64,000 nucleotides of DNA from positions 113-64,112 of the forward strand of contig DAOTWS010000176.1 of the NCBI GenBank assembly GCA_034436195.1. Reading direction: 5' to 3'. The translations under genes and the position numbers were made by a program. The stretch is from Anaerolineae bacterium (GTDB lineage: Bacteria > Chloroflexota > Anaerolineae > Promineifilales > Promineifilaceae). The notes under the pieces were generated by a model that worked only from the letters and a program-made list of their open reading frames with translations, did no database searches and had not been told where the DNA came from. Positions within the stretch are counted from its first letter, which is position 1. Every line of letters begins with the position of its first letter. Below are positions 1 to 64,000 of the stretch, piece after piece.

Positions 1-1
1 A

Positions 2-73
2 ATTAGACAGCAGGCAGGTTTGCCAACTGATGAGTTTGTTGTAGCGGCAGAAAATGGCGCAGAAGCTGAATAA
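2..73 (+). CDS. 3' end of an unidentified CDS entering from the left edge
   Basis: Frame 2 is open from the window edge to TAA 71-73 (...DEFVVAAENGAEAE*) and is followed by a hairpin plus T-run at 119-158. Only 23 codons are visible and no domain is recognisable. Confidence 0.25.
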   Translation: MRQQAGLPTDEFVVAAENGAEAE

Positions 74-118
74 TCAGGCACAATAAATCCAGTTTTCCCT
101 TTGGGAATTCCCAAAAGA

Positions 119-158
119 GCGGGTTTGTCTGTTTCGGAGCAGACAGGCTCGCTTTTTT
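119..158 (+). terminator. rho-independent terminator
   Basis: 13-bp stem GCGGGTTTGTCTG/CAGACAGGCTCGC (three G-U pairs), 8-nt loop, then TTTTTT. Confidence 0.6.
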
Positions 159-179
159 GATTTATGATTGGCGATTCGA

Positions 180-209
180 TTGACCTGACTAGTACTTTTT
201 TCCTATAAT
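180..209 (+). promoter_or_regulatory. sigma70-type promoter TTGACC-18nt-TATAAT upstream of the sensor kinase
   Basis: TTGACC at 180-185 and TATAAT at 204-209. A GGAGGG RBS and the ATG at 259 follow. Confidence 0.55.
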
Positions 210-258
210 GTGAATGATGATTGTATTGAGTGGTTGTTGTAATTGAGGGAGGGATTTT

Positions 259-1662
259 ATGGCAGCGCTAGACAGGAGTAAGGGATATTGGCAAAAAAAG
301 GATAAGACGTCGTGGCGTATTCGGATTGCTGCCTGGGTTTTGCAATATCGCTGGCTGGTCATTTTGTTTATTTCGATGTTGTCGCTGACATTTGAAATCA
401 TCGAACATATTTTTACAGTTCAACATGCTATTGACAGCCATTTTTATCGAGAAATTTTTACGTTTGGGGTGGTGTTTCCGGTATTGTTTGGTTTGTTGTT
501 TGATTTGTTGGCAGAAACGGAAACTGAGCGTAATCGCCTGGCGAGCCAGCAAGATGTAGAGCATTTGTTAAATTTGCAATTGGGGATGGCGCACAATTGG
601 GAGGATTTGTCCCGGTTGCTGGCACGCCTGCCGCGGCAAGTGGTTTCGGAGTTGGTGGGGGTGTGTGGGTATGTGTATGATGTGGAGAATGAGGTACTGG
701 AAACGGCCGTTGTCTGGTACAAACCCTATGTGACCATTTCTACCCAACCGCCAATATTGGACAAGTACCAACGCATTTACCTGCTGAAAAAACCGATACT
801 ACAAAAAGTAACACCAAAGCATTATGCCCAATACATCATCCCCGAAAACTGCAACATCTACTGCCTGCCTCTGACACGTAGTGGCCAACTGGTTGCTATT
901 TTGCATCTGTTCCTGCCTGACCAACTGACAATTTCTTCCGAACAAGCCGAAATACTCAACAATCTGGCCCCGGCGTTGGCACTGGCCATTGATAGCCTGC
1001 ACCCTAAAGGAACAGGCATTATTCGTGCTGCCGCCACCGAAGCAGAACGTCGCCGCCTGGCACGTTATTTACATGACACATTGGGGCAAAATCTGGGGCT
1101 TTTGTGCCTTAAGCTGGATCAGTTACAGGGAAACGATGTCCTGAACGAAGTGGCAGCCATTCGGGAAGAATTGGCACAAATGTACAATGTAGCCAATCAG
1201 GCTTATGAACAAGTGCGGCAAACGCTTACCCAACTCAAACCTGTTTTTCACGAAAACTTGCCGGCAGCATTACGACAAGAAGCAGAGCAGTTTGAACAAC
1301 ATTGGCAGTTACCAATTAATTTAGCAGTGCGTGGAGAGTTAAATATCATTCCTCATGATACCCAAGAAAAAATAATGGGAATTGTGCATGAAGCTTTATT
1401 GAATATTGGTAAGCATGCCCACGCTCATAAGGTCTCGCTTGAGGTAGAGCAGTTGGGAGATATGTTAACTATTACTATAGAGGATGATGGAATCGGATTT
1501 GATCCATTTGGCGATGAACCGGCCGGGCATTATGGGTTGTTGATTATGAAAGAACGAGCGAAGGAGATAAACGGCCGTCTTCACATCCAATCTACACCTG
1601 GTCAGGGTACTATTGTTGTTCTCTCCCTCCCCATTCCTGCACCTGTTCTCACTCCCATCTGA
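259..1662 (+). CDS. sensor histidine kinase, NarX/DegS-like (2-TM N-terminus, GAF-like middle, HisKA_3, HATPase_c)
   Basis: H-box ERRRLARYLHDTLGQNLG. ATPase motifs HEALLNIGKHAHA, DDGIGFD and GHYGLLIMKERA...GQGT. Hydrophobic N-terminus. RBS GGAGGG. Confidence 0.9.
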   Translation: MAALDRSKGYWQKKDKTSWRIRIAAWVLQYRWLVILFISMLSLTFEIIEHIFTVQHAIDSHFYREIFTFGVVFPVLFGLLFDLLAETETERNRLASQQDVEHLLNLQLGMAHNWEDLSRLLARLPRQVVSELVGVCGYVYDVENEVLETAVVWYKPYVTISTQPPILDKYQRIYLLKKPILQKVTPKHYAQYIIPENCNIYCLPLTRSGQLVAILHLFLPDQLTISSEQAEILNNLAPALALAIDSLHPKGTGIIRAAATEAERRRLARYLHDTLGQNLGLLCLKLDQLQGNDVLNEVAAIREELAQMYNVANQAYEQVRQTLTQLKPVFHENLPAALRQEAEQFEQHWQLPINLAVRGELNIIPHDTQEKIMGIVHEALLNIGKHAHAHKVSLEVEQLGDMLTITIEDDGIGFDPFGDEPAGHYGLLIMKERAKEINGRLHIQSTPGQGTIVVLSLPIPAPVLTPI

Positions 1663-1697
1663 TCATCCCCCAATTCCCTGTCAAATAATAATTCTCC

Positions 1698-1726
1698 AAA
1701 AGGCCGCTGAAATAGCGGCCTTTTTT
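1698..1726 (+). terminator. rho-independent terminator between kinase and regulator genes
   Basis: Perfect 8-bp stem AGGCCGCT/AGCGGCCT, 5-nt loop, TTTTTT tail, A-run upstream. Confidence 0.65.
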
Positions 1727-1818
1727 CGTAAGAACAATCTTAATTTTTATCCATTAAGATATAAATTGGGAAGAGTTAACCTCATTAATGTTACTCTGCC
1801 AGAGAGTAAATGCAGTAA

Positions 1819-2469
1819 ATGATGAAAATTTTAATTGTAGATGATCACATTCTGTTTCGGGAAGGTCTTACCACGTTACTGGACGCCCAACCGGACATTC
1901 AAGTGGCAGGCACAGCCGATTCTGTGGCTTCTTGTATTGAGGTAGCACAATCAGTTAAGCCAGACATTATTCTTATGGACTTTACGCTACCTGACGGTAC
2001 GGGTTTAGAAGCCACAAAAGCTCTCTTGAAAGAACTGCCTGAAATCAAAATTGTCTTTCTGACCATGCACGAGGATGATGAGCGACTTTTTGATGCTATC
2101 CGTGCTGGTGCAAAAGGGTATTTGCTAAAAAATATTCCCGTCTCCAAATTACTCTCATTCTTACGGGGGGTAGAGCAAGGGGAGGCAGCGCTTTCGGGAA
2201 AAATGACGGCCAAAATTCTGGAACAGTTCGCCCAAACCCCACCACAATCTTCTTCCAAATCTTCTGGTGTATTTGCCAGGCTTACACCACGAGAGTTGCA
2301 AGTATTGCGTGAACTTAGTACCGGTGCAACCAATCAGGAAATTGCACGCAAGCTGGTTATTAGTGAGCGAACTGTGAAAAATCATGTGAGCAATATTTTG
2401 GCCAAGCTTAATCTGAAAAACCGGTATGAAGCCAGTGCGTTTGCCCGACAACATGGTCTGAAGCGATAA
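1819..2469 (+). CDS. response regulator, NarL/LuxR family (REC + HTH)
   Basis: MKILIVDDH...PDIILMDFTLPDGTG...KGYLLK (receiver). LTPRELQVLRELSTGATNQEIARKLVISERTVKNHVSNILAKL (LuxR HTH). Confidence 0.93.
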   Translation: MMKILIVDDHILFREGLTTLLDAQPDIQVAGTADSVASCIEVAQSVKPDIILMDFTLPDGTGLEATKALLKELPEIKIVFLTMHEDDERLFDAIRAGAKGYLLKNIPVSKLLSFLRGVEQGEAALSGKMTAKILEQFAQTPPQSSSKSSGVFARLTPRELQVLRELSTGATNQEIARKLVISERTVKNHVSNILAKLNLKNRYEASAFARQHGLKR

Positions 2470-2515
2470 ATCTGAAGCGATTTCCCTGTGTTCAGTTTTG
2501 AAGCGTAACTTACTG

Positions 2516-2547
2516 AAAACCGCAGAATGTCTGTGGTTTTTTTGTTT
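2516..2547 (+). terminator. rho-independent terminator after the regulator gene
   Basis: AAAACCGCAG-aatgt-CTGTGGTTTT stem (one G-U pair) followed by a T-run. Confidence 0.6.
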
Positions 2548-2549
2548 TT

Positions 2550-2574
2550 AGTACCACAGTACCAGTACCACAGT
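2550..2574 (+). promoter_or_regulatory. direct repeat AGTACCACAGT-acc-AGTACCACAGT, candidate regulator binding site
   Basis: Two identical 11-mers with a 14-bp period. They lie directly downstream of the LuxR-type regulator gene and about 120 bp upstream of the 2697-18572 gene string. Confidence 0.3.
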
Positions 2575-2696
2575 GCCATAAAACCTCTGTTTTCCCCCTT
2601 TATATCACCCATTTTTGTGTCCTGAATCTGTCCTCAAGATCGATGACATTATTGATTGAGTTCATTTAGCATGGAATTGAGTGCCAAAAAGCTTGA

Positions 2697-3344
2697 TTGG
2701 AAGTGTCTATGCTGTCAAAGACCGGGAAAATGCGTTGGTCGTCATGGTGGTTGTTTACGGGACTCATGATGATCTTTATAACGCTAGCAGAATTGTTTGA
2801 ACACAAAATGGTTAGCCCGTCCTGGTCTCGCTTTTTGTTGATGACTGAACTGATAGTCAGTGGTGTGGTTATTCCAATGGCATTGGGAGTTGTGTTGAAT
2901 GAGTTGGTAATGGTGAAGGGGCGGGTAATGAGAAAGAAAAATGAGATGGGAAAAACGGCCGTTTCTCCCCCCAAGGTTTTGCTAATTGGCAACGCCTCCC
3001 TCCTGGGTGCCAGCCTGGAACAACTCCTTTGCCAAAAAACCCATTTCCAAATCACCACTATCTCCGCCCCGGCCACACCCAAAGATCTCCTTCAGCAAAT
3101 CAGTCAATACCAGCCAGACACCCTTATCATCAACACCGACCAGATACCAATTACCCCTCAAGTGCTGGCAATTCTGCAAAAACGTTCCCGCTTACGCATG
3201 CTGGCTGTCCAGGGAGAAACCAATGAAATTCAAATCTATGAAAAAGAAACGCTCCCAATCCACAGTACGGCCGATTTCATCCAAAAGTGCAACATCAAAA
3301 CGGCCACTTCCGAATCAAAAAAGGAGGAAAGTCAATGTGAATGA
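2697..3344 (+). CDS. membrane protein: 2-TM module paralogous to the kinase N-terminus, plus a degenerate receiver-like domain
   Basis: TM module ...LAELFEH...GVVIPMALGVVLNEL resembles the kinase ...LTFEIIEH...GVVFPVLFGLLFDLL. The C-terminal part reads VLLIGNASL...PDTLIINTD...LAV, which is receiver-like but lacks the acidic pair. The TTG at 2697 or the ATG at 2709 could be the start. Confidence 0.6.
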   Translation: MEVSMLSKTGKMRWSSWWLFTGLMMIFITLAELFEHKMVSPSWSRFLLMTELIVSGVVIPMALGVVLNELVMVKGRVMRKKNEMGKTAVSPPKVLLIGNASLLGASLEQLLCQKTHFQITTISAPATPKDLLQQISQYQPDTLIINTDQIPITPQVLAILQKRSRLRMLAVQGETNEIQIYEKETLPIHSTADFIQKCNIKTATSESKKEESQCE

Positions 3345-3398
3345 TAAGCCTGTTTTACCTATCAGTAATCCTTTAGTTGAGCTATCAGGAGTGGCAGT

Positions 3399-6300
3399 AT
3401 GAATGCACAAACAACCATACATACAAAAACAGTTCCTCTGCGTCGGCTCTGGTTAAGCCGACTCATGTTCGTTCTCCTCCTGCTGATTTTGGCACTATTT
3501 GGCTCACAACGTGCCGTCAAATCAGCCTCTACCATTACTCTCGAAGTACGCGAATATGTACCTGGCGCACCTCCTGGTACCGGCCCCCTCATCACCACCT
3601 ACGCCTATCTGGTCAATGAAGATAACACCGGCGATCCATTTGATCCGGACCCTGCCAAACATCCCTCCCTGAAACCAATGGCCAGTTACAGTCCAGTGGT
3701 AGCCATGGGAGACGATACCAGCTCATCGCTTACACTCGATGACGGCCGTTACCTCATCTCCGTTCGTGCCGACGGCTACAAAATGGGAGGCAAACACATT
3801 CGCCTGCCAGACGACTCCGGCACAGTAATCATTGAACTCGTCCCCGAGCCCCTTCCCCTCTCCAAAATCCGCGTTCACGTCTTCCATGACAACAACCCTG
3901 TTAACGGCGAAGACGACATCCCCCGTGAAGAAGGACTCGAAGGATTTCGCGTCATTATCGAAGACGGATCCGGCGAAGTCACCGTAGACTGGTTTGGCAA
4001 CCCACTCTGTACTCAATACGATGGCAACCCCAACGGCAGCACCCCCTTGGGCGACCCCATCCCCGGCACAGGCGGTATTTGCTACACCGACGCCAACGGC
4101 GATCTGGTCATCCCAAACCTGGGCCGCAACAAATACGAAGTCATCGCCATACCACCCGATGGCCAGGAAAACGACTGGATCCAAACCACCACCATCGAGG
4201 GCACTCACGTTATCGACGCATGGGTTGAAGAAGGAAACACAGGCTACAGCCCCCGAGAAGGCTTTCAACAAGCAATGGTCTGGATTGGCTTCGTCCAGCG
4301 ATGCACCTTCGGAGATCCCAACGACACTTGTCCAGCCAACGATACGCCCGGCTCAGGCACAATCATGGGAACCGTCAAAACTGTCATCGAATGGATTCCA
4401 CCCACAGCCCCCCTAATCCTCGGCGATCCCGTAGATCGCCCCTGGATAGCTCTGACAGACATCGGCGGAACCGACCAACAAGTTTATCTGGGGCGAGGCA
4501 ATCCAGATGGCAGTTTTGTTATCAACAATGTCCCTGATGGTGTCTACCAGCTTGTTGTTTGGGATGAACCACTGGATTACATCATCTCTTTCTTCACCGT
4601 TACCGTTGACAGCAGTGTAAACGGTGGCGTCGTTGATATGGGAGAATTTGGAATCCCACGATGGTATGGCTGGATTTCCGGCTATGTATTTTTGGATGAA
4701 AATCGAAACGGCATCAAAGATCCAGGCGAACCGGGTATTCCTCGTGTTGATCTGGACACACGATTCCGTGACGGTTCGATCCAATACACAACTGTAACTG
4801 ACGAAAACGGCTACTACGAATTCCCCGAAGTCTTCGAGTTAGAAAAGTTTGCTGTTGCTGAAGTAGGATTCGGCCGTATGGGGACCAGTGGCGCATCTGT
4901 CCATGATGAATACAACACCAACCTCATCAAATCTGTCCATCCGGATGTCCTTACTCTGGCCGAATTAACGTGGGCAGCCAAGCGGAGCATTATTGATTGG
5001 GGCAAATTCAACTATTTGCCTGGCGAAAACGGCGGCATATCCGGAATCGTTTACTACGCCACAATGCGCAACGAAACAAATGCCCAACTTGCAGCCGCAG
5101 AAGATTATGAACCGGGCGTTCCCAATGTCACTGTTCGTCTCTACGACGAAACCGGCACTATCTTGCTTAACGAAACTCAAACTGATGCCTGGCAGCATCC
5201 AACCAATTGTGATTATCTGGATGCAAATGGGTTGCCCGTTCCTGATCCGCTAGATCTCGGTCCAAAGTGCGTAGAAGTTCCCAACATATCCAATGAAGTT
5301 AAGGATGGTGTGTTTGATGGTGGCTACGCGTTCAATAGTTACTGGACACCATACTATGGTGCGCCAGGAGCAACAGAAGTAACAGGATTGCCGCCAGGGA
5401 ACTATGTTGTTCAGGTTGTGCCCCCTCCATTCTTTAAGGTGCTGGAAGATTCTGATGTGAACACGTCGGATGGAAACCAGGTAACCCCAAATGGGCCAGC
5501 TATTAACATTCCCGCAGCAGGCTGTTCTGGTGGAGACTGCTCCAAACGCATTGTTACTTTACAAGAAGGACAAAATGCGGCGGCAGATTTCTTCTTGTTA
5601 ACGGAAAATGCCGTGCCCATTCCAGGTCGAATTTTTGGCTTCTTGCTGGATGACCTGAATATCGAAACCGATCCCAACTTTATTTACTACGGTGAGAAGC
5701 GGGGGATTCCGTTCACGCCTGTAGGAATTCGGGATTTTACTGGTCGGCTAATCACTACAGTGTATTCGGATGAGAATGGTATTTTTGAGGTGTTGCTCCC
5801 ATCCACTTTTGTGGCAAATTGCCCAACACCAGGCGGTGTTTGTCCAGCTATTTATCATGTAGTGGGCAACGATCCGGGGGATCCAGGTAATCCTAACCCT
5901 GGCTATAACCCCAATTATCAGACATTGACGTTTACATTTGATGTCTGGCCGGGTAAGACAACGTATGCCGATGTGGCGTTGTTCCCTATTACTGCATTTA
6001 CTGCTGGTGGAGGGGGGCAGTTTAACCAACCGGCGCAATGTAATTTGCCGGATGGTACACCTGAGTTATGGGCAGTATCTCAGCCTTATGGCAGTGTCGG
6101 GGATTCGTTTACGATTACCGGTGTGAATTTTGGGGCGACACAGGGGAGTGGTTCTGTAACGATTGATGGTGTGCCGTTGTTGGTAAATTCGTGGTCGGAT
6201 ACGCTGCTGGATGTCACGATTCCTCCGGGATTTTCTGCAGGGGCGGGACAGTTGATGATTACGGCCGATAATGGTCTGAGTACGGTCAATGGGTTGACGT

Positions 6301-8261
6301 TCCACGTGTTGGGAATGGGTTATAACCCAACTGTTGTTAATGTGTATCCTGATCCAAATCCCGCGGCTACCCCGATTCAGAATGCTATTGATGCGGCTTT
6401 TGGGAATACGCTGATTGTAGTAAATCCGGGTGTTTACTATGAGAGTATTACGCTGAATAAGGGGCGTGTGAAGTTGCAGGGCGTTGGGCCAGGTGAGCCA
6501 ACGTTGGGTACAGGCGGCTCGGTATTGGATGAACGGTTTGCAGTGGAAAGTATTATTGTTACCGGTGCACCTAATACGTTTGGGCCGCTGTTTAATCCGC
6601 AAATTGATGGATTTAAGATTACAGGTGGACGTGATCAGCAAGATGTTGGTGGCGGGTTGCATGTAGATGTAAACGGCCGTTATCTGGAAATCAGCAACAA
6701 CATCATCCAAAGCAACGGCGGCAACTTCGGTGGCGGCATCACCATTGGCGAACCATATCGGGGCGACAACAACAACGACCGCATCCGCATTCACCATAAC
6801 CGTATCCTCAACAACGGCGGCATCAGCCTGGCCGGTGCTATCGGCATCTTCAATGGTGCCAACCAGTACGAAATCGCCTACAACGAAATTTGCGGCAACT
6901 ATTCGGCCGAGTACGGTGGTGGTATCTCTCACTTCGGTCTCAGTCGTCAGGGCAGCATCCACCACAACAAAATCTACTACAACAATGCCTTTGATGAAGG
7001 TGGTGGCATCCTGATCGCTGGTGAACAATTCTTCAACCCCGAAAATCCAAACGAACCAGCACCTAACCTTACCGTTGGATCTGGCGAAGTGGACATCTAC
7101 AACAACCTGATTCAATCCAACCTGTCCAATGACGATGGGGGCGGTATCAGGCTCTTACAGCCCTGGGACTACAGAATCCGCATCTTCAACAACATTATCG
7201 TAAACAATGTCTCCACTGATTTTGGCGGTGGCATTGCCCTCGACGATGCCTCAGACGTTCTCATCATGAACAATACGATCGCCAAAAACGTCAACACTTC
7301 CACTGCCGAAGACTCAGACGGATTACCACACGCCGCTGGACTAACAGCCGAGGCTTATAGCACCCAATTCACCAACTATCTGGTAAATACCTATGGCTCA
7401 GCTGCTCCTGGTTTCCCCGATCCAGTCATGTTCAACAACATTTTCTGGGAAAATCAGGCTTATACCTGGGATGGCCTGCAACTGGTATTTAACAGCATCA
7501 TGGACATGGAAGTGTTTGGGACGATTACACCTGCCTCTTTTACCGGTCATCCCAGCAACATGATCGGTGTCAACCCACAGTTTGTATCACCTTATGATAC
7601 GGTATTGGATGCAGTAGCCTTCCGCATGGAGCCAAACTTTATCACTGTGGTATATGTGACAGTTGATCTGACGGCCGCTTTGCCGGGCAACTATCATCTG
7701 ACAGGTGGTTCTCCAGCTGTTGATGTAGGTGTGTCTTCACTGGGGCCAATTGCTGCCCCGGCAGATGATATTGATGGTGAATCCAGACCACAAAATGGCC
7801 TGTTTGACGTTGGCGCAGATGAATTGACAGGAACACCGCCGCCGCCACCACCAACACCAACGCCACCACCACCGACACCCACACCATTACCCACGCCTAC
7901 GCCCCCACCCACACCGACACCACCACCGCCAGCAGGCTGCACAACAAATTGTCTGCGTGTGACAAGTATTGATTTGACACCATTTGTGCGTGGTAATAAC
8001 GGCCGTGTTCGGGCAGTCATCACCGTACGCGATGAAAACAACATACCAGTAGAAAATGCACGCGTATATGTCACCTGGACATTGCCCAATACCACTACCC
8101 CCCTCACACTAAATGAAGGCACAAACGGACAAGGACTTGTGCGCTTCATGGCAGAAGATGGATTAGGCACTTACACCATCACAATTGATGACATCACACT
8201 AGGAGGCTACACCTTTGACACAACCAATAGCGTACTAAGTGCGACCATCACCATACCATAA
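3399..8261 (+). CDS. 1620-aa secreted multidomain protein: SdrD-B/CarboxypepD_reg-like beta-sandwiches, IPT/TIG, right-handed parallel beta-helix (PbH1) repeats, Pro/Thr linker, C-terminal beta-sandwich
   Basis: - N-terminal hydrophobic signal/anchor.
- GYVFLDENRNGIKDPGEPGI...TDENGYYEF (SdrD-B-like).
- FTITGVNFGATQGSGSVTIDGVP...LTFHV (IPT/TIG).
- Repeated NNxIxxNxGxxGGGI beta-helix turns.
- DIDGESRPQNGLFDVGADE tail.
- A PT-rich linker. Confidence 0.85.
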   Translation: MNAQTTIHTKTVPLRRLWLSRLMFVLLLLILALFGSQRAVKSASTITLEVREYVPGAPPGTGPLITTYAYLVNEDNTGDPFDPDPAKHPSLKPMASYSPVVAMGDDTSSSLTLDDGRYLISVRADGYKMGGKHIRLPDDSGTVIIELVPEPLPLSKIRVHVFHDNNPVNGEDDIPREEGLEGFRVIIEDGSGEVTVDWFGNPLCTQYDGNPNGSTPLGDPIPGTGGICYTDANGDLVIPNLGRNKYEVIAIPPDGQENDWIQTTTIEGTHVIDAWVEEGNTGYSPREGFQQAMVWIGFVQRCTFGDPNDTCPANDTPGSGTIMGTVKTVIEWIPPTAPLILGDPVDRPWIALTDIGGTDQQVYLGRGNPDGSFVINNVPDGVYQLVVWDEPLDYIISFFTVTVDSSVNGGVVDMGEFGIPRWYGWISGYVFLDENRNGIKDPGEPGIPRVDLDTRFRDGSIQYTTVTDENGYYEFPEVFELEKFAVAEVGFGRMGTSGASVHDEYNTNLIKSVHPDVLTLAELTWAAKRSIIDWGKFNYLPGENGGISGIVYYATMRNETNAQLAAAEDYEPGVPNVTVRLYDETGTILLNETQTDAWQHPTNCDYLDANGLPVPDPLDLGPKCVEVPNISNEVKDGVFDGGYAFNSYWTPYYGAPGATEVTGLPPGNYVVQVVPPPFFKVLEDSDVNTSDGNQVTPNGPAINIPAAGCSGGDCSKRIVTLQEGQNAAADFFLLTENAVPIPGRIFGFLLDDLNIETDPNFIYYGEKRGIPFTPVGIRDFTGRLITTVYSDENGIFEVLLPSTFVANCPTPGGVCPAIYHVVGNDPGDPGNPNPGYNPNYQTLTFTFDVWPGKTTYADVALFPITAFTAGGGGQFNQPAQCNLPDGTPELWAVSQPYGSVGDSFTITGVNFGATQGSGSVTIDGVPLLVNSWSDTLLDVTIPPGFSAGAGQLMITADNGLSTVNGLTFHVLGMGYNPTVVNVYPDPNPAATPIQNAIDAAFGNTLIVVNPGVYYESITLNKGRVKLQGVGPGEPTLGTGGSVLDERFAVESIIVTGAPNTFGPLFNPQIDGFKITGGRDQQDVGGGLHVDVNGRYLEISNNIIQSNGGNFGGGITIGEPYRGDNNNDRIRIHHNRILNNGGISLAGAIGIFNGANQYEIAYNEICGNYSAEYGGGISHFGLSRQGSIHHNKIYYNNAFDEGGGILIAGEQFFNPENPNEPAPNLTVGSGEVDIYNNLIQSNLSNDDGGGIRLLQPWDYRIRIFNNIIVNNVSTDFGGGIALDDASDVLIMNNTIAKNVNTSTAEDSDGLPHAAGLTAEAYSTQFTNYLVNTYGSAAPGFPDPVMFNNIFWENQAYTWDGLQLVFNSIMDMEVFGTITPASFTGHPSNMIGVNPQFVSPYDTVLDAVAFRMEPNFITVVYVTVDLTAALPGNYHLTGGSPAVDVGVSSLGPIAAPADDIDGESRPQNGLFDVGADELTGTPPPPPPTPTPPPPTPTPLPTPTPPPTPTPPPPAGCTTNCLRVTSIDLTPFVRGNNGRVRAVITVRDENNIPVENARVYVTWTLPNTTTPLTLNEGTNGQGLVRFMAEDGLGTYTITIDDITLGGYTFDTTNSVLSATITIP
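7831..7936 (+). repeat. Pro/Thr low-complexity linker coding repeat
   Basis: Encodes GTPPPPPPTPTPPPPTPTPLPTPTPPPTPTPPPPAG from CCN/ACN-rich degenerate repeats. Confidence 0.8.
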
Positions 8262-8352
8262 CCTGATATTTCTCGAACCGTCCCTTCCCCATCTCCCCCA
8301 GCGGCTGATGGGGAAGGGATATCCGGAATGTGAAAAGTGGAGGAAACTCACT

Positions 8353-9657
8353 ATGAACAAGAAAAAACAACCACCCAAACTAAATCGGCGACAATTTCTG
8401 CGCCTGGGACTGGGAGGTGGCGGTGCATTGGTACTAACAGCAGCCAGTGTGCTGGCACGGGCGGACAAGCTACGAGAACTGGCAGCAACAAGTACGGCTT
8501 CTCAAGTGGCTGCACCAGTTGCCCCTGAGCCAGCAGCCTCTACTGTTGTACAGGGCACAAATATTCGGCTGGCCGCTACGGATGGGCACATTTTGCTGCC
8601 AGGCAGAACACGGCCGTTATACACTTTCGGTTTTGTCGAAGCCGATCCTAACGCCTCAATTCGAGATGTCATCGCCGCCTACAAAGGCAAAGTGCAAATG
8701 TGTTCCCCTATTCTGGATGTGAATGAAGGGGATGAAGTGTATCTGACTCTCACCAACCTGGGATTCCAATTCCGCCCAGATTTGGACGATTCTCACACCA
8801 TTCACTGGCATGGTTTTCGCAATCCAGTTGCCATTTTTGATGGTGTGCCAGAAGTATCCATCGCTGTGCCGGTTGCCCGAAACTTTCCCTACTTCTTCCA
8901 TCCCGAACATCCGGGAACATATATGTACCATTGCCATTTTGAGGATGTGGAACACGTACAAATGGGGATGAATGGTATTGTGTTTGTTCGCCCCTTACAG
9001 AATAACGGAACAGGCAGTTTGCCCCCAGGCAAATATTGTTACAACGACGGGGATGGCTCAACAGCATACGATCGGGAAGTGACGCTGATGTTAAATGAAA
9101 TTGATACCCGTCCTCACGACTTGCTGGAAGAGGTACAAGATTTTGTCTGGTCAGATTATAAGCCGAATTACTGGATCATAAACGGCCGTGCCTATCCGGA
9201 TACCATCAAGCCCAGCAACGACCCATCCCTGCCCTACCAGCCCATTTCGTCACTTATTCAGGCAAATCCCGGCGAAAAAATCCTGTTACGCTTCGCCAAC
9301 CTTGGCTATGAACAACACGCCATGCAATTAACCGGCATTCCCATGAAAGTAGTTGGGCACGATGCAACGCTGCTACGCAGCCCTGACGGTTCAGATCTCA
9401 GCTACTATACGAACACCATTTACATTGGGCCTGGAGAGGCACGCGATGTCATCTTCGAAGCACCGGCATTTGATCCCACAGCCGAAACTGGCACAGACAG
9501 CATAGGAACTTACAACGTCTACCTGCTAAAAAACCGGAACTATTTCGCCCAGACAAACGACGGATTACCAGGACTTGGCGGCATGGTTACAGAGGTGCGC
9601 GTTTATAACGGTTCACCTCTGCCCCCACAAACCAAGCCAAACGAGACATTTACATAA
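8353..9657 (+). CDS. two-domain multicopper oxidase paralogue A: Tat signal; domain 1 has a full T1 site plus two HxH pairs; domain 2 has no ligands
   Basis: RBS GGAGG before the ATG at 8353. Tat motif NRRQFLRLGLGG. HTIHWHG at 8794-8814. YHCHFEDVEHVQMGM at 8926-8970. Domain 2 reads GYEQHAMQLTG where HxxHxH is expected. Confidence 0.85.
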   Translation: MNKKKQPPKLNRRQFLRLGLGGGGALVLTAASVLARADKLRELAATSTASQVAAPVAPEPAASTVVQGTNIRLAATDGHILLPGRTRPLYTFGFVEADPNASIRDVIAAYKGKVQMCSPILDVNEGDEVYLTLTNLGFQFRPDLDDSHTIHWHGFRNPVAIFDGVPEVSIAVPVARNFPYFFHPEHPGTYMYHCHFEDVEHVQMGMNGIVFVRPLQNNGTGSLPPGKYCYNDGDGSTAYDREVTLMLNEIDTRPHDLLEEVQDFVWSDYKPNYWIINGRAYPDTIKPSNDPSLPYQPISSLIQANPGEKILLRFANLGYEQHAMQLTGIPMKVVGHDATLLRSPDGSDLSYYTNTIYIGPGEARDVIFEAPAFDPTAETGTDSIGTYNVYLLKNRNYFAQTNDGLPGLGGMVTEVRVYNGSPLPPQTKPNETFT

Positions 9658-9704
9658 TCAGAAGTGGGTACAAAACTCTCTTCCGATAAAAGGAGTGGCA
9701 AACG

Positions 9705-10979
9705 ATGTCTGTAAAAGTGAAAAAACACGCCAGGCCCGGCATTTTACTATTCAGCCTGATTCTACTGGCAATGATTGTGCTGGTGGGATTTGGGGGCAGA
9801 GTACGACGTGCCGCAGCAGCTGGCAGTACAACGATGGTTTGCACCTATGGCCCAACATTTGATTTGCGAACTACCGACGGGTACACCAGCACCCCTGATG
9901 GCAATAGCCTGTACTATTGGGGGTTTGCAAATATGAATGATGGTTTGGGTGGCGCATTTCAACAACCTGGTCCTGTACTTTGTGTCAATGAAGGGGACAC
10001 AGTGGTTATAAATCTGCAAAATGATTTAACCGAACCGGTTTCTATTGTGTTTCCAGGACAGGAAGGAGTCACAGCAACTGGAGGTGTGCCAGGCCTGCTA
10101 ACAGCAGAAGCTCCCCCAGGAGGCAGTGTGACATACACTTTTGTGGCGACTGCCCCAGGTACGTATTTGTATGAAAGTGGTACAGAACCGCATAAACAGG
10201 TGCAAATGGGATTGTTTGGGGCGCTGGTTGTGCGTCCGGCTATGGGAGCAAATTTTGCTTATAATGACCCGACCACAGAGTTTAATCCGGATCGGGAATA
10301 TTTGTTGCTGATTCATGATGTGGATCCGGAGTTGCATTATGCAGTGGAACATGGTTTGCCGTATGATGTGACGACGATGCATGATCGGTATTGGACGATA
10401 AACGGCCGTTCCTTCCCCGACACTATCGCCCCCAACTTCGCCCCCTGGTTACCAAACCAACCTTATGGCGCACTCGTCCGCATCGAACCATACGATGCCA
10501 CCAACAACCCCCTACCAGCGCTTGTACGATATGCAAATGCCGGTATGGTCAACCACCCCTTCCATCCACACGGCAACAACCTGACTATTATTGGCCGAGA
10601 CGGCCGTTTACTCCGTGGTCCTAACGGCGAAAACACCTCCTTCGAAAGCTTCACCACCACCGTTGGCTCCGGACAAACTTTCGACCTCCTGGCCCAATGG
10701 TTCGACGTCGAAGCATGGAATCAAAACAACAACCCCATCCCCGTACAACTCCCCGGCCTCTACAACCTGGTCACCAAAGACGGCGCCACCTTCTACAGCG
10801 GCAGCCCCTACCTGGGCCAAAAAGGTGACCTGCTAGTCGGCAACACCTCCTATAACGAATGTGGCGAATTCTACTTCCCCTGGCACAGCCATGCCCTCAA
10901 CGAATTTCAAAACTTCGATGAAGGCTTCGGCGGTCTGGCAACCCTCTGGCGAATCGATCCGCCCGGCGGATGCCAATAA
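9705..10979 (+). CDS. two-domain multicopper oxidase paralogue B: domain 1 has no ligands; domain 2 has HxxHxH and HSH (no T1 Cys)
   Basis: RBS AAGGAG and an N-terminal signal/anchor. Domain 1 reads VSIVFPGQ and YESGTEPHKQVQMG in place of ligand motifs. HPFHPHG at 10554-10574. WHSH at 10881-10892. Confidence 0.85.
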   Translation: MSVKVKKHARPGILLFSLILLAMIVLVGFGGRVRRAAAAGSTTMVCTYGPTFDLRTTDGYTSTPDGNSLYYWGFANMNDGLGGAFQQPGPVLCVNEGDTVVINLQNDLTEPVSIVFPGQEGVTATGGVPGLLTAEAPPGGSVTYTFVATAPGTYLYESGTEPHKQVQMGLFGALVVRPAMGANFAYNDPTTEFNPDREYLLLIHDVDPELHYAVEHGLPYDVTTMHDRYWTINGRSFPDTIAPNFAPWLPNQPYGALVRIEPYDATNNPLPALVRYANAGMVNHPFHPHGNNLTIIGRDGRLLRGPNGENTSFESFTTTVGSGQTFDLLAQWFDVEAWNQNNNPIPVQLPGLYNLVTKDGATFYSGSPYLGQKGDLLVGNTSYNECGEFYFPWHSHALNEFQNFDEGFGGLATLWRIDPPGGCQ

Positions 10980-10993
10980 GAAGGAAGGGTCCG

Positions 10994-12952
10994 ATGAAAA
11001 AGGAGAAACTTCCCATGCGTACAAAAATAACAACCATTCTCAGCTCAGGGCTCATTCTGTTACTACTCATGCTGGCATTAGGTAATACACCCTGGCAACC
11101 ACACACCATCAGTGCAGCCCCAGCCCCCCTCCAACCCAGCCCCTCACAACCCACTCCACTTACACCAATGGCTGCCCCAACCACAATCAACATCGAACTA
11201 TGCGCCAAAGCAGGCAACACAACCATGCCTGACAATACCACCATTCCCATTTGGGGATACGCCCTAAAGCCCGCCAACACACCCTGTTCGGACAATTCCG
11301 TAACAGCCAGCCTGCCAGGTCCTGTTATTGAAGCCACAACAGGAGACACACTCAATATCACTTTATACAACGAGCTACCCGAAGCCACCTCCCTCCTGTT
11401 CCCCGGACAAGACGAACCTCCCGATATGACCGGCATTGCTCCCGGTAGTACCAAAACTTACAGCTTCACAGTAACTCGTCCGGGCACATTCCTCTATGAA
11501 AGTGGCGTCAATTCAGCCATTCAGGTTGCCATGGGGCTATATGGAGCCCTCATTGTTCACGACACCACCCCTGGACAGGCCTACGCCAGCCCCGAAACCG
11601 CCTACGATACAGAGGCTGTTCTACTCCTGAGCGAAATAGATCCCAACTTAAATGCCGATCCAGCCAACTTCAACTTGCTGGATTATAAACCGCTCTACTG
11701 GCTGATAAATGGCAAAGCTTATCCAGATACAAACCCAATTGATGCCGATCCGGGAGAACGAGTACTGTTGCGGTATCTGAACGCTGGATTTACTAACGAC
11801 ACAATGATGATTCTAGGCACACACCAGAAACATATCGCCAGCGATGGGTATCCGTTAAACTTTCCTGTTGATATGGTGGCATATACTATCCCGGCAGGAC
11901 AAACGGCCGATCTCATTGCCACCATGCCTCACAACCTCGATGGTGGTCAACTTGCCTTGTACAATCGCCAACTTCACATCACCAATGGAGATGCCACCAG
12001 CACTGCCCATTTTCCCGGCGGCATGATGACATTCATCAACATTGCCCCATTTGTCAACTTTAATAACTACACCCTGGCCAGCTATGGCGGCACACAAGAT
12101 GCCGCGGCCACAGCTACCATTGAAGACAATGGCGCCACCTTGCACCTGGTAGGCAACGGTTGGAAAAAGATCCCCTTCCCCTACACCGTCACTCCCAACA
12201 CTGTTATCGAATTTGACTTTATGAGCAGTGTTCAAGGAGAAATTCACGGGATTGGCTTTGACAACGATGACGTTATCAACAATCCCATTCAGATATTCCA
12301 GGTGTATGGCACACAGGGTTGGGGCATCCAAAACGCCAGCTTTAACTATGCCGGTAGCGCACCGAACTGGGTACGCTTTTCTATCCCGGTTGGGCAATTC
12401 TATACAGGCACAATGACTGATCTGGTGTTTGTCATGGATGATGATGCCGCAGCCGCCGGAGAAAGTCTGTTCCGCAATATCAAGGTGTATGAAGCCCCAC
12501 CGCTCATGGTGAATGTGAATGGAACACCATATGCAGTGATGTCTTACGGAGGTTCGCAGGATGTGGGGGCATTGGTCAGTGTGGAGAATGGTGGTGACAC
12601 GTTGCGTATTACCGGCAATGGCTGGAAGAAAGTGGCTTTTGCCTACACTGTCACCCCCAACACAGTACTGGAATTTGACTTTGAAAGCAATGTTGAAGGT
12701 GAAATACATGGTATTGGCTTTGATACAGATGACAATATCAGCAGTAACCTGACTTTCCAGTTGTACGGCACGCAAACGTGGGGATTGCAAGCGTTTCATA
12801 CATACACGGGTAGTGGGGTGCAGCATTTTGTTGTTCCGGTAGGTAACTACTATACCGGCAGTATGTTGTATCTGACTTTTACGAATGATGATGATGCGGC
12901 TGCTGCTGGCGAAAGTGTGTTTAGCAATATCCAGGTCTATGAACAACCGTAG
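10994..12952 (+). CDS. ligand-less MCO-fold paralogue C fused to two tandem ~150-aa beta-sandwich-like domains
   Basis: Same cupredoxin scaffold (GPVIEATTGDTLNITLYN, GTFLYESG...AMGLYGALIV, YWLINGKAYPDT, LLRYLNAG) but no HxH/HCH motifs. Signal peptide present. The start is ATG 10994 (RBS GGAAGG) or ATG 11015. Confidence 0.8.
   Translation: MKKEKLPMRTKITTILSSGLILLLLMLALGNTPWQPHTISAAPAPLQPSPSQPTPLTPMAAPTTINIELCAKAGNTTMPDNTTIPIWGYALKPANTPCSDNSVTASLPGPVIEATTGDTLNITLYNELPEATSLLFPGQDEPPDMTGIAPGSTKTYSFTVTRPGTFLYESGVNSAIQVAMGLYGALIVHDTTPGQAYASPETAYDTEAVLLLSEIDPNLNADPANFNLLDYKPLYWLINGKAYPDTNPIDADPGERVLLRYLNAGFTNDTMMILGTHQKHIASDGYPLNFPVDMVAYTIPAGQTADLIATMPHNLDGGQLALYNRQLHITNGDATSTAHFPGGMMTFINIAPFVNFNNYTLASYGGTQDAAATATIEDNGATLHLVGNGWKKIPFPYTVTPNTVIEFDFMSSVQGEIHGIGFDNDDVINNPIQIFQVYGTQGWGIQNASFNYAGSAPNWVRFSIPVGQFYTGTMTDLVFVMDDDAAAAGESLFRNIKVYEAPPLMVNVNGTPYAVMSYGGSQDVGALVSVENGGDTLRITGNGWKKVAFAYTVTPNTVLEFDFESNVEGEIHGIGFDTDDNISSNLTFQLYGTQTWGLQAFHTYTGSGVQHFVVPVGNYYTGSMLYLTFTNDDDAAAAGESVFSNIQVYEQP
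12053..12949 (+). repeat. internal tandem duplication (about 456 nt + 441 nt) encoding two copies of an uncharacterised domain
   Basis: VN(F/V)N...SYGG(T/S)QD...GNGWKK...YTVTPNTV(I/L)EFDF...GEIHGIGFD.DD...YGTQ.WG.Q...DDDAAAAGES.F.NI.VYE occurs twice. About half of the positions are identical by eye. Confidence 0.85.
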
Positions 12953-13028
12953 CAGGGGATAAGTGGTGAATGACCGGTCGGCGGTTGTGGATAGCTGGCC
13001 GGTCATTCTAATCAAAGGGGTAAATTTT

Positions 13029-13526
13029 ATGCATGAAGTGTCTTTGAGTGTGCATGGGAGAAAACGGCCGTTTTCCTTCACAATGTTACTTTTTCTCGCC
13101 CTGATTCTGGCTCTGGTTGGTTTACTTATCTGGATGGCCGTGACTCAATTCGGTCATATCATAACCGGCAACCGCCCCCAATCTGCTGCTGAGTTACCTC
13201 AAACAACCTTTACCGAAGCAACTGGTGTCCGTATTATGCTGGTAGCCATCACAGCCGGCGGCGGTATGATCGACCTTCGCTATCAGATTGCCGATCCGGA
13301 CAAGGCTGTTATTGTGCATGATGAAGAAAATCCCCCCACAATTATTGACGAACGCACTGGCAAAGTGATCTCCCGCCCCTGGCACGATCACGCTCATGAC
13401 CAGGATTTACATACGGCCGTTACCTATTACGAACTCATCCTCAACCCCGATGGTCTCATTCGGCCTGGCCAAACCGTCACCATACGCATTGGCAATGCTG
13501 AACTCAAACATGTCCCGGTACAATAA
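13029..13526 (+). CDS. membrane-anchored hypothetical protein with a His-rich patch (WHDHAHDQDLH)
   Basis: One TM segment (MLLFLALILALVGLLIWMAV) followed by a ~110-aa soluble domain. It sits between the MCO genes and copC. I recognise no family. Confidence 0.55.
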   Translation: MHEVSLSVHGRKRPFSFTMLLFLALILALVGLLIWMAVTQFGHIITGNRPQSAAELPQTTFTEATGVRIMLVAITAGGGMIDLRYQIADPDKAVIVHDEENPPTIIDERTGKVISRPWHDHAHDQDLHTAVTYYELILNPDGLIRPGQTVTIRIGNAELKHVPVQ

Positions 13527-13540
13527 CAAAAGGGGGAATC

Positions 13541-14059
13541 ATGACCCGCAAAATCCTGTATCTGGTTCTTTTGCTTCTGGCACAAATGATCATCTCACCT
13601 TTTGCTTATGCTCATTCTGTCAAATTACTACGGTCTGATCCGCCAGATGGCGCCCATCTGGATTCATCGCCAACGGTCATCAGAGCCTGGTTCAACGAGG
13701 AACTGGACGCCAGCAGCACAATGCGTGTGTTGGACAGTACAGGGGGGCAAGTGGATAACGGCGATGGTGGACTTGACCTGACAGATCCAGATCACGCCTC
13801 TATGAAGGTAACTGTGCCTGTACTCATTGATGGTGTTTATACGGTTTCGTGGCGGGCAGTTTTGGTAGATGGGGATGTTACGACTGGCGTGTTTCATTTT
13901 ACGGTAGGAACGCCACCAGCAACAACCAGTTTGACTCAATCTATGCAGGCAGAAGATGAAACGGCCGTTTCCCTGCCGGTACTTCTGGCCATCGGCGGCT
14001 CCATTCTGATACTGATAGCAGGATTGTGGCAATGGCAATCTTCAAGGAATCAAAAATGA
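13541..14059 (+). CDS. copC: CopC-domain copper-binding protein with a C-terminal TM anchor
   Basis: Signal ...FAYA|HSVKLLRSDPPDGAHL... gives a mature N-terminal His. CopC core YTVSWRAVLVDGDVTTGVFHFTV has DGD where DGH is usual. RBS AAGGGGG. Confidence 0.8.
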   Translation: MTRKILYLVLLLLAQMIISPFAYAHSVKLLRSDPPDGAHLDSSPTVIRAWFNEELDASSTMRVLDSTGGQVDNGDGGLDLTDPDHASMKVTVPVLIDGVYTVSWRAVLVDGDVTTGVFHFTVGTPPATTSLTQSMQAEDETAVSLPVLLAIGGSILILIAGLWQWQSSRNQK

Positions 14060-15996
14060 GCAAATCCCCCCTGAAATTCACACTTGTTCTCACAATGATT
14101 CTACTCCTTTTTGCCTTCATACCCACGCCGCCTGTCGCCGCCCATGCAATACTGGCTCGATCTGAACCAGCTGACAACGCAATTTTATCTGAACCACCCA
14201 ACCAGGTACGTCTCTGGCTCACCGAACCCATCAGCCCGGAATTTAGCACAGCACAACTGCTGGACGTTACCGGCACGGCCGTTCCCCTGCGCGGCATTCG
14301 CACTGTTCCCAACGAACCCAATCTGCTTATCCTGGATCTGCCACCTCTGGAAGAGGGAGTTTATAGCGTATGGTGGAAGGTGCTTTCTCAAAGTGACGGT
14401 CACTTTACGCAAGGGCTCATCGTTTTTGGCATTGGCACAACAGCTGACCTAAACCAGGCACAAGCAACCATCCCTAAAACGGCCGTTCCCTGGCCTGAAG
14501 TCGCCCTGCGCTGGGCCAATTTCACCATCTTGCTCCTTCTGATAGGTTCCTTAACCATTCTCGCATTTCTTCTGACCCCACCCGTCTCCCCCCCCACAAT
14601 TGTTACCACCTACCAACAAGCACGTCAGCGGGCGTGGCGGCTGGCCTATATGTGTGCCATTAGTGGGTTAGGGCTTGGAATTGGCTGGATAATGTGGCAA
14701 ACGGCCGTTTTGCGCCCCGAACTTCCCCCTACCACCCCCATTTGGACCATTGCCAGCCAATGGCTTACCCAAAGCCGCCCCGGCCTCCTCTGGATTGCAC
14801 GTCAGACCATCTGGCTTGCATTCATTCTCTCCCTGTGGCGAATTAACCGCAACCACCTTCCCAGTCCATCCAGCCCCTTGCCCCACCTGTTACTCCTGCT
14901 CACCTTCCCCCTCATCCTCACCCAATCTCTTGTCAGTCATGCGGCAGCCCTCACCACCAACACCACTTTAGCTATCATAACCGACAGCCTTCATCTGCTT
15001 GCCGCTGCCCTTTGGATAGGCAGTTTATTGGCCTTGCTAATGACCCTGTTGCCGCCAGCCAGACAAAATAAAAATCACTTGCGGTCTTTACTTCAGTCAG
15101 GATGGCAACCATTTGGGCGTTTGGCTGCCTTGAGCATAGGCATCCTCGCCGCCACCGGCCTATACAGTCTGGGACAACAAGTTGCCACACCCGACGCCCT
15201 ATTGTTGACCAATTACGGCCGTTCTCTGTTCCTCAAAACCCTGCTTCTGCTCCTCACTCTCAGCTTCGGCGCACTCAACGCCATCCTCCTGCATCCCACC
15301 CTTGCTGCCATCCCCGCCCGGCTGCTACGCCGCCCTCAGGGATGGACACCCCTTTCATGGCGCTGGCTGCCTCGCCTCATGCTCATTGAAGCCACACTTG
15401 GCCTCGGCGTTATTCTACTCACCGCCTATCTAACAGCCGCCCCCAACGCCAGCCAGGCTCCCACCCCGCCTGAAGAAATCCCCACTACAGCCACCCAGCT
15501 TGTTGACGATATGCTGATAACGCTCTCCATCAAGCCAAATCGGCCTGGTGCAAATGTCATGAACATCCGCGCAGTAAGCACTCGTCGGCCTGCCCCGGCT
15601 GAAGTTTTGCGCGTCATTGTGCGATTTACCTACCTGGAACAAGATCTGGGGATAGAATCGGTAGTAGCAGAAGCTACCAATGAACCAGGATTGTATCGGC
15701 TTGGCGGTAACCAGCTTCGCCTGCCTGGCCGCTGGCAAATAGATGTGGTGGTGCGCCGCATGGGAATAGCGGATGCGGTGGCTCGCTATGAATGGACATT
15801 GCCCGAAGCACAATCTTCTGACCAGCCACTAATCTCTAACAAGCAATGGGCACCCTGGTTAACTATTGGTGCTATGTTGATGTTGCTGGCTACGTTGGCA
15901 GGAACGGCCGTTTATGTCTGGCACAACCACCAGCAACCCGTATCCCATCTGGCCCAACAAACAGTGAAGATTCCTCCTGATTTTTCAGATTGGTGA
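14056..15996 (+). CDS. CopC-CopD fusion membrane protein (YcnJ-like copper transport/resistance)
   Basis: AAHAILARSEPADNA...YSVWWKVLSQSDGHFTQGLIVFGIG is a CopC domain. Multiple CopD-type TM helices and a C-terminal beta-domain follow. The ATG at 14056 overlaps the copC stop (ATGA). Confidence 0.85.
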   Translation: MSKSPLKFTLVLTMILLLFAFIPTPPVAAHAILARSEPADNAILSEPPNQVRLWLTEPISPEFSTAQLLDVTGTAVPLRGIRTVPNEPNLLILDLPPLEEGVYSVWWKVLSQSDGHFTQGLIVFGIGTTADLNQAQATIPKTAVPWPEVALRWANFTILLLLIGSLTILAFLLTPPVSPPTIVTTYQQARQRAWRLAYMCAISGLGLGIGWIMWQTAVLRPELPPTTPIWTIASQWLTQSRPGLLWIARQTIWLAFILSLWRINRNHLPSPSSPLPHLLLLLTFPLILTQSLVSHAAALTTNTTLAIITDSLHLLAAALWIGSLLALLMTLLPPARQNKNHLRSLLQSGWQPFGRLAALSIGILAATGLYSLGQQVATPDALLLTNYGRSLFLKTLLLLLTLSFGALNAILLHPTLAAIPARLLRRPQGWTPLSWRWLPRLMLIEATLGLGVILLTAYLTAAPNASQAPTPPEEIPTTATQLVDDMLITLSIKPNRPGANVMNIRAVSTRRPAPAEVLRVIVRFTYLEQDLGIESVVAEATNEPGLYRLGGNQLRLPGRWQIDVVVRRMGIADAVARYEWTLPEAQSSDQPLISNKQWAPWLTIGAMLMLLATLAGTAVYVWHNHQQPVSHLAQQTVKIPPDFSDW

Positions 15997-16136
15997 TATT
16001 GGGCGTGACTTTTGCGAACATTATGCGACAATATTAATAAAGTCGTGTTTGAAACGGCCGTGTCTCGCATCATACACCACATCCCAGCCACATATCCATC
16101 CCGGCAAACATTCAGCCACCCATTTATATAAGCCAT

Positions 16137-18572
16137 ATGCCAGAAAAAACAACCAAATTAACAACCGGTTTATTATCCATGCTAATAGCTGGCTTACTCC
16201 TCCTGGCAGCCATTACCTTCACCACCGCCATTGGCCAAACCGCCTCCCTCTCTCCCTTCGCCATCTCAGATCCCATCAACTGCACCAATGCCTCTTCTCC
16301 CGTAGCCGCTTTTGAGATTTCTCGTGGCCAATCCCCTGATGACTACACGACGTTCCTTAATGAACTTGTCTCTTTCGGCTACACGGTCGGTACAGTCGAT
16401 CTTTCTGCCGGAACAATTCCCTCTTGCGTGGACATCCTCATCATCATGGGGCTGGCAGGCAACAATCGCCTGTCCTCACCCTATACAACCACCGATGCTA
16501 CTATGCTTCGCAATTGGGCGGCGGCCGGACATGGCTTGATGATCTCCAGCGATTGGGGCTTTCTAAAAGGAGACACACAACCTCTTTTTCAGGAATATGG
16601 ATACACGTTGCTGGGAGATGACGCCGTTATTGATCCAACAGATGCTGATCCGTCCGGGCCTAATAATAGCTGGGTTATTTATCAGGTCGATAATTTCGGC
16701 ACACATCCTATTTTTGACGGCGTTACAGCATTTGAAATGCTCCGCAGTGCGTGGCTTACCCCAGCCACAAATGCGTTGGTAATTACCGATGCTGATGCTA
16801 ATCCAGCTAACATGCCGGTAATGGCAGCGTTTCGTGATGGCTCAGGTTGTGTTTTGCTGGCAACAGATAGTAACTGGCTGGGGGAGTTTAGTAATGCCTA
16901 TGCCTTGCAAGATAATACTCGCGCCGGACGACAGGCGGTGGCATGGCTGACGGGTTGTGTGCGCTTGCGCCTGACGAAAACGGCCGATCTGAATCCCGTC
17001 CCCGCCGGAAATTTGCTTCGCTATACAATCACAGCATCTAACTTTTACACGGACACTCTCACTGGCATTACCATTACCGACACGATTCCAGCAGGCACTT
17101 CTTTTGTCGCCGCCAGTTCTCCCTTCTCTGGTCCGGATGCTAATGGGGTTGTTACGTGGAATGTGGGGACGCTTCTTTCAGATAATTCAGCCGTAGTTAC
17201 TCTGACAGTGCGGGTAGATGCTGGTCTGGGGGCAGGAACGACTATTCTTAATACAGCGTATGTAGCAAGTAACGAGGGATTAACAGATTCGGCCGTTTTG
17301 CTGGTTGATGTCTCCAATCCACCTACGCCTACACCCACACCGACTTCTTCTCCCACACCCACATCTACGCCCACCTCTTCGCCTACACCCACACTTACCC
17401 CAACAGCTACCCCAGAGAGAATCACGGCCAATGCCGGGGGGCCATACACTATCACAGAAGGAAGCAATGTCACTCTGGACGCAAGCAGTTCGTTTGATCC
17501 AAACGGTGGAAGTCTGAGTTATGCCTGGGATTTGGACAACGACGGCCTGTTTGATGATGGCACGGCCGTCACTGTCGTTTTTTCGGCAAGCAATCGAGAT
17601 GATGGCGTTTATCCTGTCTCAGTGCAAGTAACAGGCAACACCGGTTCAGCGACAGATACAACTACCGTGACAGTGAACAACGCGATACCACAAGTGACAC
17701 TCATGGCTGATAGCTGGGATGTACTGATAGGAGAAACGGCCGTTTTTACCGGCACATTCACCGATCCCGGCACCCTCGACACCCACACAATCCTTTGGAA
17801 TTTTGGAGACGGCGCCACCGCCAACGACACACTCACCGCCAGCCACACCTTCAATCAAACCGGTCAATACCTCATTACCCTTACCATCACAGACGACGAC
17901 GGTGGCGTAGGGCAGGCTACGGGCACAATGAACGTCACAACTCCGCCAACCCCCAGCTTTGTTTTTCTGCCAGTCGTCCAGCTAAATTACTGCATTCCCA
18001 CCAGCCACCCGGCCGACATCATTCTGTTACTCGATTCATCTGGCAGTATGGCTAACCCGACAAGCAGCGGCAACACCTCCAGACTGGCCGCCGCACAAGC
18101 TGCTGCTACCGATTTCCTCAACATTATCAATCTGCCACCGGATCAGGCCAGCATAATCGATTTTGACAGTGAAGCACGGGTGCTTGCCCCCCTTACTTCC
18201 GATCGAGCTGCGCTAATTGCGTCTTTGCAATCATTGGTAGCTGAAGGACTGACACGCATCGATCTGGCATTGGCAACAGCCAGACAAGAGTTGAGTAGTG
18301 GGCGTCATAACCCTGCGCACACGGCCGTTATCATTCTGCTCACCGACGGCAAACCCTTTGGCGTAGGCGAAGAACCAGTTATTGCCGAAGCCAATGCTGC
18401 CAAAGCTGCTGGCATCATCATCTACACCATTGGCCTGGGAGATAGCATCAACGAAACCTTGCTCAAAACCATTGCCACTGACCCGACTCATTTTTATCAC
18501 TCACCCACAGCAGACGATTTAAGCCAGATTTATGCAGAAATCGCCGGATTTATCAGTTGTCCGGGCAATTAA
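16137..18572 (+). CDS. secreted multidomain protein: N-terminal alpha/beta domain, DUF11-like repeat, PT/ST linker, two PKD domains, vWA domain
   Basis: - Signal peptide.
- LTKTADLNPVPAGNLLRYTI...DTIPAGTSFV (DUF11-like).
- SYAWDLDNDG and ILWNFGDG (PKD).
- ADIILLLDSSGSMAN...LTDG...YTIGLG (vWA MIDAS). Confidence 0.85.
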   Translation: MPEKTTKLTTGLLSMLIAGLLLLAAITFTTAIGQTASLSPFAISDPINCTNASSPVAAFEISRGQSPDDYTTFLNELVSFGYTVGTVDLSAGTIPSCVDILIIMGLAGNNRLSSPYTTTDATMLRNWAAAGHGLMISSDWGFLKGDTQPLFQEYGYTLLGDDAVIDPTDADPSGPNNSWVIYQVDNFGTHPIFDGVTAFEMLRSAWLTPATNALVITDADANPANMPVMAAFRDGSGCVLLATDSNWLGEFSNAYALQDNTRAGRQAVAWLTGCVRLRLTKTADLNPVPAGNLLRYTITASNFYTDTLTGITITDTIPAGTSFVAASSPFSGPDANGVVTWNVGTLLSDNSAVVTLTVRVDAGLGAGTTILNTAYVASNEGLTDSAVLLVDVSNPPTPTPTPTSSPTPTSTPTSSPTPTLTPTATPERITANAGGPYTITEGSNVTLDASSSFDPNGGSLSYAWDLDNDGLFDDGTAVTVVFSASNRDDGVYPVSVQVTGNTGSATDTTTVTVNNAIPQVTLMADSWDVLIGETAVFTGTFTDPGTLDTHTILWNFGDGATANDTLTASHTFNQTGQYLITLTITDDDGGVGQATGTMNVTTPPTPSFVFLPVVQLNYCIPTSHPADIILLLDSSGSMANPTSSGNTSRLAAAQAAATDFLNIINLPPDQASIIDFDSEARVLAPLTSDRAALIASLQSLVAEGLTRIDLALATARQELSSGRHNPAHTAVIILLTDGKPFGVGEEPVIAEANAAKAAGIIIYTIGLGDSINETLLKTIATDPTHFYHSPTADDLSQIYAEIAGFISCPGN
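17319..17413 (+). repeat. Pro/Thr/Ser low-complexity linker coding repeat
   Basis: Encodes PPTPTPTPTSSPTPTSTPTSSPTPTLTPTATP. Confidence 0.8.
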
Positions 18573-18680
18573 GCCTCTGGATTTGCCGGTATCTGTGAAA
18601 CAGACATTTACATTCAGGCAGGAATCAGCTAAAGTACCTGTATATTGCCAACTACTTTAGCCAGACAAGGAGGAGGATTC

Positions 18681-19487
18681 ATGCCTGTAACGCATCGCCT
18701 GGTGCCAGAACGGCCGATTCGACTGACCGAATTACCCACTCGTGGCCAATCGTTTTACCCGGCCGGCAAGGAAGCTGCCAAAGCGGAATTTCGCGCCTTG
18801 CGGAAAGAACTGGCCGAATTACAATACCGTTTTTATGCAGACGGCCGTTTTCGACTACTCATCATCCTGCAAGCCATGGATGCGGGCGGCAAAGATGGCA
18901 CAATTCGGCGTGTGTTCCAGGGTGTCAATCCACAAGGTGTGCGGGTCACCTCCTTCAAAGTCCCCAGCAAAGAAGAACTCGCCCACGATTTTCTCTGGCG
19001 TATTCACAAAGCAGTACCCGGCAACGGCATGATTGGCATTTTCAACCGTTCCCATTACGAGGATGTTTTAGTCGTTCGTGTGCACAATCTAGTGCCCGAA
19101 TCTGTTTGGCGGCCTCGCTACGAACAAATCAACCAGTTTGAGAAAATGCTCACCGAAACCGGCACAACCATTCTCAAGTTCTATTTGCACATCTCCAAAG
19201 AAGAGCAAAAGCAACGTTTTCAGGAACGTGTGGATAATCCGGAAAAACATTGGAAGTTTTCGCATGATGATTTGAAGAAGCGAGCTTTGTGGGATGCATA
19301 TATGGCAGCCTATGAAGAGGCCTTAAACCGGTGTACAACCCCCTGGGCACCGTGGTATGTTATTCCGGCAGACCAAAAATGGTATCGTAATCTGGCAATT
19401 GCCCGCGTGATTGTGGATACTATCAAGCAATTAGACCCTCAGTTTCCACCACCAGAAGGGGATTTAAGCCAGGTAGTTATTGAATAA
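18681..19487 (+). CDS. ppk2: polyphosphate kinase 2 family protein
   Basis: LLIILQAMDAGGKDGTIRRVF...VPSKEELAHDFLWRIHKAVPGNGMIGIFNRSHYEDVLVVRVH. RBS GGAGGAGG before the ATG at 18681. Confidence 0.9.
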   Translation: MPVTHRLVPERPIRLTELPTRGQSFYPAGKEAAKAEFRALRKELAELQYRFYADGRFRLLIILQAMDAGGKDGTIRRVFQGVNPQGVRVTSFKVPSKEELAHDFLWRIHKAVPGNGMIGIFNRSHYEDVLVVRVHNLVPESVWRPRYEQINQFEKMLTETGTTILKFYLHISKEEQKQRFQERVDNPEKHWKFSHDDLKKRALWDAYMAAYEEALNRCTTPWAPWYVIPADQKWYRNLAIARVIVDTIKQLDPQFPPPEGDLSQVVIE

Positions 19488-20033
19488 TCAGATGTCTGTA
19501 GCGGGGGTATCTTCAATTGTAGGCTGTTCTACTGGCGAGTAATGGTCATCGTTAGCAGAAACGGCCGTTTCTGGCAACTCCACCCGATATGGATCGACCT
19601 GCTGATTTCCACAAAATGGACATAAATTCCACTGTAACTCCATCAACGAATTACAGTCTGGGCATGCTTTTTTCAGGCGTGTATGACAATAGGGACACAA
19701 AATCCAGTTAGGGTGGATAACACGAGAGCAACCGGGACAAGACGGCCGTTCCTCAATTTCCTGCAACAGCGCCTCCTCCGCCAATGCCCGCTCATACGCC
19801 TCCGCCAGCGTCTCCGGTGGCCGCAAAATCAAATAAACCACCACCCCCACCACAGGCAACGCCGCCACCAACAACGCTGCCAGAAAATGCGCAAACGGGT
19901 CTCGCGACCGGGCACGCATATCCCGAAACGCCCAAATAATCAAACTCAGCCACAGCGCCACCAACAGCGCACCCAGCACAGCCGCCACAACCGTTAGATA
20001 CGAGGCCAAAGTTTCCAAAGAAGGAACGGACAT
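19488..20033 (-). CDS. membrane protein with a PLD-nuclease N-terminal-like TM domain and a double zinc ribbon
   Basis: WAFRDMRARSRDPFAHFLAALLVAALPVVGVVVYLILRP, then CPGC...CPYC...CPDC...CPFC. Confidence 0.7.
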   Translation of the reverse strand: MSVPSLETLASYLTVVAAVLGALLVALWLSLIIWAFRDMRARSRDPFAHFLAALLVAALPVVGVVVYLILRPPETLAEAYERALAEEALLQEIEERPSCPGCSRVIHPNWILCPYCHTRLKKACPDCNSLMELQWNLCPFCGNQQVDPYRVELPETAVSANDDHYSPVEQPTIEDTPATDI

Positions 20034-20096
20034 AAAAAACTCCGGTCAGGCCAAAACGACCACAAAACCAGTAAACACAGGCAAATTATAACATAC

Positions 20097-20441
20097 TCAA
20101 CTTAAGTATCGGACAAACCGATTCTGCTTATCCACCAAAATAGCTTTTGGCTCAACTGGTTTATCCGTCAGTTCAAAGCCGATAATAATCACCTCTTCTC
20201 CCGCCTTGATCAAATGCGCCGCCGCACCATTCATACAAATCTCACCAGACCCCCGCTCTCCCTCAATCACATACGTCTCCAAACGCGCACCTGACGTATT
20301 ACTGACCACCAAAACTTTTTCGCCCGGCCACAAACCAGCTTTTTCAATCAGATCGGCATCAATTGTAATACTACCAATATAGTCAACATTTGCTTCTGTT
20401 ACAGTGGCCTTGTGAATTTTAGACCGCATTACCCATCTCAT
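20097..20441 (-). CDS. panD: aspartate 1-decarboxylase
   Basis: MRSKIHKATVTEANVDYIGSITIDADL...VVSNTSGARLETYVI...ICMNGAAAHL. Confidence 0.93.
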   Translation of the reverse strand: MRWVMRSKIHKATVTEANVDYIGSITIDADLIEKAGLWPGEKVLVVSNTSGARLETYVIEGERGSGEICMNGAAAHLIKAGEEVIIIGFELTDKPVEPKAILVDKQNRFVRYLS

Positions 20442-20622
20442 GGTTCAATACATCTCCCACTCTAGTGTGATTTTTACACAAACTGCATGAGCATATCAAT
20501 AATAGTCGAGGCTGTCAACAGCACTTTTGCCCCACTTTGGCTTATCAGAAAAAGAGAATCGTTTGTTGGCAGTGCAGCCCTGTTGTAACCAACCAAACGC
20601 TTTACTGCCGTAGTCTCTGTTA

Positions 20623-21726
20623 CTATTTGGTTTGGAAAACGTTGGGATCCTCAAGATCGGCCGTAGGATCGGCGCAGGTGGTAAAGGAAAAGGCATAAAC
20701 TGCCAGGCCACGGGCGTGAAAAGTCAGGCTCAATTCGTGCTTGCCATACAGACTATTATTGACCAGTTCATACATGCGCGGCCGATCGACTAAAACGATG
20801 CTTTTGCCATTCCGGAAGGTGATGTCGCGGCCAGCATTAGCTGGATTGAGATAACGGCCGTCTTGCTTCACTTCAATCACCGGCTCACTTTCCGGTTTTC
20901 GCAAGTCCAGCACTGTCTCTACCGGGTCTGGAGATGGACTCAACACCGCGTTTACTGTCACAGCCCGGTAAGGCAACACAATACGCCCCCCACTCTTGCC
21001 CGCATAAGACATTGCCTCCGGCCATGCTCGCCAAATACCTTCCACATAAAAGTGCCCTTCTTCCCGTTCGATGCCATCCGGCCATTCATACAACACAGGG
21101 CTAAGGGGTACATATCCTTCCGGGTTACCCAGCCCTCCGGCAAATAACCCTCCCCCCCGATAACCGGCATATAGTTCGGGTGTTGGCCGATAACATGCCG
21201 CACCGGGTTGGTCTTCATCCCGAATTGGTGTGACCAGCTTGTCGGGCAATATAATGGATGGATCGCGTTGGCGTAGCAGCTGACGAATGGCGCGTTCTGT
21301 TTGCTGGTATGCACCTTCGCCCTGGCACTGGTAGCGGATGTATCCTTCTGAGTCAATGAGGTATTTGGTTGGCCATGCTTTGTTGGCGTATAGCTCCCAG
21401 TTTGCCAGATCGTTGTCGAGCAGGATGGGATAGGGAAGTTGAAAGTCGGCAACGGCCGTTTCGATGTGCATCCGAAATCTGGCAAACCGAAATTCTGGGG
21501 AGTGAACACCAATAATTACCAGCCCTTTGTCAGCATATCGCTTATGCCATTGTCGCAAATAAGGCAATGTTCGGATACAGTTAATGCAGGTGTACTCCCA
21601 AAAATCAATCAGGACAACCTGGCCGTAAAGTTGCTCCCGAGTCAACGGCCGTTCCACATTCAACCATTGCCCCGGCGCAAACTCCGGCATCCTTATGATT
21701 CGTGGTTCCAGCAATGATTGACGCAT
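20623..21726 (-). CDS. thioredoxin-like (TlpA/DipZ C-terminal-like) redoxin with a C-terminal beta-sandwich domain
   Basis: VVLIDFWEYTCINCIRTLPYLRQWHKRYADKGLVIIGVHSPEF contains a CxxC motif. Confidence 0.8.
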   Translation of the reverse strand: MRQSLLEPRIIRMPEFAPGQWLNVERPLTREQLYGQVVLIDFWEYTCINCIRTLPYLRQWHKRYADKGLVIIGVHSPEFRFARFRMHIETAVADFQLPYPILLDNDLANWELYANKAWPTKYLIDSEGYIRYQCQGEGAYQQTERAIRQLLRQRDPSIILPDKLVTPIRDEDQPGAACYRPTPELYAGYRGGGLFAGGLGNPEGYVPLSPVLYEWPDGIEREEGHFYVEGIWRAWPEAMSYAGKSGGRIVLPYRAVTVNAVLSPSPDPVETVLDLRKPESEPVIEVKQDGRYLNPANAGRDITFRNGKSIVLVDRPRMYELVNNSLYGKHELSLTFHARGLAVYAFSFTTCADPTADLEDPNVFQTK

Positions 21727-21817
21727 ATTTTTATTTTAGCACAAACAAAAACAAGGTTGGCAACTCACCACCCCACACTTACCCGATTAAGATAAGGAAA
21801 GGTTCTAATACACTTTT

Positions 21818-21925
21818 TTAGTCGTTATGCGAGTTCGATTCGTAATCATGCACCGGATCATCACCGGCAAACGGAATCAACGTAAATAATAACAAAATAA
21901 TCAAAGCGACAACAAATAAATTCAT
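21818..21925 (-). CDS. possible 35-aa small hydrophobic protein (MNLFVVALIILLLFTLIPFAGDDPVHDYESNSHND)
   Basis: Not in the ORF track because it is under 60 aa. AGGAAGG lies 6 nt upstream of the ATG at 21925. It is 91 nt upstream of the redoxin gene on the same strand. No homology evidence. Confidence 0.3.
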   Translation of the reverse strand: MNLFVVALIILLLFTLIPFAGDDPVHDYESNSHND

Positions 21926-22067
21926 CTTTTACCTTCCTGATATAATCGGGTTATACGCTTAATTATGGCTTATAACACAATTTGTCGCCTTAAGTTACCC
22001 CTCACAAAAGTTGTTAATCTTTTTACACGAACAACCTTACAACCAATCTGAGGATGCTGAAGATAAA

Positions 22068-22982
22068 ATGAAAATTGGTATTATTGGAATTGGCGCAATG
22101 GGAAGTTTATTTGCAGCCCGGCTACATGGGTTAGCTGATGTCATGATGTTGGGGCATTGGGCAGCACAAATAACGGCCGTTCGCCAACACGGCCTCACTC
22201 TCATCCACCCAGACGGCCACCAAACTCATCATCCCATCCCTATCACCAGCAACCCCACCGACATCCACAACGCCAACTTTGTCTTTGTACTGGTCAAAAG
22301 CCACCAAACAGAACAAGCCGCCCAACTGGCCTTACAAATCCTTGCACCTGACGGTCTGGCTGTCACCCTGCAAAATGGTCTGGGTAATTGGGAAAAACTG
22401 ACAACTGTATTAGGAAAAGAACGAGTGACGCTCGGCGTTACCACAGAAGGTGCCACAATTGTGGCCCCCGGTACAGTGCGCCATGCCGGACATGGCGTGA
22501 CCCACCTGGCCACTCGTCCCGAAATTGCAACACGTGTTACAACTCTGGCCCAATTATTAACACACGCAGGTTTTGAAACCCACCTGAGTGAAAATGTGGA
22601 CGGGCTGGTTTGGGGAAAGCTGGCAATTAACGCCGGAATAAACCCCATAACGGCCGTTCTACGTGTACCAAATGGCCACCTTGCCCAAAACCCACACGCC
22701 CGCACCCTCATGCAAGCCGCAGCCCGCGAAGTCGCCCAAATCGCCAGCGCCCTCGGCATCACCCTCCCCTACCCCGATGCCGGTCAACGCACCCTCGAAG
22801 TTGCCCAGGCCACCGCTGCCAACCACTCCTCCATGCTCCAGGACATATTACGCGGCGCCACCACTGAAATTGATGCCATCTGTGGTGAAGTCGTCCGCCA
22901 CGGCCAGCATCTTGGCATTCCCACACCAGTTAACCGTTGCTTGCTAGAACTCGTCAGAGCTATTCCCACCCCCGATTCATGA
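22068..22982 (+). CDS. panE: 2-dehydropantoate 2-reductase
   Basis: MKIGIIGIGAMGSLFAARL (Rossmann), LVKSHQT, and GKLAINAGINPITAVLRVPNG (ApbA/PanE C-terminal domain). Confidence 0.85.
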   Translation: MKIGIIGIGAMGSLFAARLHGLADVMMLGHWAAQITAVRQHGLTLIHPDGHQTHHPIPITSNPTDIHNANFVFVLVKSHQTEQAAQLALQILAPDGLAVTLQNGLGNWEKLTTVLGKERVTLGVTTEGATIVAPGTVRHAGHGVTHLATRPEIATRVTTLAQLLTHAGFETHLSENVDGLVWGKLAINAGINPITAVLRVPNGHLAQNPHARTLMQAAAREVAQIASALGITLPYPDAGQRTLEVAQATAANHSSMLQDILRGATTEIDAICGEVVRHGQHLGIPTPVNRCLLELVRAIPTPDS

Positions 22983-23042
22983 CCACTCCCCATCCCGCCC
23001 ATTTACCGGTACAATCAAAATACCAAAAAGACGGAGGGCAAC

Positions 23043-23888
23043 ATGATCGTTACACCTGATATTCAACAAGTTCGAAACATACGACATGCCGATCCAACAC
23101 TCACCTGGGGATTTGTCCCCACTATGGGTTATCTGCACGAAGGCCATCTCTCTTTGGTGCGACAGGCACGCGCCGAAAACGACCGGGTAGCTGTGAGTAT
23201 TTATGTCAACCCAACACAGTTTGCCCCCCATGAAGATTTAGACAGTTATCCGCGTGATCTGGAACGCGATCTGGCACTCTTGCGCGCCGAAAATGTCGAT
23301 CTGGTCTTCACGCCAGATGATTCCATCATGTATCCCCCTGATTTTCAGACTTATGTCACAGTAGAAAAAGTAACCCAACCTCTGGAAGGCGCATCTCGCC
23401 CCACCCATTTTCGCGGGGTGGCCACCGTAGTAGCCAAATTATTCAACATTGTTCAGCCAACACGTGCTTATTTTGGGCAAAAAGATGCACAACAAACGGT
23501 GGTTCTTAAGCAAATGGTGCGAGATTTGAACTTTGACCTGGAGTTAATTGTCTGCCCGACAGTAAGAGAGGCGGATGGATTGGCGATGAGCTCCCGTAAT
23601 GCCTACTTGTCACCAGCAGAGCGTAAGGCGGCCACCGTGCTTTATCGGGCGCTGAGTCAGGCAAAGGTGGCTTTTGAGCAGGGGGAACGGAATGGGGAAC
23701 GATTGCGGACATTGATGCGGGAGATCATTGAGGCTGAACCGCTGGCACGGCTGGATTATGTGAGTGTGGCTGATCGGCGCACGCTGGCAGAGCTGGATGA
23801 GGTAGGAAAGGGGGCATTGTTGTCTATGGCGGTTTTTATCGGCAAGACGCGCCTGATTGATAATATGTTGGTGGGGGAGGAGGGATAA
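23043..23888 (+). CDS. panC: pantoate--beta-alanine ligase
   Basis: GFVPTMGYLHEGHLSLVRQAR...VSIYVNPTQF...FGQKDAQQ...MSSRN. Confidence 0.95.
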   Translation: MIVTPDIQQVRNIRHADPTLTWGFVPTMGYLHEGHLSLVRQARAENDRVAVSIYVNPTQFAPHEDLDSYPRDLERDLALLRAENVDLVFTPDDSIMYPPDFQTYVTVEKVTQPLEGASRPTHFRGVATVVAKLFNIVQPTRAYFGQKDAQQTVVLKQMVRDLNFDLELIVCPTVREADGLAMSSRNAYLSPAERKAATVLYRALSQAKVAFEQGERNGERLRTLMREIIEAEPLARLDYVSVADRRTLAELDEVGKGALLSMAVFIGKTRLIDNMLVGEEG

Positions 23889-24577
23889 TGAAGCGGCAGG
23901 GTGAGTGGGTGTGGCCTGTATTGGTAGATGGGCTGACGCCGATTGTATTGGTCTGGTTATTGCAAAATACGATGTGGAAACGGCCGTCTGGTAGTCATGC
24001 GCTTTGGTTGCTGGCCGCTTACATCATTTTCTGTGTGGCGTTGCTTTCTTTGCGCAAGCTGGAGCCTGCACCTCATGCTGACTACGATTGGCTTTCGACT
24101 CGGTTACGGGGTGTGCTGGCTGTCCTTTTTGGTGTGTCGCTCTCGCTGGCATTGGCCTTCCAGTTAGGTTTTCTGGAGTCGGTCACTATTGCCAACGGGT
24201 TTGAAATGGGAGAAGGGGAATCAGCTGCTTTTTTTGTCTTTGCACCCGGCGCGTGGTTAGGCATTTCGTTGTTATATGTGATTTTTCTGGCATTTCGGGT
24301 GACGCCTACTGTCTCACAGGGTGAGAGTCGTTTTCAGTGGCGGGGGGTTTGGGGGTTGATTGGATTGCAGGGTATGCTGGTTACGGCCGTTCTCCAGGCC
24401 ACCAGCATCACCAACCTGCCGCTAAATAACTCCATCAAGATAACGGCCGTTTTTCTCTGGCTCTGCCTGCTCTTTGTGCCGCCTCGCCTCATTTACCTGC
24501 GGCGGTTCCCAAACCGTGTTGGATTGGCCACCCTACTCATTCTGCTTGCCTTCAGCGCAGTGCTGATCAGCCTCTAG
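23888..24577 (+). CDS. polytopic membrane protein, unknown function
   Basis: Six or so hydrophobic segments. The ATG overlaps the panC stop. No recognisable family. Confidence 0.6.
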   Translation: MKRQGEWVWPVLVDGLTPIVLVWLLQNTMWKRPSGSHALWLLAAYIIFCVALLSLRKLEPAPHADYDWLSTRLRGVLAVLFGVSLSLALAFQLGFLESVTIANGFEMGEGESAAFFVFAPGAWLGISLLYVIFLAFRVTPTVSQGESRFQWRGVWGLIGLQGMLVTAVLQATSITNLPLNNSIKITAVFLWLCLLFVPPRLIYLRRFPNRVGLATLLILLAFSAVLISL

Positions 24578-25926
24578 CGCCAGCTCCAAAAAGGCATGTC
24601 CCCCTCTGTTAATATATGCGGGGGCTCACCATTTACTGACACCACCACGACCTGTTCCACCCCATTTTGCAACATGGGTAAAACGAGCGCGTCACTATGA
24701 GGCGACCAAAGATGATGGCTCAGCGCATACTGGTCAAAAAATGGTAAAAATTGGTGCAAAAAAGAATTGGTAGGGGTAAATCGGGCTAATAAATTCACGT
24801 CGCCTGTATATGTATCCACAACCGAAAGGGAAAATTCGTGTGGATTGGGCTGGGCGGCCAGTTTTGTCAGGCGTCCCGATCGGCGCGCATTGATGCCATT
24901 ATCTTTGCCAGGAACGCTAATGTAGGCCAGGTAACGGCCGTCTGGCGACCAAAAGAAAGCAACGACTGTTTCCGCCGTCAGCAATGTCAGGCGATCCGTT
25001 TCCGCATCCAACAACCGCATAGGCCCCCAAAAGCTATCTGTATTCTCTTCATTGCTGATAAAGGCCAGCCGGTTATCAACCGGACTCCAGCCAAGAGCAA
25101 TCAATCCCAGGTGTTGTTGGGTAAAGAAGCTGTCGGTAGCTGTGTCTTCAACCACAAGGGCACTGACACCGGGAGAGCGTTCTTCGGCGTAGGCCAGAAA
25201 ACGGCCGTCTGGCGAAATATCAGGGGCCTGAAAAAAGCCAGGCGGCGCAATATTAACCCCACTTACTTCTCCCCCGGGCTCAATAAAAGTCAATCGCGCC
25301 GCCTCGCCAGCAAAACCGGTATGAATAAGCAATTGCTGGCTGTCTGGTGTCCAATCCCAATAAAAGGGTACCCCCAAACTGATGAGACGGCTGTTTCGCT
25401 CGGTATCATCCATCTGAATCAGGCGCAGGCCAATTCCGCCAGGATGATTGACAAGGAAACTGAGATAACGACCATCTGGCGACCAGTAAAGATAGAATGG
25501 CGCCTGAGACGTGCTATTGTAAATTGCTTCCGGTTCTGCTTCGTCCTCGTCAGATATCAGGAAAATACCACCCCCGCCTGCCTGACTACCGATCACCGCC
25601 AGAGAACGGCCGTTTGGCGACCACGCAGGAAACTGAAACCGTAAATTAAGGTCAGTCAGCACCCGTTGGTTACTCCCATCAGGCGACATTGTAACCAGTT
25701 GGCCATTGGGATTGATAAAGGCAATCCGATTAACCGCAACAGATGGCACAGAAACGGCCGTTTCCGGCTCCTCTCGCAACGACACAAACCAAAACACCCC
25801 CCCAATCCCAGAACCCAACATAGCCACAATCACCAACCCCACCACCAACACCCACCACCCCCGACGCCGCTTTGGTTCTGGTGGCTCCAGCTCCGGATAC
25901 GGCTCATAATAAAACTCAACACTCAT
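24574..25926 (-). CDS. membrane-anchored TolB-like beta-propeller (PD40/WD40-like repeats)
   Basis: Repeated WSP(D/N)GR(Y/F/S)L(A/S) motifs. N-terminal TM segment WWVLVVGLVIVAMLG. ATG at 25926 with a GGAG RBS. The stop overlaps the convergent gene (CTAG). Confidence 0.8.
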   Translation of the reverse strand: MSVEFYYEPYPELEPPEPKRRRGWWVLVVGLVIVAMLGSGIGGVFWFVSLREEPETAVSVPSVAVNRIAFINPNGQLVTMSPDGSNQRVLTDLNLRFQFPAWSPNGRSLAVIGSQAGGGGIFLISDEDEAEPEAIYNSTSQAPFYLYWSPDGRYLSFLVNHPGGIGLRLIQMDDTERNSRLISLGVPFYWDWTPDSQQLLIHTGFAGEAARLTFIEPGGEVSGVNIAPPGFFQAPDISPDGRFLAYAEERSPGVSALVVEDTATDSFFTQQHLGLIALGWSPVDNRLAFISNEENTDSFWGPMRLLDAETDRLTLLTAETVVAFFWSPDGRYLAYISVPGKDNGINARRSGRLTKLAAQPNPHEFSLSVVDTYTGDVNLLARFTPTNSFLHQFLPFFDQYALSHHLWSPHSDALVLPMLQNGVEQVVVVSVNGEPPHILTEGDMPFWSWR

Positions 25927-26125
25927 AACCCATCTCCACAAAACAGCAAAACACCCAATCCAGCGCCCCAAATCCATTCTACCACTCCCCACACCCCTCT
26001 TATACAGTTCTTGCACAGCTCTAACAATCATCTAACACGACCATCCTACATTTTAGGGTGTGCAAACTGACAACCAACAGCCAGACCAAATGGTCATTGA
26101 GCTAAAAAACAGGAGGAAACCCGGT

Positions 26126-26548
26126 ATGTGGTGGAGTGATTTTGACGACCGGCGCACAACCTTATTGCGTGAACTGGAACGTATTATGCGAGAATGGGAA
26201 CGGCCGAAAACCGCTGCTCCCGCCTACCCCGCACTCAACGTATGGGCCAACCCGGAAGGACTTATCGTCACAGCCGAACTCCCTGGCGTTGAACCAGAAG
26301 ACATCGAAATTTCCATTGTAGATCGCACCCTCACCCTTAGTGGAACACGTCGGCCAGACACCAATGGCGAAGGTATCAAATTCCATCGGCGCGAACGCGG
26401 CCACGGCAAATTCACCCGTACACTACAACTGCCCTTTGGCGTCGAAAAAGAAAAAGTAGATGCCATATTCAACAAAGGCGTACTCTCCATCATACTACCA
26501 CGCGCCGAAGCCGAAAAACCACGCAAGGTAAAAGTAAAGGCCGCATAA
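26126..26548 (+). CDS. Hsp20/alpha-crystallin small heat-shock protein 1
   Basis: LNVWANPEGLIVTAELPGVEPEDIEISIVDRTLTLSG...GKFTRTLQLPFGVEKEKVDAIFNKGVLSIILPR. RBS AGGAGG. Confidence 0.9.
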   Translation: MWWSDFDDRRTTLLRELERIMREWERPKTAAPAYPALNVWANPEGLIVTAELPGVEPEDIEISIVDRTLTLSGTRRPDTNGEGIKFHRRERGHGKFTRTLQLPFGVEKEKVDAIFNKGVLSIILPRAEAEKPRKVKVKAA

Positions 26549-26561
26549 AGGGAGGATTGCC

Positions 26562-26963
26562 ATGACAAACCAGTTTGAATACACCAAAGAAGAAGTCAAG
26601 ACGCCAGAAGGCGCAGAACGCACCCGTCCCGGACGCACTTATGTCCCTCGTGTGGACATCTACGAAACCGAAACCGAATTCGTATTATTGGCCGATTTAC
26701 CCGGCGTAGATGAAAATTCTCTCGACATCACTCTGGAAAATGATGTACTCACTTTGAATGGTCAGGTAAATTTTGAGCCGCCACAAGGGTACGATCTGGC
26801 TCATGTGGAATATGGCATTGGTGATTTCCACCGCACATTTGCCATCTCCGACAAAATCGACCGGGACAAGATTGAAGCAACAATCAAGCACGGCGTTTTG
26901 CGGCTGGTTATGCCAAAGAAGACTGGCCCCAGCACACGCAAGATTAACGTTAAGAGTGCGTAA
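26562..26963 (+). CDS. Hsp20/alpha-crystallin small heat-shock protein 2
   Basis: VDIYETETEFVLLADLPGVDENSLDITLENDVLTLNG...FHRTFAISDKIDRDKIEATIKHGVLRLVMPK. Confidence 0.9.
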   Translation: MTNQFEYTKEEVKTPEGAERTRPGRTYVPRVDIYETETEFVLLADLPGVDENSLDITLENDVLTLNGQVNFEPPQGYDLAHVEYGIGDFHRTFAISDKIDRDKIEATIKHGVLRLVMPKKTGPSTRKINVKSA

Positions 26964-27021
26964 TCATTGGGCGTTTTTTACAAGTGCGTGAAAAACCTAA
27001 ATGGAAAGGAGGAATAAGGCC

Positions 27022-27528
27022 ATGAAGATTCGGGATTTGATTCCGTGGAAACGGGAGAAACTGCCCGTTCGTGTGCGGCATGGCAATGGTGATTCCTTCT
27101 ATCCAATGCGAACAGCCATTGATCGCCTGTTTGAAGAGTTCTTGACCGGTTTTGACTTGATGCCGTTTGAAAGTAGCCTGTTGGGTACATTCAACCCGCG
27201 TGTGGATATTAAAGAAAACAAAAAAGCATTTGTTATTAAGGCTGAATTACCCGGCATGGAGCCGGAAGATGTGGAAATTACGGTTTTGCCGGATGCGATT
27301 ATGCTGAAAGGTGAGAAGCGGGTAGAAGAAGAGGAAGAGGGAACGAACTATTATCGGATGGAACGGAGTTATGGGGCGTTCTCACGGACGATCCCAATTC
27401 CAGGCGATCTGGTGGATACGGATAAGGCGGATGCTGCGTTTAAGCGGGGTGTATTGACGATTACCTTGCCGAAGCGAAAAGAGGCTGTGGAACGCACACG
27501 ACGGATCCCGGTAAAGGTGAAGAAGTAA
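27022..27528 (+). CDS. Hsp20/alpha-crystallin small heat-shock protein 3
   Basis: VDIKENKKAFVIKAELPGMEPEDVEITVLPDAIMLKGEK...GAFSRTIPIPGDLVDTDKADAAFKRGVLTITLPK. RBS AAGGAGG. Confidence 0.9.
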   Translation: MKIRDLIPWKREKLPVRVRHGNGDSFYPMRTAIDRLFEEFLTGFDLMPFESSLLGTFNPRVDIKENKKAFVIKAELPGMEPEDVEITVLPDAIMLKGEKRVEEEEEGTNYYRMERSYGAFSRTIPIPGDLVDTDKADAAFKRGVLTITLPKRKEAVERTRRIPVKVKK

Positions 27529-27550
27529 GGGGTGTTGGGATGGTTGAAAG

Positions 27551-27577
27551 CCGGCGTATGGTTACGCCGGTTTTTTT
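27551..27577. terminator. hairpin terminator between convergent genes
   Basis: Perfect 8-bp stem CCGGCGTA/TACGCCGG, 4-nt loop, TTTTTTT on the plus strand. It lies between the third Hsp20 gene (+) and the epimerase gene (-). Confidence 0.65.
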
Positions 27578-27590
27578 GTTTGGGCTGAAT

Positions 27591-28499
27591 TCAGGTGGTG
27601 TGTTGCTGGTAGTGGGCAATGGTTTGACGAAGTCCGTCGGTGAGAGAAACGGCCGTTTCCCACGCCAATATTTCTCGCGTTTGGGCCATATTTGCTACCT
27701 GCTGCCACGCTTCGCCGGGGCGAGCAGGCAAAACACCGGGCAACGGCCGTCCTCCCCGCCCCACCAGTGTATAAATTATTTCAGCTACTTCCCGTACAGC
27801 CGTTAACTGACCTGTACCCAAGTCAACAGAACTGCCCGGTGGCAACGGCCGTTCCAGCATCTTCTCGAACCCGGCCACCACATCTTTCACATAAATCCAG
27901 TCCCGTTCTTGCGTGCCAGAAGTCATGGGAAAATCCTGACCTGCCAGTGCTGCCCGAATAGCCGCTGGTACAAATGCATTTTGTGGTTGTCCCGGTCCGT
28001 ACGCCTGAAAAATCATCGCCCCACAAATTGGCCAACCTTGGGTACGGGCATACATCTGACAAAAAGCCCAGGCGGCAGCCTTGCTGGCCGCATACACATT
28101 CATGGCAGATTGTTCACCGGGAGTCCGGGCAACAATAAGCTGTCTGGCCGTTCCAGATTTTTCGAAGACGGCCCGCAACAAGTTTAATGTACCCGTCACG
28201 TTGTGCCGAACGGCCGTATCTACCGCCAAAAACGGATTTGTGGCCCCTACGGCAGCCAGATGAACCACACAATCTGGTTGAGCTGCCTGCACCGCCCGTA
28301 CCGTAAGCTGAAAATTGCGTAAATCAGCATAAACCAACTCAAAATGGGGGCGCAACGGCCGTAATTCAGGCGGCAAATGAGAAACATTGGCATAGGTGTC
28401 ACGCACTAACAAAATCACAGTCGTATTCGGCCGTGCCACCAAATGTTGCACCAAATGACAACCAATAAACCCTGTGCCGCCTGTCACCAATATCCGCAC
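27591..28499 (-). CDS. NAD-dependent epimerase/dehydratase family protein
   Basis: MRILVTGGTGFIGCHLVQHLV (GxxGxxG) and YAASKAA (YxxxK). Confidence 0.85.
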   Translation of the reverse strand: MRILVTGGTGFIGCHLVQHLVARPNTTVILLVRDTYANVSHLPPELRPLRPHFELVYADLRNFQLTVRAVQAAQPDCVVHLAAVGATNPFLAVDTAVRHNVTGTLNLLRAVFEKSGTARQLIVARTPGEQSAMNVYAASKAAAWAFCQMYARTQGWPICGAMIFQAYGPGQPQNAFVPAAIRAALAGQDFPMTSGTQERDWIYVKDVVAGFEKMLERPLPPGSSVDLGTGQLTAVREVAEIIYTLVGRGGRPLPGVLPARPGEAWQQVANMAQTREILAWETAVSLTDGLRQTIAHYQQHTT

Positions 28500-28506
28500 G
28501 CCGACT

Positions 28507-29307
28507 TCAGTCCTCCCATACCTTCCAGGGCGGATTTTCCTGCCAGATTTTCTCCAGCAGCAATGTATCTTTCATGGTGTTCATAGATTGCCAAAAACCC
28601 GTATGTCGGTAAATCATCAACTGTTTTTGACGGGCCAACTCCGGCAAAACTTCGGTTTCCAGATTCACATTGTCACCAGCAGACATCATTTCCAACACTT
28701 TCCGCTCAAAAAGCATGAAGCCCCCGTTAATCCAATAGGGAAGCAACGGCCGTTCCACAAACCCGGAGACCAGACCCGACTCATCCGCTTCTACCACGCC
28801 ATATTGCAAATGCACCTGAACGGCCGTTAACGTGGCCAACCGCCCGTGCGACCTGTGAAAGGCAACCAGCGCCGTCAAATCCACATCACTCACATCATCC
28901 CCATACGCCACAAAAAACCGCTCCCCCTGCAAATACTGCGCCACGCGAGCAATACGACTTGCTTTCTCCGTGTGCAAACCAGTATCCACCAAACTCACTT
29001 CCCAGGGATCATGACCAGCCACACCATGATACCGAATATTCTCATCCCCATCTGCCGGTGTCCCCAAACGCAGCGTCATATCGCGTGACATCCGCTCATA
29101 TTCCAAAAAATACCGCTTAATCTGGTCTGCCCCATACCCCAACGTCAGCACAAACCGATTAAAACCATGTGCCGAAAAAATCCGCATGACATGCCAGAGA
29201 ATCGGCCGTCCGCCAACCTCAACCAACTCCTTCTTGCGCGTCGTACTCCCCCGCATGCGGGTTCCCATTCCCCCGCACACAATCACTACCGGAATATCCT
29301 CTGCCAA
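28507..29307 (-). CDS. rfbF: glucose-1-phosphate cytidylyltransferase
   Basis: VVIVCGGMGTRMR...ELVEVGGRPILWHVMRIFSAHGFNRFVLTLGY...INGGFMLFE...FWQSMNTMKD. Confidence 0.85.
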   Translation of the reverse strand: MAEDIPVVIVCGGMGTRMRGSTTRKKELVEVGGRPILWHVMRIFSAHGFNRFVLTLGYGADQIKRYFLEYERMSRDMTLRLGTPADGDENIRYHGVAGHDPWEVSLVDTGLHTEKASRIARVAQYLQGERFFVAYGDDVSDVDLTALVAFHRSHGRLATLTAVQVHLQYGVVEADESGLVSGFVERPLLPYWINGGFMLFERKVLEMMSAGDNVNLETEVLPELARQKQLMIYRHTGFWQSMNTMKDTLLLEKIWQENPPWKVWED

Positions 29308-29341
29308 ACCACACTCTCCCTTTACATAAATTCTGCCACTT

Positions 29342-30406
29342 CTACGCTTTTTCCTTCGCTGCCTGCGCCCTGGCTACCGCCTCACGCAAATGCTTCTCAA
29401 ACGGCGGATACACTATCCCGACTTCAGTGACAATACCAGTCACATAACGGTGTGGTGTCACATCAAACGCCGGATTACGCGCCGTAATACCTTCAGGCGC
29501 AATAGATTTACCAAAAACTGTAACCACCTCTTCCATGCCTCGCTCTTCAATGGGAATCATATCACCATTGGGCAAGTTTAAGTCAATGGTGCTGGTAGGC
29601 ACAACAGGGTAAAAAGGAACACCATTTTCTTTGGCCACAACGGCCAGCTTATACGTGCCGATTTTGTTTGCCACATCACCATTTGCAGCGGTACGATCAG
29701 ACCCAACCAGTACAATATTTACCTGCCCGGTGCGCATAAAGTGACCGGCTGCATTATCGGCTATCAGGTCAAACGAAATACCCCGCTCTTTAAGTTCCCA
29801 GCATGTCAGCCGTGCTCCCTGAAGGCGAGGCCGGGTTTCGTCCACGAGCACATGGATACGCTTGCCTTGTTCATGGGCGGCAAAGATAACTCCCAACGCT
29901 GTTCCCCAATCTACGGTGGCTAACGCGCCCGTGTTGCAGTGATGTAATATGGTGTCACCATCAGAAATGAGTTCTGCCCCAATGTAGGCCATGCGTCGGT
30001 TGATTTCGACATCTTCATCGGCCAGTTGCTGGGCTTCGGTGAGGAGGGCACGGCGTACATCGTCGGGGGTTTCCAGTTCTTCGTTGGTAGCCACACGCAT
30101 CAGGCGGTCAATGGCCCAGAAAAGGTTAACGGCCGTTGGGCGGGCAGCTTTGAGAACAGAAGCGGCCGTTTCCAGATCGCGCAACAAAGCCAGTCTGTCA
30201 GTTGCCTCACTCTGCCGGGCAGCCAACGCCAACCCAAACGCAGCCGCAGCCCCAATGGCCGGCGCACCGCGTACATACATTTCCCGAATCGCCCGTGCCA
30301 CCTCGTTATAATCGTCAAATGCCACCACCTCAAAGTGCCAGGGTAGTTGCCGCTGATCTATCATATTGACTGTATCATGATCATAATCCCAGAAAACTGT
30401 GCGCAT
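29342..30406 (-). CDS. mtnA: S-methyl-5-thioribose-1-phosphate isomerase
   Basis: IDQRQLP...[20 protein letters not shown]...[10 protein letters not shown]...CNTGALATV...[14 protein letters not shown]...[18 protein letters not shown]. Confidence 0.92.
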
Positions 30407-30510
30407 ATTACCTCCAGAACCTTATTTACACTCTCTTGCATCCCCATCCTTCAAGATACCCCTTTATGAAAAGCAAATCATAGCACAGCGCCCAACACCC
30501 TGCCACTGCT

Positions 30511-30539
30511 TTGACGGGGAATGTAGCCATTGCTAGAAT
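30511..30539 (+). promoter_or_regulatory. promoter TTGACG-17nt-TAGAAT with a TGn extension
   Basis: TTGACG at 30511-30516, TGC at 30531-30533 and TAGAAT at 30534-30539, about 45 nt upstream of the ATG at 30586. Confidence 0.5.
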
Positions 30540-30585
30540 CGGCACATCGAACTGTTTGCAAACAGGAAACGGCCGAAGTTTCAGA

Positions 30586-31908
30586 ATGATGAAATCAACA
30601 AAAACCCTGCTCCAAAATCTTGCACAAGGAACACGCTGGTTCATACCTGGCCTGGGCATTAAACGATGGGTTTTGCTCATTAGCCTGGGGTCAACACTGA
30701 TTGGACTGGGGGGTGTTTATCTCATTTTGTGGCTCTATCGCCTCAACTGGCTACCAGAACGACTATACAACCTGGTTACATTACAGTTTTTACCCATCCA
30801 GTGGCGTATCATTTTGCCATTGGGAATAGGGGTTATTGCTATTTTTTGGGGAATGACCCAAATTGGCATTTCGCTAACAGCTCCCTTCCGCCAGAAAAAC
30901 GAGACCGTGTTGGACGCGTTGTATAACCATTATCAACACAGCCGAGGGCCGCATATTGTCGTGATTGGCGGCGGTACAGGGTTGCCAACCTTGTTGCGCG
31001 GGTTAAGAGAATACACCCGCAACATCACAGCCATTGTTACGGTGGCCGATGACGGGGGGAGTAGTGGACGCCTGCGGCGTGAGTTAGGTGTTCTGCCACC
31101 AGGAGATTTCCGTAACAACATTGCCGCGTTGTCACGTGATGAAGCGCTGATGACCCAATTGTTACAATACCGGTTTGGTAGCTCTACCCTGAAAAATGGA
31201 CAGCGAGAGTTGCAAGGGCATGCGTTTGGTAATTTGTTGCTGGCTGCGCTGGCGGGAATTACAGGCAGTTTTGATGAAGCATTGCTGGCAGCGGAGCGGG
31301 TACTGGCTATGCGTGGGCGGGTATTGCCAGCCACGCTGGAACAGGTAACGTTGGTGGCGGATGTGCTGGTAACAGATGAGACGGGAACGGCCGTTTCCCA
31401 TCACGTCATTGGCGAATCCACAATCCCCAAATTTGGCGGCAAAATCCAAAAAGTCGGCCTGACCCCACCCAATGTACGTGCCTACCCCCCAGCCCTGCAA
31501 GCCATCTTCCAGGCCGACCTGATCGTCATGGGGCCAGGCAGCCTGTACACCAGCATCTTACCCAACCTGCTCGTGCCCGATCTGGCCGAAGCACTGCGCC
31601 ATGCCCGCGCCCCCAAAGTATATGTGTGTAACATCGCCACCCAACCAGGGGAAACCGACAATTACACAGTTGCCGATCATGTGGCTGCGCTTTTGCGACA
31701 TCTGCCACCTGGCTGCCTGGATATTGTGCTGGCTAACGATAACCTGGCCCTGCCCACCCAAACAGGTGGTGGGCAAACAGTGTATGTACAGCCAACCCCT
31801 CCAGAGGGGGTAAAATTTATTACGGCTGATTTGGTAGATGAAGCACGCCCCTGGCGGCACGACAGTCAAAAACTGGCACGAGCAATTATCACTCTGCTAT
31901 CATCATAA
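30586..31908 (+). CDS. YvcK/CofD-family gluconeogenesis/morphology factor with an N-terminal TM region
   Basis: HIVVIGGGTGLPTLLRGL...ITAIVTVADDGGSSGRLRRELGVLPPGDFRN...GPGSLYTSILPNLLV. Confidence 0.88.
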   Translation: MMKSTKTLLQNLAQGTRWFIPGLGIKRWVLLISLGSTLIGLGGVYLILWLYRLNWLPERLYNLVTLQFLPIQWRIILPLGIGVIAIFWGMTQIGISLTAPFRQKNETVLDALYNHYQHSRGPHIVVIGGGTGLPTLLRGLREYTRNITAIVTVADDGGSSGRLRRELGVLPPGDFRNNIAALSRDEALMTQLLQYRFGSSTLKNGQRELQGHAFGNLLLAALAGITGSFDEALLAAERVLAMRGRVLPATLEQVTLVADVLVTDETGTAVSHHVIGESTIPKFGGKIQKVGLTPPNVRAYPPALQAIFQADLIVMGPGSLYTSILPNLLVPDLAEALRHARAPKVYVCNIATQPGETDNYTVADHVAALLRHLPPGCLDIVLANDNLALPTQTGGGQTVYVQPTPPEGVKFITADLVDEARPWRHDSQKLARAIITLLSS

Positions 31909-32030
31909 CAAATTGGCTTTAGGTAAGGCTGTCATTTGTCATGGTTGGTCAATGACGTTTAACGTAGCCTGTTTGGCAAATTTGGCGTTACAATAGACTA
32001 GTCATATTTTTAGGACAAAAGGAGCAAAGA

Positions 32031-33047
32031 ATGACCATCAAAATTGGTATTAACGGATTCGGCCGTATTGGCCGACAGGTTTACAAGGCAATTTATGAAA
32101 ACTACAAGGGCGTGCTGGATGTTGAAGCCATCAATGATTTGATGCCAGCAGCAACCAACGCCCATTTGCTTAAGTACGATTCAACTTACGGCCGTTTTCC
32201 CGGCGAGGTAGAAGTACGCGGTGAAGATATTTATGTGGACGGCGAAAAACTCAAAAGCTTCGCCGAACGAGACCCCGCCAACTTACCCTGGGGCGATTTG
32301 GGAGTAGACATTGTACTGGAATGCACCGGCATCTTCCGCGACCGCGAAAGCGCATCCAAGCACCTGACCGCCGGTGCCCAAAAAGTCATCATCTCGGCAC
32401 CAGGCAAAAGCGTTGATGCGACCTTTTGCCTGGGCGTCAATGAAGAAACCTACGACCCGGCCAGCCACCACGTTATCTCCAACGCCAGCTGCACCACCAA
32501 CTGCCTGGCACCTGTCGCCAAAGTGCTGAATGATCATTTTGGCATCCGCCGTGCCCTCATGTCCACCATTCACGCCTACACCAATGGGCAAAAAATTCTG
32601 GATATGGCCGCCAAGGATATGCGTCGTGCCCGCAGTGCTGCTATCAACATCATCCCCACCACAACTGGAGCCGCCAAAGCCGTATCCCTGGTCATTCCTG
32701 ACCTGGACGGCCGTTTTGATGGTATGGCCTATCGCGTCCCTGTGCCCACCGTCTCCGTCGTCGATCTTGTCGCCGAACTGGAAAAAGACACCACCATCGA
32801 AGAACTCAACGCCACCCTCAAAGCTGCTGCCAACAGCGATGGCTGGCTGGGCAAAGTACTGGACTACACTGAAGAGCCACTCGTCTCTTCCGACTTCATC
32901 GGCAATCCCCACTCCTCCACCATTGACGCCCTCTCCACCCAAGTCATTGGCGGCAATCTGGTGAAAGTGGTAAGCTGGTATGATAACGAATGGGGCTACT
33001 CCAGCCGATTGGCTGATCTGGCCGCATTTGTCGCGGAAAAACTCTAA
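32031..33047 (+). CDS. gap: type I glyceraldehyde-3-phosphate dehydrogenase
   Basis: [24 protein letters not shown] and [18 protein letters not shown]. Confidence 0.97.
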
Positions 33048-33109
33048 TTTTTACCTGGCGTGTCATGGCAGGGCAAGGGAATTTCTCCTGCCCTGCCTCT
33101 TTGTGTCTG

Positions 33110-33415
33110 ATGGAACTAAAAGAACTAGAAGCCCGTATGCACGCATTTGTACGCAGCAAAGGGTGGTACGAACCGGATTCTCCCAAACCGCAAACACCGC
33201 GCAATCTGGCTGCGTCGTTGGCTATTGAAGCGGCAGAAGTGCTGGAGCATTTTCAATGGCGCGAAGATACCCGCGACAAGAACGCCCTGGCCGGTGAGCT
33301 GGCTGATGTGGCATTGTATCTGTTACAACTGGCCAGTATTAGTGGCATCGATCTGGAACAGGCTATTTTGGACAAATTGGCCCAAAATCAGAATCGGGAG
33401 TGGCCAGAGCCATGA
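33110..33415 (+). CDS. MazG-like nucleotide pyrophosphohydrolase
   Basis: LAIEAAEVLEHFQWR...LAGELADVALYLLQLASISGIDLEQAILDKL. I take the start at MELKELE. Confidence 0.75.
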   Translation: MELKELEARMHAFVRSKGWYEPDSPKPQTPRNLAASLAIEAAEVLEHFQWREDTRDKNALAGELADVALYLLQLASISGIDLEQAILDKLAQNQNREWPEP

Positions 33416-34047
33416 GGGTCCTGGCTGTTAGTGATCGGGTGCTGGATCGGTTGTACTGTGCTCAGGTAAAGGAGCAGTTTGGGGGTATTGATCTTCTGAT
33501 TGGGTGTGGGGATTTACCGTATTATTATTTGGATTTTTTGGTTTCGGCGCTGGATGTGCCGATGGTGTATGTGTTGGGTAATCATGACCAGGGGCCGCAA
33601 TATACGGTAGACGGCCGTATCCTGAAAGAAGTGCGGGGGGGTGTCAATATTCATGGGCGGGTGACACGTTATAAAGATTGGCTGATTGCGGGTCTGGAAG
33701 GCTCCATGCGGTATCATCCTAAAGGCAAGTTGATGTATTCTGAATCGGAAATGCGGTGGGAGGTAACTCAGCTTTTGCCCAATCTGCTGTGGAATCGGGT
33801 GCGATACGGCCGTTTCCTGGATATCCTCGTTACTCATTCCCCCCCTTTCGGCATTCACGATCGTCCCGACTTGCCCCATACCGGTTTTCGCATTTTTCGC
33901 ACATTCATGCGGCTATTCAAGCCCCGCTACCTGTTACACGGCCATATCCACATCTATCGTCCCGACACACCACACGAAACCGTTTTTGGATCTACACGTG
34001 TGATAAACGTCTATCCTTATCGCTTGCTGACTCTGGAAAAAGAATAA
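33412..34047 (+). CDS. metallophosphoesterase
   Basis: MRVLAVSD, GCGDL, VLGNHD, VTHSPP and LHGHIH. The ATG overlaps the upstream stop (ATGA). Confidence 0.85.
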   Translation: MRVLAVSDRVLDRLYCAQVKEQFGGIDLLIGCGDLPYYYLDFLVSALDVPMVYVLGNHDQGPQYTVDGRILKEVRGGVNIHGRVTRYKDWLIAGLEGSMRYHPKGKLMYSESEMRWEVTQLLPNLLWNRVRYGRFLDILVTHSPPFGIHDRPDLPHTGFRIFRTFMRLFKPRYLLHGHIHIYRPDTPHETVFGSTRVINVYPYRLLTLEKE

Positions 34048-34160
34048 ACAACGGCTGATTACCAGCCCCAACTGCTTGACGGCCGTTTTCCCCCATCGTA
34101 CACTTGGCATAAGCTATTTGCCTGGTCGCATCATTCCGACACAAAAGGAGTCAGACAAAC

Positions 34161-36311
34161 ATGTTTGCCGTTTTGGGTGAGAGCGCGCAGCTCCGCGCCA
34201 CCCTTGCACCCATCGCCAACTATTTCAAACGGCCTACGTTCATCTACCGCACCTACAAAAAAGAAAACCTGCGCAGCGATTTAATAGCCGGCCTGACAGT
34301 GGCGGTAATTGCCCTGCCAGCAGCCATTGCTTTTGCCCTCATCGCCGAATTGCCACCACAGGTAGGGCTCTATGCGGTCATTGTGGGCGGCATCGTCGGC
34401 GCATTGTGGGGGTCATCGGAACATGGACAAACAGGTCCAGCAAATGCGATTTCCCTGATCGTCGCTTCGACACTGACCAGTGTGGCTGTGCCCGGCACAG
34501 ACGAATATGTGGCAGCTGCTGGCCTGTTGGCTGTCATGGTAGGTGCGTTTCAAATTGCTTTGGGCGTTTTTCGGCTCGGATTACTGGTCAATTTTGTTTC
34601 TCATTCGGTCATTGTCGGATTTACGGCAGGGGCGGGGTTGTTGATTATCATTCGGCAAATCCCTACATTGCTGGCATTACCAATTGACGGGGGGAATATT
34701 ATTGATCTGTTGCAAGGAATCGTAACAAAATTGCCTTTGCTGCACCCAATTACGGCCGTTCTAGGGGTGGGCACGATGCTTTTCATCTTCCTCTTGCGTC
34801 GTATCAACCCTCGTTTTCCCGGCCCTCTGATTGGCATGATTGTCGCCTCCCTTTTCGTGTACCTGTTTCATCTTAATCAAAATGGGGTTGCTGTCATTGG
34901 TGAATTACCACGGGGATTTCCCCCATTGGACCGTTTGCCATTCTTTGACCTGGAACTAATCGCCAATCTTTCTACGGGCGCCCTCGCCATTGGGGCTATT
35001 GGTCTGGTACAAACGATCGCCATCGTCCGCGCAATTGCCACCCAAACCGGCCAACGGCTGGATAGTAATCAGGAGTTTGTCGGTCAGGGGATGGCCAACA
35101 TGGCCGCCGGTCTTTTCTCCGGTTATCCGGTGGCAGTTTCTTTTTCGCGCACAGCAGCCGGATTCAAAGCAGGGGCTCGTACATCGTTAACGGCCGTTTT
35201 CGCCAGCCTGTTCGTACTAATAGCCATGCTCATGTTAGCCCCACTCACCGCCTACCTGCCCAAAACGGCCGTGGCCGGCATCCTCATCACCGTCGTCATT
35301 GGCCTCATCGACATCCCCGAAATCCAACGCATCTGGTACGGCGCCAAAGGAGACGCCATCATCATGCTCGTCACCCTGCTCGGCACACTCTTCCTGAAAA
35401 TCGAATTCGCCGTACTGTCAGGCATCCTCCTTTCCCTGGTCCTGTACATCGTCCGCACCAGCACCCCCCGCGTCTTGCCTGTACTCCCCGACGACCGCTT
35501 CCACCACTTCGCCTACCGCCCAGACAAGGCCCCATGCCCCCAACTCAGCATCATCGAAATACAGGGAGACCTCTACTTCGGTGCCGTAAACCACGTAGAA
35601 GAATTCATCCTGCAATACGCCGAACACCACCCCGAACAACGCTTCCTCCTGCTACGAATGCACCACATTAACCATTGTGACTTCAGTGGCATTCACATGC
35701 TGGAAACCGTCGTACGCACCTATCGAGATCGTGGTGGCGATGTATTTATGGTCAAAGTCGTGCCCCAGGTATGGCAGGTAATCGTCTCCACTGGCTTTGA
35801 CCGTTTCTTAGGAAGAGATCACTTTCTGGAAGAAGACGAGGCCATCAGCCACCTCTTCTACCGTGTACTCGACCCCGCCATCTGCATTTATGAATGCCCG
35901 GTTCGTGCATTCAAAGAATGTCAAAATCTCCCCAAACAAATAGACCTGGTCGGAATCCCCCCTCTGCACGATATACCAGATGATCGGGTGCTGGAAGTAA
36001 CCGCAGAAGAATTGTGGCAAATGATGCATCCCAAAAACGAACGGCCGTTACCCTACATCATCGACGTCAGAGAACCACGCGAATTTCGGCAAGGACACAT
36101 CCCCGAAGCCACACTCATTCCTCTAGGCACAATCCTTTCCGAAGAAATCAAACTACCAAACGACCGAGACATCATCCTGGTATGCCGCACAGGACGCCGC
36201 AGCCGCCGTGCCGCTTACGCCCTCCAAAGCATCGGCTGCATGAACGTTCGCATCCTGCAAGGCGGCATGCAGGCATGGGAAGCCGCCCAACTGCTAGAGG
36301 CGGTCGAATAA
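34161..36311 (+). CDS. SulP-family anion transporter fused to STAS and a C-terminal rhodanese domain
   Basis: SulP TM core (DLIAGLTVAVIALPAAIAFALIAELPPQVGLY...), STAS (IIEIQGDLYFGAVNHVEEF...LLRMHHINHCDFSGIHMLE), and rhodanese (IIDVREPREFRQGHIPEA...ILVCRTGRRS...LQGGMQAWE). Confidence 0.88.
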   Translation: MFAVLGESAQLRATLAPIANYFKRPTFIYRTYKKENLRSDLIAGLTVAVIALPAAIAFALIAELPPQVGLYAVIVGGIVGALWGSSEHGQTGPANAISLIVASTLTSVAVPGTDEYVAAAGLLAVMVGAFQIALGVFRLGLLVNFVSHSVIVGFTAGAGLLIIIRQIPTLLALPIDGGNIIDLLQGIVTKLPLLHPITAVLGVGTMLFIFLLRRINPRFPGPLIGMIVASLFVYLFHLNQNGVAVIGELPRGFPPLDRLPFFDLELIANLSTGALAIGAIGLVQTIAIVRAIATQTGQRLDSNQEFVGQGMANMAAGLFSGYPVAVSFSRTAAGFKAGARTSLTAVFASLFVLIAMLMLAPLTAYLPKTAVAGILITVVIGLIDIPEIQRIWYGAKGDAIIMLVTLLGTLFLKIEFAVLSGILLSLVLYIVRTSTPRVLPVLPDDRFHHFAYRPDKAPCPQLSIIEIQGDLYFGAVNHVEEFILQYAEHHPEQRFLLLRMHHINHCDFSGIHMLETVVRTYRDRGGDVFMVKVVPQVWQVIVSTGFDRFLGRDHFLEEDEAISHLFYRVLDPAICIYECPVRAFKECQNLPKQIDLVGIPPLHDIPDDRVLEVTAEELWQMMHPKNERPLPYIIDVREPREFRQGHIPEATLIPLGTILSEEIKLPNDRDIILVCRTGRRSRRAAYALQSIGCMNVRILQGGMQAWEAAQLLEAVE

Positions 36312-36340
36312 CACAACCCAAAAATACCAGGAGCAAAAAC

Positions 36341-37312
36341 ATGGAAGAAAAACACGTCCCCCGTAACATAGGCCTCGACCTGGTGCGAGTAACAGAAGCA
36401 ACCGCACTTGCTGCCGGCCACTGGATCGGTTCTGGCGACCTGATGAATACCCACCGCGCCGCCACACAAGCAATGGCCCGCGCCCTCAACACCCTGGACA
36501 TAAACGGCCGAATCGTCATCGGCGAAGAACACCGCCTCGGTCAAAAATCCCCCCTATGCAGCGGCCAATCCGTCGGCAAAGGCACAGGCCCCGAAATAGA
36601 CATCGTCGTCGATCCCATAGACGGCACCAAACTACTCGTCAAAGGACGCCCCGGCGCCATTTCAGTCGTCGGCATCGCCCCAAAAGGCACAATCTGGTCA
36701 CCAGTCCCCGCCATCTACATGGACAAAATCGTCGTAGACAGAGACGTCGCCCATGCCCTCGTCCCCGAATGCATGGATGCACCTGCCGCCTGGACACTCG
36801 CCCTCATCGCCCGCGTCAAACAAAAACCCGTACGCGATCTCACCGTCATCGTTCTCGATCGCCCCCGAAACCGCGACCTAATCAACGAAATTCGGGCAAC
36901 TGGTGCCCACATCCTCCTGCGCGACGAAGGTGACACCGAAGGCGCACTCGTCGCCGTCACACCCGGCACCGGCGTCGATCTGCTCATGGGCATCGGTGGT
37001 GCCGCCCAAGGCGTCATCGCCGCATGTGGCATCAAAGCCATGGGTGGCGCCATGCTCGCCCGACTCGCACCCCAAAGCGAAGAAGAAAAACGCGCCATCT
37101 ATGCTGCCGGACTCGACGACACCAAAATCCTCACCTGCGACGAAATCGTTACCAGCAACGAAATCTTCTTTGCCGCCACCGGTATCACCGACAGCGTTCT
37201 TCTCCCCGCCATCAAATACCACAGCAACTACGCCGAAACCTACTCCCTGCTCATTCGCGCCCGCACCGGTACCCGCCGTTTTATCCATGCAGAACATGGC
37301 GTTCGTGTATAG
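36341..37312 (+). CDS. glpX: class II fructose-1,6-bisphosphatase
   Basis: NIGLDLVRVTEATALAAGHWIGSGD...DIVVDPIDGTKL...ATGITD. GGAG RBS before the ATG at 36341. The ORF-track start at 36014 lies inside the SulP gene. Confidence 0.92.
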   Translation: MEEKHVPRNIGLDLVRVTEATALAAGHWIGSGDLMNTHRAATQAMARALNTLDINGRIVIGEEHRLGQKSPLCSGQSVGKGTGPEIDIVVDPIDGTKLLVKGRPGAISVVGIAPKGTIWSPVPAIYMDKIVVDRDVAHALVPECMDAPAAWTLALIARVKQKPVRDLTVIVLDRPRNRDLINEIRATGAHILLRDEGDTEGALVAVTPGTGVDLLMGIGGAAQGVIAACGIKAMGGAMLARLAPQSEEEKRAIYAAGLDDTKILTCDEIVTSNEIFFAATGITDSVLLPAIKYHSNYAETYSLLIRARTGTRRFIHAEHGVRV

Positions 37313-37363
37313 TCCTGTCCCCATCCCCAAAAACCCCCAAAAAACAACCATAATGCCCTCTTA

Positions 37364-37391
37364 TTGCCCATCTTAACACCCGTGCTATAAT
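37364..37391 (+). promoter_or_regulatory. promoter TTGCCC-16nt-TATAAT with a TGn extension (phn operon)
   Basis: TTGCCC at 37364-37369 and gTGcTATAAT ending at 37391. It shares the string CCCGTGCTATAATC with the promoter at 43941-43968. Confidence 0.5.
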
Positions 37392-37503
37392 CCTGACAGG
37401 TGGCTTCAGATCGCTAATTCTCAAAAACGCCGCGCCAAACGGTTGCGTCTGAGCCATCAAATCAGTCTCTATTTATTTAACCTTACCAAATGGAGGAGAA
37501 CCC

Positions 37504-38682
37504 ATGAAAAATCAGAGACGTATTTTCTGGTTTGTTGCAGCCTTGTTGGTTCTGTCCGCCCTGGTGGTTGCCTGCCAGCCCCAGGTACAGACGGAAACCG
37601 TTGTTGTTACCAAGGTTGTAACAGAAGAGAAAGAGGTTGAGGTTCCTGTTGAAGTAACTCGCATTGTTACCGAAGTACAGACCGAAACCGTAGAGGTCGT
37701 TCAGGAAGAAGCCCCCTTAGGCTCCGAAGAACGGCCGATCAAAGTTTTATTCGTGCCTTCTGTAGAAACAGATGTCATCATCTCCGGTGGTGAAGTACTG
37801 GCCCAGGCACTTGAAGACGCCACCGGCCTCAAGTTTGAAGTCAGCGTACCCACAAGCTACGCAGCCACAATCGAAGAAATGTGTGCTTCCCCAGAAGACA
37901 CCATTGGCTTCATTCCGGCTCAGGGTTACGTCTTGGCCAATCGGCGTTGCGGCGTTACCGTTGGCGCGGCGGCCGTGCGCTTTGGCCTTTCCTGGTATGC
38001 AGCCCAATTCGTTGTCCGCACCGATAGCGGCATCGAAACCCTGGAAGACCTGAATGGTAAGACCTGGGGTATTCCTGACTTCGGCTCCACCTCCGGTTAT
38101 CTCTATCCATTGGCTATGATGACTGAAATGGGCATCGAACCCGGTGAAATTATTGAAACCGGTGGCCACGGAAATGCGATGCTGGCTGTTTACAACGGTG
38201 ATGTTGACTTCGCCACGGCTTTCTTCAGCCCGCCGTTGCTGCCTGACCGTCGTTGGGTTTACGGTGTAGACGATCCGGAAATCTGGCGTCAAGCTGGTGA
38301 ATCCCCAGTACGCACAGAAGAAGGTCGTACGTATGTGGCTGGTGGCCCCGATGCTGGCGGTTACCGTATTCTGGACGCTCGTGCAACAGTCATCGACACC
38401 GCGCCAGATATTTTTGATGTGACCAAGATCATCGCTCTGACTGACCAGATCCCGAACGACACTGTTTCCTTCGGGCCGCAATTCCCGCTGGGGCTGGCTG
38501 ATCAAATCGTGGATGCTCTGGTTGCATTTACTGCATCTGATGCGTGTGCCGAGTCCATCTGCTCTGATGACTTCTACAACTGGACTGGGCTGGAGCCGGT
38601 AAGCGACAGCTTCTATGATCCAGTACGTGAGGCTATGGACACGCTGGGCATCACCGAAGAAGATATTTTTGGTGAAGGGTAA
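37504..38682 (+). CDS. phnD: phosphonate/phosphite ABC transporter substrate-binding lipoprotein (PhnD-like)
   Basis: Lipobox LVVAC, an ETVVVTKVVTEEKEVEV linker, then PIKVLFVPSVE...YAATIEEM...DFGSTSGYLYP. phnC and phnE lie adjacent. Confidence 0.8.
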   Translation: MKNQRRIFWFVAALLVLSALVVACQPQVQTETVVVTKVVTEEKEVEVPVEVTRIVTEVQTETVEVVQEEAPLGSEERPIKVLFVPSVETDVIISGGEVLAQALEDATGLKFEVSVPTSYAATIEEMCASPEDTIGFIPAQGYVLANRRCGVTVGAAAVRFGLSWYAAQFVVRTDSGIETLEDLNGKTWGIPDFGSTSGYLYPLAMMTEMGIEPGEIIETGGHGNAMLAVYNGDVDFATAFFSPPLLPDRRWVYGVDDPEIWRQAGESPVRTEEGRTYVAGGPDAGGYRILDARATVIDTAPDIFDVTKIIALTDQIPNDTVSFGPQFPLGLADQIVDALVAFTASDACAESICSDDFYNWTGLEPVSDSFYDPVREAMDTLGITEEDIFGEG

Positions 38683-38700
38683 TACTCTCTAGCAATTCAA

Positions 38701-38736
38701 GAAGCCGGGGGACATGAGTCCACCCGGCTTCTTTTT
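38701..38736 (+). terminator. rho-independent terminator/attenuator after phnD
   Basis: Stem GAAGCCGGG/CCCGGCTTC followed by TTTTT. Confidence 0.65.
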
Positions 38737-38928
38737 ATGATATTTTTGAAAAATGGCAGGCCTGGCTTGTTTTATCCTGAAAATCATTTTTGGCATTATC
38801 TTGTTTTGAAGGAAGTTTTGATTATATTTTGTTGGTTTGGATACAAGTCATTGTTTGCCACTGCTCAGGTATGCTGCCAGGAGTCTAATTCTCTAATACT
38901 GCCTGAGCAGTTGTATTAAAAATATAGT

Positions 38929-39699
38929 TTGTTGGAAGAGGATAAAGTGCTAAGGGTCAAAAATCTTACCAAGGTTTATGAGGACGGAACAGTTGCCCTG
39001 GATAATGTGAGCTTTGAGGTTCCGGATGGGCAGTTTGTGGCAATTATTGGGTTAAGTGGTTCTGGAAAGAGTACTTTGCTGCGGTGTATTAATCGCCTGA
39101 TTGAGCCTACATCGGGAGAGATTTGGTGGAATGATGTTAAGCTTTCTCATATTTCAGGCGAAGAGTTGCGCCGGGCTCGTCGCAAGATTGGTATGATTTT
39201 TCAGCATTTTAATCTTGTGGATCGTTCTTCGGTGTTAACGAATGTGTTAAGTGGTCGTTTGGGGTATGTAAATCCAATTGCCAGTATTCTGAAGCGGTTT
39301 CCCCCGGAAGATATTGAGCGGGCTTATGCGAATCTGGAGCGGGTAGGGATTCGAGATAAGGCGCATAACCGGGCAGATGAATTGAGTGGTGGACAGCGGC
39401 AACGTGTCGGTATTGCGCGGGCATTGATGCAGGAGCCAGAGTTGATTTTGGCAGATGAACCGGTGGCGAGTCTGGACCCGGCATTGGCCCATAGTATTAT
39501 GCGGCATCTACAACAAATTAATCAAGAAGATAATATTACGGTGTTGTGTAGTTTGCATTTTCTGGATCTGGTGCAGCAGTATAGTACGCGGGCAATTGCG
39601 CTGAATAAGGGACAGCTGGTGTTTGACGGCCGTCCGGAAGAGATTGATGATGAGCGTTTCGCGGAAATTTATGGCCGTGAAGCGGAGCGAATTGGTTAA
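38929..39699 (+). CDS. phnC: phosphonate ABC transporter ATP-binding protein
   Basis: [40 protein letters not shown] and [10 protein letters not shown]. The true start may be GTG 38947, preceded by GGAAGAGGA. Confidence 0.9.
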
Positions 39700-39717
39700 T
39701 CGGTTGAAGAGCTGGCG

Positions 39718-41379
39718 ATGAAGAACCAAAATGGAAATAAATGGTGGCGGCGAGCGGCTTTGATTGCTGCGGTGTTGGTGGTTTATATTTATGCTGTTCA
39801 GGCTACGCAAATTAATCTTGAGGAACCGCTTAAACCTCGTCGTCAGGAGAATTTAATTGGTCTGATTCGGGAATTGGCACATCCGGATTTGTTTGCGTTT
39901 GAGAATGAAACCCGGAGTACGAATATTTCGATTCGTATGCCTTGCCCAGAAGAAATTAAGGGGTCGCAGGTGACGGCGGAGGGGCGTGTGGCTACGTTGG
40001 CCCCAAACTGTGCGACAACGACACAGGATTTGTTGCAGTTGTCTGGGGAGGGGTTTAAGCCTAACGGCCGTATTGTGGTTTTCTGGCATCCAGTGGGCTC
40101 TACGAGTGTGCGCCGATTGACGGACACGAAGGCTGATGCGGAAGGTAAGTTCGTGACGCAGTTTACGATGCCGGATATTCGGGAAACGGCCGATCCGCAA
40201 CGCATTGAAATTGTGGAAGTGATTGACCGACGTATTATTGGCTTGAGTGATACCAGCAATGAGGCACTGCAAAAGATTGTAGAAACTGTTTTGATGGCCT
40301 TGTTGGCTTCTACCTTTGGCACGTTGCTGGCTATTCCGCTTTCGTTTATTGCGGCTCGCAATTTGATGGAAAGTATTAAGGTGCCTTTGGCAGCTACTAT
40401 GTTGGCTATCATTCTCACGCCTGTGTTAGCTGGTGGTGGCTGGATTTTGGTGAGTCGCTTGACAACTCCTCTGGTTAACACGGATAGTGGGGTGTTGCTG
40501 TCTATCAAGGATTCGTTCCTTACATTTGGTTTTGTGGGGAATTTTATTTATGTGTTGTTGTTTTTCCTGTTTTTGCTGTTGTTGCCCTTATTGGCAGCGT
40601 TGGTGGGATTGATTGTCGCTGTGGTATTGGGCAACCGGTATGGACAGGAAGCGATGATGCGAATGAGTGATGGGACGGCACGGGGCGTAACGGCCGTTTT
40701 GACCTTCCTGGGTAGTGCTATCCTTTTCCTGTTGATTGCTCTGTTTATCAGCTGGCTAAATGTCTTGGGAGTCAGTCAGTTTTTACCGGAAACAACGACA
40801 GGGCGGGTACAAATGCTTTTGTTACCGGCTGGGGTTGTAGGGGCTGTTGGTGCTATTCTATCATTGCGGCGTGATCCGAAACGGCCGTTTGCCATCGGCT
40901 TCATCATCTACACCCTCACCCGCGGCATATTCAATGCTATCCGTTCTATCGAACCTATCATGATGGCCTTCGTCTTTGTCGTTTGGGTTGGCCTGGGACC
41001 CTTTGCCGGTATTATGGCCCTCACACTCCACTCCCTCGCTGACCTTGGCAAACTATTCTCAGAAGAAGTGGAAAACATCGCCGAAGGTCCCCTGGAAGCC
41101 ATTACCGCCACAGGTGCCAACTTCGTGCAACAAATCTCCTACGCCGTCATTCCCCAAATCTTCCGGCAATACATCGCCTACATCTTCTACCGGTGGGACA
41201 TCAACGTTCGTATGTCCACCATCATCGGTTTCGTAGGTGGCGGTGGTATTGGCTTTGTTCTGCAACGAAATATCAACCAGACACTCTACACAAAGGCCAG
41301 TGTTATGGTCATTGCTATTGCCATTGTCGTGGGTGTGCTTGACTATTTAAGCGCACAAATTCGCGACCGAATTATTTAG
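39718..41379 (+). CDS. phnE: phosphonate ABC transporter permease, expanded form (553 aa) with an extracytoplasmic insert
   Basis: C-terminal core EAITATGANFVQQISYAVIPQIFRQYIAYIFYRWDINVRMSTIIGFVGGGGIGFVL is PhnE-like. There is a ~150-aa insert after TM1. Confidence 0.85.
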   Translation: MKNQNGNKWWRRAALIAAVLVVYIYAVQATQINLEEPLKPRRQENLIGLIRELAHPDLFAFENETRSTNISIRMPCPEEIKGSQVTAEGRVATLAPNCATTTQDLLQLSGEGFKPNGRIVVFWHPVGSTSVRRLTDTKADAEGKFVTQFTMPDIRETADPQRIEIVEVIDRRIIGLSDTSNEALQKIVETVLMALLASTFGTLLAIPLSFIAARNLMESIKVPLAATMLAIILTPVLAGGGWILVSRLTTPLVNTDSGVLLSIKDSFLTFGFVGNFIYVLLFFLFLLLLPLLAALVGLIVAVVLGNRYGQEAMMRMSDGTARGVTAVLTFLGSAILFLLIALFISWLNVLGVSQFLPETTTGRVQMLLLPAGVVGAVGAILSLRRDPKRPFAIGFIIYTLTRGIFNAIRSIEPIMMAFVFVVWVGLGPFAGIMALTLHSLADLGKLFSEEVENIAEGPLEAITATGANFVQQISYAVIPQIFRQYIAYIFYRWDINVRMSTIIGFVGGGGIGFVLQRNINQTLYTKASVMVIAIAIVVGVLDYLSAQIRDRII

Positions 41380-41391
41380 GAGCCGGTACAA

Positions 41392-42936
41392 ATGGTCTCG
41401 AATCTGAACGATAAACAAACAAATTCTCCATTACGGCATGCCCTACTCACCTTTGCTGGGTTTATGCTTATCTTCTTGCTTTATGCGATTGCCGTACAAG
41501 TAACTGATGTCAATCTGGAAAAATTACAGCAGCCTACCCGCCAACAACAATTATTGCTGGTTTTGCGCCAACTGGCTGACCCCAATCTGACTGATCCGGA
41601 TTTGCTGGACTTTACGCTAGGGGCAGAATCAGGACCTCTGCAACTAAGCCAAACGACGCGTGATACCATTAATTTAATTCTGGAAACAATTTTCATGGCC
41701 CTGATTGCTACGACAATTGGGACGGTTTTGGCAGTGCCTGTGTCATTTACAGCCGCTCGTAATCTGATGCGGGATGTAAAAGCACCTCTGGCAGCCATTA
41801 TGCTGGCGCTGACGCTGTTGCCAATTGGTGGTGGTATCGGTTTTTTCCTGGCAAAATGGATGTTGTCGTTGGCAGAAACAGCTAACCAGCAAGTATTGGT
41901 TGGTGTAGTCGGTACAGTCATAGCTGGTGGCGCGTTGTGGCCGCTTTTGCAAATGAATCTGGGCCTTGAGATGGATGCTGGTTTTTCTGGCCAAAAGTTG
42001 GCGGTTTTTCTTGTGCGTGGACTGGCAGCATTGTTGTTGTCTCTGTTTTTGGTGAGTTCGCTGTCTCACTTGGGTGCCCGGGCTGGCATATGGCTTCTGG
42101 ATAAGGGGATTATTCTGGGGGCTATTGGTAATTTTATCAAGGTGATTGGTGAGTTTTTCTTGCTGGCGTTGCCAAGTTTGATGGGCTTGCTCGGGGCATT
42201 TGTAGCGGTTGCGCTGGGGAGTACCTACGGTCAGGAGTTGGTTTTGCGAATTGCTGAAGGGCGGGCACGTGCAATAACGGCCGTTTTGACAGTAACAGGC
42301 ACGGCCATTTTTGTGTATGCCATTGGCGCTGGCCTCAATTGGCTTTACCAGTTTGATAACCCGGCTAACTGGACAACAATTCCCGCAACCGTTGTCGGCA
42401 TTGTGCTGGGAACAGGGTCTTTATTTGTCGCACCAAAACGGCCGTTTGCCATCGGCAACGCCATCTACGCCATCTCCCGCGGCATCCTCAACACCCTCCG
42501 CTCCATCGAACCCCTCATCATGGCCATCATCTTCGTCGTTTGGGTCGGGCTTGGCCCCTTCGCTGGCGTTATGGCCCTCACCCTTCACACCATCGCCGCC
42601 TTGGGTAAACTCTTCTCCGAGCAAATCGAAGGCATCTCCGAAGGCCCCATCGAAGCCATTACCGCAACCGGAGCCAACCAGCTTCAAACTATCACTTACG
42701 CCGTTATCCCCCAGATCATTCCACCTTACATCGCCTACACCCTCTACCGATGGGACATCAACGTCCGCATGTCCACCATTATCGGTTTCGTAGGTGGCGG
42801 TGGTATCGGCTTTCTGCTCAGCCAGAGTATCCGCCTGCTTCAATATGAAGACGCCAGCGTGATGATGCTGGCAATTGCCTTTGTTGTTTCCGCACTTGAC
42901 TACATCAGTTCCAAAGCACGAACTCGCATCATATAG
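41392..42936 (+). CDS. phnE: phosphonate ABC transporter permease, second paralogue (514 aa)
   Basis: EAITATGANQLQTITYAVIPQIIPPYIAYTLYRWDINVRMSTIIGFVGGGGIGFLL. Confidence 0.85.
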   Translation: MVSNLNDKQTNSPLRHALLTFAGFMLIFLLYAIAVQVTDVNLEKLQQPTRQQQLLLVLRQLADPNLTDPDLLDFTLGAESGPLQLSQTTRDTINLILETIFMALIATTIGTVLAVPVSFTAARNLMRDVKAPLAAIMLALTLLPIGGGIGFFLAKWMLSLAETANQQVLVGVVGTVIAGGALWPLLQMNLGLEMDAGFSGQKLAVFLVRGLAALLLSLFLVSSLSHLGARAGIWLLDKGIILGAIGNFIKVIGEFFLLALPSLMGLLGAFVAVALGSTYGQELVLRIAEGRARAITAVLTVTGTAIFVYAIGAGLNWLYQFDNPANWTTIPATVVGIVLGTGSLFVAPKRPFAIGNAIYAISRGILNTLRSIEPLIMAIIFVVWVGLGPFAGVMALTLHTIAALGKLFSEQIEGISEGPIEAITATGANQLQTITYAVIPQIIPPYIAYTLYRWDINVRMSTIIGFVGGGGIGFLLSQSIRLLQYEDASVMMLAIAFVVSALDYISSKARTRII

Positions 42937-42948
42937 GCGGTAATCAGC

Positions 42949-42977
42949 GGTCGGCCGGCAATATGTTCCGGCCGACC
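42949..42977 (+). terminator. GC-rich hairpin after phnE2 (weak T-tail)
   Basis: Perfect 10-bp stem GGTCGGCCGG/CCGGCCGACC with a 9-nt loop. Only a distal TTTT follows. Confidence 0.4.
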
Positions 42978-43036
42978 CTGACAAAATTTTCCCACTCTTA
43001 ACCCCGTTGCTGATTACCGTCCGGGGAGAAATACCT

Positions 43037-43897
43037 ATGAACCGCAAAAAAATCACCATCCAATATCTGCAAAACAAAAAAGAAAAAAAACAACCTATCA
43101 CTATGCTCACAGCCTATGACTACTCTTCTGCCATGTTGGTTGACCGTGCCGAAATTGACATGATTCTCGTGGGTGATTCGCTAGGCATGGTCATGATGGG
43201 ACTGGATAGCACTGTCCCTGTTACAATGGATGAAATGATCCACCACTGCAAGGCAGTCGCCAGAGGCGCCCAATATGCTTTCATGGTAGGAGATATGCCG
43301 TTTATGTCTTACCAGGCAGATATAGCTGAAGCTGTTCGCAATGCCGGGCGTTTTCTAAAGGAAGCAGGCATGGATGCTGTGAAGCTGGAAGGTGGCAGCG
43401 AAGTTACTGATACCGTCAAGGCTATTGTGCGGGCTGGCATTCCAGTAATGGGACATATTGGCCTGACTCCCCAATCCATTTCAAAGTTAGGGGGATATCG
43501 CGTGCAAGGGAAAACGGCCGAATCTGCCCTGCGCCTCCTTCAAGATGCACTTGCCCTAGAAGCAGCCGGATGCTTTAGCATCGTCCTCGAAGCCGTACCA
43601 GCTCCCGTTGCTACCGAAATTAGCCGCCATTTGCGCATACCAACCATCGGCATCGGTGCCGGAGCTGGCTGCGATGGTCAGGTGCTGGTCTATCATGATC
43701 TTCTGGGACTGTTTGACCGGCTTAGTCCACGTTTTGTAAAACAGTATGCCAACTTAAGTAAAATCATCACTGAAGCATTAACCGCATACCGTCAAGATGT
43801 GGAAACAGGCCAATTTCCAGCAGAAGAACATACCTACCCCATCGATGAAAATGAATTGGCTACATTTCAGGCAGCCGTACAAAAATCCTTTTCATAA
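43037..43897 (+). CDS. panB: 3-methyl-2-oxobutanoate hydroxymethyltransferase
   Basis: ITMLTAYDYSSAMLVDRAEIDMILVGDSLGMVMMG...VKLEGG...GHIGLTPQS. Confidence 0.95.
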   Translation: MNRKKITIQYLQNKKEKKQPITMLTAYDYSSAMLVDRAEIDMILVGDSLGMVMMGLDSTVPVTMDEMIHHCKAVARGAQYAFMVGDMPFMSYQADIAEAVRNAGRFLKEAGMDAVKLEGGSEVTDTVKAIVRAGIPVMGHIGLTPQSISKLGGYRVQGKTAESALRLLQDALALEAAGCFSIVLEAVPAPVATEISRHLRIPTIGIGAGAGCDGQVLVYHDLLGLFDRLSPRFVKQYANLSKIITEALTAYRQDVETGQFPAEEHTYPIDENELATFQAAVQKSFS

Positions 43898-43940
43898 AAG
43901 CCCCGTTTTAGCTATGCATGGAATAGATGAGCCAAGACGG

Positions 43941-43968
43941 TTGATCTCACCTATTCCCGTGCTATAAT
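43941..43968 (+). promoter_or_regulatory. promoter TTGATC-16nt-TATAAT with a TGn extension (sugar ABC operon)
   Basis: TTGATC at 43941-43946 and gTGcTATAAT ending at 43968. Confidence 0.5.
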
Positions 43969-44021
43969 CGCCATCGGTTTGTGAAAGGTTTAACGACTGT
44001 ACAGCAAGCGAGGTAAAAGCC

Positions 44022-45683
44022 ATGGCCACACAAACAGCACGTGGGCAAGAAACGGCCGTAACCCGTCATTCTACTGGCATTTTCACCGGCCGTCGTGGGC
44101 GTCTACTCAGAGAACACCTCACCGCCTACCTGTTTCTCACACCCGCAGCCCTAATTATCTTCACCTTTGGTATTTTCCCTATTTTCTACGCAGCCTATGT
44201 CAGCATGTACAAATGGCGCATCCGTCAAGGCGAATTTCGCGGCTTGGCCAACTTCATCCGAGCCATGGGCGATGTCGCCTACGTCTTCTTCGCCATCATC
44301 GTCCTCATCCTCCTCATCGTCGCCATCAACGCTGCCATCAAAGCCTACCGAACAGCCCGAGAACAAGCAATCCCCCTCCGTTTCCCCCTTCTCGCCTTCA
44401 TTCCCGGCGCCCTCATCAGCTACGGACTCGCCGAAATCCTGCTCCGCTTCATCACCTTCTTCAGCCAGGAACAAGCAATCCAACAAGGATACGCCAAAAT
44501 ACTTGGCAACGTGCCACTAGGCATCACATTACTCATCCTCGGCTTCATCGTCTCACATTATGTCAATAACATACAACACAAAGCTGCCGCCAAAAGCCCC
44601 TACTCCATCCTCCCCAGCTTCCTCGGTCCCGCCACCATCATCATCGTCTGCACTGCTACCGCCTTCCTCCTGGCCCGCTTCACCTACCAGGAACTCCAGG
44701 CTTCTGAACGATACGGACTCGCCCTCATTCGGGCGGCACTCATGGCAGCCGGTCTAATCATCTTCGCTTTAGCCTACATCCTCTGGCGCTGGGCCATGCA
44801 CCAACACTCCACCCTCAAAACAATTCTGGGCATTCTGGCAGCAGCAGCCTTCATTGGTGGCGGTGTGTTTTTCACCACCTTTTGGCCAATCATCAGCAAA
44901 GATGCCGACGTTGACTTCTACCGCTCCCTTCAGGTAACCGTCTTCTTCTCCCTTGGCACAGTACCTATCCAACTCACCATTGCTCTCATCCTCGCCTACT
45001 TACTTTTCCAGGACATCAAAGGAAAAGCCTTATTCCGCGTCATCTTCTTCATTCCATACATCGCACCATCAGTAGCAACAGCCGGTATCTTTGAAGTTAT
45101 CTTCAGCTTACGCGAAGGCAGCATTGCCAATCGCATCATCGCTTTTCTGACCAACGGAGCTACCAAATCCCTTCTATGGCTCAAAGAACCAAACCCGGCA
45201 CTAAGCGTACTGGGGCAGGCATTTGGCATTGACATTGCTGCCAACTGGAATGCAGGACCCAGCCTGGCATTAGTTGTTATCATCCTGTACGGCATTTGGG
45301 TATTCGTTGGTTACAACACCGTCATCTTCCTGGCGGGATTGGGCAACATTCCTAATGAGCTATATGAAGCCGCCAAAATAGATGGAGCAGGACGATGGGC
45401 GCTATTTCGGCATATCACCCTTCCCCTGCTCTCACCAATTACTTTCTTGCTGTCTGTATTAGCAGTTATCGGTACCTTCAAGGCCTTCAATCATATCTGG
45501 ATACTACGTGATACGGCCGCTTTAGGTACAACCGATACTGCCAGCGTTTACTTCTTCGAAACATTCTTCCGTGGCGCCAGATTTGGTTATGCCACATCCA
45601 TGGCCATCATCCTGTTCACCATTATTTTGGCCATGACAATCATTCAGAATCGGATTGCGGAACGGAGAGTATTCTATGGCTAA
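44022..45683 (+). CDS. carbohydrate ABC transporter permease (MalF-like, extended N-terminus)
   Basis: EAA loop [25 protein letters not shown] and many TM helices. Confidence 0.85.
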
Positions 45684-46752
45684 ACTAACCGCAAACCAGA
45701 CACCAACCCTATGGCATCGCGTCAACCCTGTACGCATCCTGGTATATTTGATTCTTATAGGTTACTCCATCATCGCCTTACTTCCCCTCTACGTGATGAT
45801 TAGTTCGTCCTTCATGACTCTGGGTGAGGTAAACAGCGGTGCATTTTGGCCTAAATCACTCAATCTGGACAACTGCATTCTGTTCAGTACAGACACATAT
45901 CTCGACCCAGATACAGGCGAAACGGTTACAAAAACCCGATTAACAATTGACATATCCGAAGCAGCCGCAGAAGGACAAGGCATCATTCCCACATCTAATC
46001 GCACGATTAGCCGCGAAGAACATTTCCGTATTCCCTTTCCTGTTAATTATTGCGCTGCCTGGAACAATGCCAACCTGGGACGCTATATCTGGAACACAGT
46101 ACGTATTGTAGCTATCACCCTCACAGGACTCATGATCTTCTCCCCTCTGGCCGCTTACGCCTTTGCTCGGATGGAATTTCCAGGCCGTAATCTGCTTTTC
46201 GGCATTATGCTGGCTACACTCATGGTGCCAGAGATGGTACAAAACCTGCCCAACTTCCTGATCATCACCGAGCTGGGTGAGCTAATGGGCACGAAAGGCT
46301 GGGGACTGTGTAATCTGGAAAATTGCTGGTATAACAACTGGCCAGCACTGACAATCCCCTTTATGGCGACGCCATTTGCCATTTTCTTGATGCGGCAACA
46401 ATTTGCGACTATTCCCAATGAATTGTGGGATGCAGCCCGTATGGATGGCGCTGGTCATTTGCGTTTTCTGATTCAGGTAGTGTTGCCTTTGTCTAAACCA
46501 GTGTTACTGGTGGTTATTTTGTTTGCCTTTATTGGTGCCTGGAATGCGTTGGCCTGGCCAATTTTGGTTACTACTGGTGATACCTGGCGACCAATTTCTT
46601 ATGGCTTGCAGGAATTTTTAGACCAGGAAGGTAATTTTGCTCACTTGCGAATGGCAGGTGCAGTTATCACGGCTTTGCCTGTATTGATTTTGTATGCCTT
46701 TACACAGCGCTACTTTGTGGAGGGGTTGTCCACGAGTGGCCTGAAAGGATAA
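45676..46752 (+). CDS. carbohydrate ABC transporter permease (MalG-like)
   Basis: [34 protein letters not shown]. Overlaps the upstream stop by 8 nt. Confidence 0.85.
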
Positions 46753-46918
46753 TTGTTGATTGTGCATTGTTGGTTTTGCCAACTTTGTGTACTTAAAAAG
46801 TGTTTCAATCAAGGAGGTGATGCCAACGATTGGCGAGAGTATAGTAATGTAAGTAAGTTTTTTGAAAAGGTAAACTATTTCTTAAATCAAACTTTCAAGA
46901 ATGGAGGAGAAAGTTTCG

Positions 46919-48502
46919 ATGTTTAAACGTAAGTATCTTGTTTGGTTTATGTTGCTGGTGCTGGTCATTCCTGTGATTTTGACAGCGTGTGGCGGCACCG
47001 ATCTGGAGCAGGCTGTGAATGAGGCTGCCCAGCAGGTAGAAGAAGCGGCAACTGAAGCTGCTCCGCAAATTGAAGAAGCTGCCACGGAAGTTTCAGAGGC
47101 GGTAGAGGAAGTGGCCACGGCCGTTTCTGAAGAACCAGCAGCAGAAGAGCCAGCTGAAGAAGCAATGCCAGAACCTGATTACGACACGTCTATCTACGGC
47201 AACATTGACGAAATCAACCTGGAAGGCGTAAAAGTCGTATTCTGGCATCAGCACAGCCGGCAACGCGAAGAAGAGTTGCTGAAAATTGTAGAAGAGTTTA
47301 ATGCCACCAACCCATACGGCATCATTGTAGAAGCCCGCAACGAAGGCGGCTACGGAGACATTTACAACAAAATGATCGCCGGTCTGAGCAGTGGTGAAGT
47401 ACCGGGACTGGTTGTGGCTTATCAGAACCAGGCTGCTGCGTATCAGGTTGCCAACGGGCTGGTCAGCCTTGAGCCTTACATCAATCATCCCAAGTATGGT
47501 CTGACCGAAGAAGAGCGGGCAGACTTCTTCCAGGCGTTCATTGACGCAGATCGTTTGCCGCAATTTGGTGGCGAAGCATTCGGTTTCCCGCCGAATCGTT
47601 CCATGGAAGTGCTCTACTACAACGCGGACTGGCTGGCCGAATTGCGTGAGGCTGGTGCTATCAGCTTTGATGGCCCGCCACAGACCCCAGATCAGTTTGC
47701 TGAGGCTGTGTGTGCTGCCGCAGAGAATCCTTTCAGCAAGAATCCGGACCCAAGCTTCAGCCTGGGCTACGAAGTACGGACAGATGCTTCTAATGTGGCG
47801 GCTTTGACCTTTGCTCGCGGCGCGGATGTGTACGACTACGAGAACAACCAGTTCACATACAACAATCCCGCAACGGCCGAAGCGCTGTTTATGATGTACG
47901 AACTGTTGAACAATGGTTGCGCCGGCTTGATTGCAGAGCGGTTTGGTGACCAAACTGACTTTGGCAACGGCAAGGTGCTGTTCACCATGGGCTCTTCTTC
48001 TGGTTTGCCGTTCTACAAGAGCGCGGTGGATGAAGGTGAAGCTGGTGGTTTCAACTGGTCTGTGGCTGCCATTCCGCACACTACAGAAGATCCGGTTATG
48101 GATATTTATGGTGCAAGTGTCAGCATTCCGCGCACCGATCCGGCAACCCAGTTGGCTGCATGGCTGTTCCTGAAATACTATACCTCGCCTGAAATCCAGG
48201 CACGCTGGGCACGGGCTAGCAACTACTTCCCAGTACGGCGTAGTGTGGCTGAAGGTTTGGATGATTACTTTGCGGAAAATCCGGCCTACGAAGAAGCATT
48301 CAAGCTGTTGCCTTATGCGAAATCTGAACCGCCTGTTGCCGGTTATGACAATGTGCGTGATGCAGCGGAAGCAGCATTTAACCGCATTTTGTCTGGTGAA
48401 GATGTGAATGGTGATGGCGCATTTGATATGGCAGATGTGGAGATGATCCTGGCCGAGTTGGATGCGCAAGCAAATGAGATTTTGGCCGAAGCTGCGCCAT
48501 AA
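46919..48502 (+). CDS. ABC transporter extracellular solute-binding lipoprotein (family 1) with an acidic low-complexity linker
   Basis: Lipobox ILTACGG, then an EEAATEAAPQIEEAATEVSEAVEE linker, then an SBP_bac_1-like body. RBS GGAGGAG before the ATG at 46919. Confidence 0.8.
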   Translation: MFKRKYLVWFMLLVLVIPVILTACGGTDLEQAVNEAAQQVEEAATEAAPQIEEAATEVSEAVEEVATAVSEEPAAEEPAEEAMPEPDYDTSIYGNIDEINLEGVKVVFWHQHSRQREEELLKIVEEFNATNPYGIIVEARNEGGYGDIYNKMIAGLSSGEVPGLVVAYQNQAAAYQVANGLVSLEPYINHPKYGLTEEERADFFQAFIDADRLPQFGGEAFGFPPNRSMEVLYYNADWLAELREAGAISFDGPPQTPDQFAEAVCAAAENPFSKNPDPSFSLGYEVRTDASNVAALTFARGADVYDYENNQFTYNNPATAEALFMMYELLNNGCAGLIAERFGDQTDFGNGKVLFTMGSSSGLPFYKSAVDEGEAGGFNWSVAAIPHTTEDPVMDIYGASVSIPRTDPATQLAAWLFLKYYTSPEIQARWARASNYFPVRRSVAEGLDDYFAENPAYEEAFKLLPYAKSEPPVAGYDNVRDAAEAAFNRILSGEDVNGDGAFDMADVEMILAELDAQANEILAEAAP

Positions 48503-48541
48503 AGGTTTTTAACAGTGTGACGGCTTTTTAGTCGTAAGGGA

Positions 48542-48581
48542 AATAGCCTCAAAGGGTTTCCTTTGGGGCTATTCTTGTTTT
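48542..48581 (+). terminator. rho-independent terminator
   Basis: AATAGCCTCAAAGG/CCTTTGGGGCTATT stem (one mismatch) followed by a T-rich tail. Confidence 0.55.
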
Positions 48582-48611
48582 GAACAGGTTTTAGTAGTTT
48601 GGGGGTAATGA

Positions 48612-49448
48612 ATGAGTGACAAGGAGTTTTTGAGTGTATTGCTTGAGGTGGGGCAGGAAACGGCCGTTTCTGCCGGTCGTCTCTTGCGTGATATCTGGTC
48701 TCAGCCGCGCCAGATTTCAGAAAAAGCGTACCGCGACATTGTCACAGATGCCGATGTCGCTGCCCAAAAACTAATTACAGATAATATTAGCCGGCATTTT
48801 CCCGATCATGGTTTTCTGACAGAAGAAAGTGATATTGCTCTGGCGAAAAACGGCCGTATTATCTGGATCATCGACCCGGTAGATGGCACAACCAACTACA
48901 GCCGCCAACAACCCAACTACTGTGTTTCCATTGCCGCAGCCCTGCCATTATCCAGCCCTCCCCCTGCATCAGACACAATTACCTTCGATTTACTGGTCGG
49001 TATCATCTACGATCCAGTGCGTGACGAACTGTTTTACGCAACCAAAGGAGGAGGCAGTTATTTGAACGGAAAACCTATTTCAGTCAGTCCTCTGGAAGAG
49101 CTGGCATATGCTGTGATTGCAATAGATCTTAGCCGAAACCGGCAAACACGCCGTTCAACGCTCGAATTGTTGCCCCGCTTTGCCGATGAAGTCATGACAA
49201 CACGCATTGTGGGCACAGCCGCTCTGACAATGGCGTGGGTTGCTGCTGGCCGCGCGGATGCCTACATGAATTTTAATCTGAAGCCGTGGGATATTGCCGC
49301 AGCAGAAATTATTGTGCGCGAAGCTGGGGGGACACTGACTACAATTGACGGACAGCCGCTTGTATGGCGCAGGAATGGAGGCGATTGTCTGGCCAGTAAC
49401 GGCCGTATTCACCAACCCTTTCTCTCACTCCTCAATGGCCATCCTTGA
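48612..49448 (+). CDS. inositol monophosphatase family protein
   Basis: FLTEES, WIIDPVDGTTNY and WDIAAAEIIVREAGG. Confidence 0.88.
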   Translation: MSDKEFLSVLLEVGQETAVSAGRLLRDIWSQPRQISEKAYRDIVTDADVAAQKLITDNISRHFPDHGFLTEESDIALAKNGRIIWIIDPVDGTTNYSRQQPNYCVSIAAALPLSSPPPASDTITFDLLVGIIYDPVRDELFYATKGGGSYLNGKPISVSPLEELAYAVIAIDLSRNRQTRRSTLELLPRFADEVMTTRIVGTAALTMAWVAAGRADAYMNFNLKPWDIAAAEIIVREAGGTLTTIDGQPLVWRRNGGDCLASNGRIHQPFLSLLNGHP

Positions 49449-49564
49449 TATTCCTGTACATTTGTCCGAGTTCGCAGCCCATTTTTCAGACAAAATATCT
49501 CTTGTCACCTGATCTGCCACTTTGTACAATCCCACCAAACAATTATCCGGAGAAGCAACCCGCC

Positions 49565-50476
49565 ATGCGCTGGCCTCATTACGAGCACATTTTCTTTGAT
49601 TGCGATTCCACCCTGACCACCATCGAAGGTATTGACGTATTGGCAGAATCTGTCGGTAAACGGTGGCGTGTAGAAGTACTAACCAAAGCTGCAATGGACG
49701 GCCATCTGGACCTGAAAGACGTTTATAACAAGCGTTTGCGGGCTGTACGGCCTAATCGAGAACAAATACGTGCTATCTACCGTGCCTACAAACAAAATAT
49801 TACTGAAGATGCCGCAGCCGTGATTCATTCTTTGCAGGCTCTAGGGCATAAGGTGTATATTATCAGTGGTGGACTGGCAGAACCGGTAGTAGAATTGGGC
49901 ATTTATCTGGGCGTACCACGAGAACATATCCGCGCCGTCAATGTCGCCTATAACCAGCTGACCGGTCGCTGGTGGCAACAATGCAACCCTCAGGCCAATG
50001 GCAATGAACCTTATTTGGCATATGAAAAAGGGGCTCTAACAGTTAGCGATGGTAAGGCACAAATTGTACAGGAGTTGCTACAGGGACAAAACGGCCGTTC
50101 TCTACTCATCGGTGATGGCACCAGCGACCTGCTGGCACAAACGGCCGTTGATCTTTTCGTGGGCTTCACCGGCGTCATTGCTCGCCCCAACATCCTCACC
50201 AACGCCCCCATATCCATCCATTCCCCCAGCCTCGCCCCACTCCTCCTGCTGGCTGCTGGCCCAGCTGCCTACCAGTTCGTCCAAAATACCCCCCACCAAA
50301 CAATCTTTGACAAAGCATTCCAACTTACAGACAGAGGAGCAATAACATTTAACCATGAGCGACTTAACAAGAAATTCTGGCAAGCATATCAAACTGTTCA
50401 TCCCCGGTCCCACCGAAGTGAGACCCGAAATCCTGGACGCACAAACCGCCTGGATGATTGGGCACCGGATGTCTGA
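49565..50476 (+). CDS. HAD-superfamily phosphoserine-phosphatase-like hydrolase
   Basis: IFFDCDSTLT (DxDxT), IISGG and GDGTSDL. The 3' end overlaps the next gene by 122 nt, so the real C-terminus is uncertain. Confidence 0.7.
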   Translation: MRWPHYEHIFFDCDSTLTTIEGIDVLAESVGKRWRVEVLTKAAMDGHLDLKDVYNKRLRAVRPNREQIRAIYRAYKQNITEDAAAVIHSLQALGHKVYIISGGLAEPVVELGIYLGVPREHIRAVNVAYNQLTGRWWQQCNPQANGNEPYLAYEKGALTVSDGKAQIVQELLQGQNGRSLLIGDGTSDLLAQTAVDLFVGFTGVIARPNILTNAPISIHSPSLAPLLLLAAGPAAYQFVQNTPHQTIFDKAFQLTDRGAITFNHERLNKKFWQAYQTVHPRSHRSETRNPGRTNRLDDWAPDV

Positions 50477-51467
50477 ATGCAGTGACCTGATCGGCCGTAT
50501 CCAACCCAAACTCCGCCAACTCTTCATGACCCAAAAACGAGTCCTCATTAGCGCCTCATCCGGCACAGGACTAATGGAAGGCGCAATACGCAACTGCGCC
50601 AACCGCAAAGTCCTCAACTGTGTCAATGGCGCATTCAGCGACCGCTGGCGGCAAATCACCGAAGCCAATGGCAAAGCCAATGAAGTACTAGAAGTAGAAT
50701 GGGGACAACCCATCCTTCCCGAACAAGTGGCCGCCAAACTGGCAACAGGCGAATTCGACGCCATTACCGTTGCCCACAACGAAACCAGCACCGGCGTGAC
50801 AAACCCCATCCCACAAATTGCCCAGGCCGTACGACAAGCCCCCAATGGCCAGGAAATCATGATCCTGGTTGATTCCGTCAGCAGCCTGGGGGGCGCACGC
50901 CTGGAATTCGATGCCTGGGACCTGGACGTTTTGCTCACATCAAGCCAAAAAGCATTTGCCCTTCCGCCAGGTCTGGCTTTTTGTGCCATTTCTGACAGGG
51001 CAATGGCCAAAGCCGCCACTGTACCCAATCGTGGCTATTACTTTGACTTTCTGCTACTGGATAAATATCTGCAAAAAAACCAGACTCCAGCCACACCAGC
51101 CATCTCTCTCTTGTTTGCATTAGACAAGCAACTGGATGCAATCCTGGCTGAAGGTCTGGAAAACCGATTTGCACGCCACCTGGCCATGCGCGATCGCACT
51201 TTGGAATGGGCCAAAAGCCGCGGATTTACACCTTTTGCTACCCCAGGATACGAGTCGCCAACCGTGACTTGTGTTCACAACAACCGGCAAATTGATGTGG
51301 GTGCCCTAAATCAGTTTTTGCGAGAACGCGGTATGATTCTTTCAAATGGGTATGGTGCGCGTTTGCGCGACAAAACTTTCCGTATTGCTCACATGGGTGA
51401 CTTGCAAATGGCAGATATGGAAGCTTTGTTCACAGCTATTGATGAATTTCTGGAAACACTGGAGTAA
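50355..51467 (+). CDS. class V aminotransferase (serine-glyoxylate / phosphoserine aminotransferase-like)
   Basis: LFIPGPTEV, HNETSTGV, DSVSSLGG and TSSQKAFALPPGL (PLP lysine). Confidence 0.85.
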   Translation: MSDLTRNSGKHIKLFIPGPTEVRPEILDAQTAWMIGHRMSECSDLIGRIQPKLRQLFMTQKRVLISASSGTGLMEGAIRNCANRKVLNCVNGAFSDRWRQITEANGKANEVLEVEWGQPILPEQVAAKLATGEFDAITVAHNETSTGVTNPIPQIAQAVRQAPNGQEIMILVDSVSSLGGARLEFDAWDLDVLLTSSQKAFALPPGLAFCAISDRAMAKAATVPNRGYYFDFLLLDKYLQKNQTPATPAISLLFALDKQLDAILAEGLENRFARHLAMRDRTLEWAKSRGFTPFATPGYESPTVTCVHNNRQIDVGALNQFLRERGMILSNGYGARLRDKTFRIAHMGDLQMADMEALFTAIDEFLETLE

Positions 51468-51470
51468 ACC

Positions 51471-53054
51471 ATGTTTCGTATTCTGGTATCTGACAAGCTG
51501 GGAGAAGCTGGCTTACAAAAGTTGGCCGCTGCCACAGATATTCACTACGATGTCAAAACCGGGCTGAGTAAGGATGAGTTGCTGCAAATCATTCCGGAAT
51601 ATGATGCGCTGATTATTCGCAGCGGCACAAAAGTGGATGCAGAGGTGCTAAAAGCTGGTACACGCCTGAAAGTGGTGGGGCGGGCAGGAATTGGTGTAGA
51701 TAATGTTGATGTGTCTGCAGCTACTCGCCAGGGCGTTATTGTGATGAATACGCCAGAAGCAAATAGCATTGCCACGGCCGAACAGACGATGGCTCTTATG
51801 TTGGCCGTTAGTCGCCATACGGCACAGGCACACGCATCTTTGCTGGCAGGTGAATGGAAGCGTTCGCAGTTTGTGGGTACACAATTGTATGGCAAGGTGC
51901 TGGGAATTATTGGGCTGGGCAGAATCGGCCGTTTAGTTGCCCAACGCGCTCAGGCTTTTGGCATGAACGTACTCGCCTTTGACCCGTATGTTTCCGAAGC
52001 TGTAGGACGGGAATATCGTGTTACCCTGGTTGACCTGGATGATCTGTTAGCCCAGGCAGACTACATCACCCTGCACACAGCTTTGTTGCCAGAAACCGAA
52101 CGAATGATCAATGCAGAAACAATTGCTCAAATGAAAGAGGGGGTCATTCTGGTTAATGTAGCACGGGGCAAGTTGGTTGATGAGGCAGCTCTGGCAGAGG
52201 CGTTGCAAAGTGGTAAGGTGAAAGCGGCGGCTGTAGATGTGTATTCGGAAGAACCCCCACGAAACAATCCACTGATTGGCCTGCCAAATGTATTGCACAC
52301 ACCTCATTTAGGGGCAAGTACCAGGGAAGCGCAACGAGAAGTTGCCATTCAAATTGTGGATCAGGTGTTGGATGCATTACATGGTCGGGATTTTCGGAAT
52401 GCGCTGAATTTGCCATTCCAGGCAGGGCTGGATTTTCGGCAGGCTCAGCCGTATATGAAACTGGCAGAAAAGCTGGGGCAATTGCATGCTGGATTGGCTG
52501 ATGGTGTTATTCGCCGAGTGGAGATTGGTGTGCAAGGTGATGCGCTGCAAGATATGGTGCGGGCGGTTGCGGCAGGTGTCCTGAAAGGTATTCTTCATGG
52601 CCAGGTTGAAGGGCCTCTGAATTACGTGAATGCGCCTGTACTGGCAAATGAAGCCGGTATTAGCACGACACAAGTTGTACTGGATTCGGCACTGGATTAT
52701 CCTAACTTGATTTCTTGTCGGGCTGTATGGGATGGTGGAGAGCATGTATTGTCTGGTGTGCTGTTTGGTGGGAATGAGCCGCGTATTGTTCAGGTAGATG
52801 CGTATCAGCTGGAAGCAAATCCTTCTGGCGTGGTTTTGATTTTGCAGAATCAGGATGTGCCTGGGGTAATTGGTCAAGTGGGGACAATTTTGTCGGCATA
52901 TGAAGTGAATATTGGTGAGTGGCGAATGGGGCGGGATCGGCCGGGTGGTGAGGCGTTGTCGTTTATTAATCTGGATAGTGCGCCTCCGGCGGCTGTGTTG
53001 GAGGCGTTGCAGGGAGTAACGGCCGTTACTCACGTTCGTCTGATCCACTTATAG
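51471..53054 (+). CDS. serA: D-3-phosphoglycerate dehydrogenase with ASB and ACT domains
   Basis: GIIGLGRIGRLVAQRA, VNVARG, HTPHLGAST, and a C-terminal ACT region (VLILQNQDVPGVIGQVGTIL). Confidence 0.93.
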   Translation: MFRILVSDKLGEAGLQKLAAATDIHYDVKTGLSKDELLQIIPEYDALIIRSGTKVDAEVLKAGTRLKVVGRAGIGVDNVDVSAATRQGVIVMNTPEANSIATAEQTMALMLAVSRHTAQAHASLLAGEWKRSQFVGTQLYGKVLGIIGLGRIGRLVAQRAQAFGMNVLAFDPYVSEAVGREYRVTLVDLDDLLAQADYITLHTALLPETERMINAETIAQMKEGVILVNVARGKLVDEAALAEALQSGKVKAAAVDVYSEEPPRNNPLIGLPNVLHTPHLGASTREAQREVAIQIVDQVLDALHGRDFRNALNLPFQAGLDFRQAQPYMKLAEKLGQLHAGLADGVIRRVEIGVQGDALQDMVRAVAAGVLKGILHGQVEGPLNYVNAPVLANEAGISTTQVVLDSALDYPNLISCRAVWDGGEHVLSGVLFGGNEPRIVQVDAYQLEANPSGVVLILQNQDVPGVIGQVGTILSAYEVNIGEWRMGRDRPGGEALSFINLDSAPPAAVLEALQGVTAVTHVRLIHL

Positions 53055-53081
53055 CCTTTTTTCACCACACTGGAACAAAAA

Positions 53082-53115
53082 AGCGGTTAGTCGGGGCCTT
53101 TCCTGACTAACCGCT
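53082..53115. terminator. bidirectional hairpin terminator between serA (+) and jag (-)
   Basis: 11-bp stem AGCGGTTAGTC/GACTAACCGCT, with AAAAAA on the left (T-run for the minus strand) and a T-rich right tail. Confidence 0.6.
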
Positions 53116-53137
53116 TCTGCTTTCTGCGCGTGTTGGT

Positions 53138-53878
53138 TTATTTGGGGTAAATGCGAACTTTACGGCGTTTGCCTTCTCCTACGCTTTGGGTGTACACATA
53201 TTTGTCGTTGCGTAGTGTCATGTGAATAATTCGTCGTTCGTGGGGGGGCATTGGCTCCAGACTGATCGGCCGTTTCCGCTTGCTTACCTTGCGCGCCATT
53301 CGTTCTGCCAGTCGGGTAAGTGCTTTCTCACGTCGTTGCCGATAACCTTGCACGTCCAGGATAAAAGTGGCACGCCGATGTAAGCGATGACCAACCATAA
53401 GACGGGTCACATATTGTAATGCGTTAAGTGTTTCGCCCCGTACGCCAATCAAGCCGGCCAAATTCTCTCCCTGAATATCCAAGACTAATACCTGGCGCCC
53501 TGTCAAATCGTCGGGAGGAGAAAGGCGGGGGGTGATTGTGGCCTGGATGTCCATTTTTTCCAGCATGGACTGCAAGATTTCGGTAGCTACTTGTTCTTCT
53601 TCGGTAAGTTGCTCACTGAAAACGGCCGTTTTTGGGGCAACCTGTTCTGCAGGCACGGCGGCGACAGCCGCTGGCGCCGGTTTAGGCGCGGGCACTGTCA
53701 ATGGTGTTAACCGCACCACTGCATCCCGACTCCCAATGCCCAACAAACCACGACTCCCCTCATCTACCACTTCGATAATCACATCACTACGGCCAATACC
53801 TAATTGAGCCAGCCCTGCTTCAATTGCCGATTCAACATCAGGGCCTCGTACCTCTATTTCACGTTTGGTCTCTGACAT
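53138..53878 (-). CDS. jag: Jag/KhpB-type RNA-binding protein (Jag_N, KH, R3H)
   Basis: VESAIEAGLAQLG...LQYVTRLMV...ERRIIHMTLRNDKYVYTQSVGEGKRRKVRIYP. Confidence 0.88.
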   Translation of the reverse strand: MSETKREIEVRGPDVESAIEAGLAQLGIGRSDVIIEVVDEGSRGLLGIGSRDAVVRLTPLTVPAPKPAPAAVAAVPAEQVAPKTAVFSEQLTEEEQVATEILQSMLEKMDIQATITPRLSPPDDLTGRQVLVLDIQGENLAGLIGVRGETLNALQYVTRLMVGHRLHRRATFILDVQGYRQRREKALTRLAERMARKVSKRKRPISLEPMPPHERRIIHMTLRNDKYVYTQSVGEGKRRKVRIYPK

Positions 53879-53907
53879 AGTTCTTTTTCCTCGCAGGTAA
53901 GTCTCTA

Positions 53908-54810
53908 CTAACGCTTGCCTGACCGCCGTTTGCGTTTGGATTGTGGTCTGGTCTTTTTAGGCGGCTTGTTGTTTGCTGCTGGTGCCTGAGATTCATCAAT
54001 AGGTTCCGGATCTGGCATTGGTTCTGGTTCTGGAATAGCGTCCGATGGCGCAGAAACGGCCGTTTGTGCCTCCGCCTCTGCTTCACGTGCCATCACCTGT
54101 CGCATATACACACCCTGGAAAATACCAATTATGTTCGACAACACAAAATAAATAGACAATCCTGCCTGAAACTGCAAGGAGAAAAAGCCAAACATAATCG
54201 GCATGGTATATTGCATTGACTGAGTCATTGCCGCCGTTGGGTCATCTTGCTGTTTCTTATTATCTGCCTGCGGACGATTAGCCGTTGGCGAAAGAAACTT
54301 CTGCTGCAAATACATGGTAGCAAATACCAACACCGGCAAAACAAACAATGGATCGGGTTGTCCCAAATTCATCCACAAGAACCGATTGGAAATTGGCAAC
54401 AATTGGCTCAAGTCAATGCCTGGATATACCCGTTGCGTGAGCAAAAAGAGTGACTGGGGTGTTGAACTCAAAACCAAACGCAACACCTGAAACAGGCCAA
54501 ACAAAACCGGCATCTGAATCAGCAATGGCAAACACCCACCCAGTGTTTCGGCAGGGTTGTAGCCAATCTTCTGAAACTCCTCTTGCATCTTTTGCGGATT
54601 ATCCCGATACTTTTTCTGAATGGCCTGAATCTGCGGTTGCAGCTTCTGCATTTTCATGCTGGAACGCTGCTGGCGAATGTTCAGAGGAAGCGTTAGCAAC
54701 CGGATAAGAATTGTAAACACCGTAATGGCCAACACAAAGTTGTTGCCCAGAATGGCATAGAGCCACAACAATGCATTGGTCATGGGATTGATGATTAGTA
54801 AGTCCCACAT
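53908..54810 (-). CDS. yidC: membrane protein insertase YidC (short form) with a basic tail
   Basis: ILIRLLTLPL...QKLQPQIQAIQKKY...GCLPLLIQMPVLFGLF...MQYTMPIMFGFF. Confidence 0.92.
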   Translation of the reverse strand: MWDLLIINPMTNALLWLYAILGNNFVLAITVFTILIRLLTLPLNIRQQRSSMKMQKLQPQIQAIQKKYRDNPQKMQEEFQKIGYNPAETLGGCLPLLIQMPVLFGLFQVLRLVLSSTPQSLFLLTQRVYPGIDLSQLLPISNRFLWMNLGQPDPLFVLPVLVFATMYLQQKFLSPTANRPQADNKKQQDDPTAAMTQSMQYTMPIMFGFFSLQFQAGLSIYFVLSNIIGIFQGVYMRQVMAREAEAEAQTAVSAPSDAIPEPEPMPDPEPIDESQAPAANNKPPKKTRPQSKRKRRSGKR

Positions 54811-54837
54811 AAATTTTTTACCTGGTTAATTTTTTGT

Positions 54838-55983
54838 TTATTCTGACGCGGCAGGCAAGAATGCCCATTGCTGACCACCTGTCACCAGGTCAAAGGCCAT
54901 TAGCAATGCCTGCTCGCTTTGCATGGCTACAACAATTACATTATCAACGACGACAGGTGTGGCAAACAAAGGGGCAGGGGTTGTTTTTTGCCATTTTACT
55001 TGTCCGTTTGTCACATCAAGCGCCGAAAGCACCCCCTGACCAGTTTCCTTGTTTCCTTCGGAAACAATGTAGAGAGTGTCGTTAACCACAATGGGAGAAG
55101 CTGTCACTGCCCCTTCAACTTGCTGTACCCAGAGACGTTCGCCGGAATCGGCCGTTACTGCATATACGTTTCCGTCAATATCAGCATAGTATAGGGTATC
55201 ACCATTTAGTGCTGGTGCACCCCACACCCAATTTTCAGCTTCGGCAGCCCATTTTTCCTGGCCAGTTTCTTCATCCAAGGCATGTACCTTGCCATCAAAA
55301 CTGGAAACATATATTAGCCCGGAATCAACAACCGGTTGGCTGGCTATAGCACCTTGTAGTTCCTGGCGCCAAATCCGATTGCCTGACTGGGCATCTACAG
55401 CATGCACGGCTTTATCCAGAGAAGCGACATAAACGATACCGTTTTTATAAGCGGGTTGTGCCCACACGCTGTTTTCCAGTTCATATTGCCATTGGAGAGA
55501 ACCGGTGTTGGCATCGAGGGCTAATAGTTTGTTATCGGCCGTTCCCACATACACCGTATCTTCTACTTGCAACGGCGGCGCTACGATATGGTCCTGTGCC
55601 AGCCCATCTTGCTGCCATAGTAATTCTGGCGAACTGCTATCCGTGTCTTGCAATGCGTAAATACTGGCAATGACGCCTGGGGAGAACATACCGCCAGACG
55701 CGCCGTAGTCACCGATGATGATACGGCCGTTTTGCACCGATGGCGCCGCATAAAATTGCAATGTTCTATTTGGTTCTTCAGGAAAACTCCAGACCTGGGT
55801 CTGTTTTTCAACATCGTACGCAATAACACCCGGACCATAAGCGATGTAAATGCGTTTGCCATCAGTGGAAAGACCCGGCCAGTTTGTATTGGCAATTCCG
55901 CCAGAACAGGCAGCCAAAAATATGCTGGTCAGAATGAGAATAAATATTGCAGGCCGCAAAAACGGCCGTTTCGCTGTGTACAA
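54838..55983 (-). CDS. PQQ-like (BamB-type) beta-propeller repeat lipoprotein
   Basis: Lipobox FLAACSG. Repeated ...YV(G/A)(T/S)xDxxxxAxDaxtGxxxW... blades. Confidence 0.8.
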   Translation of the reverse strand: MYTAKRPFLRPAIFILILTSIFLAACSGGIANTNWPGLSTDGKRIYIAYGPGVIAYDVEKQTQVWSFPEEPNRTLQFYAAPSVQNGRIIIGDYGASGGMFSPGVIASIYALQDTDSSSPELLWQQDGLAQDHIVAPPLQVEDTVYVGTADNKLLALDANTGSLQWQYELENSVWAQPAYKNGIVYVASLDKAVHAVDAQSGNRIWRQELQGAIASQPVVDSGLIYVSSFDGKVHALDEETGQEKWAAEAENWVWGAPALNGDTLYYADIDGNVYAVTADSGERLWVQQVEGAVTASPIVVNDTLYIVSEGNKETGQGVLSALDVTNGQVKWQKTTPAPLFATPVVVDNVIVVAMQSEQALLMAFDLVTGGQQWAFLPAASE

Positions 55984-55996
55984 CGAATAACCTCCA

Positions 55997-56206
55997 TCAC
56001 GGTACCGGGTCGTAGCCGCCAGGATTTAGTGGATGACAACGGCTAACCCGCTTGATAGTCATCCACCCTCCTTTAATGAGGCCGTATTTCTCAATGGCCT
56101 CATAACCATAGTGAGAACATGACGGAGTAAACCGGCAACTTGGCGGCAATGCCCGGGATATGGTTTTTTGATATAAACGAATTAGTAACAACACGAGCCT
56201 CTTCAT
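55997..56206 (-). CDS. yidD: membrane protein insertion efficiency factor YidD
   Basis: [35 protein letters not shown]...[16 protein letters not shown]. Confidence 0.93.
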
Positions 56207-56208
56207 GG

Positions 56209-56592
56209 CTAAACCCCACTGGCCACGTCATTTGTGCGAGAAGTCGCCTGAGGGGAGCGGTAAAGACCAGCACGGGAAAGCAACGCCAAAACGGCCGTTT
56301 CCACTTCCGCATACGAAACAGCCGCTGTCTGCTCCCGGGCAATCAGCACCACATCCCACCCAGCCTCAATTTCGTCCAAATGACGCCGCACAACCTCCCG
56401 CAACAATCGTTTTGCCCGATTGCGGGAAGTAGCCTTACCTACACGTCGGCTGGCCACAAACGCAAACCGACTTACCTCTTCAGCATTAGCTTGCACCAAC
56501 AAAATAGCCAGGGGATGACGCCAGCTTCGACCCAATTGCCTGACGCGCTCCAAATCAGTGGCGCGACGTAAACGGTGGCACTGGGGAAGCAT
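56209..56592 (-). CDS. rnpA: ribonuclease P protein component
   Basis: [24 protein letters not shown]. Located downstream of rpmH. Confidence 0.9.
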
Positions 56593-56613
56593 GCCTCAAA
56601 ACACCGGAACGCC

Positions 56614-56847
56614 CTAGCTCCCGGGGTAGCGATTACCGCGCCGCTTCACCGAACGGTAAGCTGTAGCTGAAGAACCATTCCAGTTAATCCGTTTGGTGTG
56701 ATTATTCATGGAAACAGTCAGCTTATACCGCCCCTTCGCACGGCGTCTTTTCAAAACTTCGCGCCCACCTTTTGTCTTCATGCGCGCACGAAAACCATGA
56801 ACACGTAAACGACGACGAATCTTTGGTTGATAAGTACGCTTCGGCAT
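56614..56847 (-). CDS. rpmH: 50S ribosomal protein L34 with a ~33-aa basic C-terminal extension
   Basis: [45 protein letters not shown] is canonical L34. The frame then continues [32 protein letters not shown] to TAG at 56614. RBS AGGAGAG. Confidence 0.85.
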
Positions 56848-56862
56848 CTCTATTACTCTCCT

Positions 56863-56886
56863 AAAAAAACCAGGGCTTTCGCCCTG
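56863..56886 (-). terminator. terminator-like hairpin with a GNRA loop and U-tract, abutting the rpmH RBS
   Basis: The minus strand reads CAGGGC-GAAA-GCCCTG-G-TTTTTTT, then directly AGGAGAG (RBS). Confidence 0.55.
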
Positions 56887-56981
56887 TGAAAATTTCCATC
56901 AATTTTGGGCAAAACAAACCAGTTTTTAATACCCAGATAAGTTGCTATTGCAAAAAATCGTGGTTATGCAAGCGACAGAAA

Positions 56982-57010
56982 ATTATACCTGACTGACAAA
57001 TGACGGTCAA
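56982..57010 (-). promoter_or_regulatory. near-consensus promoter TTGACC-17nt-TATAAT reading towards rpmH
   Basis: On the minus strand, TTGACC is at 57010-57005 and TATAAT at 56987-56982. It lies between the murA stop and the hairpin. Confidence 0.6.
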
Positions 57011-57075
57011 ATGAAGATTGGCGTGGGTGAAAGAACGGCCGTTTCCCACCCTCACAACCAACACCCATCACTCAA

Positions 57076-58371
57076 TCACTCATCCACCCGTTCAATCTTT
57101 GCCCCAAGCGCCTGCAATTTATACTCAATCCGCTCATACCCCCGATCAATTTGCCGGATATTATGAATTGTACTCGTCCCCTCCGCACACAACGCCGCCA
57201 ACACCATCGCCATTCCCGCCCGAATATCCGGGCTAGGCACACCATGCGGACTCGCATACAACTGACTACGCCCTTGCACAATAACCCGATGCGGATCACA
57301 CAACACAATCCGCGCCCCCATAAACGTCAGATTATCCACAAAGAAAAACCGACTCTCATACATCCAGTCATGCAACAACACCGATCCTTCCGATTGCGTC
57401 GCAATCACCACAGCAATACTCATCAAATCTGGGGGAAAACCCGGCCAGGGCATGGGCTTGATCTCTGGAATACGACCACTCAACGCCGGTTGAATCCGCA
57501 AAGGCTGATTAGCAGGCACAATCACATCATTACCATCCACTTCCCATACAACACCCAGCTTCTCATATACCAGACGAATCATAGCCAGATTGTGTGGATC
57601 GGCGTTTTTGATGCGAATCTCGCCACCGGTAATAGCCGCCGCCCCAATAAAACTACCAACCTCCATAAAATCAGCACCAATGGTGTACTCACCGCCAGAA
57701 AGCCGTTCAACACCCTGAATGTGCAACCGGTTTGTACCAATTCCCTCAATTTTTGCCCCTAACTGATTCAAGAAATAGCACAAATCACGTACATGAGGCT
57801 CAGATGCAGCATTGTCAATAATGGTTTCTCCGGGAGCCAAAACAGCAGCCATGATGACGTTTTCGGTAGCGGTCACACTGGCTTCAGCCTGCAACAAATA
57901 GCCCGCTCCTTGCAATTGGTTGGTGTGCATCCTGAAAATGCCGCGATTAACCAGCTCGACTTGTACGCCTAACGCTTTTAACCCCTGTACATGGGTATCC
58001 AGAGGTCGGCCACCAATCACATCACCACCGGGCAACGGCAGGGTGACCTGCCCCATGCGGGCGATCATTGGCCCGGAAAACACAAATGAGGCGCGGGTAC
58101 GAGCAGCCAAAATGCTATCTAGTTCTGTTTTGCGTATATTTTGGGCATGAACACGCCAACTTCCTGGTCGTAGTTCGGTTACTTCTACACCCAGATCGCG
58201 CAAAATGAGGATGGTGTTTCGCACGTCCCGAATATCTGGAATGTTATGTAAAATAACCGGCTCGTCGGTAAGTAAACAAGCTGGCAAAAGTTTGAGGGCA
58301 GCGTTTTTGTTGCCGCTGGCTGTAATGGTTCCTTTGAGGGGATATCCCCCTTCAATTACAAATTTGCTCAT
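57076..58371 (-). CDS. murA: UDP-N-acetylglucosamine 1-carboxyvinyltransferase
   Basis: MSKFVIEGGYPLKGTITASGNKNAALKLLPACLL...RPLDTHV...CDPHR. The upstream ATG at 58419 is a possible alternative start. Confidence 0.93.
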   Translation of the reverse strand: MSKFVIEGGYPLKGTITASGNKNAALKLLPACLLTDEPVILHNIPDIRDVRNTILILRDLGVEVTELRPGSWRVHAQNIRKTELDSILAARTRASFVFSGPMIARMGQVTLPLPGGDVIGGRPLDTHVQGLKALGVQVELVNRGIFRMHTNQLQGAGYLLQAEASVTATENVIMAAVLAPGETIIDNAASEPHVRDLCYFLNQLGAKIEGIGTNRLHIQGVERLSGGEYTIGADFMEVGSFIGAAAITGGEIRIKNADPHNLAMIRLVYEKLGVVWEVDGNDVIVPANQPLRIQPALSGRIPEIKPMPWPGFPPDLMSIAVVIATQSEGSVLLHDWMYESRFFFVDNLTFMGARIVLCDPHRVIVQGRSQLYASPHGVPSPDIRAGMAMVLAALCAEGTSTIHNIRQIDRGYERIEYKLQALGAKIERVDE

Positions 58372-58485
58372 GGTTTTTTTCCGTGTTTTTTGTCTGGATT
58401 GTAACGGGGGGTGGGACATGGGGCAACCAACAGATGGGGGATTTTATTCTTTGCCATGTTGCTGGTAAATGGATACACTTTGGAT

Positions 58486-59262
58486 ATGCCTTTTATTAAG
58501 TTGGGAAATCAGGATTTATTTTTTGCACAACATATTCCTCGCAATGCGAAGCAGGTATTGATTTTGGTACATGGGGCAGGTGGTTCGCATCTGGATTGGC
58601 CGGCAGAGGTGCGGCGTTTGCCAGAAACGGCCGTTTTTGCTCTGGATCTGCCCGGACACGGCCGTTCATCTAAACCGGGTCGTACCAGTGTCTCAGGCTA
58701 TGCCCAAATTGTCCACGAGTTCATCGAAACCCTTTACCTGGAAAATGTTGTCGTTGCCGGTCATTCGATGGGTGGAGCCATTGCGCAAACGATTGGCTTA
58801 CGGCAATTGCCCCAGGTTGCTGGCCTGATTCTTGTGGGCACAGGTGCTCGTCTGCGTGTTACCGACGCGATATTGGGGAGTATTTTGCGTGATTTTGATG
58901 CCGCTGTGCAGACAATTACCCAATTAGCCTGGGCACCTGATGCACCACCGGAATTGGTGGCCAAGGGGAAGGAGATGTTGGCCCACAATGACCCCAATGT
59001 ATTATTTGGTGATTACAACGCCTGCAACCAATTTGATGTTATGAATCAACTGGGCAAAATCAATGTGCCTGTGCTAGTGATTAGCGGCACAGCAGACCAG
59101 CTGACACCGATGAAATACGGCCGTTACCTGGCCGACAACATTCCCCATGCCCAACTCGTCACCATTGACGGGGGTGGACACATGATGGCCCTTGAACAAC
59201 CTCAGGCTGTGGCACAAGCCATCACCAAATTCCTGAACACACTCAAAACATCCAAACATTAA
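58486..59262 (+). CDS. alpha/beta hydrolase
   Basis: LILVHGAGGS, nucleophile elbow VVAGHSMGGAIA, and GGHMMALEQP. Confidence 0.85.
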   Translation: MPFIKLGNQDLFFAQHIPRNAKQVLILVHGAGGSHLDWPAEVRRLPETAVFALDLPGHGRSSKPGRTSVSGYAQIVHEFIETLYLENVVVAGHSMGGAIAQTIGLRQLPQVAGLILVGTGARLRVTDAILGSILRDFDAAVQTITQLAWAPDAPPELVAKGKEMLAHNDPNVLFGDYNACNQFDVMNQLGKINVPVLVISGTADQLTPMKYGRYLADNIPHAQLVTIDGGGHMMALEQPQAVAQAITKFLNTLKTSKH

Positions 59263-59272
59263 GGCAAGTCCC

Positions 59273-61399
59273 ATGAGCTTAAAAACCGATCCCACACTTT
59301 CCCCCTTTTTCACACCAAAGGGTGTTGTTCTCGTTGGTGCATCCCAAAATCCTGCCAAACTCGGTTTTGGTCTGGCACGAAACCTTGTTCAGAGCGGATA
59401 TCGGGGTGCCATTCATTTTGTTAGCCCACGTGGGGGCACCTTGCTGGAACGCCCCATTTACACCAGCATTGCGGCTGTGCCCGATCCGGCAGACCTGGCT
59501 GTACTCCTCATTCCGGCACCAGTTGTCCCACAAGCATTACAAGAATGTGGTAAACGAGGAATTCGTGCAGTTATCATTGCCTCTGGTGGTTTTCGGGAAA
59601 CTGGTGCAGAAGGAGCGGCTCTGGAAACGCAATGTTTACAAATTGCGCGCACATATGGTATTCGTCTGGTTGGGCCAAACTGTATTGGTATCCTGGATAC
59701 TCATGTGCCCATTGATACAACCTTTTTGCCACCACCCGGCCCCACCCCAGGAGATGTGGCTTTCATTTCACATTCAGGGGCAATTTGTGCGGCTGTTATT
59801 GACTGGGCACGCGGACAGGGGTTTGGTCTTTCTCGCCTGGTTAGCCTGGGTAATCAGGTGGATGTGCAGGAAACAGATATGCTGGCGCCGGTAGCATCTG
59901 ATCCATATACGCATGTTATTACGTTGTATCTGGAAGGAGTAAGTGACGGCCGTCGCTTTGTGGCCGAAGCTGCCAGGGTGACGCGGGAGAAACCTATTGT
60001 TGCTCTGAAAGTCGGCCGTTTTGCCAGCGGCCAAAAGGCTGTTGCCTCTCATACTGGGGCATTGGCCGGTCAGGAATCAGCTTTTGATGCCGCATTCCGG
60101 CGGGCTGGCGTTATTCGAGCCGACACCAGCGAAGAACTGTTTGACTGGGCACGTGCATTGGCCTGGTGTCCACCACCAAAGGGGCGACGTGTGGCCGTCC
60201 TGACCAACGCTGGTGGGCCTGGTGTAACAGCAGCAGATGCACTGGAAGCTCACAAGCTGGAACTAGCCGAATTGACACCAGAAACAGTAACCGCTCTGAA
60301 AGAGATTTTGCCCCCAGCAGCCAGTTTGCGAAATCCTGTTGATATGCTGGCTGGTGCTACTCCGACACAGTATGCTGAATGTTTGCGTATTTTGCTGGCC
60401 GATCCAAATGTGGACAGTGTGTTAATGATTTTGCCGCCACCTCCAATGGATTCAGCGGGTGGTGTTGCCCGGGCCACAATTCCGATTATCTATGCGGCAA
60501 CCAAACCGGTTGTGGTGGCGCTGATGGGCGAACGGATGATTCAGGAAGCTGTAGAGCATTTTCGGGCAGCAAAGGTGCCCGAATATCGGTTTCCGGAACG
60601 GGCAGCAGCGGCGCTGGCTATGTTAACGGCACGGGCAGATTATTTGCAGAAGCCGCCTCAGGAAGCGGTGCGGGTGACAGATGTGGACAAGGCTTGTGTA
60701 GCGCGGTTGTTGGCTGAATATGAAATATCGCTGGAAAATGGCGGTTTTTTGCCACAAACGGCCGTTTCCCAAATCATGACAGCATATGGCATCCCGGTGC
60801 CACCCGTCGTGCTGGCACACACACCCGAAGAAGCTGTACACCTCGCTCGTCAGTTTGGCCAACCTGTCGCCCTCAAAGTAGCTTCGCCTGACATCCCGCA
60901 TAAATCGGATGTTGGTGGGGTACTGTTACATCTTATGGGAGACGAAGCAGTAGCTCGTGGCTTTGAACAAGTGGTGACTAATGCACGTACGGCTGCGCCA
61001 ACGGCCGTTATCCAGGGCGTCCACATTCAACCAATGATCCTGGACGGCCAGGAAGTAATTGTAGGTGCTGTCCAAGACCCTCAATTTGGCCCGTTACTGA
61101 TGTTCGGCTCGGGCGGAGTAGAAGTGGAAGGACTAAAAGATGTAGCATTTTCGCTAGCCCCACCCACACAAGCAGAAGCAGATTATTTGCTGGCAAGCAC
61201 ATGGGCAGGACGGAAACTGGATGGATACCGGCAAATACCCGAAGGAGACAAAATGGCCGTGCTCGACATCATCTACCGACTAGGGCAACTCGCCGCCGAC
61301 TTCCCCCAACTTGCCGAAATAGAAATCAACCCCCTGCGCGTCCTGGAAAAAGGAAAAGGCGCATACGCCATTGACATACGCGCCCGCCTCAAACCATAA
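59273..61399 (+). CDS. ADP-forming acetate/acyl-CoA ligase, fused alpha-beta (CoA-binding, CoA-ligase, ATP-grasp)
   Basis: FFTPKGVVLVGASQNPAKLG...GPNCIGIL...SHSGA...VASHTGALAG, with a C-terminal ATP-grasp region (VALKVASPDIPHKSDVGGV). Confidence 0.88.
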   Translation: MSLKTDPTLSPFFTPKGVVLVGASQNPAKLGFGLARNLVQSGYRGAIHFVSPRGGTLLERPIYTSIAAVPDPADLAVLLIPAPVVPQALQECGKRGIRAVIIASGGFRETGAEGAALETQCLQIARTYGIRLVGPNCIGILDTHVPIDTTFLPPPGPTPGDVAFISHSGAICAAVIDWARGQGFGLSRLVSLGNQVDVQETDMLAPVASDPYTHVITLYLEGVSDGRRFVAEAARVTREKPIVALKVGRFASGQKAVASHTGALAGQESAFDAAFRRAGVIRADTSEELFDWARALAWCPPPKGRRVAVLTNAGGPGVTAADALEAHKLELAELTPETVTALKEILPPAASLRNPVDMLAGATPTQYAECLRILLADPNVDSVLMILPPPPMDSAGGVARATIPIIYAATKPVVVALMGERMIQEAVEHFRAAKVPEYRFPERAAAALAMLTARADYLQKPPQEAVRVTDVDKACVARLLAEYEISLENGGFLPQTAVSQIMTAYGIPVPPVVLAHTPEEAVHLARQFGQPVALKVASPDIPHKSDVGGVLLHLMGDEAVARGFEQVVTNARTAAPTAVIQGVHIQPMILDGQEVIVGAVQDPQFGPLLMFGSGGVEVEGLKDVAFSLAPPTQAEADYLLASTWAGRKLDGYRQIPEGDKMAVLDIIYRLGQLAADFPQLAEIEINPLRVLEKGKGAYAIDIRARLKP

Positions 61400-61408
61400 C
61401 CGAATGTT

Positions 61409-62020
61409 TCATCCCAATTCCCGAATCACTCGCTGTAAAAGCGGCGCAATTTGCCGCAAAGCTCGACCACGATGACTGATTTGATGCTTTACAGACGATG
61501 GCAACTCAGCCATCGTCTTCTTTCTCTCCGGCAAATAAAAAACAGGATCATACCCAAACCCCCCTTCTCCGGCAGGCTCCAGGGCAATCATCCCCTCACA
61601 CACACCTTCGGCCGTTCCCAAAAGCACCCCACCAACACCCGCCAAAGCAATCACACACCGAAAACGCGCCCCCCGTTTCGCCCACGGCACATCTGCCAAA
61701 CGCATCAACAACAAACGATACCGCTCCTCATGAGACAACCCTTCTCCACCAAACCGCGCCGTATAAACGCCAGGCGCACCACCCAAAGCATCCACCTCCA
61801 AACCCGAATCATCTGCCAACGTCAACAAACCCGTCAGTCTTGCATACGCTTGCGCCTTCAAAATCGCATTCTCTGCAAACGTGCTCCCCGTCTCTGGCAC
61901 ATCTTCTGTAACTCCCACATCATCCAAATTGCACCAACTCACATCCAATTCTGACAACATTTCCGCGTATTCCCGCACCTTTCCCTTATTGTGCGTCGCT
62001 ACCAACAGCTTCACATTCAT
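61409..62020 (-). CDS. rdgB: dITP/XTP pyrophosphatase (RdgB/HAM1)
   Basis: KLLVATHNKGKVREY...ETGSTFAENAILKA...ADDSGLEVDALGGAPGVYTARF...GFGYDPVF. RBS GGGAGG. Confidence 0.92.
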   Translation of the reverse strand: MNVKLLVATHNKGKVREYAEMLSELDVSWCNLDDVGVTEDVPETGSTFAENAILKAQAYARLTGLLTLADDSGLEVDALGGAPGVYTARFGGEGLSHEERYRLLLMRLADVPWAKRGARFRCVIALAGVGGVLLGTAEGVCEGMIALEPAGEGGFGYDPVFYLPERKKTMAELPSSVKHQISHRGRALRQIAPLLQRVIRELG

Positions 62021-62067
62021 CCTGCCTCCCAAACTTGTGAGTAAATTACCCTCTTTTGAACGAACTA

Positions 62068-62076
62068 TGCTATACT
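62068..62076 (+). promoter_or_regulatory. extended -10 element TGCTATACT upstream of yceD
   Basis: TGn plus TATACT, 40 nt upstream of the ATG at 62116. No clear -35. Confidence 0.35.
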
Positions 62077-62115
62077 GAATTGCTTAATTTTACAGAAAAG
62101 AAGGAAATAAGACCG

Positions 62116-62634
62116 ATGGGTATCAATCACCTTTCCCGGTTACGTTTCAATTTCGGCTTTCTTCTGGAAGCTGCTATGGGAACCAGTCGTGAAATCGAAC
62201 TGGCTTACCCAACAATTCAGATAGAAGAAGTCACATTAACACCATTACGGGGCAAATTCCAGGCCACCCGTACTTCAGAAGGCATCTATCTGACGGGTAC
62301 ATTGTACAGTACAATTCCGACAGAATGCGTTCGCTGCCTGGAAACAATGAACCTGAATATTACGATTCAACTGGATGAATTGTTTTATCATCCACCATTT
62401 GGCGCACCAGAAGGAGCGTCTGTCATTGGCGACAGTGGGATTATTGATCTGGAACCACTGGTACGGGAGTTGGCCTTACTGGAGGTGCCAATGCAACCAA
62501 TTTGTCGTCCAGATTGTCAGGGATTGTGTATGGAGTGTGGGCACAATCTGAATCTGGGTGATTGTGGATGTGAGGAAGATGACATCGATCCTCGTTTGTC
62601 TATTCTGCAGCAATTACTGAAGGGAGAAGAGTAG
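62116..62634 (+). CDS. YceD-family (DUF177) protein
   Basis: CVRCLE...CRPDCQGLCMECGHNLNLGDCGC. Confidence 0.85.
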   Translation: MGINHLSRLRFNFGFLLEAAMGTSREIELAYPTIQIEEVTLTPLRGKFQATRTSEGIYLTGTLYSTIPTECVRCLETMNLNITIQLDELFYHPPFGAPEGASVIGDSGIIDLEPLVRELALLEVPMQPICRPDCQGLCMECGHNLNLGDCGCEEDDIDPRLSILQQLLKGEE

Positions 62635-62659
62635 ATTCGTCCTTTTTCACGGTTAGGGT

Positions 62660-63922
62660 ATGTTTTACGACAAAGCTAAAATTTATATTAAGAGTGGTGA
62701 TGGCGGCGATGGCATGATTAGCTTTCGCCGCGAAAAGTATGTGCCGTTTGGTGGGCCAGATGGTGGCGATGGTGGTCACGGGGGGGATATTGTCTTTGTG
62801 GCTGATAATAATTTGAGCAGTCTGGTGCGCTATCATCGCCAGGTTCATTTTCGGGCAGGCAGTGGCAAGCATGGGGGTAAGTCACGTAAGACTGGGGCAA
62901 ATGGGGAGTCTTTGCGGTTGCCTGTGCCTGTAGGAACTATTATTCGTCATGCAGAAACAGGTGAAATACTGGCAGACTTGACGGAGCATGGGCAGGAAGT
63001 GGTGATATTGCGTGGGGGACGGGGTGGTCGAGGTAATATTCATTTTGCCAATAGTGTTAATCAGGCGCCACGTTTGGCCGAGCGGGGTGAACCTGGTGAG
63101 GAAATGTGGGTTACTCTGGAGCTGAAGTTGATTGCGGATGTGGGGATTGTGGGTGTGCCCAATGCCGGGAAGTCTACTCTTTTGTCAGTGGTGAGTGCGG
63201 CCAAGCCGAAAATTGCCAATTATCCGTTTACTACGTTGCAGCCCAATCTGGGGGTGGTGACGCTGGATGATTATGAAACGATGGTGTTGGCAGATATTCC
63301 CGGATTGATTGAGGGGGCTGCAGAAGGTGTGGGGCTGGGACATGATTTTTTGCGTCATATTGAGCGAACGCGGGTGTTGATTCATTTGCTGGATGGGGCG
63401 GCTCAGGATCCGTTGGAGGATTGGGCAATGGTGAATCAGGAGTTGGCGTTGTATGATGTGGCGCTGGAGAAGAAGCCGCAGTTGGTGGTGTTGAATAAGA
63501 TTGATTTACCGGATGCGCAAGCGTGGGAGCCGTTGGTGAAGGAGGCGGTAACGAAGGCGGGGTTTAAGTTTTGTTCGATTTCGGCCGTTACTGGTCAGGG
63601 TGTGCGCGATATGTTGTACCGTGTGAAGAGGATGCTTGATGCTGCTCCACGGCCTAAGCTTTTTGTGGAGGAGGTTGCAGTCATTCGTCCGGAAATTGAT
63701 GAGGATGTGTTTACGATTGAACGAGAGGAGGATGGCTGGCGTGTGCGTGGTAAAAAGATTGAGCGTATTGCAGCCATGACTTATTTTGAGTTTGATGCCA
63801 CATTGATGCGTTTTCAGCGAATTTTGGATAGTATGGGGATTACAGAGGCGTTGGAGGCGGCGGGGGTGCAGCCGGGTGATACGGTTTATATTGGTGATCA
63901 GGTTTTGGAGTGGAGCGAATAG
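62660..63922 (+). CDS. obg: GTPase Obg/CgtA
   Basis: [42 protein letters not shown]...[11 protein letters not shown]...DIPGLIEGA...NKID..., with a C-terminal OCT domain. Confidence 0.96.
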
Positions 63923-64000
63923 GTTTATTGGGGGGAACGTTTGATCCGCCACATGTGGGGCATTTGTGGCTGGCGGAAACGGCTCGTGATCAGTTGGCTT
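63910..64000 (+). CDS. nadD: nicotinate-nucleotide adenylyltransferase, 5' end (runs off the window)
   Basis: The GTG at 63910 overlaps the obg stop by 13 nt. The frame reads (M)[29 protein letters not shown]. Confidence 0.75.

Follow-up and report, generated by a model that had tools for sequence, protein, structure and literature searches.

A sawtooth of strand composition that follows an iterated palindrome in an Anaerolineae genome

Does a short palindrome repeated throughout an Anaerolineae genome shape the strand composition of the DNA around it, and what process could leave such a mark? The window, the whole stretch of DNA analysed, comprises 64,000 nt of Anaerolineae bacterium (GCA_034436195.1, contig DAOTWS010000176.1, positions 113 to 64,112, forward strand), and both the window and the relatives compared with it are metagenome-assembled throughout. 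The palindrome, ACGGCCGT, is 8 bases long and occurs about once per 750 bases, with 81 copies against 0.96 ± 0.92 expected from dinucleotide-preserving shuffles, an 80-fold over-representation. The sites are maintained, with conservation at aligned positions in 45.5% of genome pairs compared with 8-9% for other octamers. No description of a strand-bias sawtooth of this kind was found in the literature searched.

Skew flip at the palindrome copies

A sequence-only reading of the window had claimed that the top strand turns from G-rich to C-rich at the copies. This flip is confirmed and exceeds the strength claimed. In 20-nt bins around the sites, the 100 nt on the left have a GC skew of +0.10 to +0.16 and the right side one of -0.20 to -0.30, the mean of the whole window being -0.045. 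The left-minus-right difference over flanks of 10-210 nt is 0.288, compared with 0.00 ± 0.025 for random sets of 81 positions (z = 11.4) and with -0.06 to +0.12 for control palindromic 4-mers and 6-mers. Skew is higher on the left at 70 of the 81 copies (200-nt flanks), and a motif-blind search placed 16 of the 18 biggest downward skew jumps within 60 nt of ACGGCCGT, most of them within 13 nt. Recounting reproduced exactly the hand counts at 703, 2955, 6673, 19742 and 22173, including T30/A25 left and T15/A28 right of 22173, and the listed exceptions are as described (23980, 39626, 40064 and 40690 G-rich; 3742, 10600 and 13413 C-rich). The G>C excess reported left of the sites holds, but the accompanying T>A component is weak.

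Features of the window (no strand assigned; paired values, GC skew in the 200 nt left/right; cp3, codon position 3):
1..64000, sawtooth of strand composition: third-codon-position GC skew falls sharply at each ACGGCCGT and climbs until the next copy
Copies of ACGGCCGT:
703..710, clear flip, +0.42/-0.32
1571..1578, clear flip, +0.38/-0.37
2955..2962, clear flip, +0.43/-0.51
3742..3749, 200-nt flanks without step, -0.24/-0.25; 2.9-kb ramp 3742-6673 begins
6673..6680, clear flip, +0.37/-0.19; jump score 1.50
7999..8006, flip at cp3 only, all-position skew -0.35/-0.12; cp3 jump 0.96
8610..8617, weak flip, +0.08/-0.09
9182..9189, flip, +0.08/-0.28
10402..10409, top cp3 jump (1.72), +0.32/-0.41
10600..10607, no flip, -0.41/-0.35; preceding copy 198 nt earlier
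13064..13071, flip, +0.37/-0.15
13413..13420, weak flip, -0.09/-0.26
13961..13968, flip, +0.18/-0.26
14275..14282, no flip, -0.35/-0.10; copies closely spaced
14479..14486, weak flip, -0.12/-0.20
14701..14708, flip, -0.16/-0.47
15215..15222, flip, -0.11/-0.39
15904..15911, flip, +0.10/-0.22
16054..16061, flip, +0.04/-0.53
17562..17569, no flip, -0.11/-0.02
17736..17743, flip, +0.06/-0.32
18321..18328, flip, -0.04/-0.23
18841..18848, weak flip, -0.04/-0.08
19561..19568, flip, minus-strand gene, +0.12/-0.10
19742..19749, flip, minus-strand gene, -0.01/-0.39
20854..20861, flip, minus-strand gene, +0.13/-0.33
21452..21459, flip, minus-strand gene, +0.26/-0.10
21645..21652, flip, minus-strand gene, -0.05/-0.21
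22173..22180, flip, within panE, +0.10/-0.47
22650..22657, flip, -0.06/-0.40
23980..23987, flip, G-rich background, +0.51/+0.09
24383..24390, flip, +0.36/-0.30
24443..24450, flip, +0.13/-0.24
24934..24941, flip, minus-strand gene, +0.20/-0.11
25201..25208, weak flip, -0.07/-0.12
25606..25613, weak flip, -0.11/-0.18
25754..25761, flip, -0.11/-0.61
27649..27656, flip, minus-strand gene, +0.44/-0.23
27743..27750, flip, +0.17/-0.31
27845..27852, no flip, -0.21/-0.19; copies closely spaced
28210..28217, no flip, -0.08/-0.08
28355..28362, flip, -0.10/-0.25
28746..28753, flip, -0.20/-0.39
28820..28827, weak flip, -0.31/-0.40
30129..30136, flip, +0.13/-0.21
31387..31394, flip, +0.36/-0.32
32188..32195, weak flip, within GAPDH, +0.06/-0.04
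32707..32714, no flip, -0.21/-0.21
33611..33618, weak flip, G-rich background, +0.45/+0.27
33806..33813, flip, +0.32/-0.39
34079..34086, intergenic, no flip, -0.28/-0.24
34752..34759, flip, +0.14/-0.10
35190..35197, flip, +0.04/-0.33
35265..35272, flip, -0.08/-0.33
36041..36048, weak flip, -0.19/-0.29
39626..39633, no flip, both sides G-rich, +0.28/+0.38
40064..40071, weak flip, both sides G-rich, +0.27/+0.22
40690..40697, flip, G-rich background, +0.43/+0.15
40881..40888, flip, +0.19/-0.20
42277..42284, flip, +0.38/-0.09
42438..42445, flip, +0.07/-0.32
44052..44059, flip, -0.01/-0.30; 3.1-kb ramp begins
47117..47124, flip, +0.27/-0.01
48660..48667, flip, +0.45/-0.02
48850..48857, flip, +0.02/-0.24
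49399..49406, flip, +0.19/-0.38
50091..50098, flip, +0.06/-0.41
50141..50148, flip, +0.02/-0.45; 2.9-kb ramp begins
53019..53026, flip, +0.45/-0.01
53622..53629, flip, minus-strand gene, +0.01/-0.23
54056..54063, flip, minus-strand gene, +0.12/-0.17
55723..55730, no flip, -0.08/-0.04
55962..55969, weak flip, 0.00/-0.04
56291..56298, flip, +0.04/-0.37
57035..57042, intergenic, directly past murA, flip, -0.01/-0.55
58627..58634, flip, +0.26/-0.02
58658..58665, flip, +0.22/+0.02
59117..59124, flip, +0.03/-0.33
59946..59953, weak flip, +0.25/+0.11
60758..60765, flip, +0.26/-0.08
61001..61008, no flip, -0.04/+0.05

Codon position and shape of the ramp

Sites in plus-strand genes (58) and in minus-strand genes (21) both show the flip, which is largest at codon position 3, where skew goes from +0.21 to -0.45 in plus genes and from 0.00 to -0.51 in minus genes; the inbound strand, running 5' to 3' toward the site, is G-rich both as sense and as antisense. 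The independence from coding strand proposed earlier is thus borne out, and gene orientation is excluded as the cause. The peak at the third codon position, whichever way the gene is oriented, gives the flip the look of an imprint of mutation or repair, not of a coding effect. In the proteins, Met, Trp, Val and Cys are raised on one side of the sites, while the opposite side is raised in Ile, His and Pro; Gly, placed by the earlier reading with Val, Trp and Met, barely changes. In addition, GC3 is raised close to the sites, which hints at repair or conversion.

Within single genes, third-position skew climbs from -0.8/-0.9 right of one copy to +0.7/+1.0 left of the next, and the ramp fills the entire inter-site interval, in gaps of up to ~3 kb, rather than the 100-400 nt first suggested. 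As the sawtooth averages about zero per interval, the predicted distortion of cumulative-skew origin plots was overstated: noise is added, but no net distortion. A logistic fit in which each flanking site exerts an exponentially decaying effect, the two opposed in sign, gains 628 log-likelihood units over a no-site model, with a fitted decay length (lambda) of 0.4-0.8 kb and an amplitude of ~2 logit units. Against this length, a Vsr-type "very short" patch, one of the processes put forward earlier, is far too small. A model in which the effect ends at the next site has a small advantage over a pass-through model (5875.5 vs 5880.8), which counts against simple resection because simple resection does not predict such a stop. 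Events that begin at random places and are halted at the sites yield the same net formula and form an equivalent account of the ramp.

Dependence on the site across related genomes

The site itself is needed for the flip. In aligned orthologous genes of 22 related genomes it tracks the presence of the site and is found only in genomes with the site at that position, the skew left/right at the same aligned codon being +0.20/-0.20 in site carriers and 0.00/-0.04 in non-carriers. The whole octamer is required, as the values at NCGGCCGN sites in which one half is cognate are +0.01/+0.04, compared with +0.17 at isolated full sites. Moreover, polarity goes with the palindrome iterated in a given genome, being the same at five other palindromes iterated in relatives, including GCGGCCGC, CCGGCCGG, TGCCGGCA and CGCCGGCG. 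The left halves of TGCCGGCA and CGCCGGCG are C-rich, and the polarity is unchanged even where half-sites have opposite G/C content. Motif composition, hairpin arms and assembly artefacts were rejected as causes. Unlike ACGGCCGT and the palindromes of the relatives, cyanobacterial HIP1 shows no flip.

Together, codon position 3, the orthologues, the other palindromes and the motif-blind jumps support the reverse-complement-symmetric, palindrome-centred process proposed earlier, and the terminus-like polarity attributed to it is geometrically correct, the G-rich strand being the one that ends 3' at the site. At fourfold sites, genomes with the site have, relative to those without, mainly gained G on this strand. 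The gain comes from C, T and A, with a net C-to-T flow of almost nil, which departs from the classical signature of single-strand cytosine deamination. The earlier statement that C-to-T deamination gives exactly this pattern is not supported, on these grounds and on the rise in GC3, and simple-damage chemistry does not match.

A candidate strand-polar transaction

The best explanation, to which we give a probability of roughly four in ten from sequence comparisons, is that a dimeric enzyme opens the palindrome and that the outbound strand is then removed 5' to 3' and resynthesised. Every exact copy would be a recurrent start of a strand-polar DNA transaction, in which a dimeric sequence-specific protein would read the entire octamer in duplex form, opening the DNA by a nick or break. 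The iterated words are palindromes in every case, which fits duplex DNA recognition by a homodimer, where one protein change alters both half-sites. The putative opener is probably associated with restriction or modification, with a specificity that may vary among related genomes. On each side, a stretch of a few hundred to ~1000 bases of the strand running 5' to 3' away from the site would be removed and made anew, either by 5'-to-3' resection and gap filling or by long-patch nick translation, so that the strand running toward the site would time and again be the template, single-stranded or unproofed. Fixed changes would then be strand-asymmetric, leaving the inbound strand G-rich (slightly T-rich) and the outbound strand C-rich. 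As the site is palindromic, the two sides are mirror images, hence the top-strand skew drop, and the opposed effects of neighbouring sites would sum to the ramp between them.

Opening by a nick or break, the choice of the strand removed, the kind of enzyme and the chemistry of the bias are inferences. The net gain of G and the locally raised GC3 point to a fill-in or correction step that is GC-biased or inserts C, more than to plain deamination of cytosine. Two further points weigh against this explanation. Neither the window nor 2.1 Mb of related loci yielded a nuclease, methyltransferase or Vsr-like gene, and a cut site would be expected to erode through repair loss or counter-selection, yet ACGGCCGT is strongly over-represented, so a separate drive or selection must be assumed. 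The interpretation first offered is, as a whole, partly supported: its palindrome-centred core stands, and its three candidate processes cannot be separated by sequence alone. The flip itself is a strong imprint of some direction-dependent DNA process started at the sites.

The skew sawtooth at copies of ACGGCCGT

ACGGCCGT is the top octamer of the window, with 81 copies compared to 0.96 ± 0.92 in dinucleotide-preserving shuffles, corresponding to a density of 1.27 per kb and a period of ~0.75 kb. Nearly all copies (79/81) are located inside open reading frames (ORFs), where all three frames are used (37:29:13), and their spacing is Poisson-like (CV ~1), with no regular spacing found among them. 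The flanks carry a weak extended palindrome, approximately GGRAA-ACGGCCGT-TTYCC, but the consensus reaches only ~5 nucleotides (nt) past the octamer, and beyond it the arms of one copy are no more complementary than the arms of different copies. With such a short consensus, mirror complementarity equal to the between-site control and an almost entirely intragenic location, the copies do not resemble REP- or MITE-type elements, and hairpin or mobile-element arms were ruled out on the same complementarity. At orthologous positions, ACGGCCGT is retained in 45.5% of genome pairs versus 8–9% for other octamers; the sites are therefore maintained, while any given site position is common to only a quarter of genomes on average. 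Highly iterated palindromes (HIPs) are defined as octameric palindromes over-represented at least 16-fold (PMC5861425). As a perfect octameric palindrome that exceeds this threshold, is dispersed over coding and non-coding DNA with no longer repeat element around it, and is conserved above background at orthologous positions, ACGGCCGT belongs to this general class, though not to HIP1. That a processed site is 80-fold over-represented makes it necessary to posit either a linked drive, such as conversion toward the palindrome, or selection.

The sequence-only reading had reported that GC skew drops from left to right across these copies, and its hand counts of G and C beside individual sites were reproduced exactly. 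A meta-profile with 20-nt resolution puts GC skew at +0.10 to +0.16 immediately left of a copy and at −0.20 to −0.30 immediately to its right, and the left-minus-right difference over 200-nt flanks is 0.288, while sets of 81 random positions give 0.00 ± 0.025. This drop, or flip, has the same direction at 70 of the 81 copies, and control palindromes of four and six bases give only −0.06 to +0.12. The association also holds in reverse. When skew at third codon positions (cp3) was scanned without using the motif, 16 of the 18 largest downward jumps lay no more than 60 nt from a perfect copy, and for most of these the distance was 13 nt or less, although the 60-nt neighbourhoods of copies take up just ~16% of the sequence. 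Upward jumps of equal size numbered only four, three of them at gene boundaries. An orphan downward cp3 jump (0.91) near window position 37238 has no ACGGCCGT within 1.2 kb; the similar word closest to the jump is CCCGCCGT at 37272, and the jump may represent a decayed site or a gene-boundary effect.

Between adjacent copies, cp3 skew climbs almost linearly, and the drop followed by this ramp creates a sawtooth. The ramp spans −0.32 to +0.20 in gaps of 100–400 nt and −0.75 to +0.63 in gaps of 1.5–5 kb, and smooth ramps from −0.8/−0.9 to +0.7/+1.0 are found in single genes in the intervals 3742–6673, 44052–47117, and 50141–53019. Expressed as cp3 G:C ratios, the swing within single genes is from ~1:10 to 10:1. 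When the choice between G and C at third positions is modelled logistically, with two opposed exponential effects exerted by the flanking copies, the log-likelihood improves by 628 units; the fitted decay length is 0.4–0.8 kb and the amplitude ~2 logit units (roughly a 7-fold odds shift), and this model performs somewhat better than pure-ramp and pass-through-neighbour models. TA skew parallels GC skew in sign at about a third of its size, and GC3 is 0.03–0.08 higher within ~100 nt of sites than more than 450 nt away, both in the window and in relatives. Origin or terminus switches number one or few per replicon, whereas 70 downward flips occur here in 64 kb, each at a palindrome. The observation is confirmed, and it is considerably stronger and more regular than first reported.

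Sites, genes and dialects

The window (G+C 50.7%) is part of a metagenome-assembled contig, and the genes scanned in it are ordinary housekeeping and transport genes; the genes called at its right end are housekeeping genes as well. Genes were taken as long stop-to-stop ORFs, a few of which are shadow ORFs. The gene content includes:

Window: two-component system, large surface protein, copper-resistance cluster, PPK2
Window: panB, panC, panD, panE, three Hsp20 genes, GAPDH, SulP transporter
Window: ABC transporters, murA, rpmH-rnpA-yidD-yidC-jag
8239–15996: copper-handling cluster, three multicopper-oxidase-like ORFs and then a CopC-CopD fusion protein
26057–27528: three tandem Hsp20/alpha-crystallin genes
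53100–56900, minus strand: rpmH-rnpA-yidD-(PQQ beta-propeller)-yidC-jag cluster, equal to 5271–8986 of the analysed locus L081
56131–56571, plus strand: stop-to-stop ORF, a shadow of rnpA

In many bacteria, the rpmH-rnpA-yidD-yidC-jag gene set adjoins dnaA and oriC.

As had been proposed, the flip is independent of coding strand: plus-strand genes hold 58 copies and minus-strand genes 21, and both groups show it. Most of the signal lies at codon position 3, where skew falls from +0.21 to −0.45 in plus genes and from 0.00 to −0.51 in minus genes; position 1 carries less of it and position 2 almost none. The inbound strand, i.e., the strand running 5'→3' toward the nearest copy, displays a cp3 GC skew of +0.2 to +0.45, sense or antisense alike, out past 600 nt. 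The change in amino-acid usage across sites is modest in size; it sets Met, Cys, Trp, and Val against Ile, His, and Pro, and is reversed in minus-strand genes.

Codon alignments of 15 orthologue groups, covering the window and 22 related ACGGCCGT-iterating loci, allowed the flip to be followed with presence or absence of the site. In genomes with a copy at an aligned column, cp3 skew is +0.20 on the upstream side and −0.20 on the downstream side (n = 187), while those without a copy at the same columns have 0.00 and −0.04 (n = 546), or −0.10 and +0.01 where no other copy is nearby (n = 257). Where a relative has a copy and the window does not, the window shows an ordinary upward ramp, and the flip is equally strong at lineage-specific and widely shared copies. 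Thus, the flip goes with the site and not with the place in the gene. Gene orientation and codon usage were ruled out as its cause by this comparison together with the stratification by strand and codon position.

Two half-cognate variants, TCGGCCGT (14 copies) and ACGGCCGA (13 copies), occupy 27 window positions and are more than ten times commoner than chance; other one-mismatch words occur at chance frequency in the window. When 33 loci are pooled, no flip is seen at half-cognate sites, and isolated NCGGCCGN sites with one cognate outer base give +0.01 and +0.04 on the two sides versus +0.17 at isolated full sites, so the exact octamer is required.

Among the genomes of a species-level collection, those nearest to the window come from uncultured Chloroflexota and carry the labels Ardenticatenaceae or Candidatus Promineifilaceae; amino-acid identity in the best matches is 79% (a YvcK-like protein) and 76%, and no close strains usable for SNP polarisation were found. 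Relatives iterate different 8-bp palindromes, here called dialects, at 0.7–2 copies per kb.

Dialects of the iterated palindrome in related loci. L-numbers are handles of analysed loci; cp3 skew is pooled over genome and metagenome loci, and z-scores are from single loci.
Palindrome; loci; cp3 skew beside copies
ACGGCCGT; 34 loci, 579 kb, 849 copies; left +0.19, right −0.10
GCGGCCGC; 4 loci (L020, L034, L028, L087), 99 copies; left-right 0.18
CCGGCCGG; 2 loci (L027, L101); left-right 0.14
TGCCGGCA; 1 locus (L024); left-right 0.29, z 4.2
CGCCGGCG; 2 loci (L043, L105); left-right 0.09, z 2.3
GCCGCGGC; 2 loci (L100, L107); left-right 0.08
No iterated palindrome; remaining loci, including L031–L033 and L035–L040; left-right 0.016

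All six words, ACGGCCGT and the five variants, are perfect palindromes, and the dialect cores, CGGCCG or GCCGGC, resemble targets of type II restriction-modification systems, such as those of EagI (CGGCCG), NotI (GCGGCCGC), and NaeI (GCCGGC). In TGCCGGCA and CGCCGGCG, the left halves are C-rich and yet the left flanks are G-rich, and the polarity therefore belongs to the process and not to motif composition. Together with the flat half-cognate sites, these flanks also rule out that sites arose by chance where G-rich meets C-rich DNA. The flip turns up in over 40 independent assemblies produced by many studies; it extends across the clade, and its polarity follows the local dialect.

An artefact or confound, arising from gene orientation, codon usage, motif composition, mobile-element arms, or misassembly at palindromes, might be suspected from a metagenome-assembled contig in which 58 of the 81 sites lie in plus-strand genes. 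However, the flip appears whichever way the gene points and is present at codon position 3, it is missing from the same aligned codon of genomes without the site, and it recurs across the many independent assemblies. Its polarity is independent of half-site composition, the arms share no homology, and control palindromes are flat. Reading frames also continue unbroken through sites, as in a 1627-codon ORF through three of them, and inversions are therefore excluded. Refuted by the strand, codon-position, orthologue, assembly, frame, arm, and control-palindrome tests alike, this explanation has a negligible probability.

Strand polarity and candidate processes

On both sides of a site, the strand with its 3' end pointing at the site is the G-rich one. 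This geometry is firm, and it is at the level of geometry only that we infer a mechanism. Any process repeatedly leaving the inbound strand as the surviving template would give the observed polarity. Candidates include a nick or break at the site followed by 5'→3' resection and refilling, long-patch nick translation from the site, a two-way Chi-like signal, and import of the 3'-ended strand during transformation. Favoured here is a process started at the site by a putative dimeric enzyme recognising duplex DNA, because the dialects are all perfect palindromes, the whole octamer is needed, and the specificity has switched repeatedly among relatives. Such repeated switching is typical of restriction-modification-type recognition, as one protein change alters both half-sites. 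Pfam/NCBIfam scans of 40 of the 52 window ORFs identified no nuclease or DNA methyltransferase and only housekeeping genes, and no C5-methyltransferase or Vsr was detected by motif scans of 2.1 Mb of loci.

The change in composition is not the plain C-to-T signature expected of the deamination that had been suggested from the sequence. Between genomes without and with a copy, inbound-strand G at fourfold sites goes from 0.303 to 0.379 at the cost of C, A, and T. The pooled relatives thus gain G, with net flows of 798 for C→G, 440 for T→G, 410 for A→G, and only 51 for C→T; the pairs behind these counts are not independent of one another, and at this divergence synonymous sites are close to saturated. 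The window alone shows mixed loss of C (to T, A, and G) and gain of G. It could be speculated that these flows hint at GC-biased correction, or at a fill-in placing C opposite a damaged template.

The boldest reading compatible with the data, to which we give a probability of about 0.55, is that a Chloroflexota family carries a previously undescribed, constitutive, site-specific DNA-processing system acting at thousands of palindromes per genome. Each palindrome would launch or bound a strand-polar transaction reaching hundreds of bases on both sides, the footprint of which, whether mutational or conversion, would dominate synonymous composition, and the specificity would have changed several times among relatives. 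Vsr at Dcm sites and MutH at GATC resemble the proposed system in that a site-specific endonuclease introduces a nick at a palindromic modification site, after which resynthesis proceeds 5'→3', and Vsr biases oligonucleotide frequencies toward its own site. Yet Vsr patches are ~ten nucleotides long, compared to a decay over 0.4–0.8 kb here, and excision directed by MutH is not tied to one polarity with respect to GATC; we know of no skew flips from either enzyme.

Replication-associated skew, as in oriC/ter switches, human N-shaped domains, and vertebrate mtDNA gradients, resembles the sawtooth in having a G-rich strand with a weaker T>A bias and a sharp switch at a fixed point with gradual change between, and each ACGGCCGT site has the polarity of a replication terminus. 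In contrast, the sawtooth has a period of ~0.75 kb and not megabases, with 81 switch points in 64 kb, and is anchored on an 8-bp palindrome where replication skew is tied to replication landmarks. Its cp3 amplitude reaches 0.8–0.9, while bacterial replication skew is typically below ~0.2.

Replication could enter in another way if the palindromes were second-strand or Okazaki priming sites, like the O_L hairpin of vertebrate mtDNA, so that single-strand time varies as a sawtooth. Priming predicts the linear form and the growth of amplitude with interval, and, among known systems, the skew gradients of mtDNA come closest to a skew that depends on distance. Nevertheless, a rightward fork exposes the displaced top strand longest just right of a priming site, and the usual deamination bias would therefore give an upward jump, G-rich just after the site on the displaced strand, which is the opposite of what is seen. 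Oxidation of G would reverse the GC jump but oppose the TA sign, whereas the two skews share their sign. The sawtooth expected from priming is also one-sided and dependent on fork direction, while that observed is symmetric about zero, from −0.8 to +0.8. Priming was rejected for its wrong polarity and one-sidedness and is extremely unlikely.

Alternatively, selection and not mutation may favour a G-rich lead-in on both strands because it helps the site in its role, for instance in loading a recombinase, binding a protein, or adopting a DNA structure, in keeping with the above-background conservation of the copies and their extended flank motif. The effect, however, spans kilobases at synonymous third positions of ordinary housekeeping genes, and weak selection on thousands of silent sites is implausible. 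Moreover, each G-containing word is enriched roughly multiplicatively, as predicted by a per-base bias, and the complementarity between the two arms of a site is no greater than that between arms taken from different sites. Selection of this kind is considered very unlikely.

HIP1, Chi-like and uptake signals, and implications

HIP1 (GCGATCGC) is, like ACGGCCGT, an octameric palindrome over-represented tens-fold or more at ~one copy per kb, located within genes in all frames and between genes, with variant words in some lineages and with copies conserved above background (PMC5861425), as those of ACGGCCGT are. It differs in word and phylum, HIP1 being GCGATCGC or a GATC-core variant in a cyanobacterial genome and ACGGCCGT belonging to Chloroflexota (Ardenticatenaceae/Promineifilaceae relatives), and also in lacking a flip. 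At 85 HIP1 copies, the left-minus-right difference at third positions is −0.015 ± 0.032, in a small sample of mostly plasmid DNA comprising two 50-kb segments of Nostoc PCC 7120 plasmid alpha and one metagenome locus. A flip as a general property of iterated palindromes was accordingly rejected for HIP1, on 85 sites mostly from one plasmid. HIP1 is tied to orphan methyltransferases (CGATCG and GATC). Positions 100001–150000 of Gloeothece verrucosa PCC 7822 plasmid Cy782201 (analysed as locus L163) contain no GCGATCGC at all in 50 kb, which fits the report of PCC 7822 as an exception among HIP1-bearing cyanobacteria. Skew is mentioned in neither of the two main papers on HIPs.

A 2024 preprint proposes that HIP1 may act Chi-like during transformation and may also have a role in uptake or processing; in Synechococcus PCC 7002, methylated HIP1 in the homology arms raised transformation efficiency more than 100-fold overall (doi 10.1101/2024.09.10.611283). 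Because of these proposed roles, two further explanations of the sawtooth stay alive. According to the first, the palindrome is a stop or switch: helicase-nuclease events start randomly at breaks or gaps and travel to the first palindrome, a two-way Chi or roadblock, where the 3'-ended strand is spared and recombinogenic. The shape of the ramps cannot separate the two cases, as starting at a site and stopping by the next gives the same net formula as starting at random and being stopped at flanking sites, namely that of the best-fitting nearest-site model, and an amplitude growing with interval length is likewise expected. Chi of RecBCD/AddAB is, like ACGGCCGT, an over-represented octamer, and the above-background conservation of ACGGCCGT also counts in favour. 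Chi marks the start of a 3'-ended single strand, and this geometry would place the single-stranded tail on the inbound, G-rich strand. Known Chi is, however, an asymmetric word acting in one orientation, biased between replication strands and read as single-stranded DNA, whereas all six words here are palindromes, pointing to dimeric recognition of the duplex. Resynthesis of the degraded side would presumably expose the opposite strand and partly cancel the effect, and the peak of GC3 and G content beside sites, where activity would be lowest, would need extra assumptions. The lack of a flip at HIP1 is a further point against, and to our knowledge no local skew sawtooth has been reported at Chi. 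A stop or switch is, in our view, rather improbable.

According to the second, the palindrome is a natural-transformation signal for uptake or processing. DNA would be cut or engaged at the site and the strand with its 3' end there imported, damage or biased correction would be copied in, and uptake bias would raise the copy number. The density of 1.27 per kb, within and between genes, and the dialects of related genomes (GCGGCCGC, CCGGCCGG, TGCCGGCA, CGCCGGCG, and GCCGCGGC) are both like those of Neisseria DUS and Pasteurellaceae USS such as that of Haemophilus, which occur at about one per kb throughout genes. The accumulation of DUS and USS is thought to be driven by molecular drive. Conservation of the sites above background and the effect of methylated HIP1 on transformation are consistent with uptake, and import with the 3' end first would give the polarity seen. 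Yet known uptake sequences are not palindromes, and we know of no local skew flips or other polar compositional footprint described for them. HIP1 again has no flip, and cp3 G:C ratios of ~1:10 would require transformation to dominate synonymous evolution genome-wide. Uptake is for these reasons judged quite unlikely, and a process started at the site by a putative dimeric enzyme remains the favoured explanation.

In full-text literature searches, whose coverage excludes most subscription journals so that a prior description is possible, no description was found of the octamer, of an iterated palindrome in connection with GC skew or Chloroflexi, or of a sawtooth skew at palindromes; we could find no described counterpart of a polar skew sawtooth on an iterated palindrome. 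A nicking or cutting enzyme whose 8-bp specificity changes easily from one relative to the next would, if it is the agent, be of interest as a tool. In these lineages, the sawtooth matters for codon-usage models, phylogenetics, dN/dS, skew-based origin finding, and misassembly checks. It offers a natural read-out of a polar DNA transaction, showing where the process begins or ends (a defined 8-bp site, used thousands of times in each genome), which way it runs, and over what length, and makes the role of hyper-abundant palindromes, long an open question, directly testable. A local process here outweighs the effects of replication, transcription, and codon usage on synonymous sites and leaks into protein composition. 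If the boldest reading is true, this would be the strongest local strand asymmetry in bacteria known to us, and it would show a short motif moulding an entire genome by a new route.

Follow-up and report, generated by a model that had tools for sequence, protein, structure and literature searches.

Three adjacent genes in the window (the whole 64,000-nt stretch of DNA that was analysed) encode two-domain multicopper oxidase (MCO) paralogues, MCO-A, MCO-B and MCO-C, over which the ligands of a single catalytic centre are divided: a type-1 (T1) copper site and half of the histidines of a trinuclear cluster lie in domain 1 of A, the other half of the histidines lies in domain 2 of B, and C has no ligands. 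We consider it probable that the three proteins form an A:B:C ring whose single T1/trinuclear centre lies where A-domain 1 meets B-domain 2, the other two interfaces being dead. A fuller version of this proposal, in which an obligate 1:1:1 heterotrimer would act at the cell surface as a non-covalent six-domain MCO, working with a giant beta-helix protein and loaded with copper extracellularly by its own chaperones, is in our judgement evenly balanced between right and wrong. In this long-studied enzyme class, a single centre divided between two gene products, with a third paralogue serving purely as scaffold, would represent a new subunit arrangement.

Genes and folds

MCO-A (8353..9657, forward strand; 434 aa) has a Tat signal and two cupredoxin domains, as read from its ORF, Pfam matches and translated motifs, and a GGAGG lies 5' of its ATG at 8353. 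The Tat signal, already proposed in the preliminary description, has its RR at residues 12-13, and the twin-arginine motif is kept in 77 of the 80 A orthologues; the Pfam TAT match is below cut-off. MCO-B (9705..10979, forward; 424 aa, from ORF and Pfam) begins with a hydrophobic helix and has four conserved Cys, at residues 46, 93, 386 and 423. The MCO-C reading frame (10970..12952, forward) consists of a core, residues 1-360 (10970..12049, forward), with a membrane helix, a Pro-rich tether and two ligand-free cupredoxin domains, and a tail (12050..12952, forward) that the AlphaFold2 model resolves into two tandem beta-sandwich domains of ~150 aa apiece, spanning about residues 365-660, in line with the two extra C-terminal domains noted earlier. 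No further MCO genes were found in the 64-kb window.

A, B and C are members of the MCO superfamily: Pfam Cu-oxidase families (PF07732 and/or PF07731) match all three above curated cut-offs, and alignments or models cover two cupredoxin domains in each, as in type-C two-domain oxidases. Their closest solved structures are the type-C oxidases 2ZWN and 3G5W, and NirK; the modelled chains gave fold matches with a probability of 1.00 and, normalised to 3G5W/2ZWN, TM values of 0.64-0.76. The C model is of high confidence and its core matches 3G5W with a TM of 0.76 and an rmsd of 2.4 A, and the moderately confident B model (mean pLDDT 76.5) also matches 2ZWN/3G5W in fold. B and C are mutually closest paralogues (hhalign E 1.6e-88), consistent with a first stage of A + B' and a B'/C split after it.

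A NirK assignment (T1 plus a three-His type-2 site) fails on score (TIGR02376, 33-40 bits where 296 are required) and on the oxidase-type HWH and HCH pairs of A, and an assignment to the three-domain, Met-rich oxidases CopA/PcoA fails on score (TIGR01480, 50-65 bits against 479) and on a match confined to domain 1. MAFFT places the A, B and C paralogue families on one block.

Division of the copper ligands

In domain 1 of A, HTIHWHG (8794..8814, forward) holds T1 His148 and cluster His151 and His153, and YHCHFEDVEHVQMGM (8926..8970, forward) holds His193-Cys194-His195, His201 and Met206. The T1 site (His148, Cys194, His201, Met206) has the spacing Cys194-x6-His201-x4-Met206, the cluster histidines are 151, 153, 193 and 195, and Glu197, Asp198 and Glu200, adjoining the T1 site, are invariant. 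By profile alignment both motifs fall on ligand positions of 3G5W and 2ZWN. The translation of A domain 2 has no HxH.

Domain 1 of B is without ligands, reading VSIVFPG, and Y-E-S where H-C-H is expected, and its domain 2 carries HPFHPHG (10554..10574, forward; cluster His287 and His289) and WHSH (10881..10892, forward; cluster His394 and His396), the latter conserved in 78/78. HPFHPHG aligns by profile with HAIHTHG of 3G5W and HAMHSHG of 2ZWN; the HMMER profile match of B to the solved structure ends before the C-terminal HSH, and WHSH was placed by aligning A, B and C to one another with hhalign, together with the family alignment. His284 of B occupies a vestigial T1-His position (His in 71/79). 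The preliminary description had called B the mirror image of A, which stands for the dead domain 1 and the live domain 2, but not for its reading of the HSH serine as a replaced T1 Cys: because the type-C T1 site is N-terminal, and a central Cys is expected only if domain 2 has a T1, this serine is no evidence of a lost site, a correction based on the family definition (PMC13151041) and not on residue alignment. MCO-C has no copper-ligand motif in either domain.

Across the triad HxH pairs occur only at A151/A193 and B287/B394, with none in C. Set beside the type-C oxidases, A alone has a T1 site in its N-terminal domain, B and C being without one, and no chain holds all eight cluster histidines: those of A are confined to domain 1, those of B to domain 2, and C has none. 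The complete 4+4 histidine set plus T1 arises only from A-domain 1 with B-domain 2. Since no protein has more than a partial ligand set, a functional O2-reducing centre is possible solely where A meets B. One domain 1 is live and two are dead, and the same count holds for domain 2, which matches the requirement of a 1:1:1 ring; the ligand census would permit exactly one cluster in each such A:B:C set.

Most of what the preliminary description had said of the ligands holds. The peptides HTIHWHG, YHCHFEDVEHVQMGM, HPFHPHG and WHSH are exact in translation; the full T1 site and two HxH pairs of A domain 1, beside a dead domain 2, have the right spacing, and the eight ligand columns are invariant in 80/80 orthologues; C is indeed ligand-free on the same scaffold (no HxH; 3G5W TM 0.76); profile alignments to type-C oxidases and among the three families agree with the assignments; and the restriction of the 4+4 set to A-domain 1 plus B-domain 2 is borne out by the alignments and a census of 72 genomes. 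A self-sufficient ligand set was looked for in each paralogue and not found. With the pairing of A and B and the ring that the preliminary description inferred, the results agree throughout, none speaking against them.

Conservation across genomes

The comparison set comprised 80 species-level genomes from Chloroflexota and Actinomycetota, and the ligand pattern was scored in the 72 genomes with all three genes readable. The survey for the same triad suggested in the preliminary description found the split pattern in at least 72 bacterial species of two phyla. A's eight ligand columns read HHHHCHHM in 80/80 and the domain 2 histidines of B read HHHH in 78/78; a complete extra half-site occurs in 0/72 genomes, 67/72 fitting strictly and five having one stray His. 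A complementary pattern present in 72/72 genomes is not chance. No fused A-B-C homologue was seen among the 360 relatives listed or the 80 loci, and at least 393 species-level genomes contain the cluster, many belonging to culturable soil actinomycetes (Kribbella, Micromonospora, Actinoplanes, Cellulomonas).

The gene order giant protein-A-B-C-small membrane protein, often with CopC/CopCD next, is kept across the 80 genomes and both phyla, and C is found at each locus having sufficient flank. A and B overlap by 8 nt in 41/78 loci and B and C by 4 nt in 41/75, and the three genes are often translationally coupled. C, which has few conserved residues, shows 39-58% identity, A and B about 50-70%. 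Among 57 homologues B has 68 invariant columns; its most conserved segment, residues 394-413, has a pLDDT <50 in the monomer model, as expected where a segment orders only with its partner and copper. The lost ligands have conserved replacements, Tyr-Glu/Gln-Ser in dead domain 1 and Asn-Arg in dead domain 2 (B Tyr156 100%, Glu157 89%, Ser158 99%; C Tyr176 100%; A Arg395 96%; C Arg333 85%). Inter-protein covariation (normalised mutual information over A/B/C motif columns in 72 genomes) was about the same for predicted-contact pairs as for controls, its signal dominated by the Chloroflexota/Actinomycetota split. A conserved histidine pair, A His255/B His211, is missing from C and is left unexplained by the ring model.

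Proposed enzyme and alternatives

From the ligand complementarity of A and B we infer a hetero-ring in which A, B and C together would make up a single extracytoplasmic two-domain MCO, their six cupredoxin domains following the order A1-A2-C1-C2-B1-B2 with one catalytic inter-subunit interface among three. At that interface A-domain 1 would give the T1 copper (His148, Cys194, His201, Met206) and cluster His 151, 153, 193 and 195, and B-domain 2 would give cluster His 287, 289, 394 and 396; electrons would pass from the substrate to the T1 copper and on, by way of the Cys194-His193/195 link, to the trinuclear cluster, the proposed site of O2 reduction to water. The copper-free interfaces would be B-domain 1/C-domain 2 and C-domain 1/A-domain 2, probably joined via the conserved Tyr-Glu/Gln-Ser opposite Asn-Arg. 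A is predicted to be exported folded via Tat; the N-termini of B and C are hydrophobic but not of Tat type, and both proteins have conserved Cys pairs. An interface cluster would therefore need extracellular assembly and copper loading, possibly with help from CopC, CopC-CopD and the small membrane protein with the Met/His motif. Our best guess at the substrate is a metal cation (Cu(I), Fe(II) or Mn(II)).

C is proposed as a ring member on the strength of its co-occurrence, its retained scaffold and parity, and the A:B centre could also stand with C outside the ring, closure being by a second A or B (e.g. A:B:B) and C serving as a cell-surface anchor or adaptor. Such a role would suit the most divergent of the three proteins (39-58% identity against about 50-70%), with its few conserved residues and variable adhesion-type add-ons; yet the two-cupredoxin scaffold of C is complete in a high-confidence model (3G5W TM 0.76), and C is present at every locus with enough flank, is translationally coupled to B and has dead-site replacements in common with the dead halves of A and B, and in an A:B:B ring the live B-domain 2 half-site would face a dead B-domain 1. 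We regard this arrangement as unlikely. More doubtful still is a copper-homeostasis operon of proteins with separate functions, A being a blue-copper carrier or a NirK-like protein with a partial site and B and C copper-binding or structural proteins comparable to copper-free FtsP/SufI. The four invariant histidines of B-domain 2 would then have no partner in B-domain 1, nor the four of A-domain 1 in A-domain 2, and exactly complementary halves invariant in two phyla are hard to explain without pairing; the low NCBIfam scores for NirK and CopA given above weigh on the same side, against the facts that copper-free MCO-like proteins are known (SufI/FtsP is among the matches), that CopC/CopCD adjoin the triad and that NirK is among the best structure matches.

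We give almost no credence to B and C as functionless decaying duplicates of A whose complementarity is an accident of a single genome: ligand loss is all that speaks for such decay, and it is refuted by three genes intact and syntenic in 72 or more species, by the invariant columns of B and by the overlapping start and stop codons of neighbours.

Comparison with known systems

Two-domain oxidases are trimers in which ligands of the trinuclear cluster come from two protomers, type C having its T1 site in the N-terminal domain, and as of 2026 the homotrimer with its three identical centres was the only form described for two-domain MCOs (PMC13151041). The triad resembles the type-C enzymes (Nitrosomonas europaea blue copper oxidase, 3G5W; metagenomic mgLAC, 2ZWN), its best sequence and fold matches, in having two cupredoxin domains per chain, a T1 site in an N-terminal domain, the motifs HTIHWHG and YHCH...EH...M in domain 1 and HxxHxHG in domain 2, and, as proposed here, a cluster between one chain's domain 1 and the next chain's domain 2. 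However, the type-C oxidases are single-gene homotrimers with three identical centres, whereas the ligands of the triad are split over two genes and its third gene has none; the A:B:C ring would contain at most one centre, and no subunit could work alone. In the literature searched, which was of incomplete coverage, no enzyme split like the triad came to light and, of two-domain oxidases, only Nmar_1354 of Nitrosopumilus maritimus (PDB 9CCK) is termed a 'heterotrimer'; it is a single gene product, alpha-alpha-alpha' by proteolytic loss of an extra cupredoxin domain, and, unlike the triad, keeps copper centres at all three interfaces, so the preliminary description's statement that it knew of no heterotrimeric two-domain MCO agrees with these sources.

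With ceruloplasmin, hephaestin and MnxG the putative ring would share six cupredoxin domains, one trinuclear cluster at one of three equivalent interfaces and degeneracy of the other two. Those proteins are single polypeptides, unlike the three ORFs of the triad with their own starts and export signals, and no sequence affinity of the triad to six-domain MCOs was seen beyond the superfamily. The T1 sites of ceruloplasmin lie in even-numbered (domain 2-type) domains, whereas the only T1 site of the triad is in a domain 1-type domain. In the classical scheme ceruloplasmin and factor V/VIII derive from trimeric two-domain ancestors. If the A:B:C ring is correct, the triad would stand, as a living intermediate, between two-domain oxidases that form homotrimers and six-domain proteins with one centre, such as ceruloplasmin, and two of three centres could be lost before, or without, gene fusion, a loss for which it offers a natural test case. 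Like the proposed ring, activated coagulation factor VIII/V (A1 / A2 / A3-C1-C2) has three non-covalent two-cupredoxin units, one bearing two C-terminal beta-sandwiches, and in Foldseek the whole of C aligns with FV/FVIII light chains over about 700 columns, at a low overall TM of 0.33. This is analogy only: factor VIII/V are animal cofactors without catalytic activity that arise by cleavage of one precursor, unlike the triad, and because the add-on of C varies among orthologues the likeness is convergent.

CopABCD/PcoABCD operons likewise encode an MCO with CopC and CopD, and copper_res_A is the top NCBIfam match for A, B and C; however, CopA/PcoA are single-chain three-domain oxidases, the triad scores ~1/10 of the family cut-off, and its cluster lacks CopB and has, in addition, a giant secreted protein and a small protein with a Met/His motif. 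Thousands of 'multicopper oxidase' database entries, of the B and C types, cannot alone be oxidases, and laccase-mining screens requiring all four motifs will miss the entire system.

Neighbouring genes and accessory domains

The cluster includes a highly conserved giant protein of ~1600 aa to which no function has been assigned. In the window it is a secreted protein of 1620 aa (3399..8261, forward) with SdrD-B-like, TIG and right-handed beta-helix regions, the NosD-like/beta-helix matches being weak and sub-threshold, and a PDB sequence search with it gave zero matches. It lies directly upstream of A in 78/80 loci, with a 4-nt overlap in 25/78, has a column identity of 0.6-0.7 over residues 100-1480, and is probably a fourth partner of the triad. 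Between C and CopC a 187-aa ORF (12963..13526, forward), whose true start may be the ATG at 13029, encodes a small membrane-anchored protein, which lies 3' of C at about 70 loci. Conserved in its extracytoplasmic domain are Met/His-x-His-x-His (141-145), His119-Asp120 and His183; Pfam and NCBIfam searches returned no family, and the protein is a candidate copper chaperone. Both proteins are conserved cluster members that the preliminary description had missed.

The CopC and CopC-CopD genes that it did report are present: a 172-aa CopC-domain protein (13541..14059, forward) and a 656-aa CopC-CopD fusion membrane protein of YcnJ-like architecture (14026..15996, forward), with a CopC-CopD homologue <=10 kb away in most loci. 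That they handle copper for the cluster is plausible. A two-component system (259..2469, forward), with a GAF/HisKA_3 kinase at 259-1662 and a NarL-type regulator at 1819-2469, possibly regulates the cluster; such systems adjoin it in many loci and vary in type, none being copper-specific.

The tail domain of C is also present on M28, M12 and S8 peptidases. Pfam and NCBIfam searches with this C-terminal repeat gave no family. The C-terminal module varies among C orthologues, with PKD, DUF11, cadherin-like or dockerin modules elsewhere. The accessory module is carried by C in Chloroflexota and by B in Actinomycetota, so that its placement is interchangeable between B and C.

Complementary ligand sets in three adjacent oxidases

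The multicopper-oxidase paralogues MCO-A (8353-9657, 434 aa), MCO-B (9705-10979, 424 aa) and MCO-C (10970-12952, 660 aa), hereafter A, B and C, lie head to tail on the + strand of the window, and the start of C overlaps the end of B by 10 nt. All three pass Pfam Cu-oxidase models, all are far from the cut-offs of the NCBIfam CopA, CueO, laccase, ascorbate oxidase and NirK models, and their closest solved structures are the type-C two-domain oxidases 2ZWN (metagenomic mgLAC) and 3G5W (Nitrosomonas europaea blue copper oxidase), followed by NirK-type proteins. Translation returns every peptide quoted in the preliminary description, each at the position claimed for it. In one NCBI entry (P0122) the start of B is set 43 codons further in, which gives 381 aa and leaves out the N-terminal hydrophobic helix; the longer form has an entry too (P0121), and AAGGAG precedes the B ATG at 9705.

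In the translated proteins HxH pairs are confined to A151-153, A193-195, B287-289 and B394-396, and the translation of the whole of C contains none. Domain 1 of A matches 2ZWN and 3G5W motif for motif in phmmer alignments, HTIHWHG pairing with HTIHWHG and YMYHCHFEDVEHVQMGM with WYHCHVNVNEHV..RGM. In its domain 2, QHAMQLTG lines up with IHAMHSHG of 2ZWN, and therefore only the first, non-cluster His is retained. A profile of 57 B homologues places NHPFHPHGN of B opposite HAIHTHGH of 3G5W and HAMHSHGH of 2ZWN. Profile-profile alignment of the A, B and C families from 80 genomes (probability 100%) maps positions among the paralogues: SHTIHWHGF (A), PVSIVFPGQ (B) and ATSLLFPGQ (C) at the first motif of domain 1; YHCHFEDVEHVQMGM, YESGTEPHKQVQMGL and YESGVNSAIQVAMGL, respectively, at the second; EQHAMQLTG, NHPFHPHG and NDTMMILG at the first motif of domain 2; and KNRNYF, WHSHAL and YNRQLH at the second, where the HSH of B was located from the family alignment and its nearness to the C-terminus rather than from superposition at residue level. 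Among solved structures, 2ZWN and 3G5W give the best superpositions with the AlphaFold2 model of B (mean pLDDT 76.5; target-normalised TM 0.64-0.71), and 3G5W with that of C (mean pLDDT 86.2; TM 0.76, rmsd 2.4 A).

These profile alignments bear out the ligand assignment first made by eye, against 2ZWN and 3G5W for A and for the first motif of B domain 2, and through the A, B and C families for the rest. The accompanying suggestion that Ser replaces the T1 (type-1 copper) Cys in the HSH of B is best withdrawn. A Cys would be expected at the centre of this motif only if domain 2 has a T1 site, and type-C oxidases carry their T1 site in the N-terminal domain (PMC13151041), so the Ser is not evidence of a lost site, an argument from family definition and not from residue alignment. 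Separately, A His255 (about 9115-9117) and B His211 (about 10335-10337) occupy an equivalent position at the start of domain 2, kept in 97% of A and 99% of B sequences and absent from C; no canonical copper ligand lies there, and the pair finds no explanation in the ring model proposed here.

Distribution and conservation

When one genome for each GTDB species was scanned by pattern, 393 species proved to encode an A relative, and we compared the best 80 of these 393 loci, each with 10-kb flanks. They come from Chloroflexota (Anaerolineae, Caldilineae, Ardenticatenia, Roseiflexaceae, Thermoflexus), Actinomycetota (Kribbella, Micromonospora, Actinoplanes, Dactylosporangium, Cellulomonas, Streptosporangium, Nonomuraea, Solirubrobacter and others) and two odd bins. 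The order giant secreted protein (about 1600-1900 aa), A, B, C, small membrane-anchored protein is constant, with genes missing only where a contig ends or an assembly is frameshifted, and at most loci a CopC-CopD gene adjoins the cluster or sits within 10 kb. Overlaps of 8 nt between A and B (41/78 loci), 4 nt between B and C (41/75) and 4 nt between the giant protein and A (25/78) are the pattern expected of co-translated subunits.

The eight ligand columns of A-domain 1 read HHHHCHHM in 80/80 sequences, and the four of B-domain 2 read HHHH in all 78 ungapped ones. The triad with its ligand pattern, originally noted in a single contig, thus recurs elsewhere: among the 72 genomes having all three genes it is strict in 67, with no His at any ligand column of the dead domains (those without a ligand set), and the remaining 5 have one stray His each, never an HxH pair. 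The system is widespread and can be tested in culturable actinomycetes.

A predicted heteromeric ring

In the trimers formed by two-domain oxidases, two protomers supply the residues that coordinate the trinuclear cluster (PMC13151041). We infer that a cluster can be built only by contact between A-domain 1 and B-domain 2, never within a homotrimer of any one of the three proteins. With this contact fixed, the ring order would be A1-A2-C1-C2-B1-B2, with the cluster at the A-domain 1/B-domain 2 interface; at the two other interfaces only dead halves would meet, C-domain 1 facing A-domain 2 and B-domain 1 facing C-domain 2. A and B probably share one copper centre, and we regard the full A:B:C ring as reasonably likely.

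The counts of live and dead domains, the constraint on the dead halves, the order of duplication and the position of accessory modules all fit such a ring. Across A, B and C, domain 1 is present in one live and two dead copies, and so is domain 2. Both dead domain 1s have Tyr-Glu/Gln-Ser in place of H-C-H (in B, Tyr156 100%, Glu157 89% and Ser158 99%; in C, Tyr176 100%), and both dead domain 2s have Asn-Arg in place of the second HxH (A Arg395 96%, C Arg333 85%); a Glu/Gln-Arg contact may stand in for the copper cluster at the dead interfaces. Because B and C are mutually the closest paralogues (E 1.6e-88 vs about 1e-56 to A, profile-profile alignment), their sequences suggest an early stage of A plus a B' that would have filled two places in the ring; B' would then have duplicated, and C would have lost its domain 2 ligands, by then useless.

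Accessory modules sit on C in Chloroflexota, where the C-terminal module varies among PKD, DUF11, cadherin-like, dockerin and the tandem beta-sandwich of the window's C. The latter (residues about 365-660; 12050-12952, + strand) comprises two domains of about 150 aa each that have no match in the Pfam copy searched and whose relatives occur on M28, M12 and S8 peptidases. In Actinomycetota (loci L006-L070, e.g. 11118-13139 in L045) C is short (about 320 aa), and it is B that has an extension, about 246 aa long and unmatched in Pfam. Such a swap makes ready sense if both proteins are parts of one particle. A softer point is that B 394-413, the most conserved stretch of B (H394, H396, A397, E400 and E406-G410 invariant), has the lowest confidence anywhere in the monomer model (pLDDT 32-49), as would be expected if this segment orders only against A and copper. 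All available computational tests agree with the heteromeric reading of the preliminary description; the assembly itself is a prediction.

Comparison with known systems

We propose that the A/B/C system works like the type-C two-domain oxidases; one of the defining features of type C, a self-sufficient eight-His set per chain, is found in none of A, B or C. Six-domain oxidases likewise have one cluster among three interfaces, as predicted here, but in a single chain, whereas A/B/C has three chains and its T1 site in a domain 1-type domain. Foldseek aligns full-length C with factor V/VIII light chains (A3-C1-C2) over about 700 columns, and A/B/C with its tailed C echoes the factor VIIIa A1/A2/A3-C1-C2 heterotrimer; we treat the likeness as convergent because the C tail differs between orthologues. 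The claim that no heterotrimeric two-domain oxidase had been described held up in that the literature searched yielded only Nmar_1354, whose alpha-alpha-alpha' form is proteolytic and, unlike A/B/C with its predicted one, retains all three centres. Searches for heteromeric multicopper oxidases in that literature, thin on subscription papers so that absence is not proof, found none like A/B/C.

Export, copper loading and substrate

A carries a twin-arginine signal in 77/80 orthologues, and the N-termini of B and C have a hydrophobic helix and no such signal. Conserved Cys pairs occur in B (46/93 and 386/423) and C (78/106). Tat export of A, together with the helices and Cys pairs of B and C, implies that the interface cluster would be assembled outside the cytoplasm, which would give CopC, CopC-CopD and the small protein a rationale nearby. 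The small membrane-anchored protein (12963-13526, + strand) always comes after C; its translation probably begins at the ATG at 13029. Without a Pfam or NCBIfam family, it has an exposed domain with a conserved Met/His-x-His-x-His motif (141-145), His119-Asp120 and His183, and is a candidate extracellular copper chaperone.

Electrons would follow the blue-oxidase path from T1 through Cys-His to the cluster and O2. Acidic residues near the T1 site are a mark of ferroxidases. Glu197, Asp198 and Glu200 of A (8941-8952), which lie between the Cys and His of the T1 site, do not vary among 80 orthologues; 3G5W and 2ZWN read V-N-V-N-E here, and this region may be a cation-substrate site. Because of these three residues and the copper-handling neighbours, our guess is that the substrate is a metal cation.

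Giant protein and other neighbours

Immediately upstream of A, in 78/80 loci, is the giant secreted protein (3399-8261, + strand, 1620 aa), which may belong to the oxidase machine. Its column identity is 0.6-0.7 over residues 100-1480, about 1400 residues, across two phyla. It has conserved Cys pairs and SdrD-B-like, TIG and beta-helix regions, with weak matches only to NosD and 'choice-of-anchor Q', and a PDB sequence search found no solved relative. Upstream of the cluster lie a GAF/HisKA_3 kinase with a NarL-type regulator (259-2469, + strand) and an unannotated membrane ORF (2697-3344, + strand); many other loci have a HisKA-type kinase nearby instead, and the regulator type is not conserved. 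Downstream of CopCD, an 811-aa DUF11/PKD/VWA surface protein (16137-18572, + strand) is probably outside the core cluster, since only one other locus (L001) has a homologue in the same position; a PPK2 gene (18645-19487) follows it.
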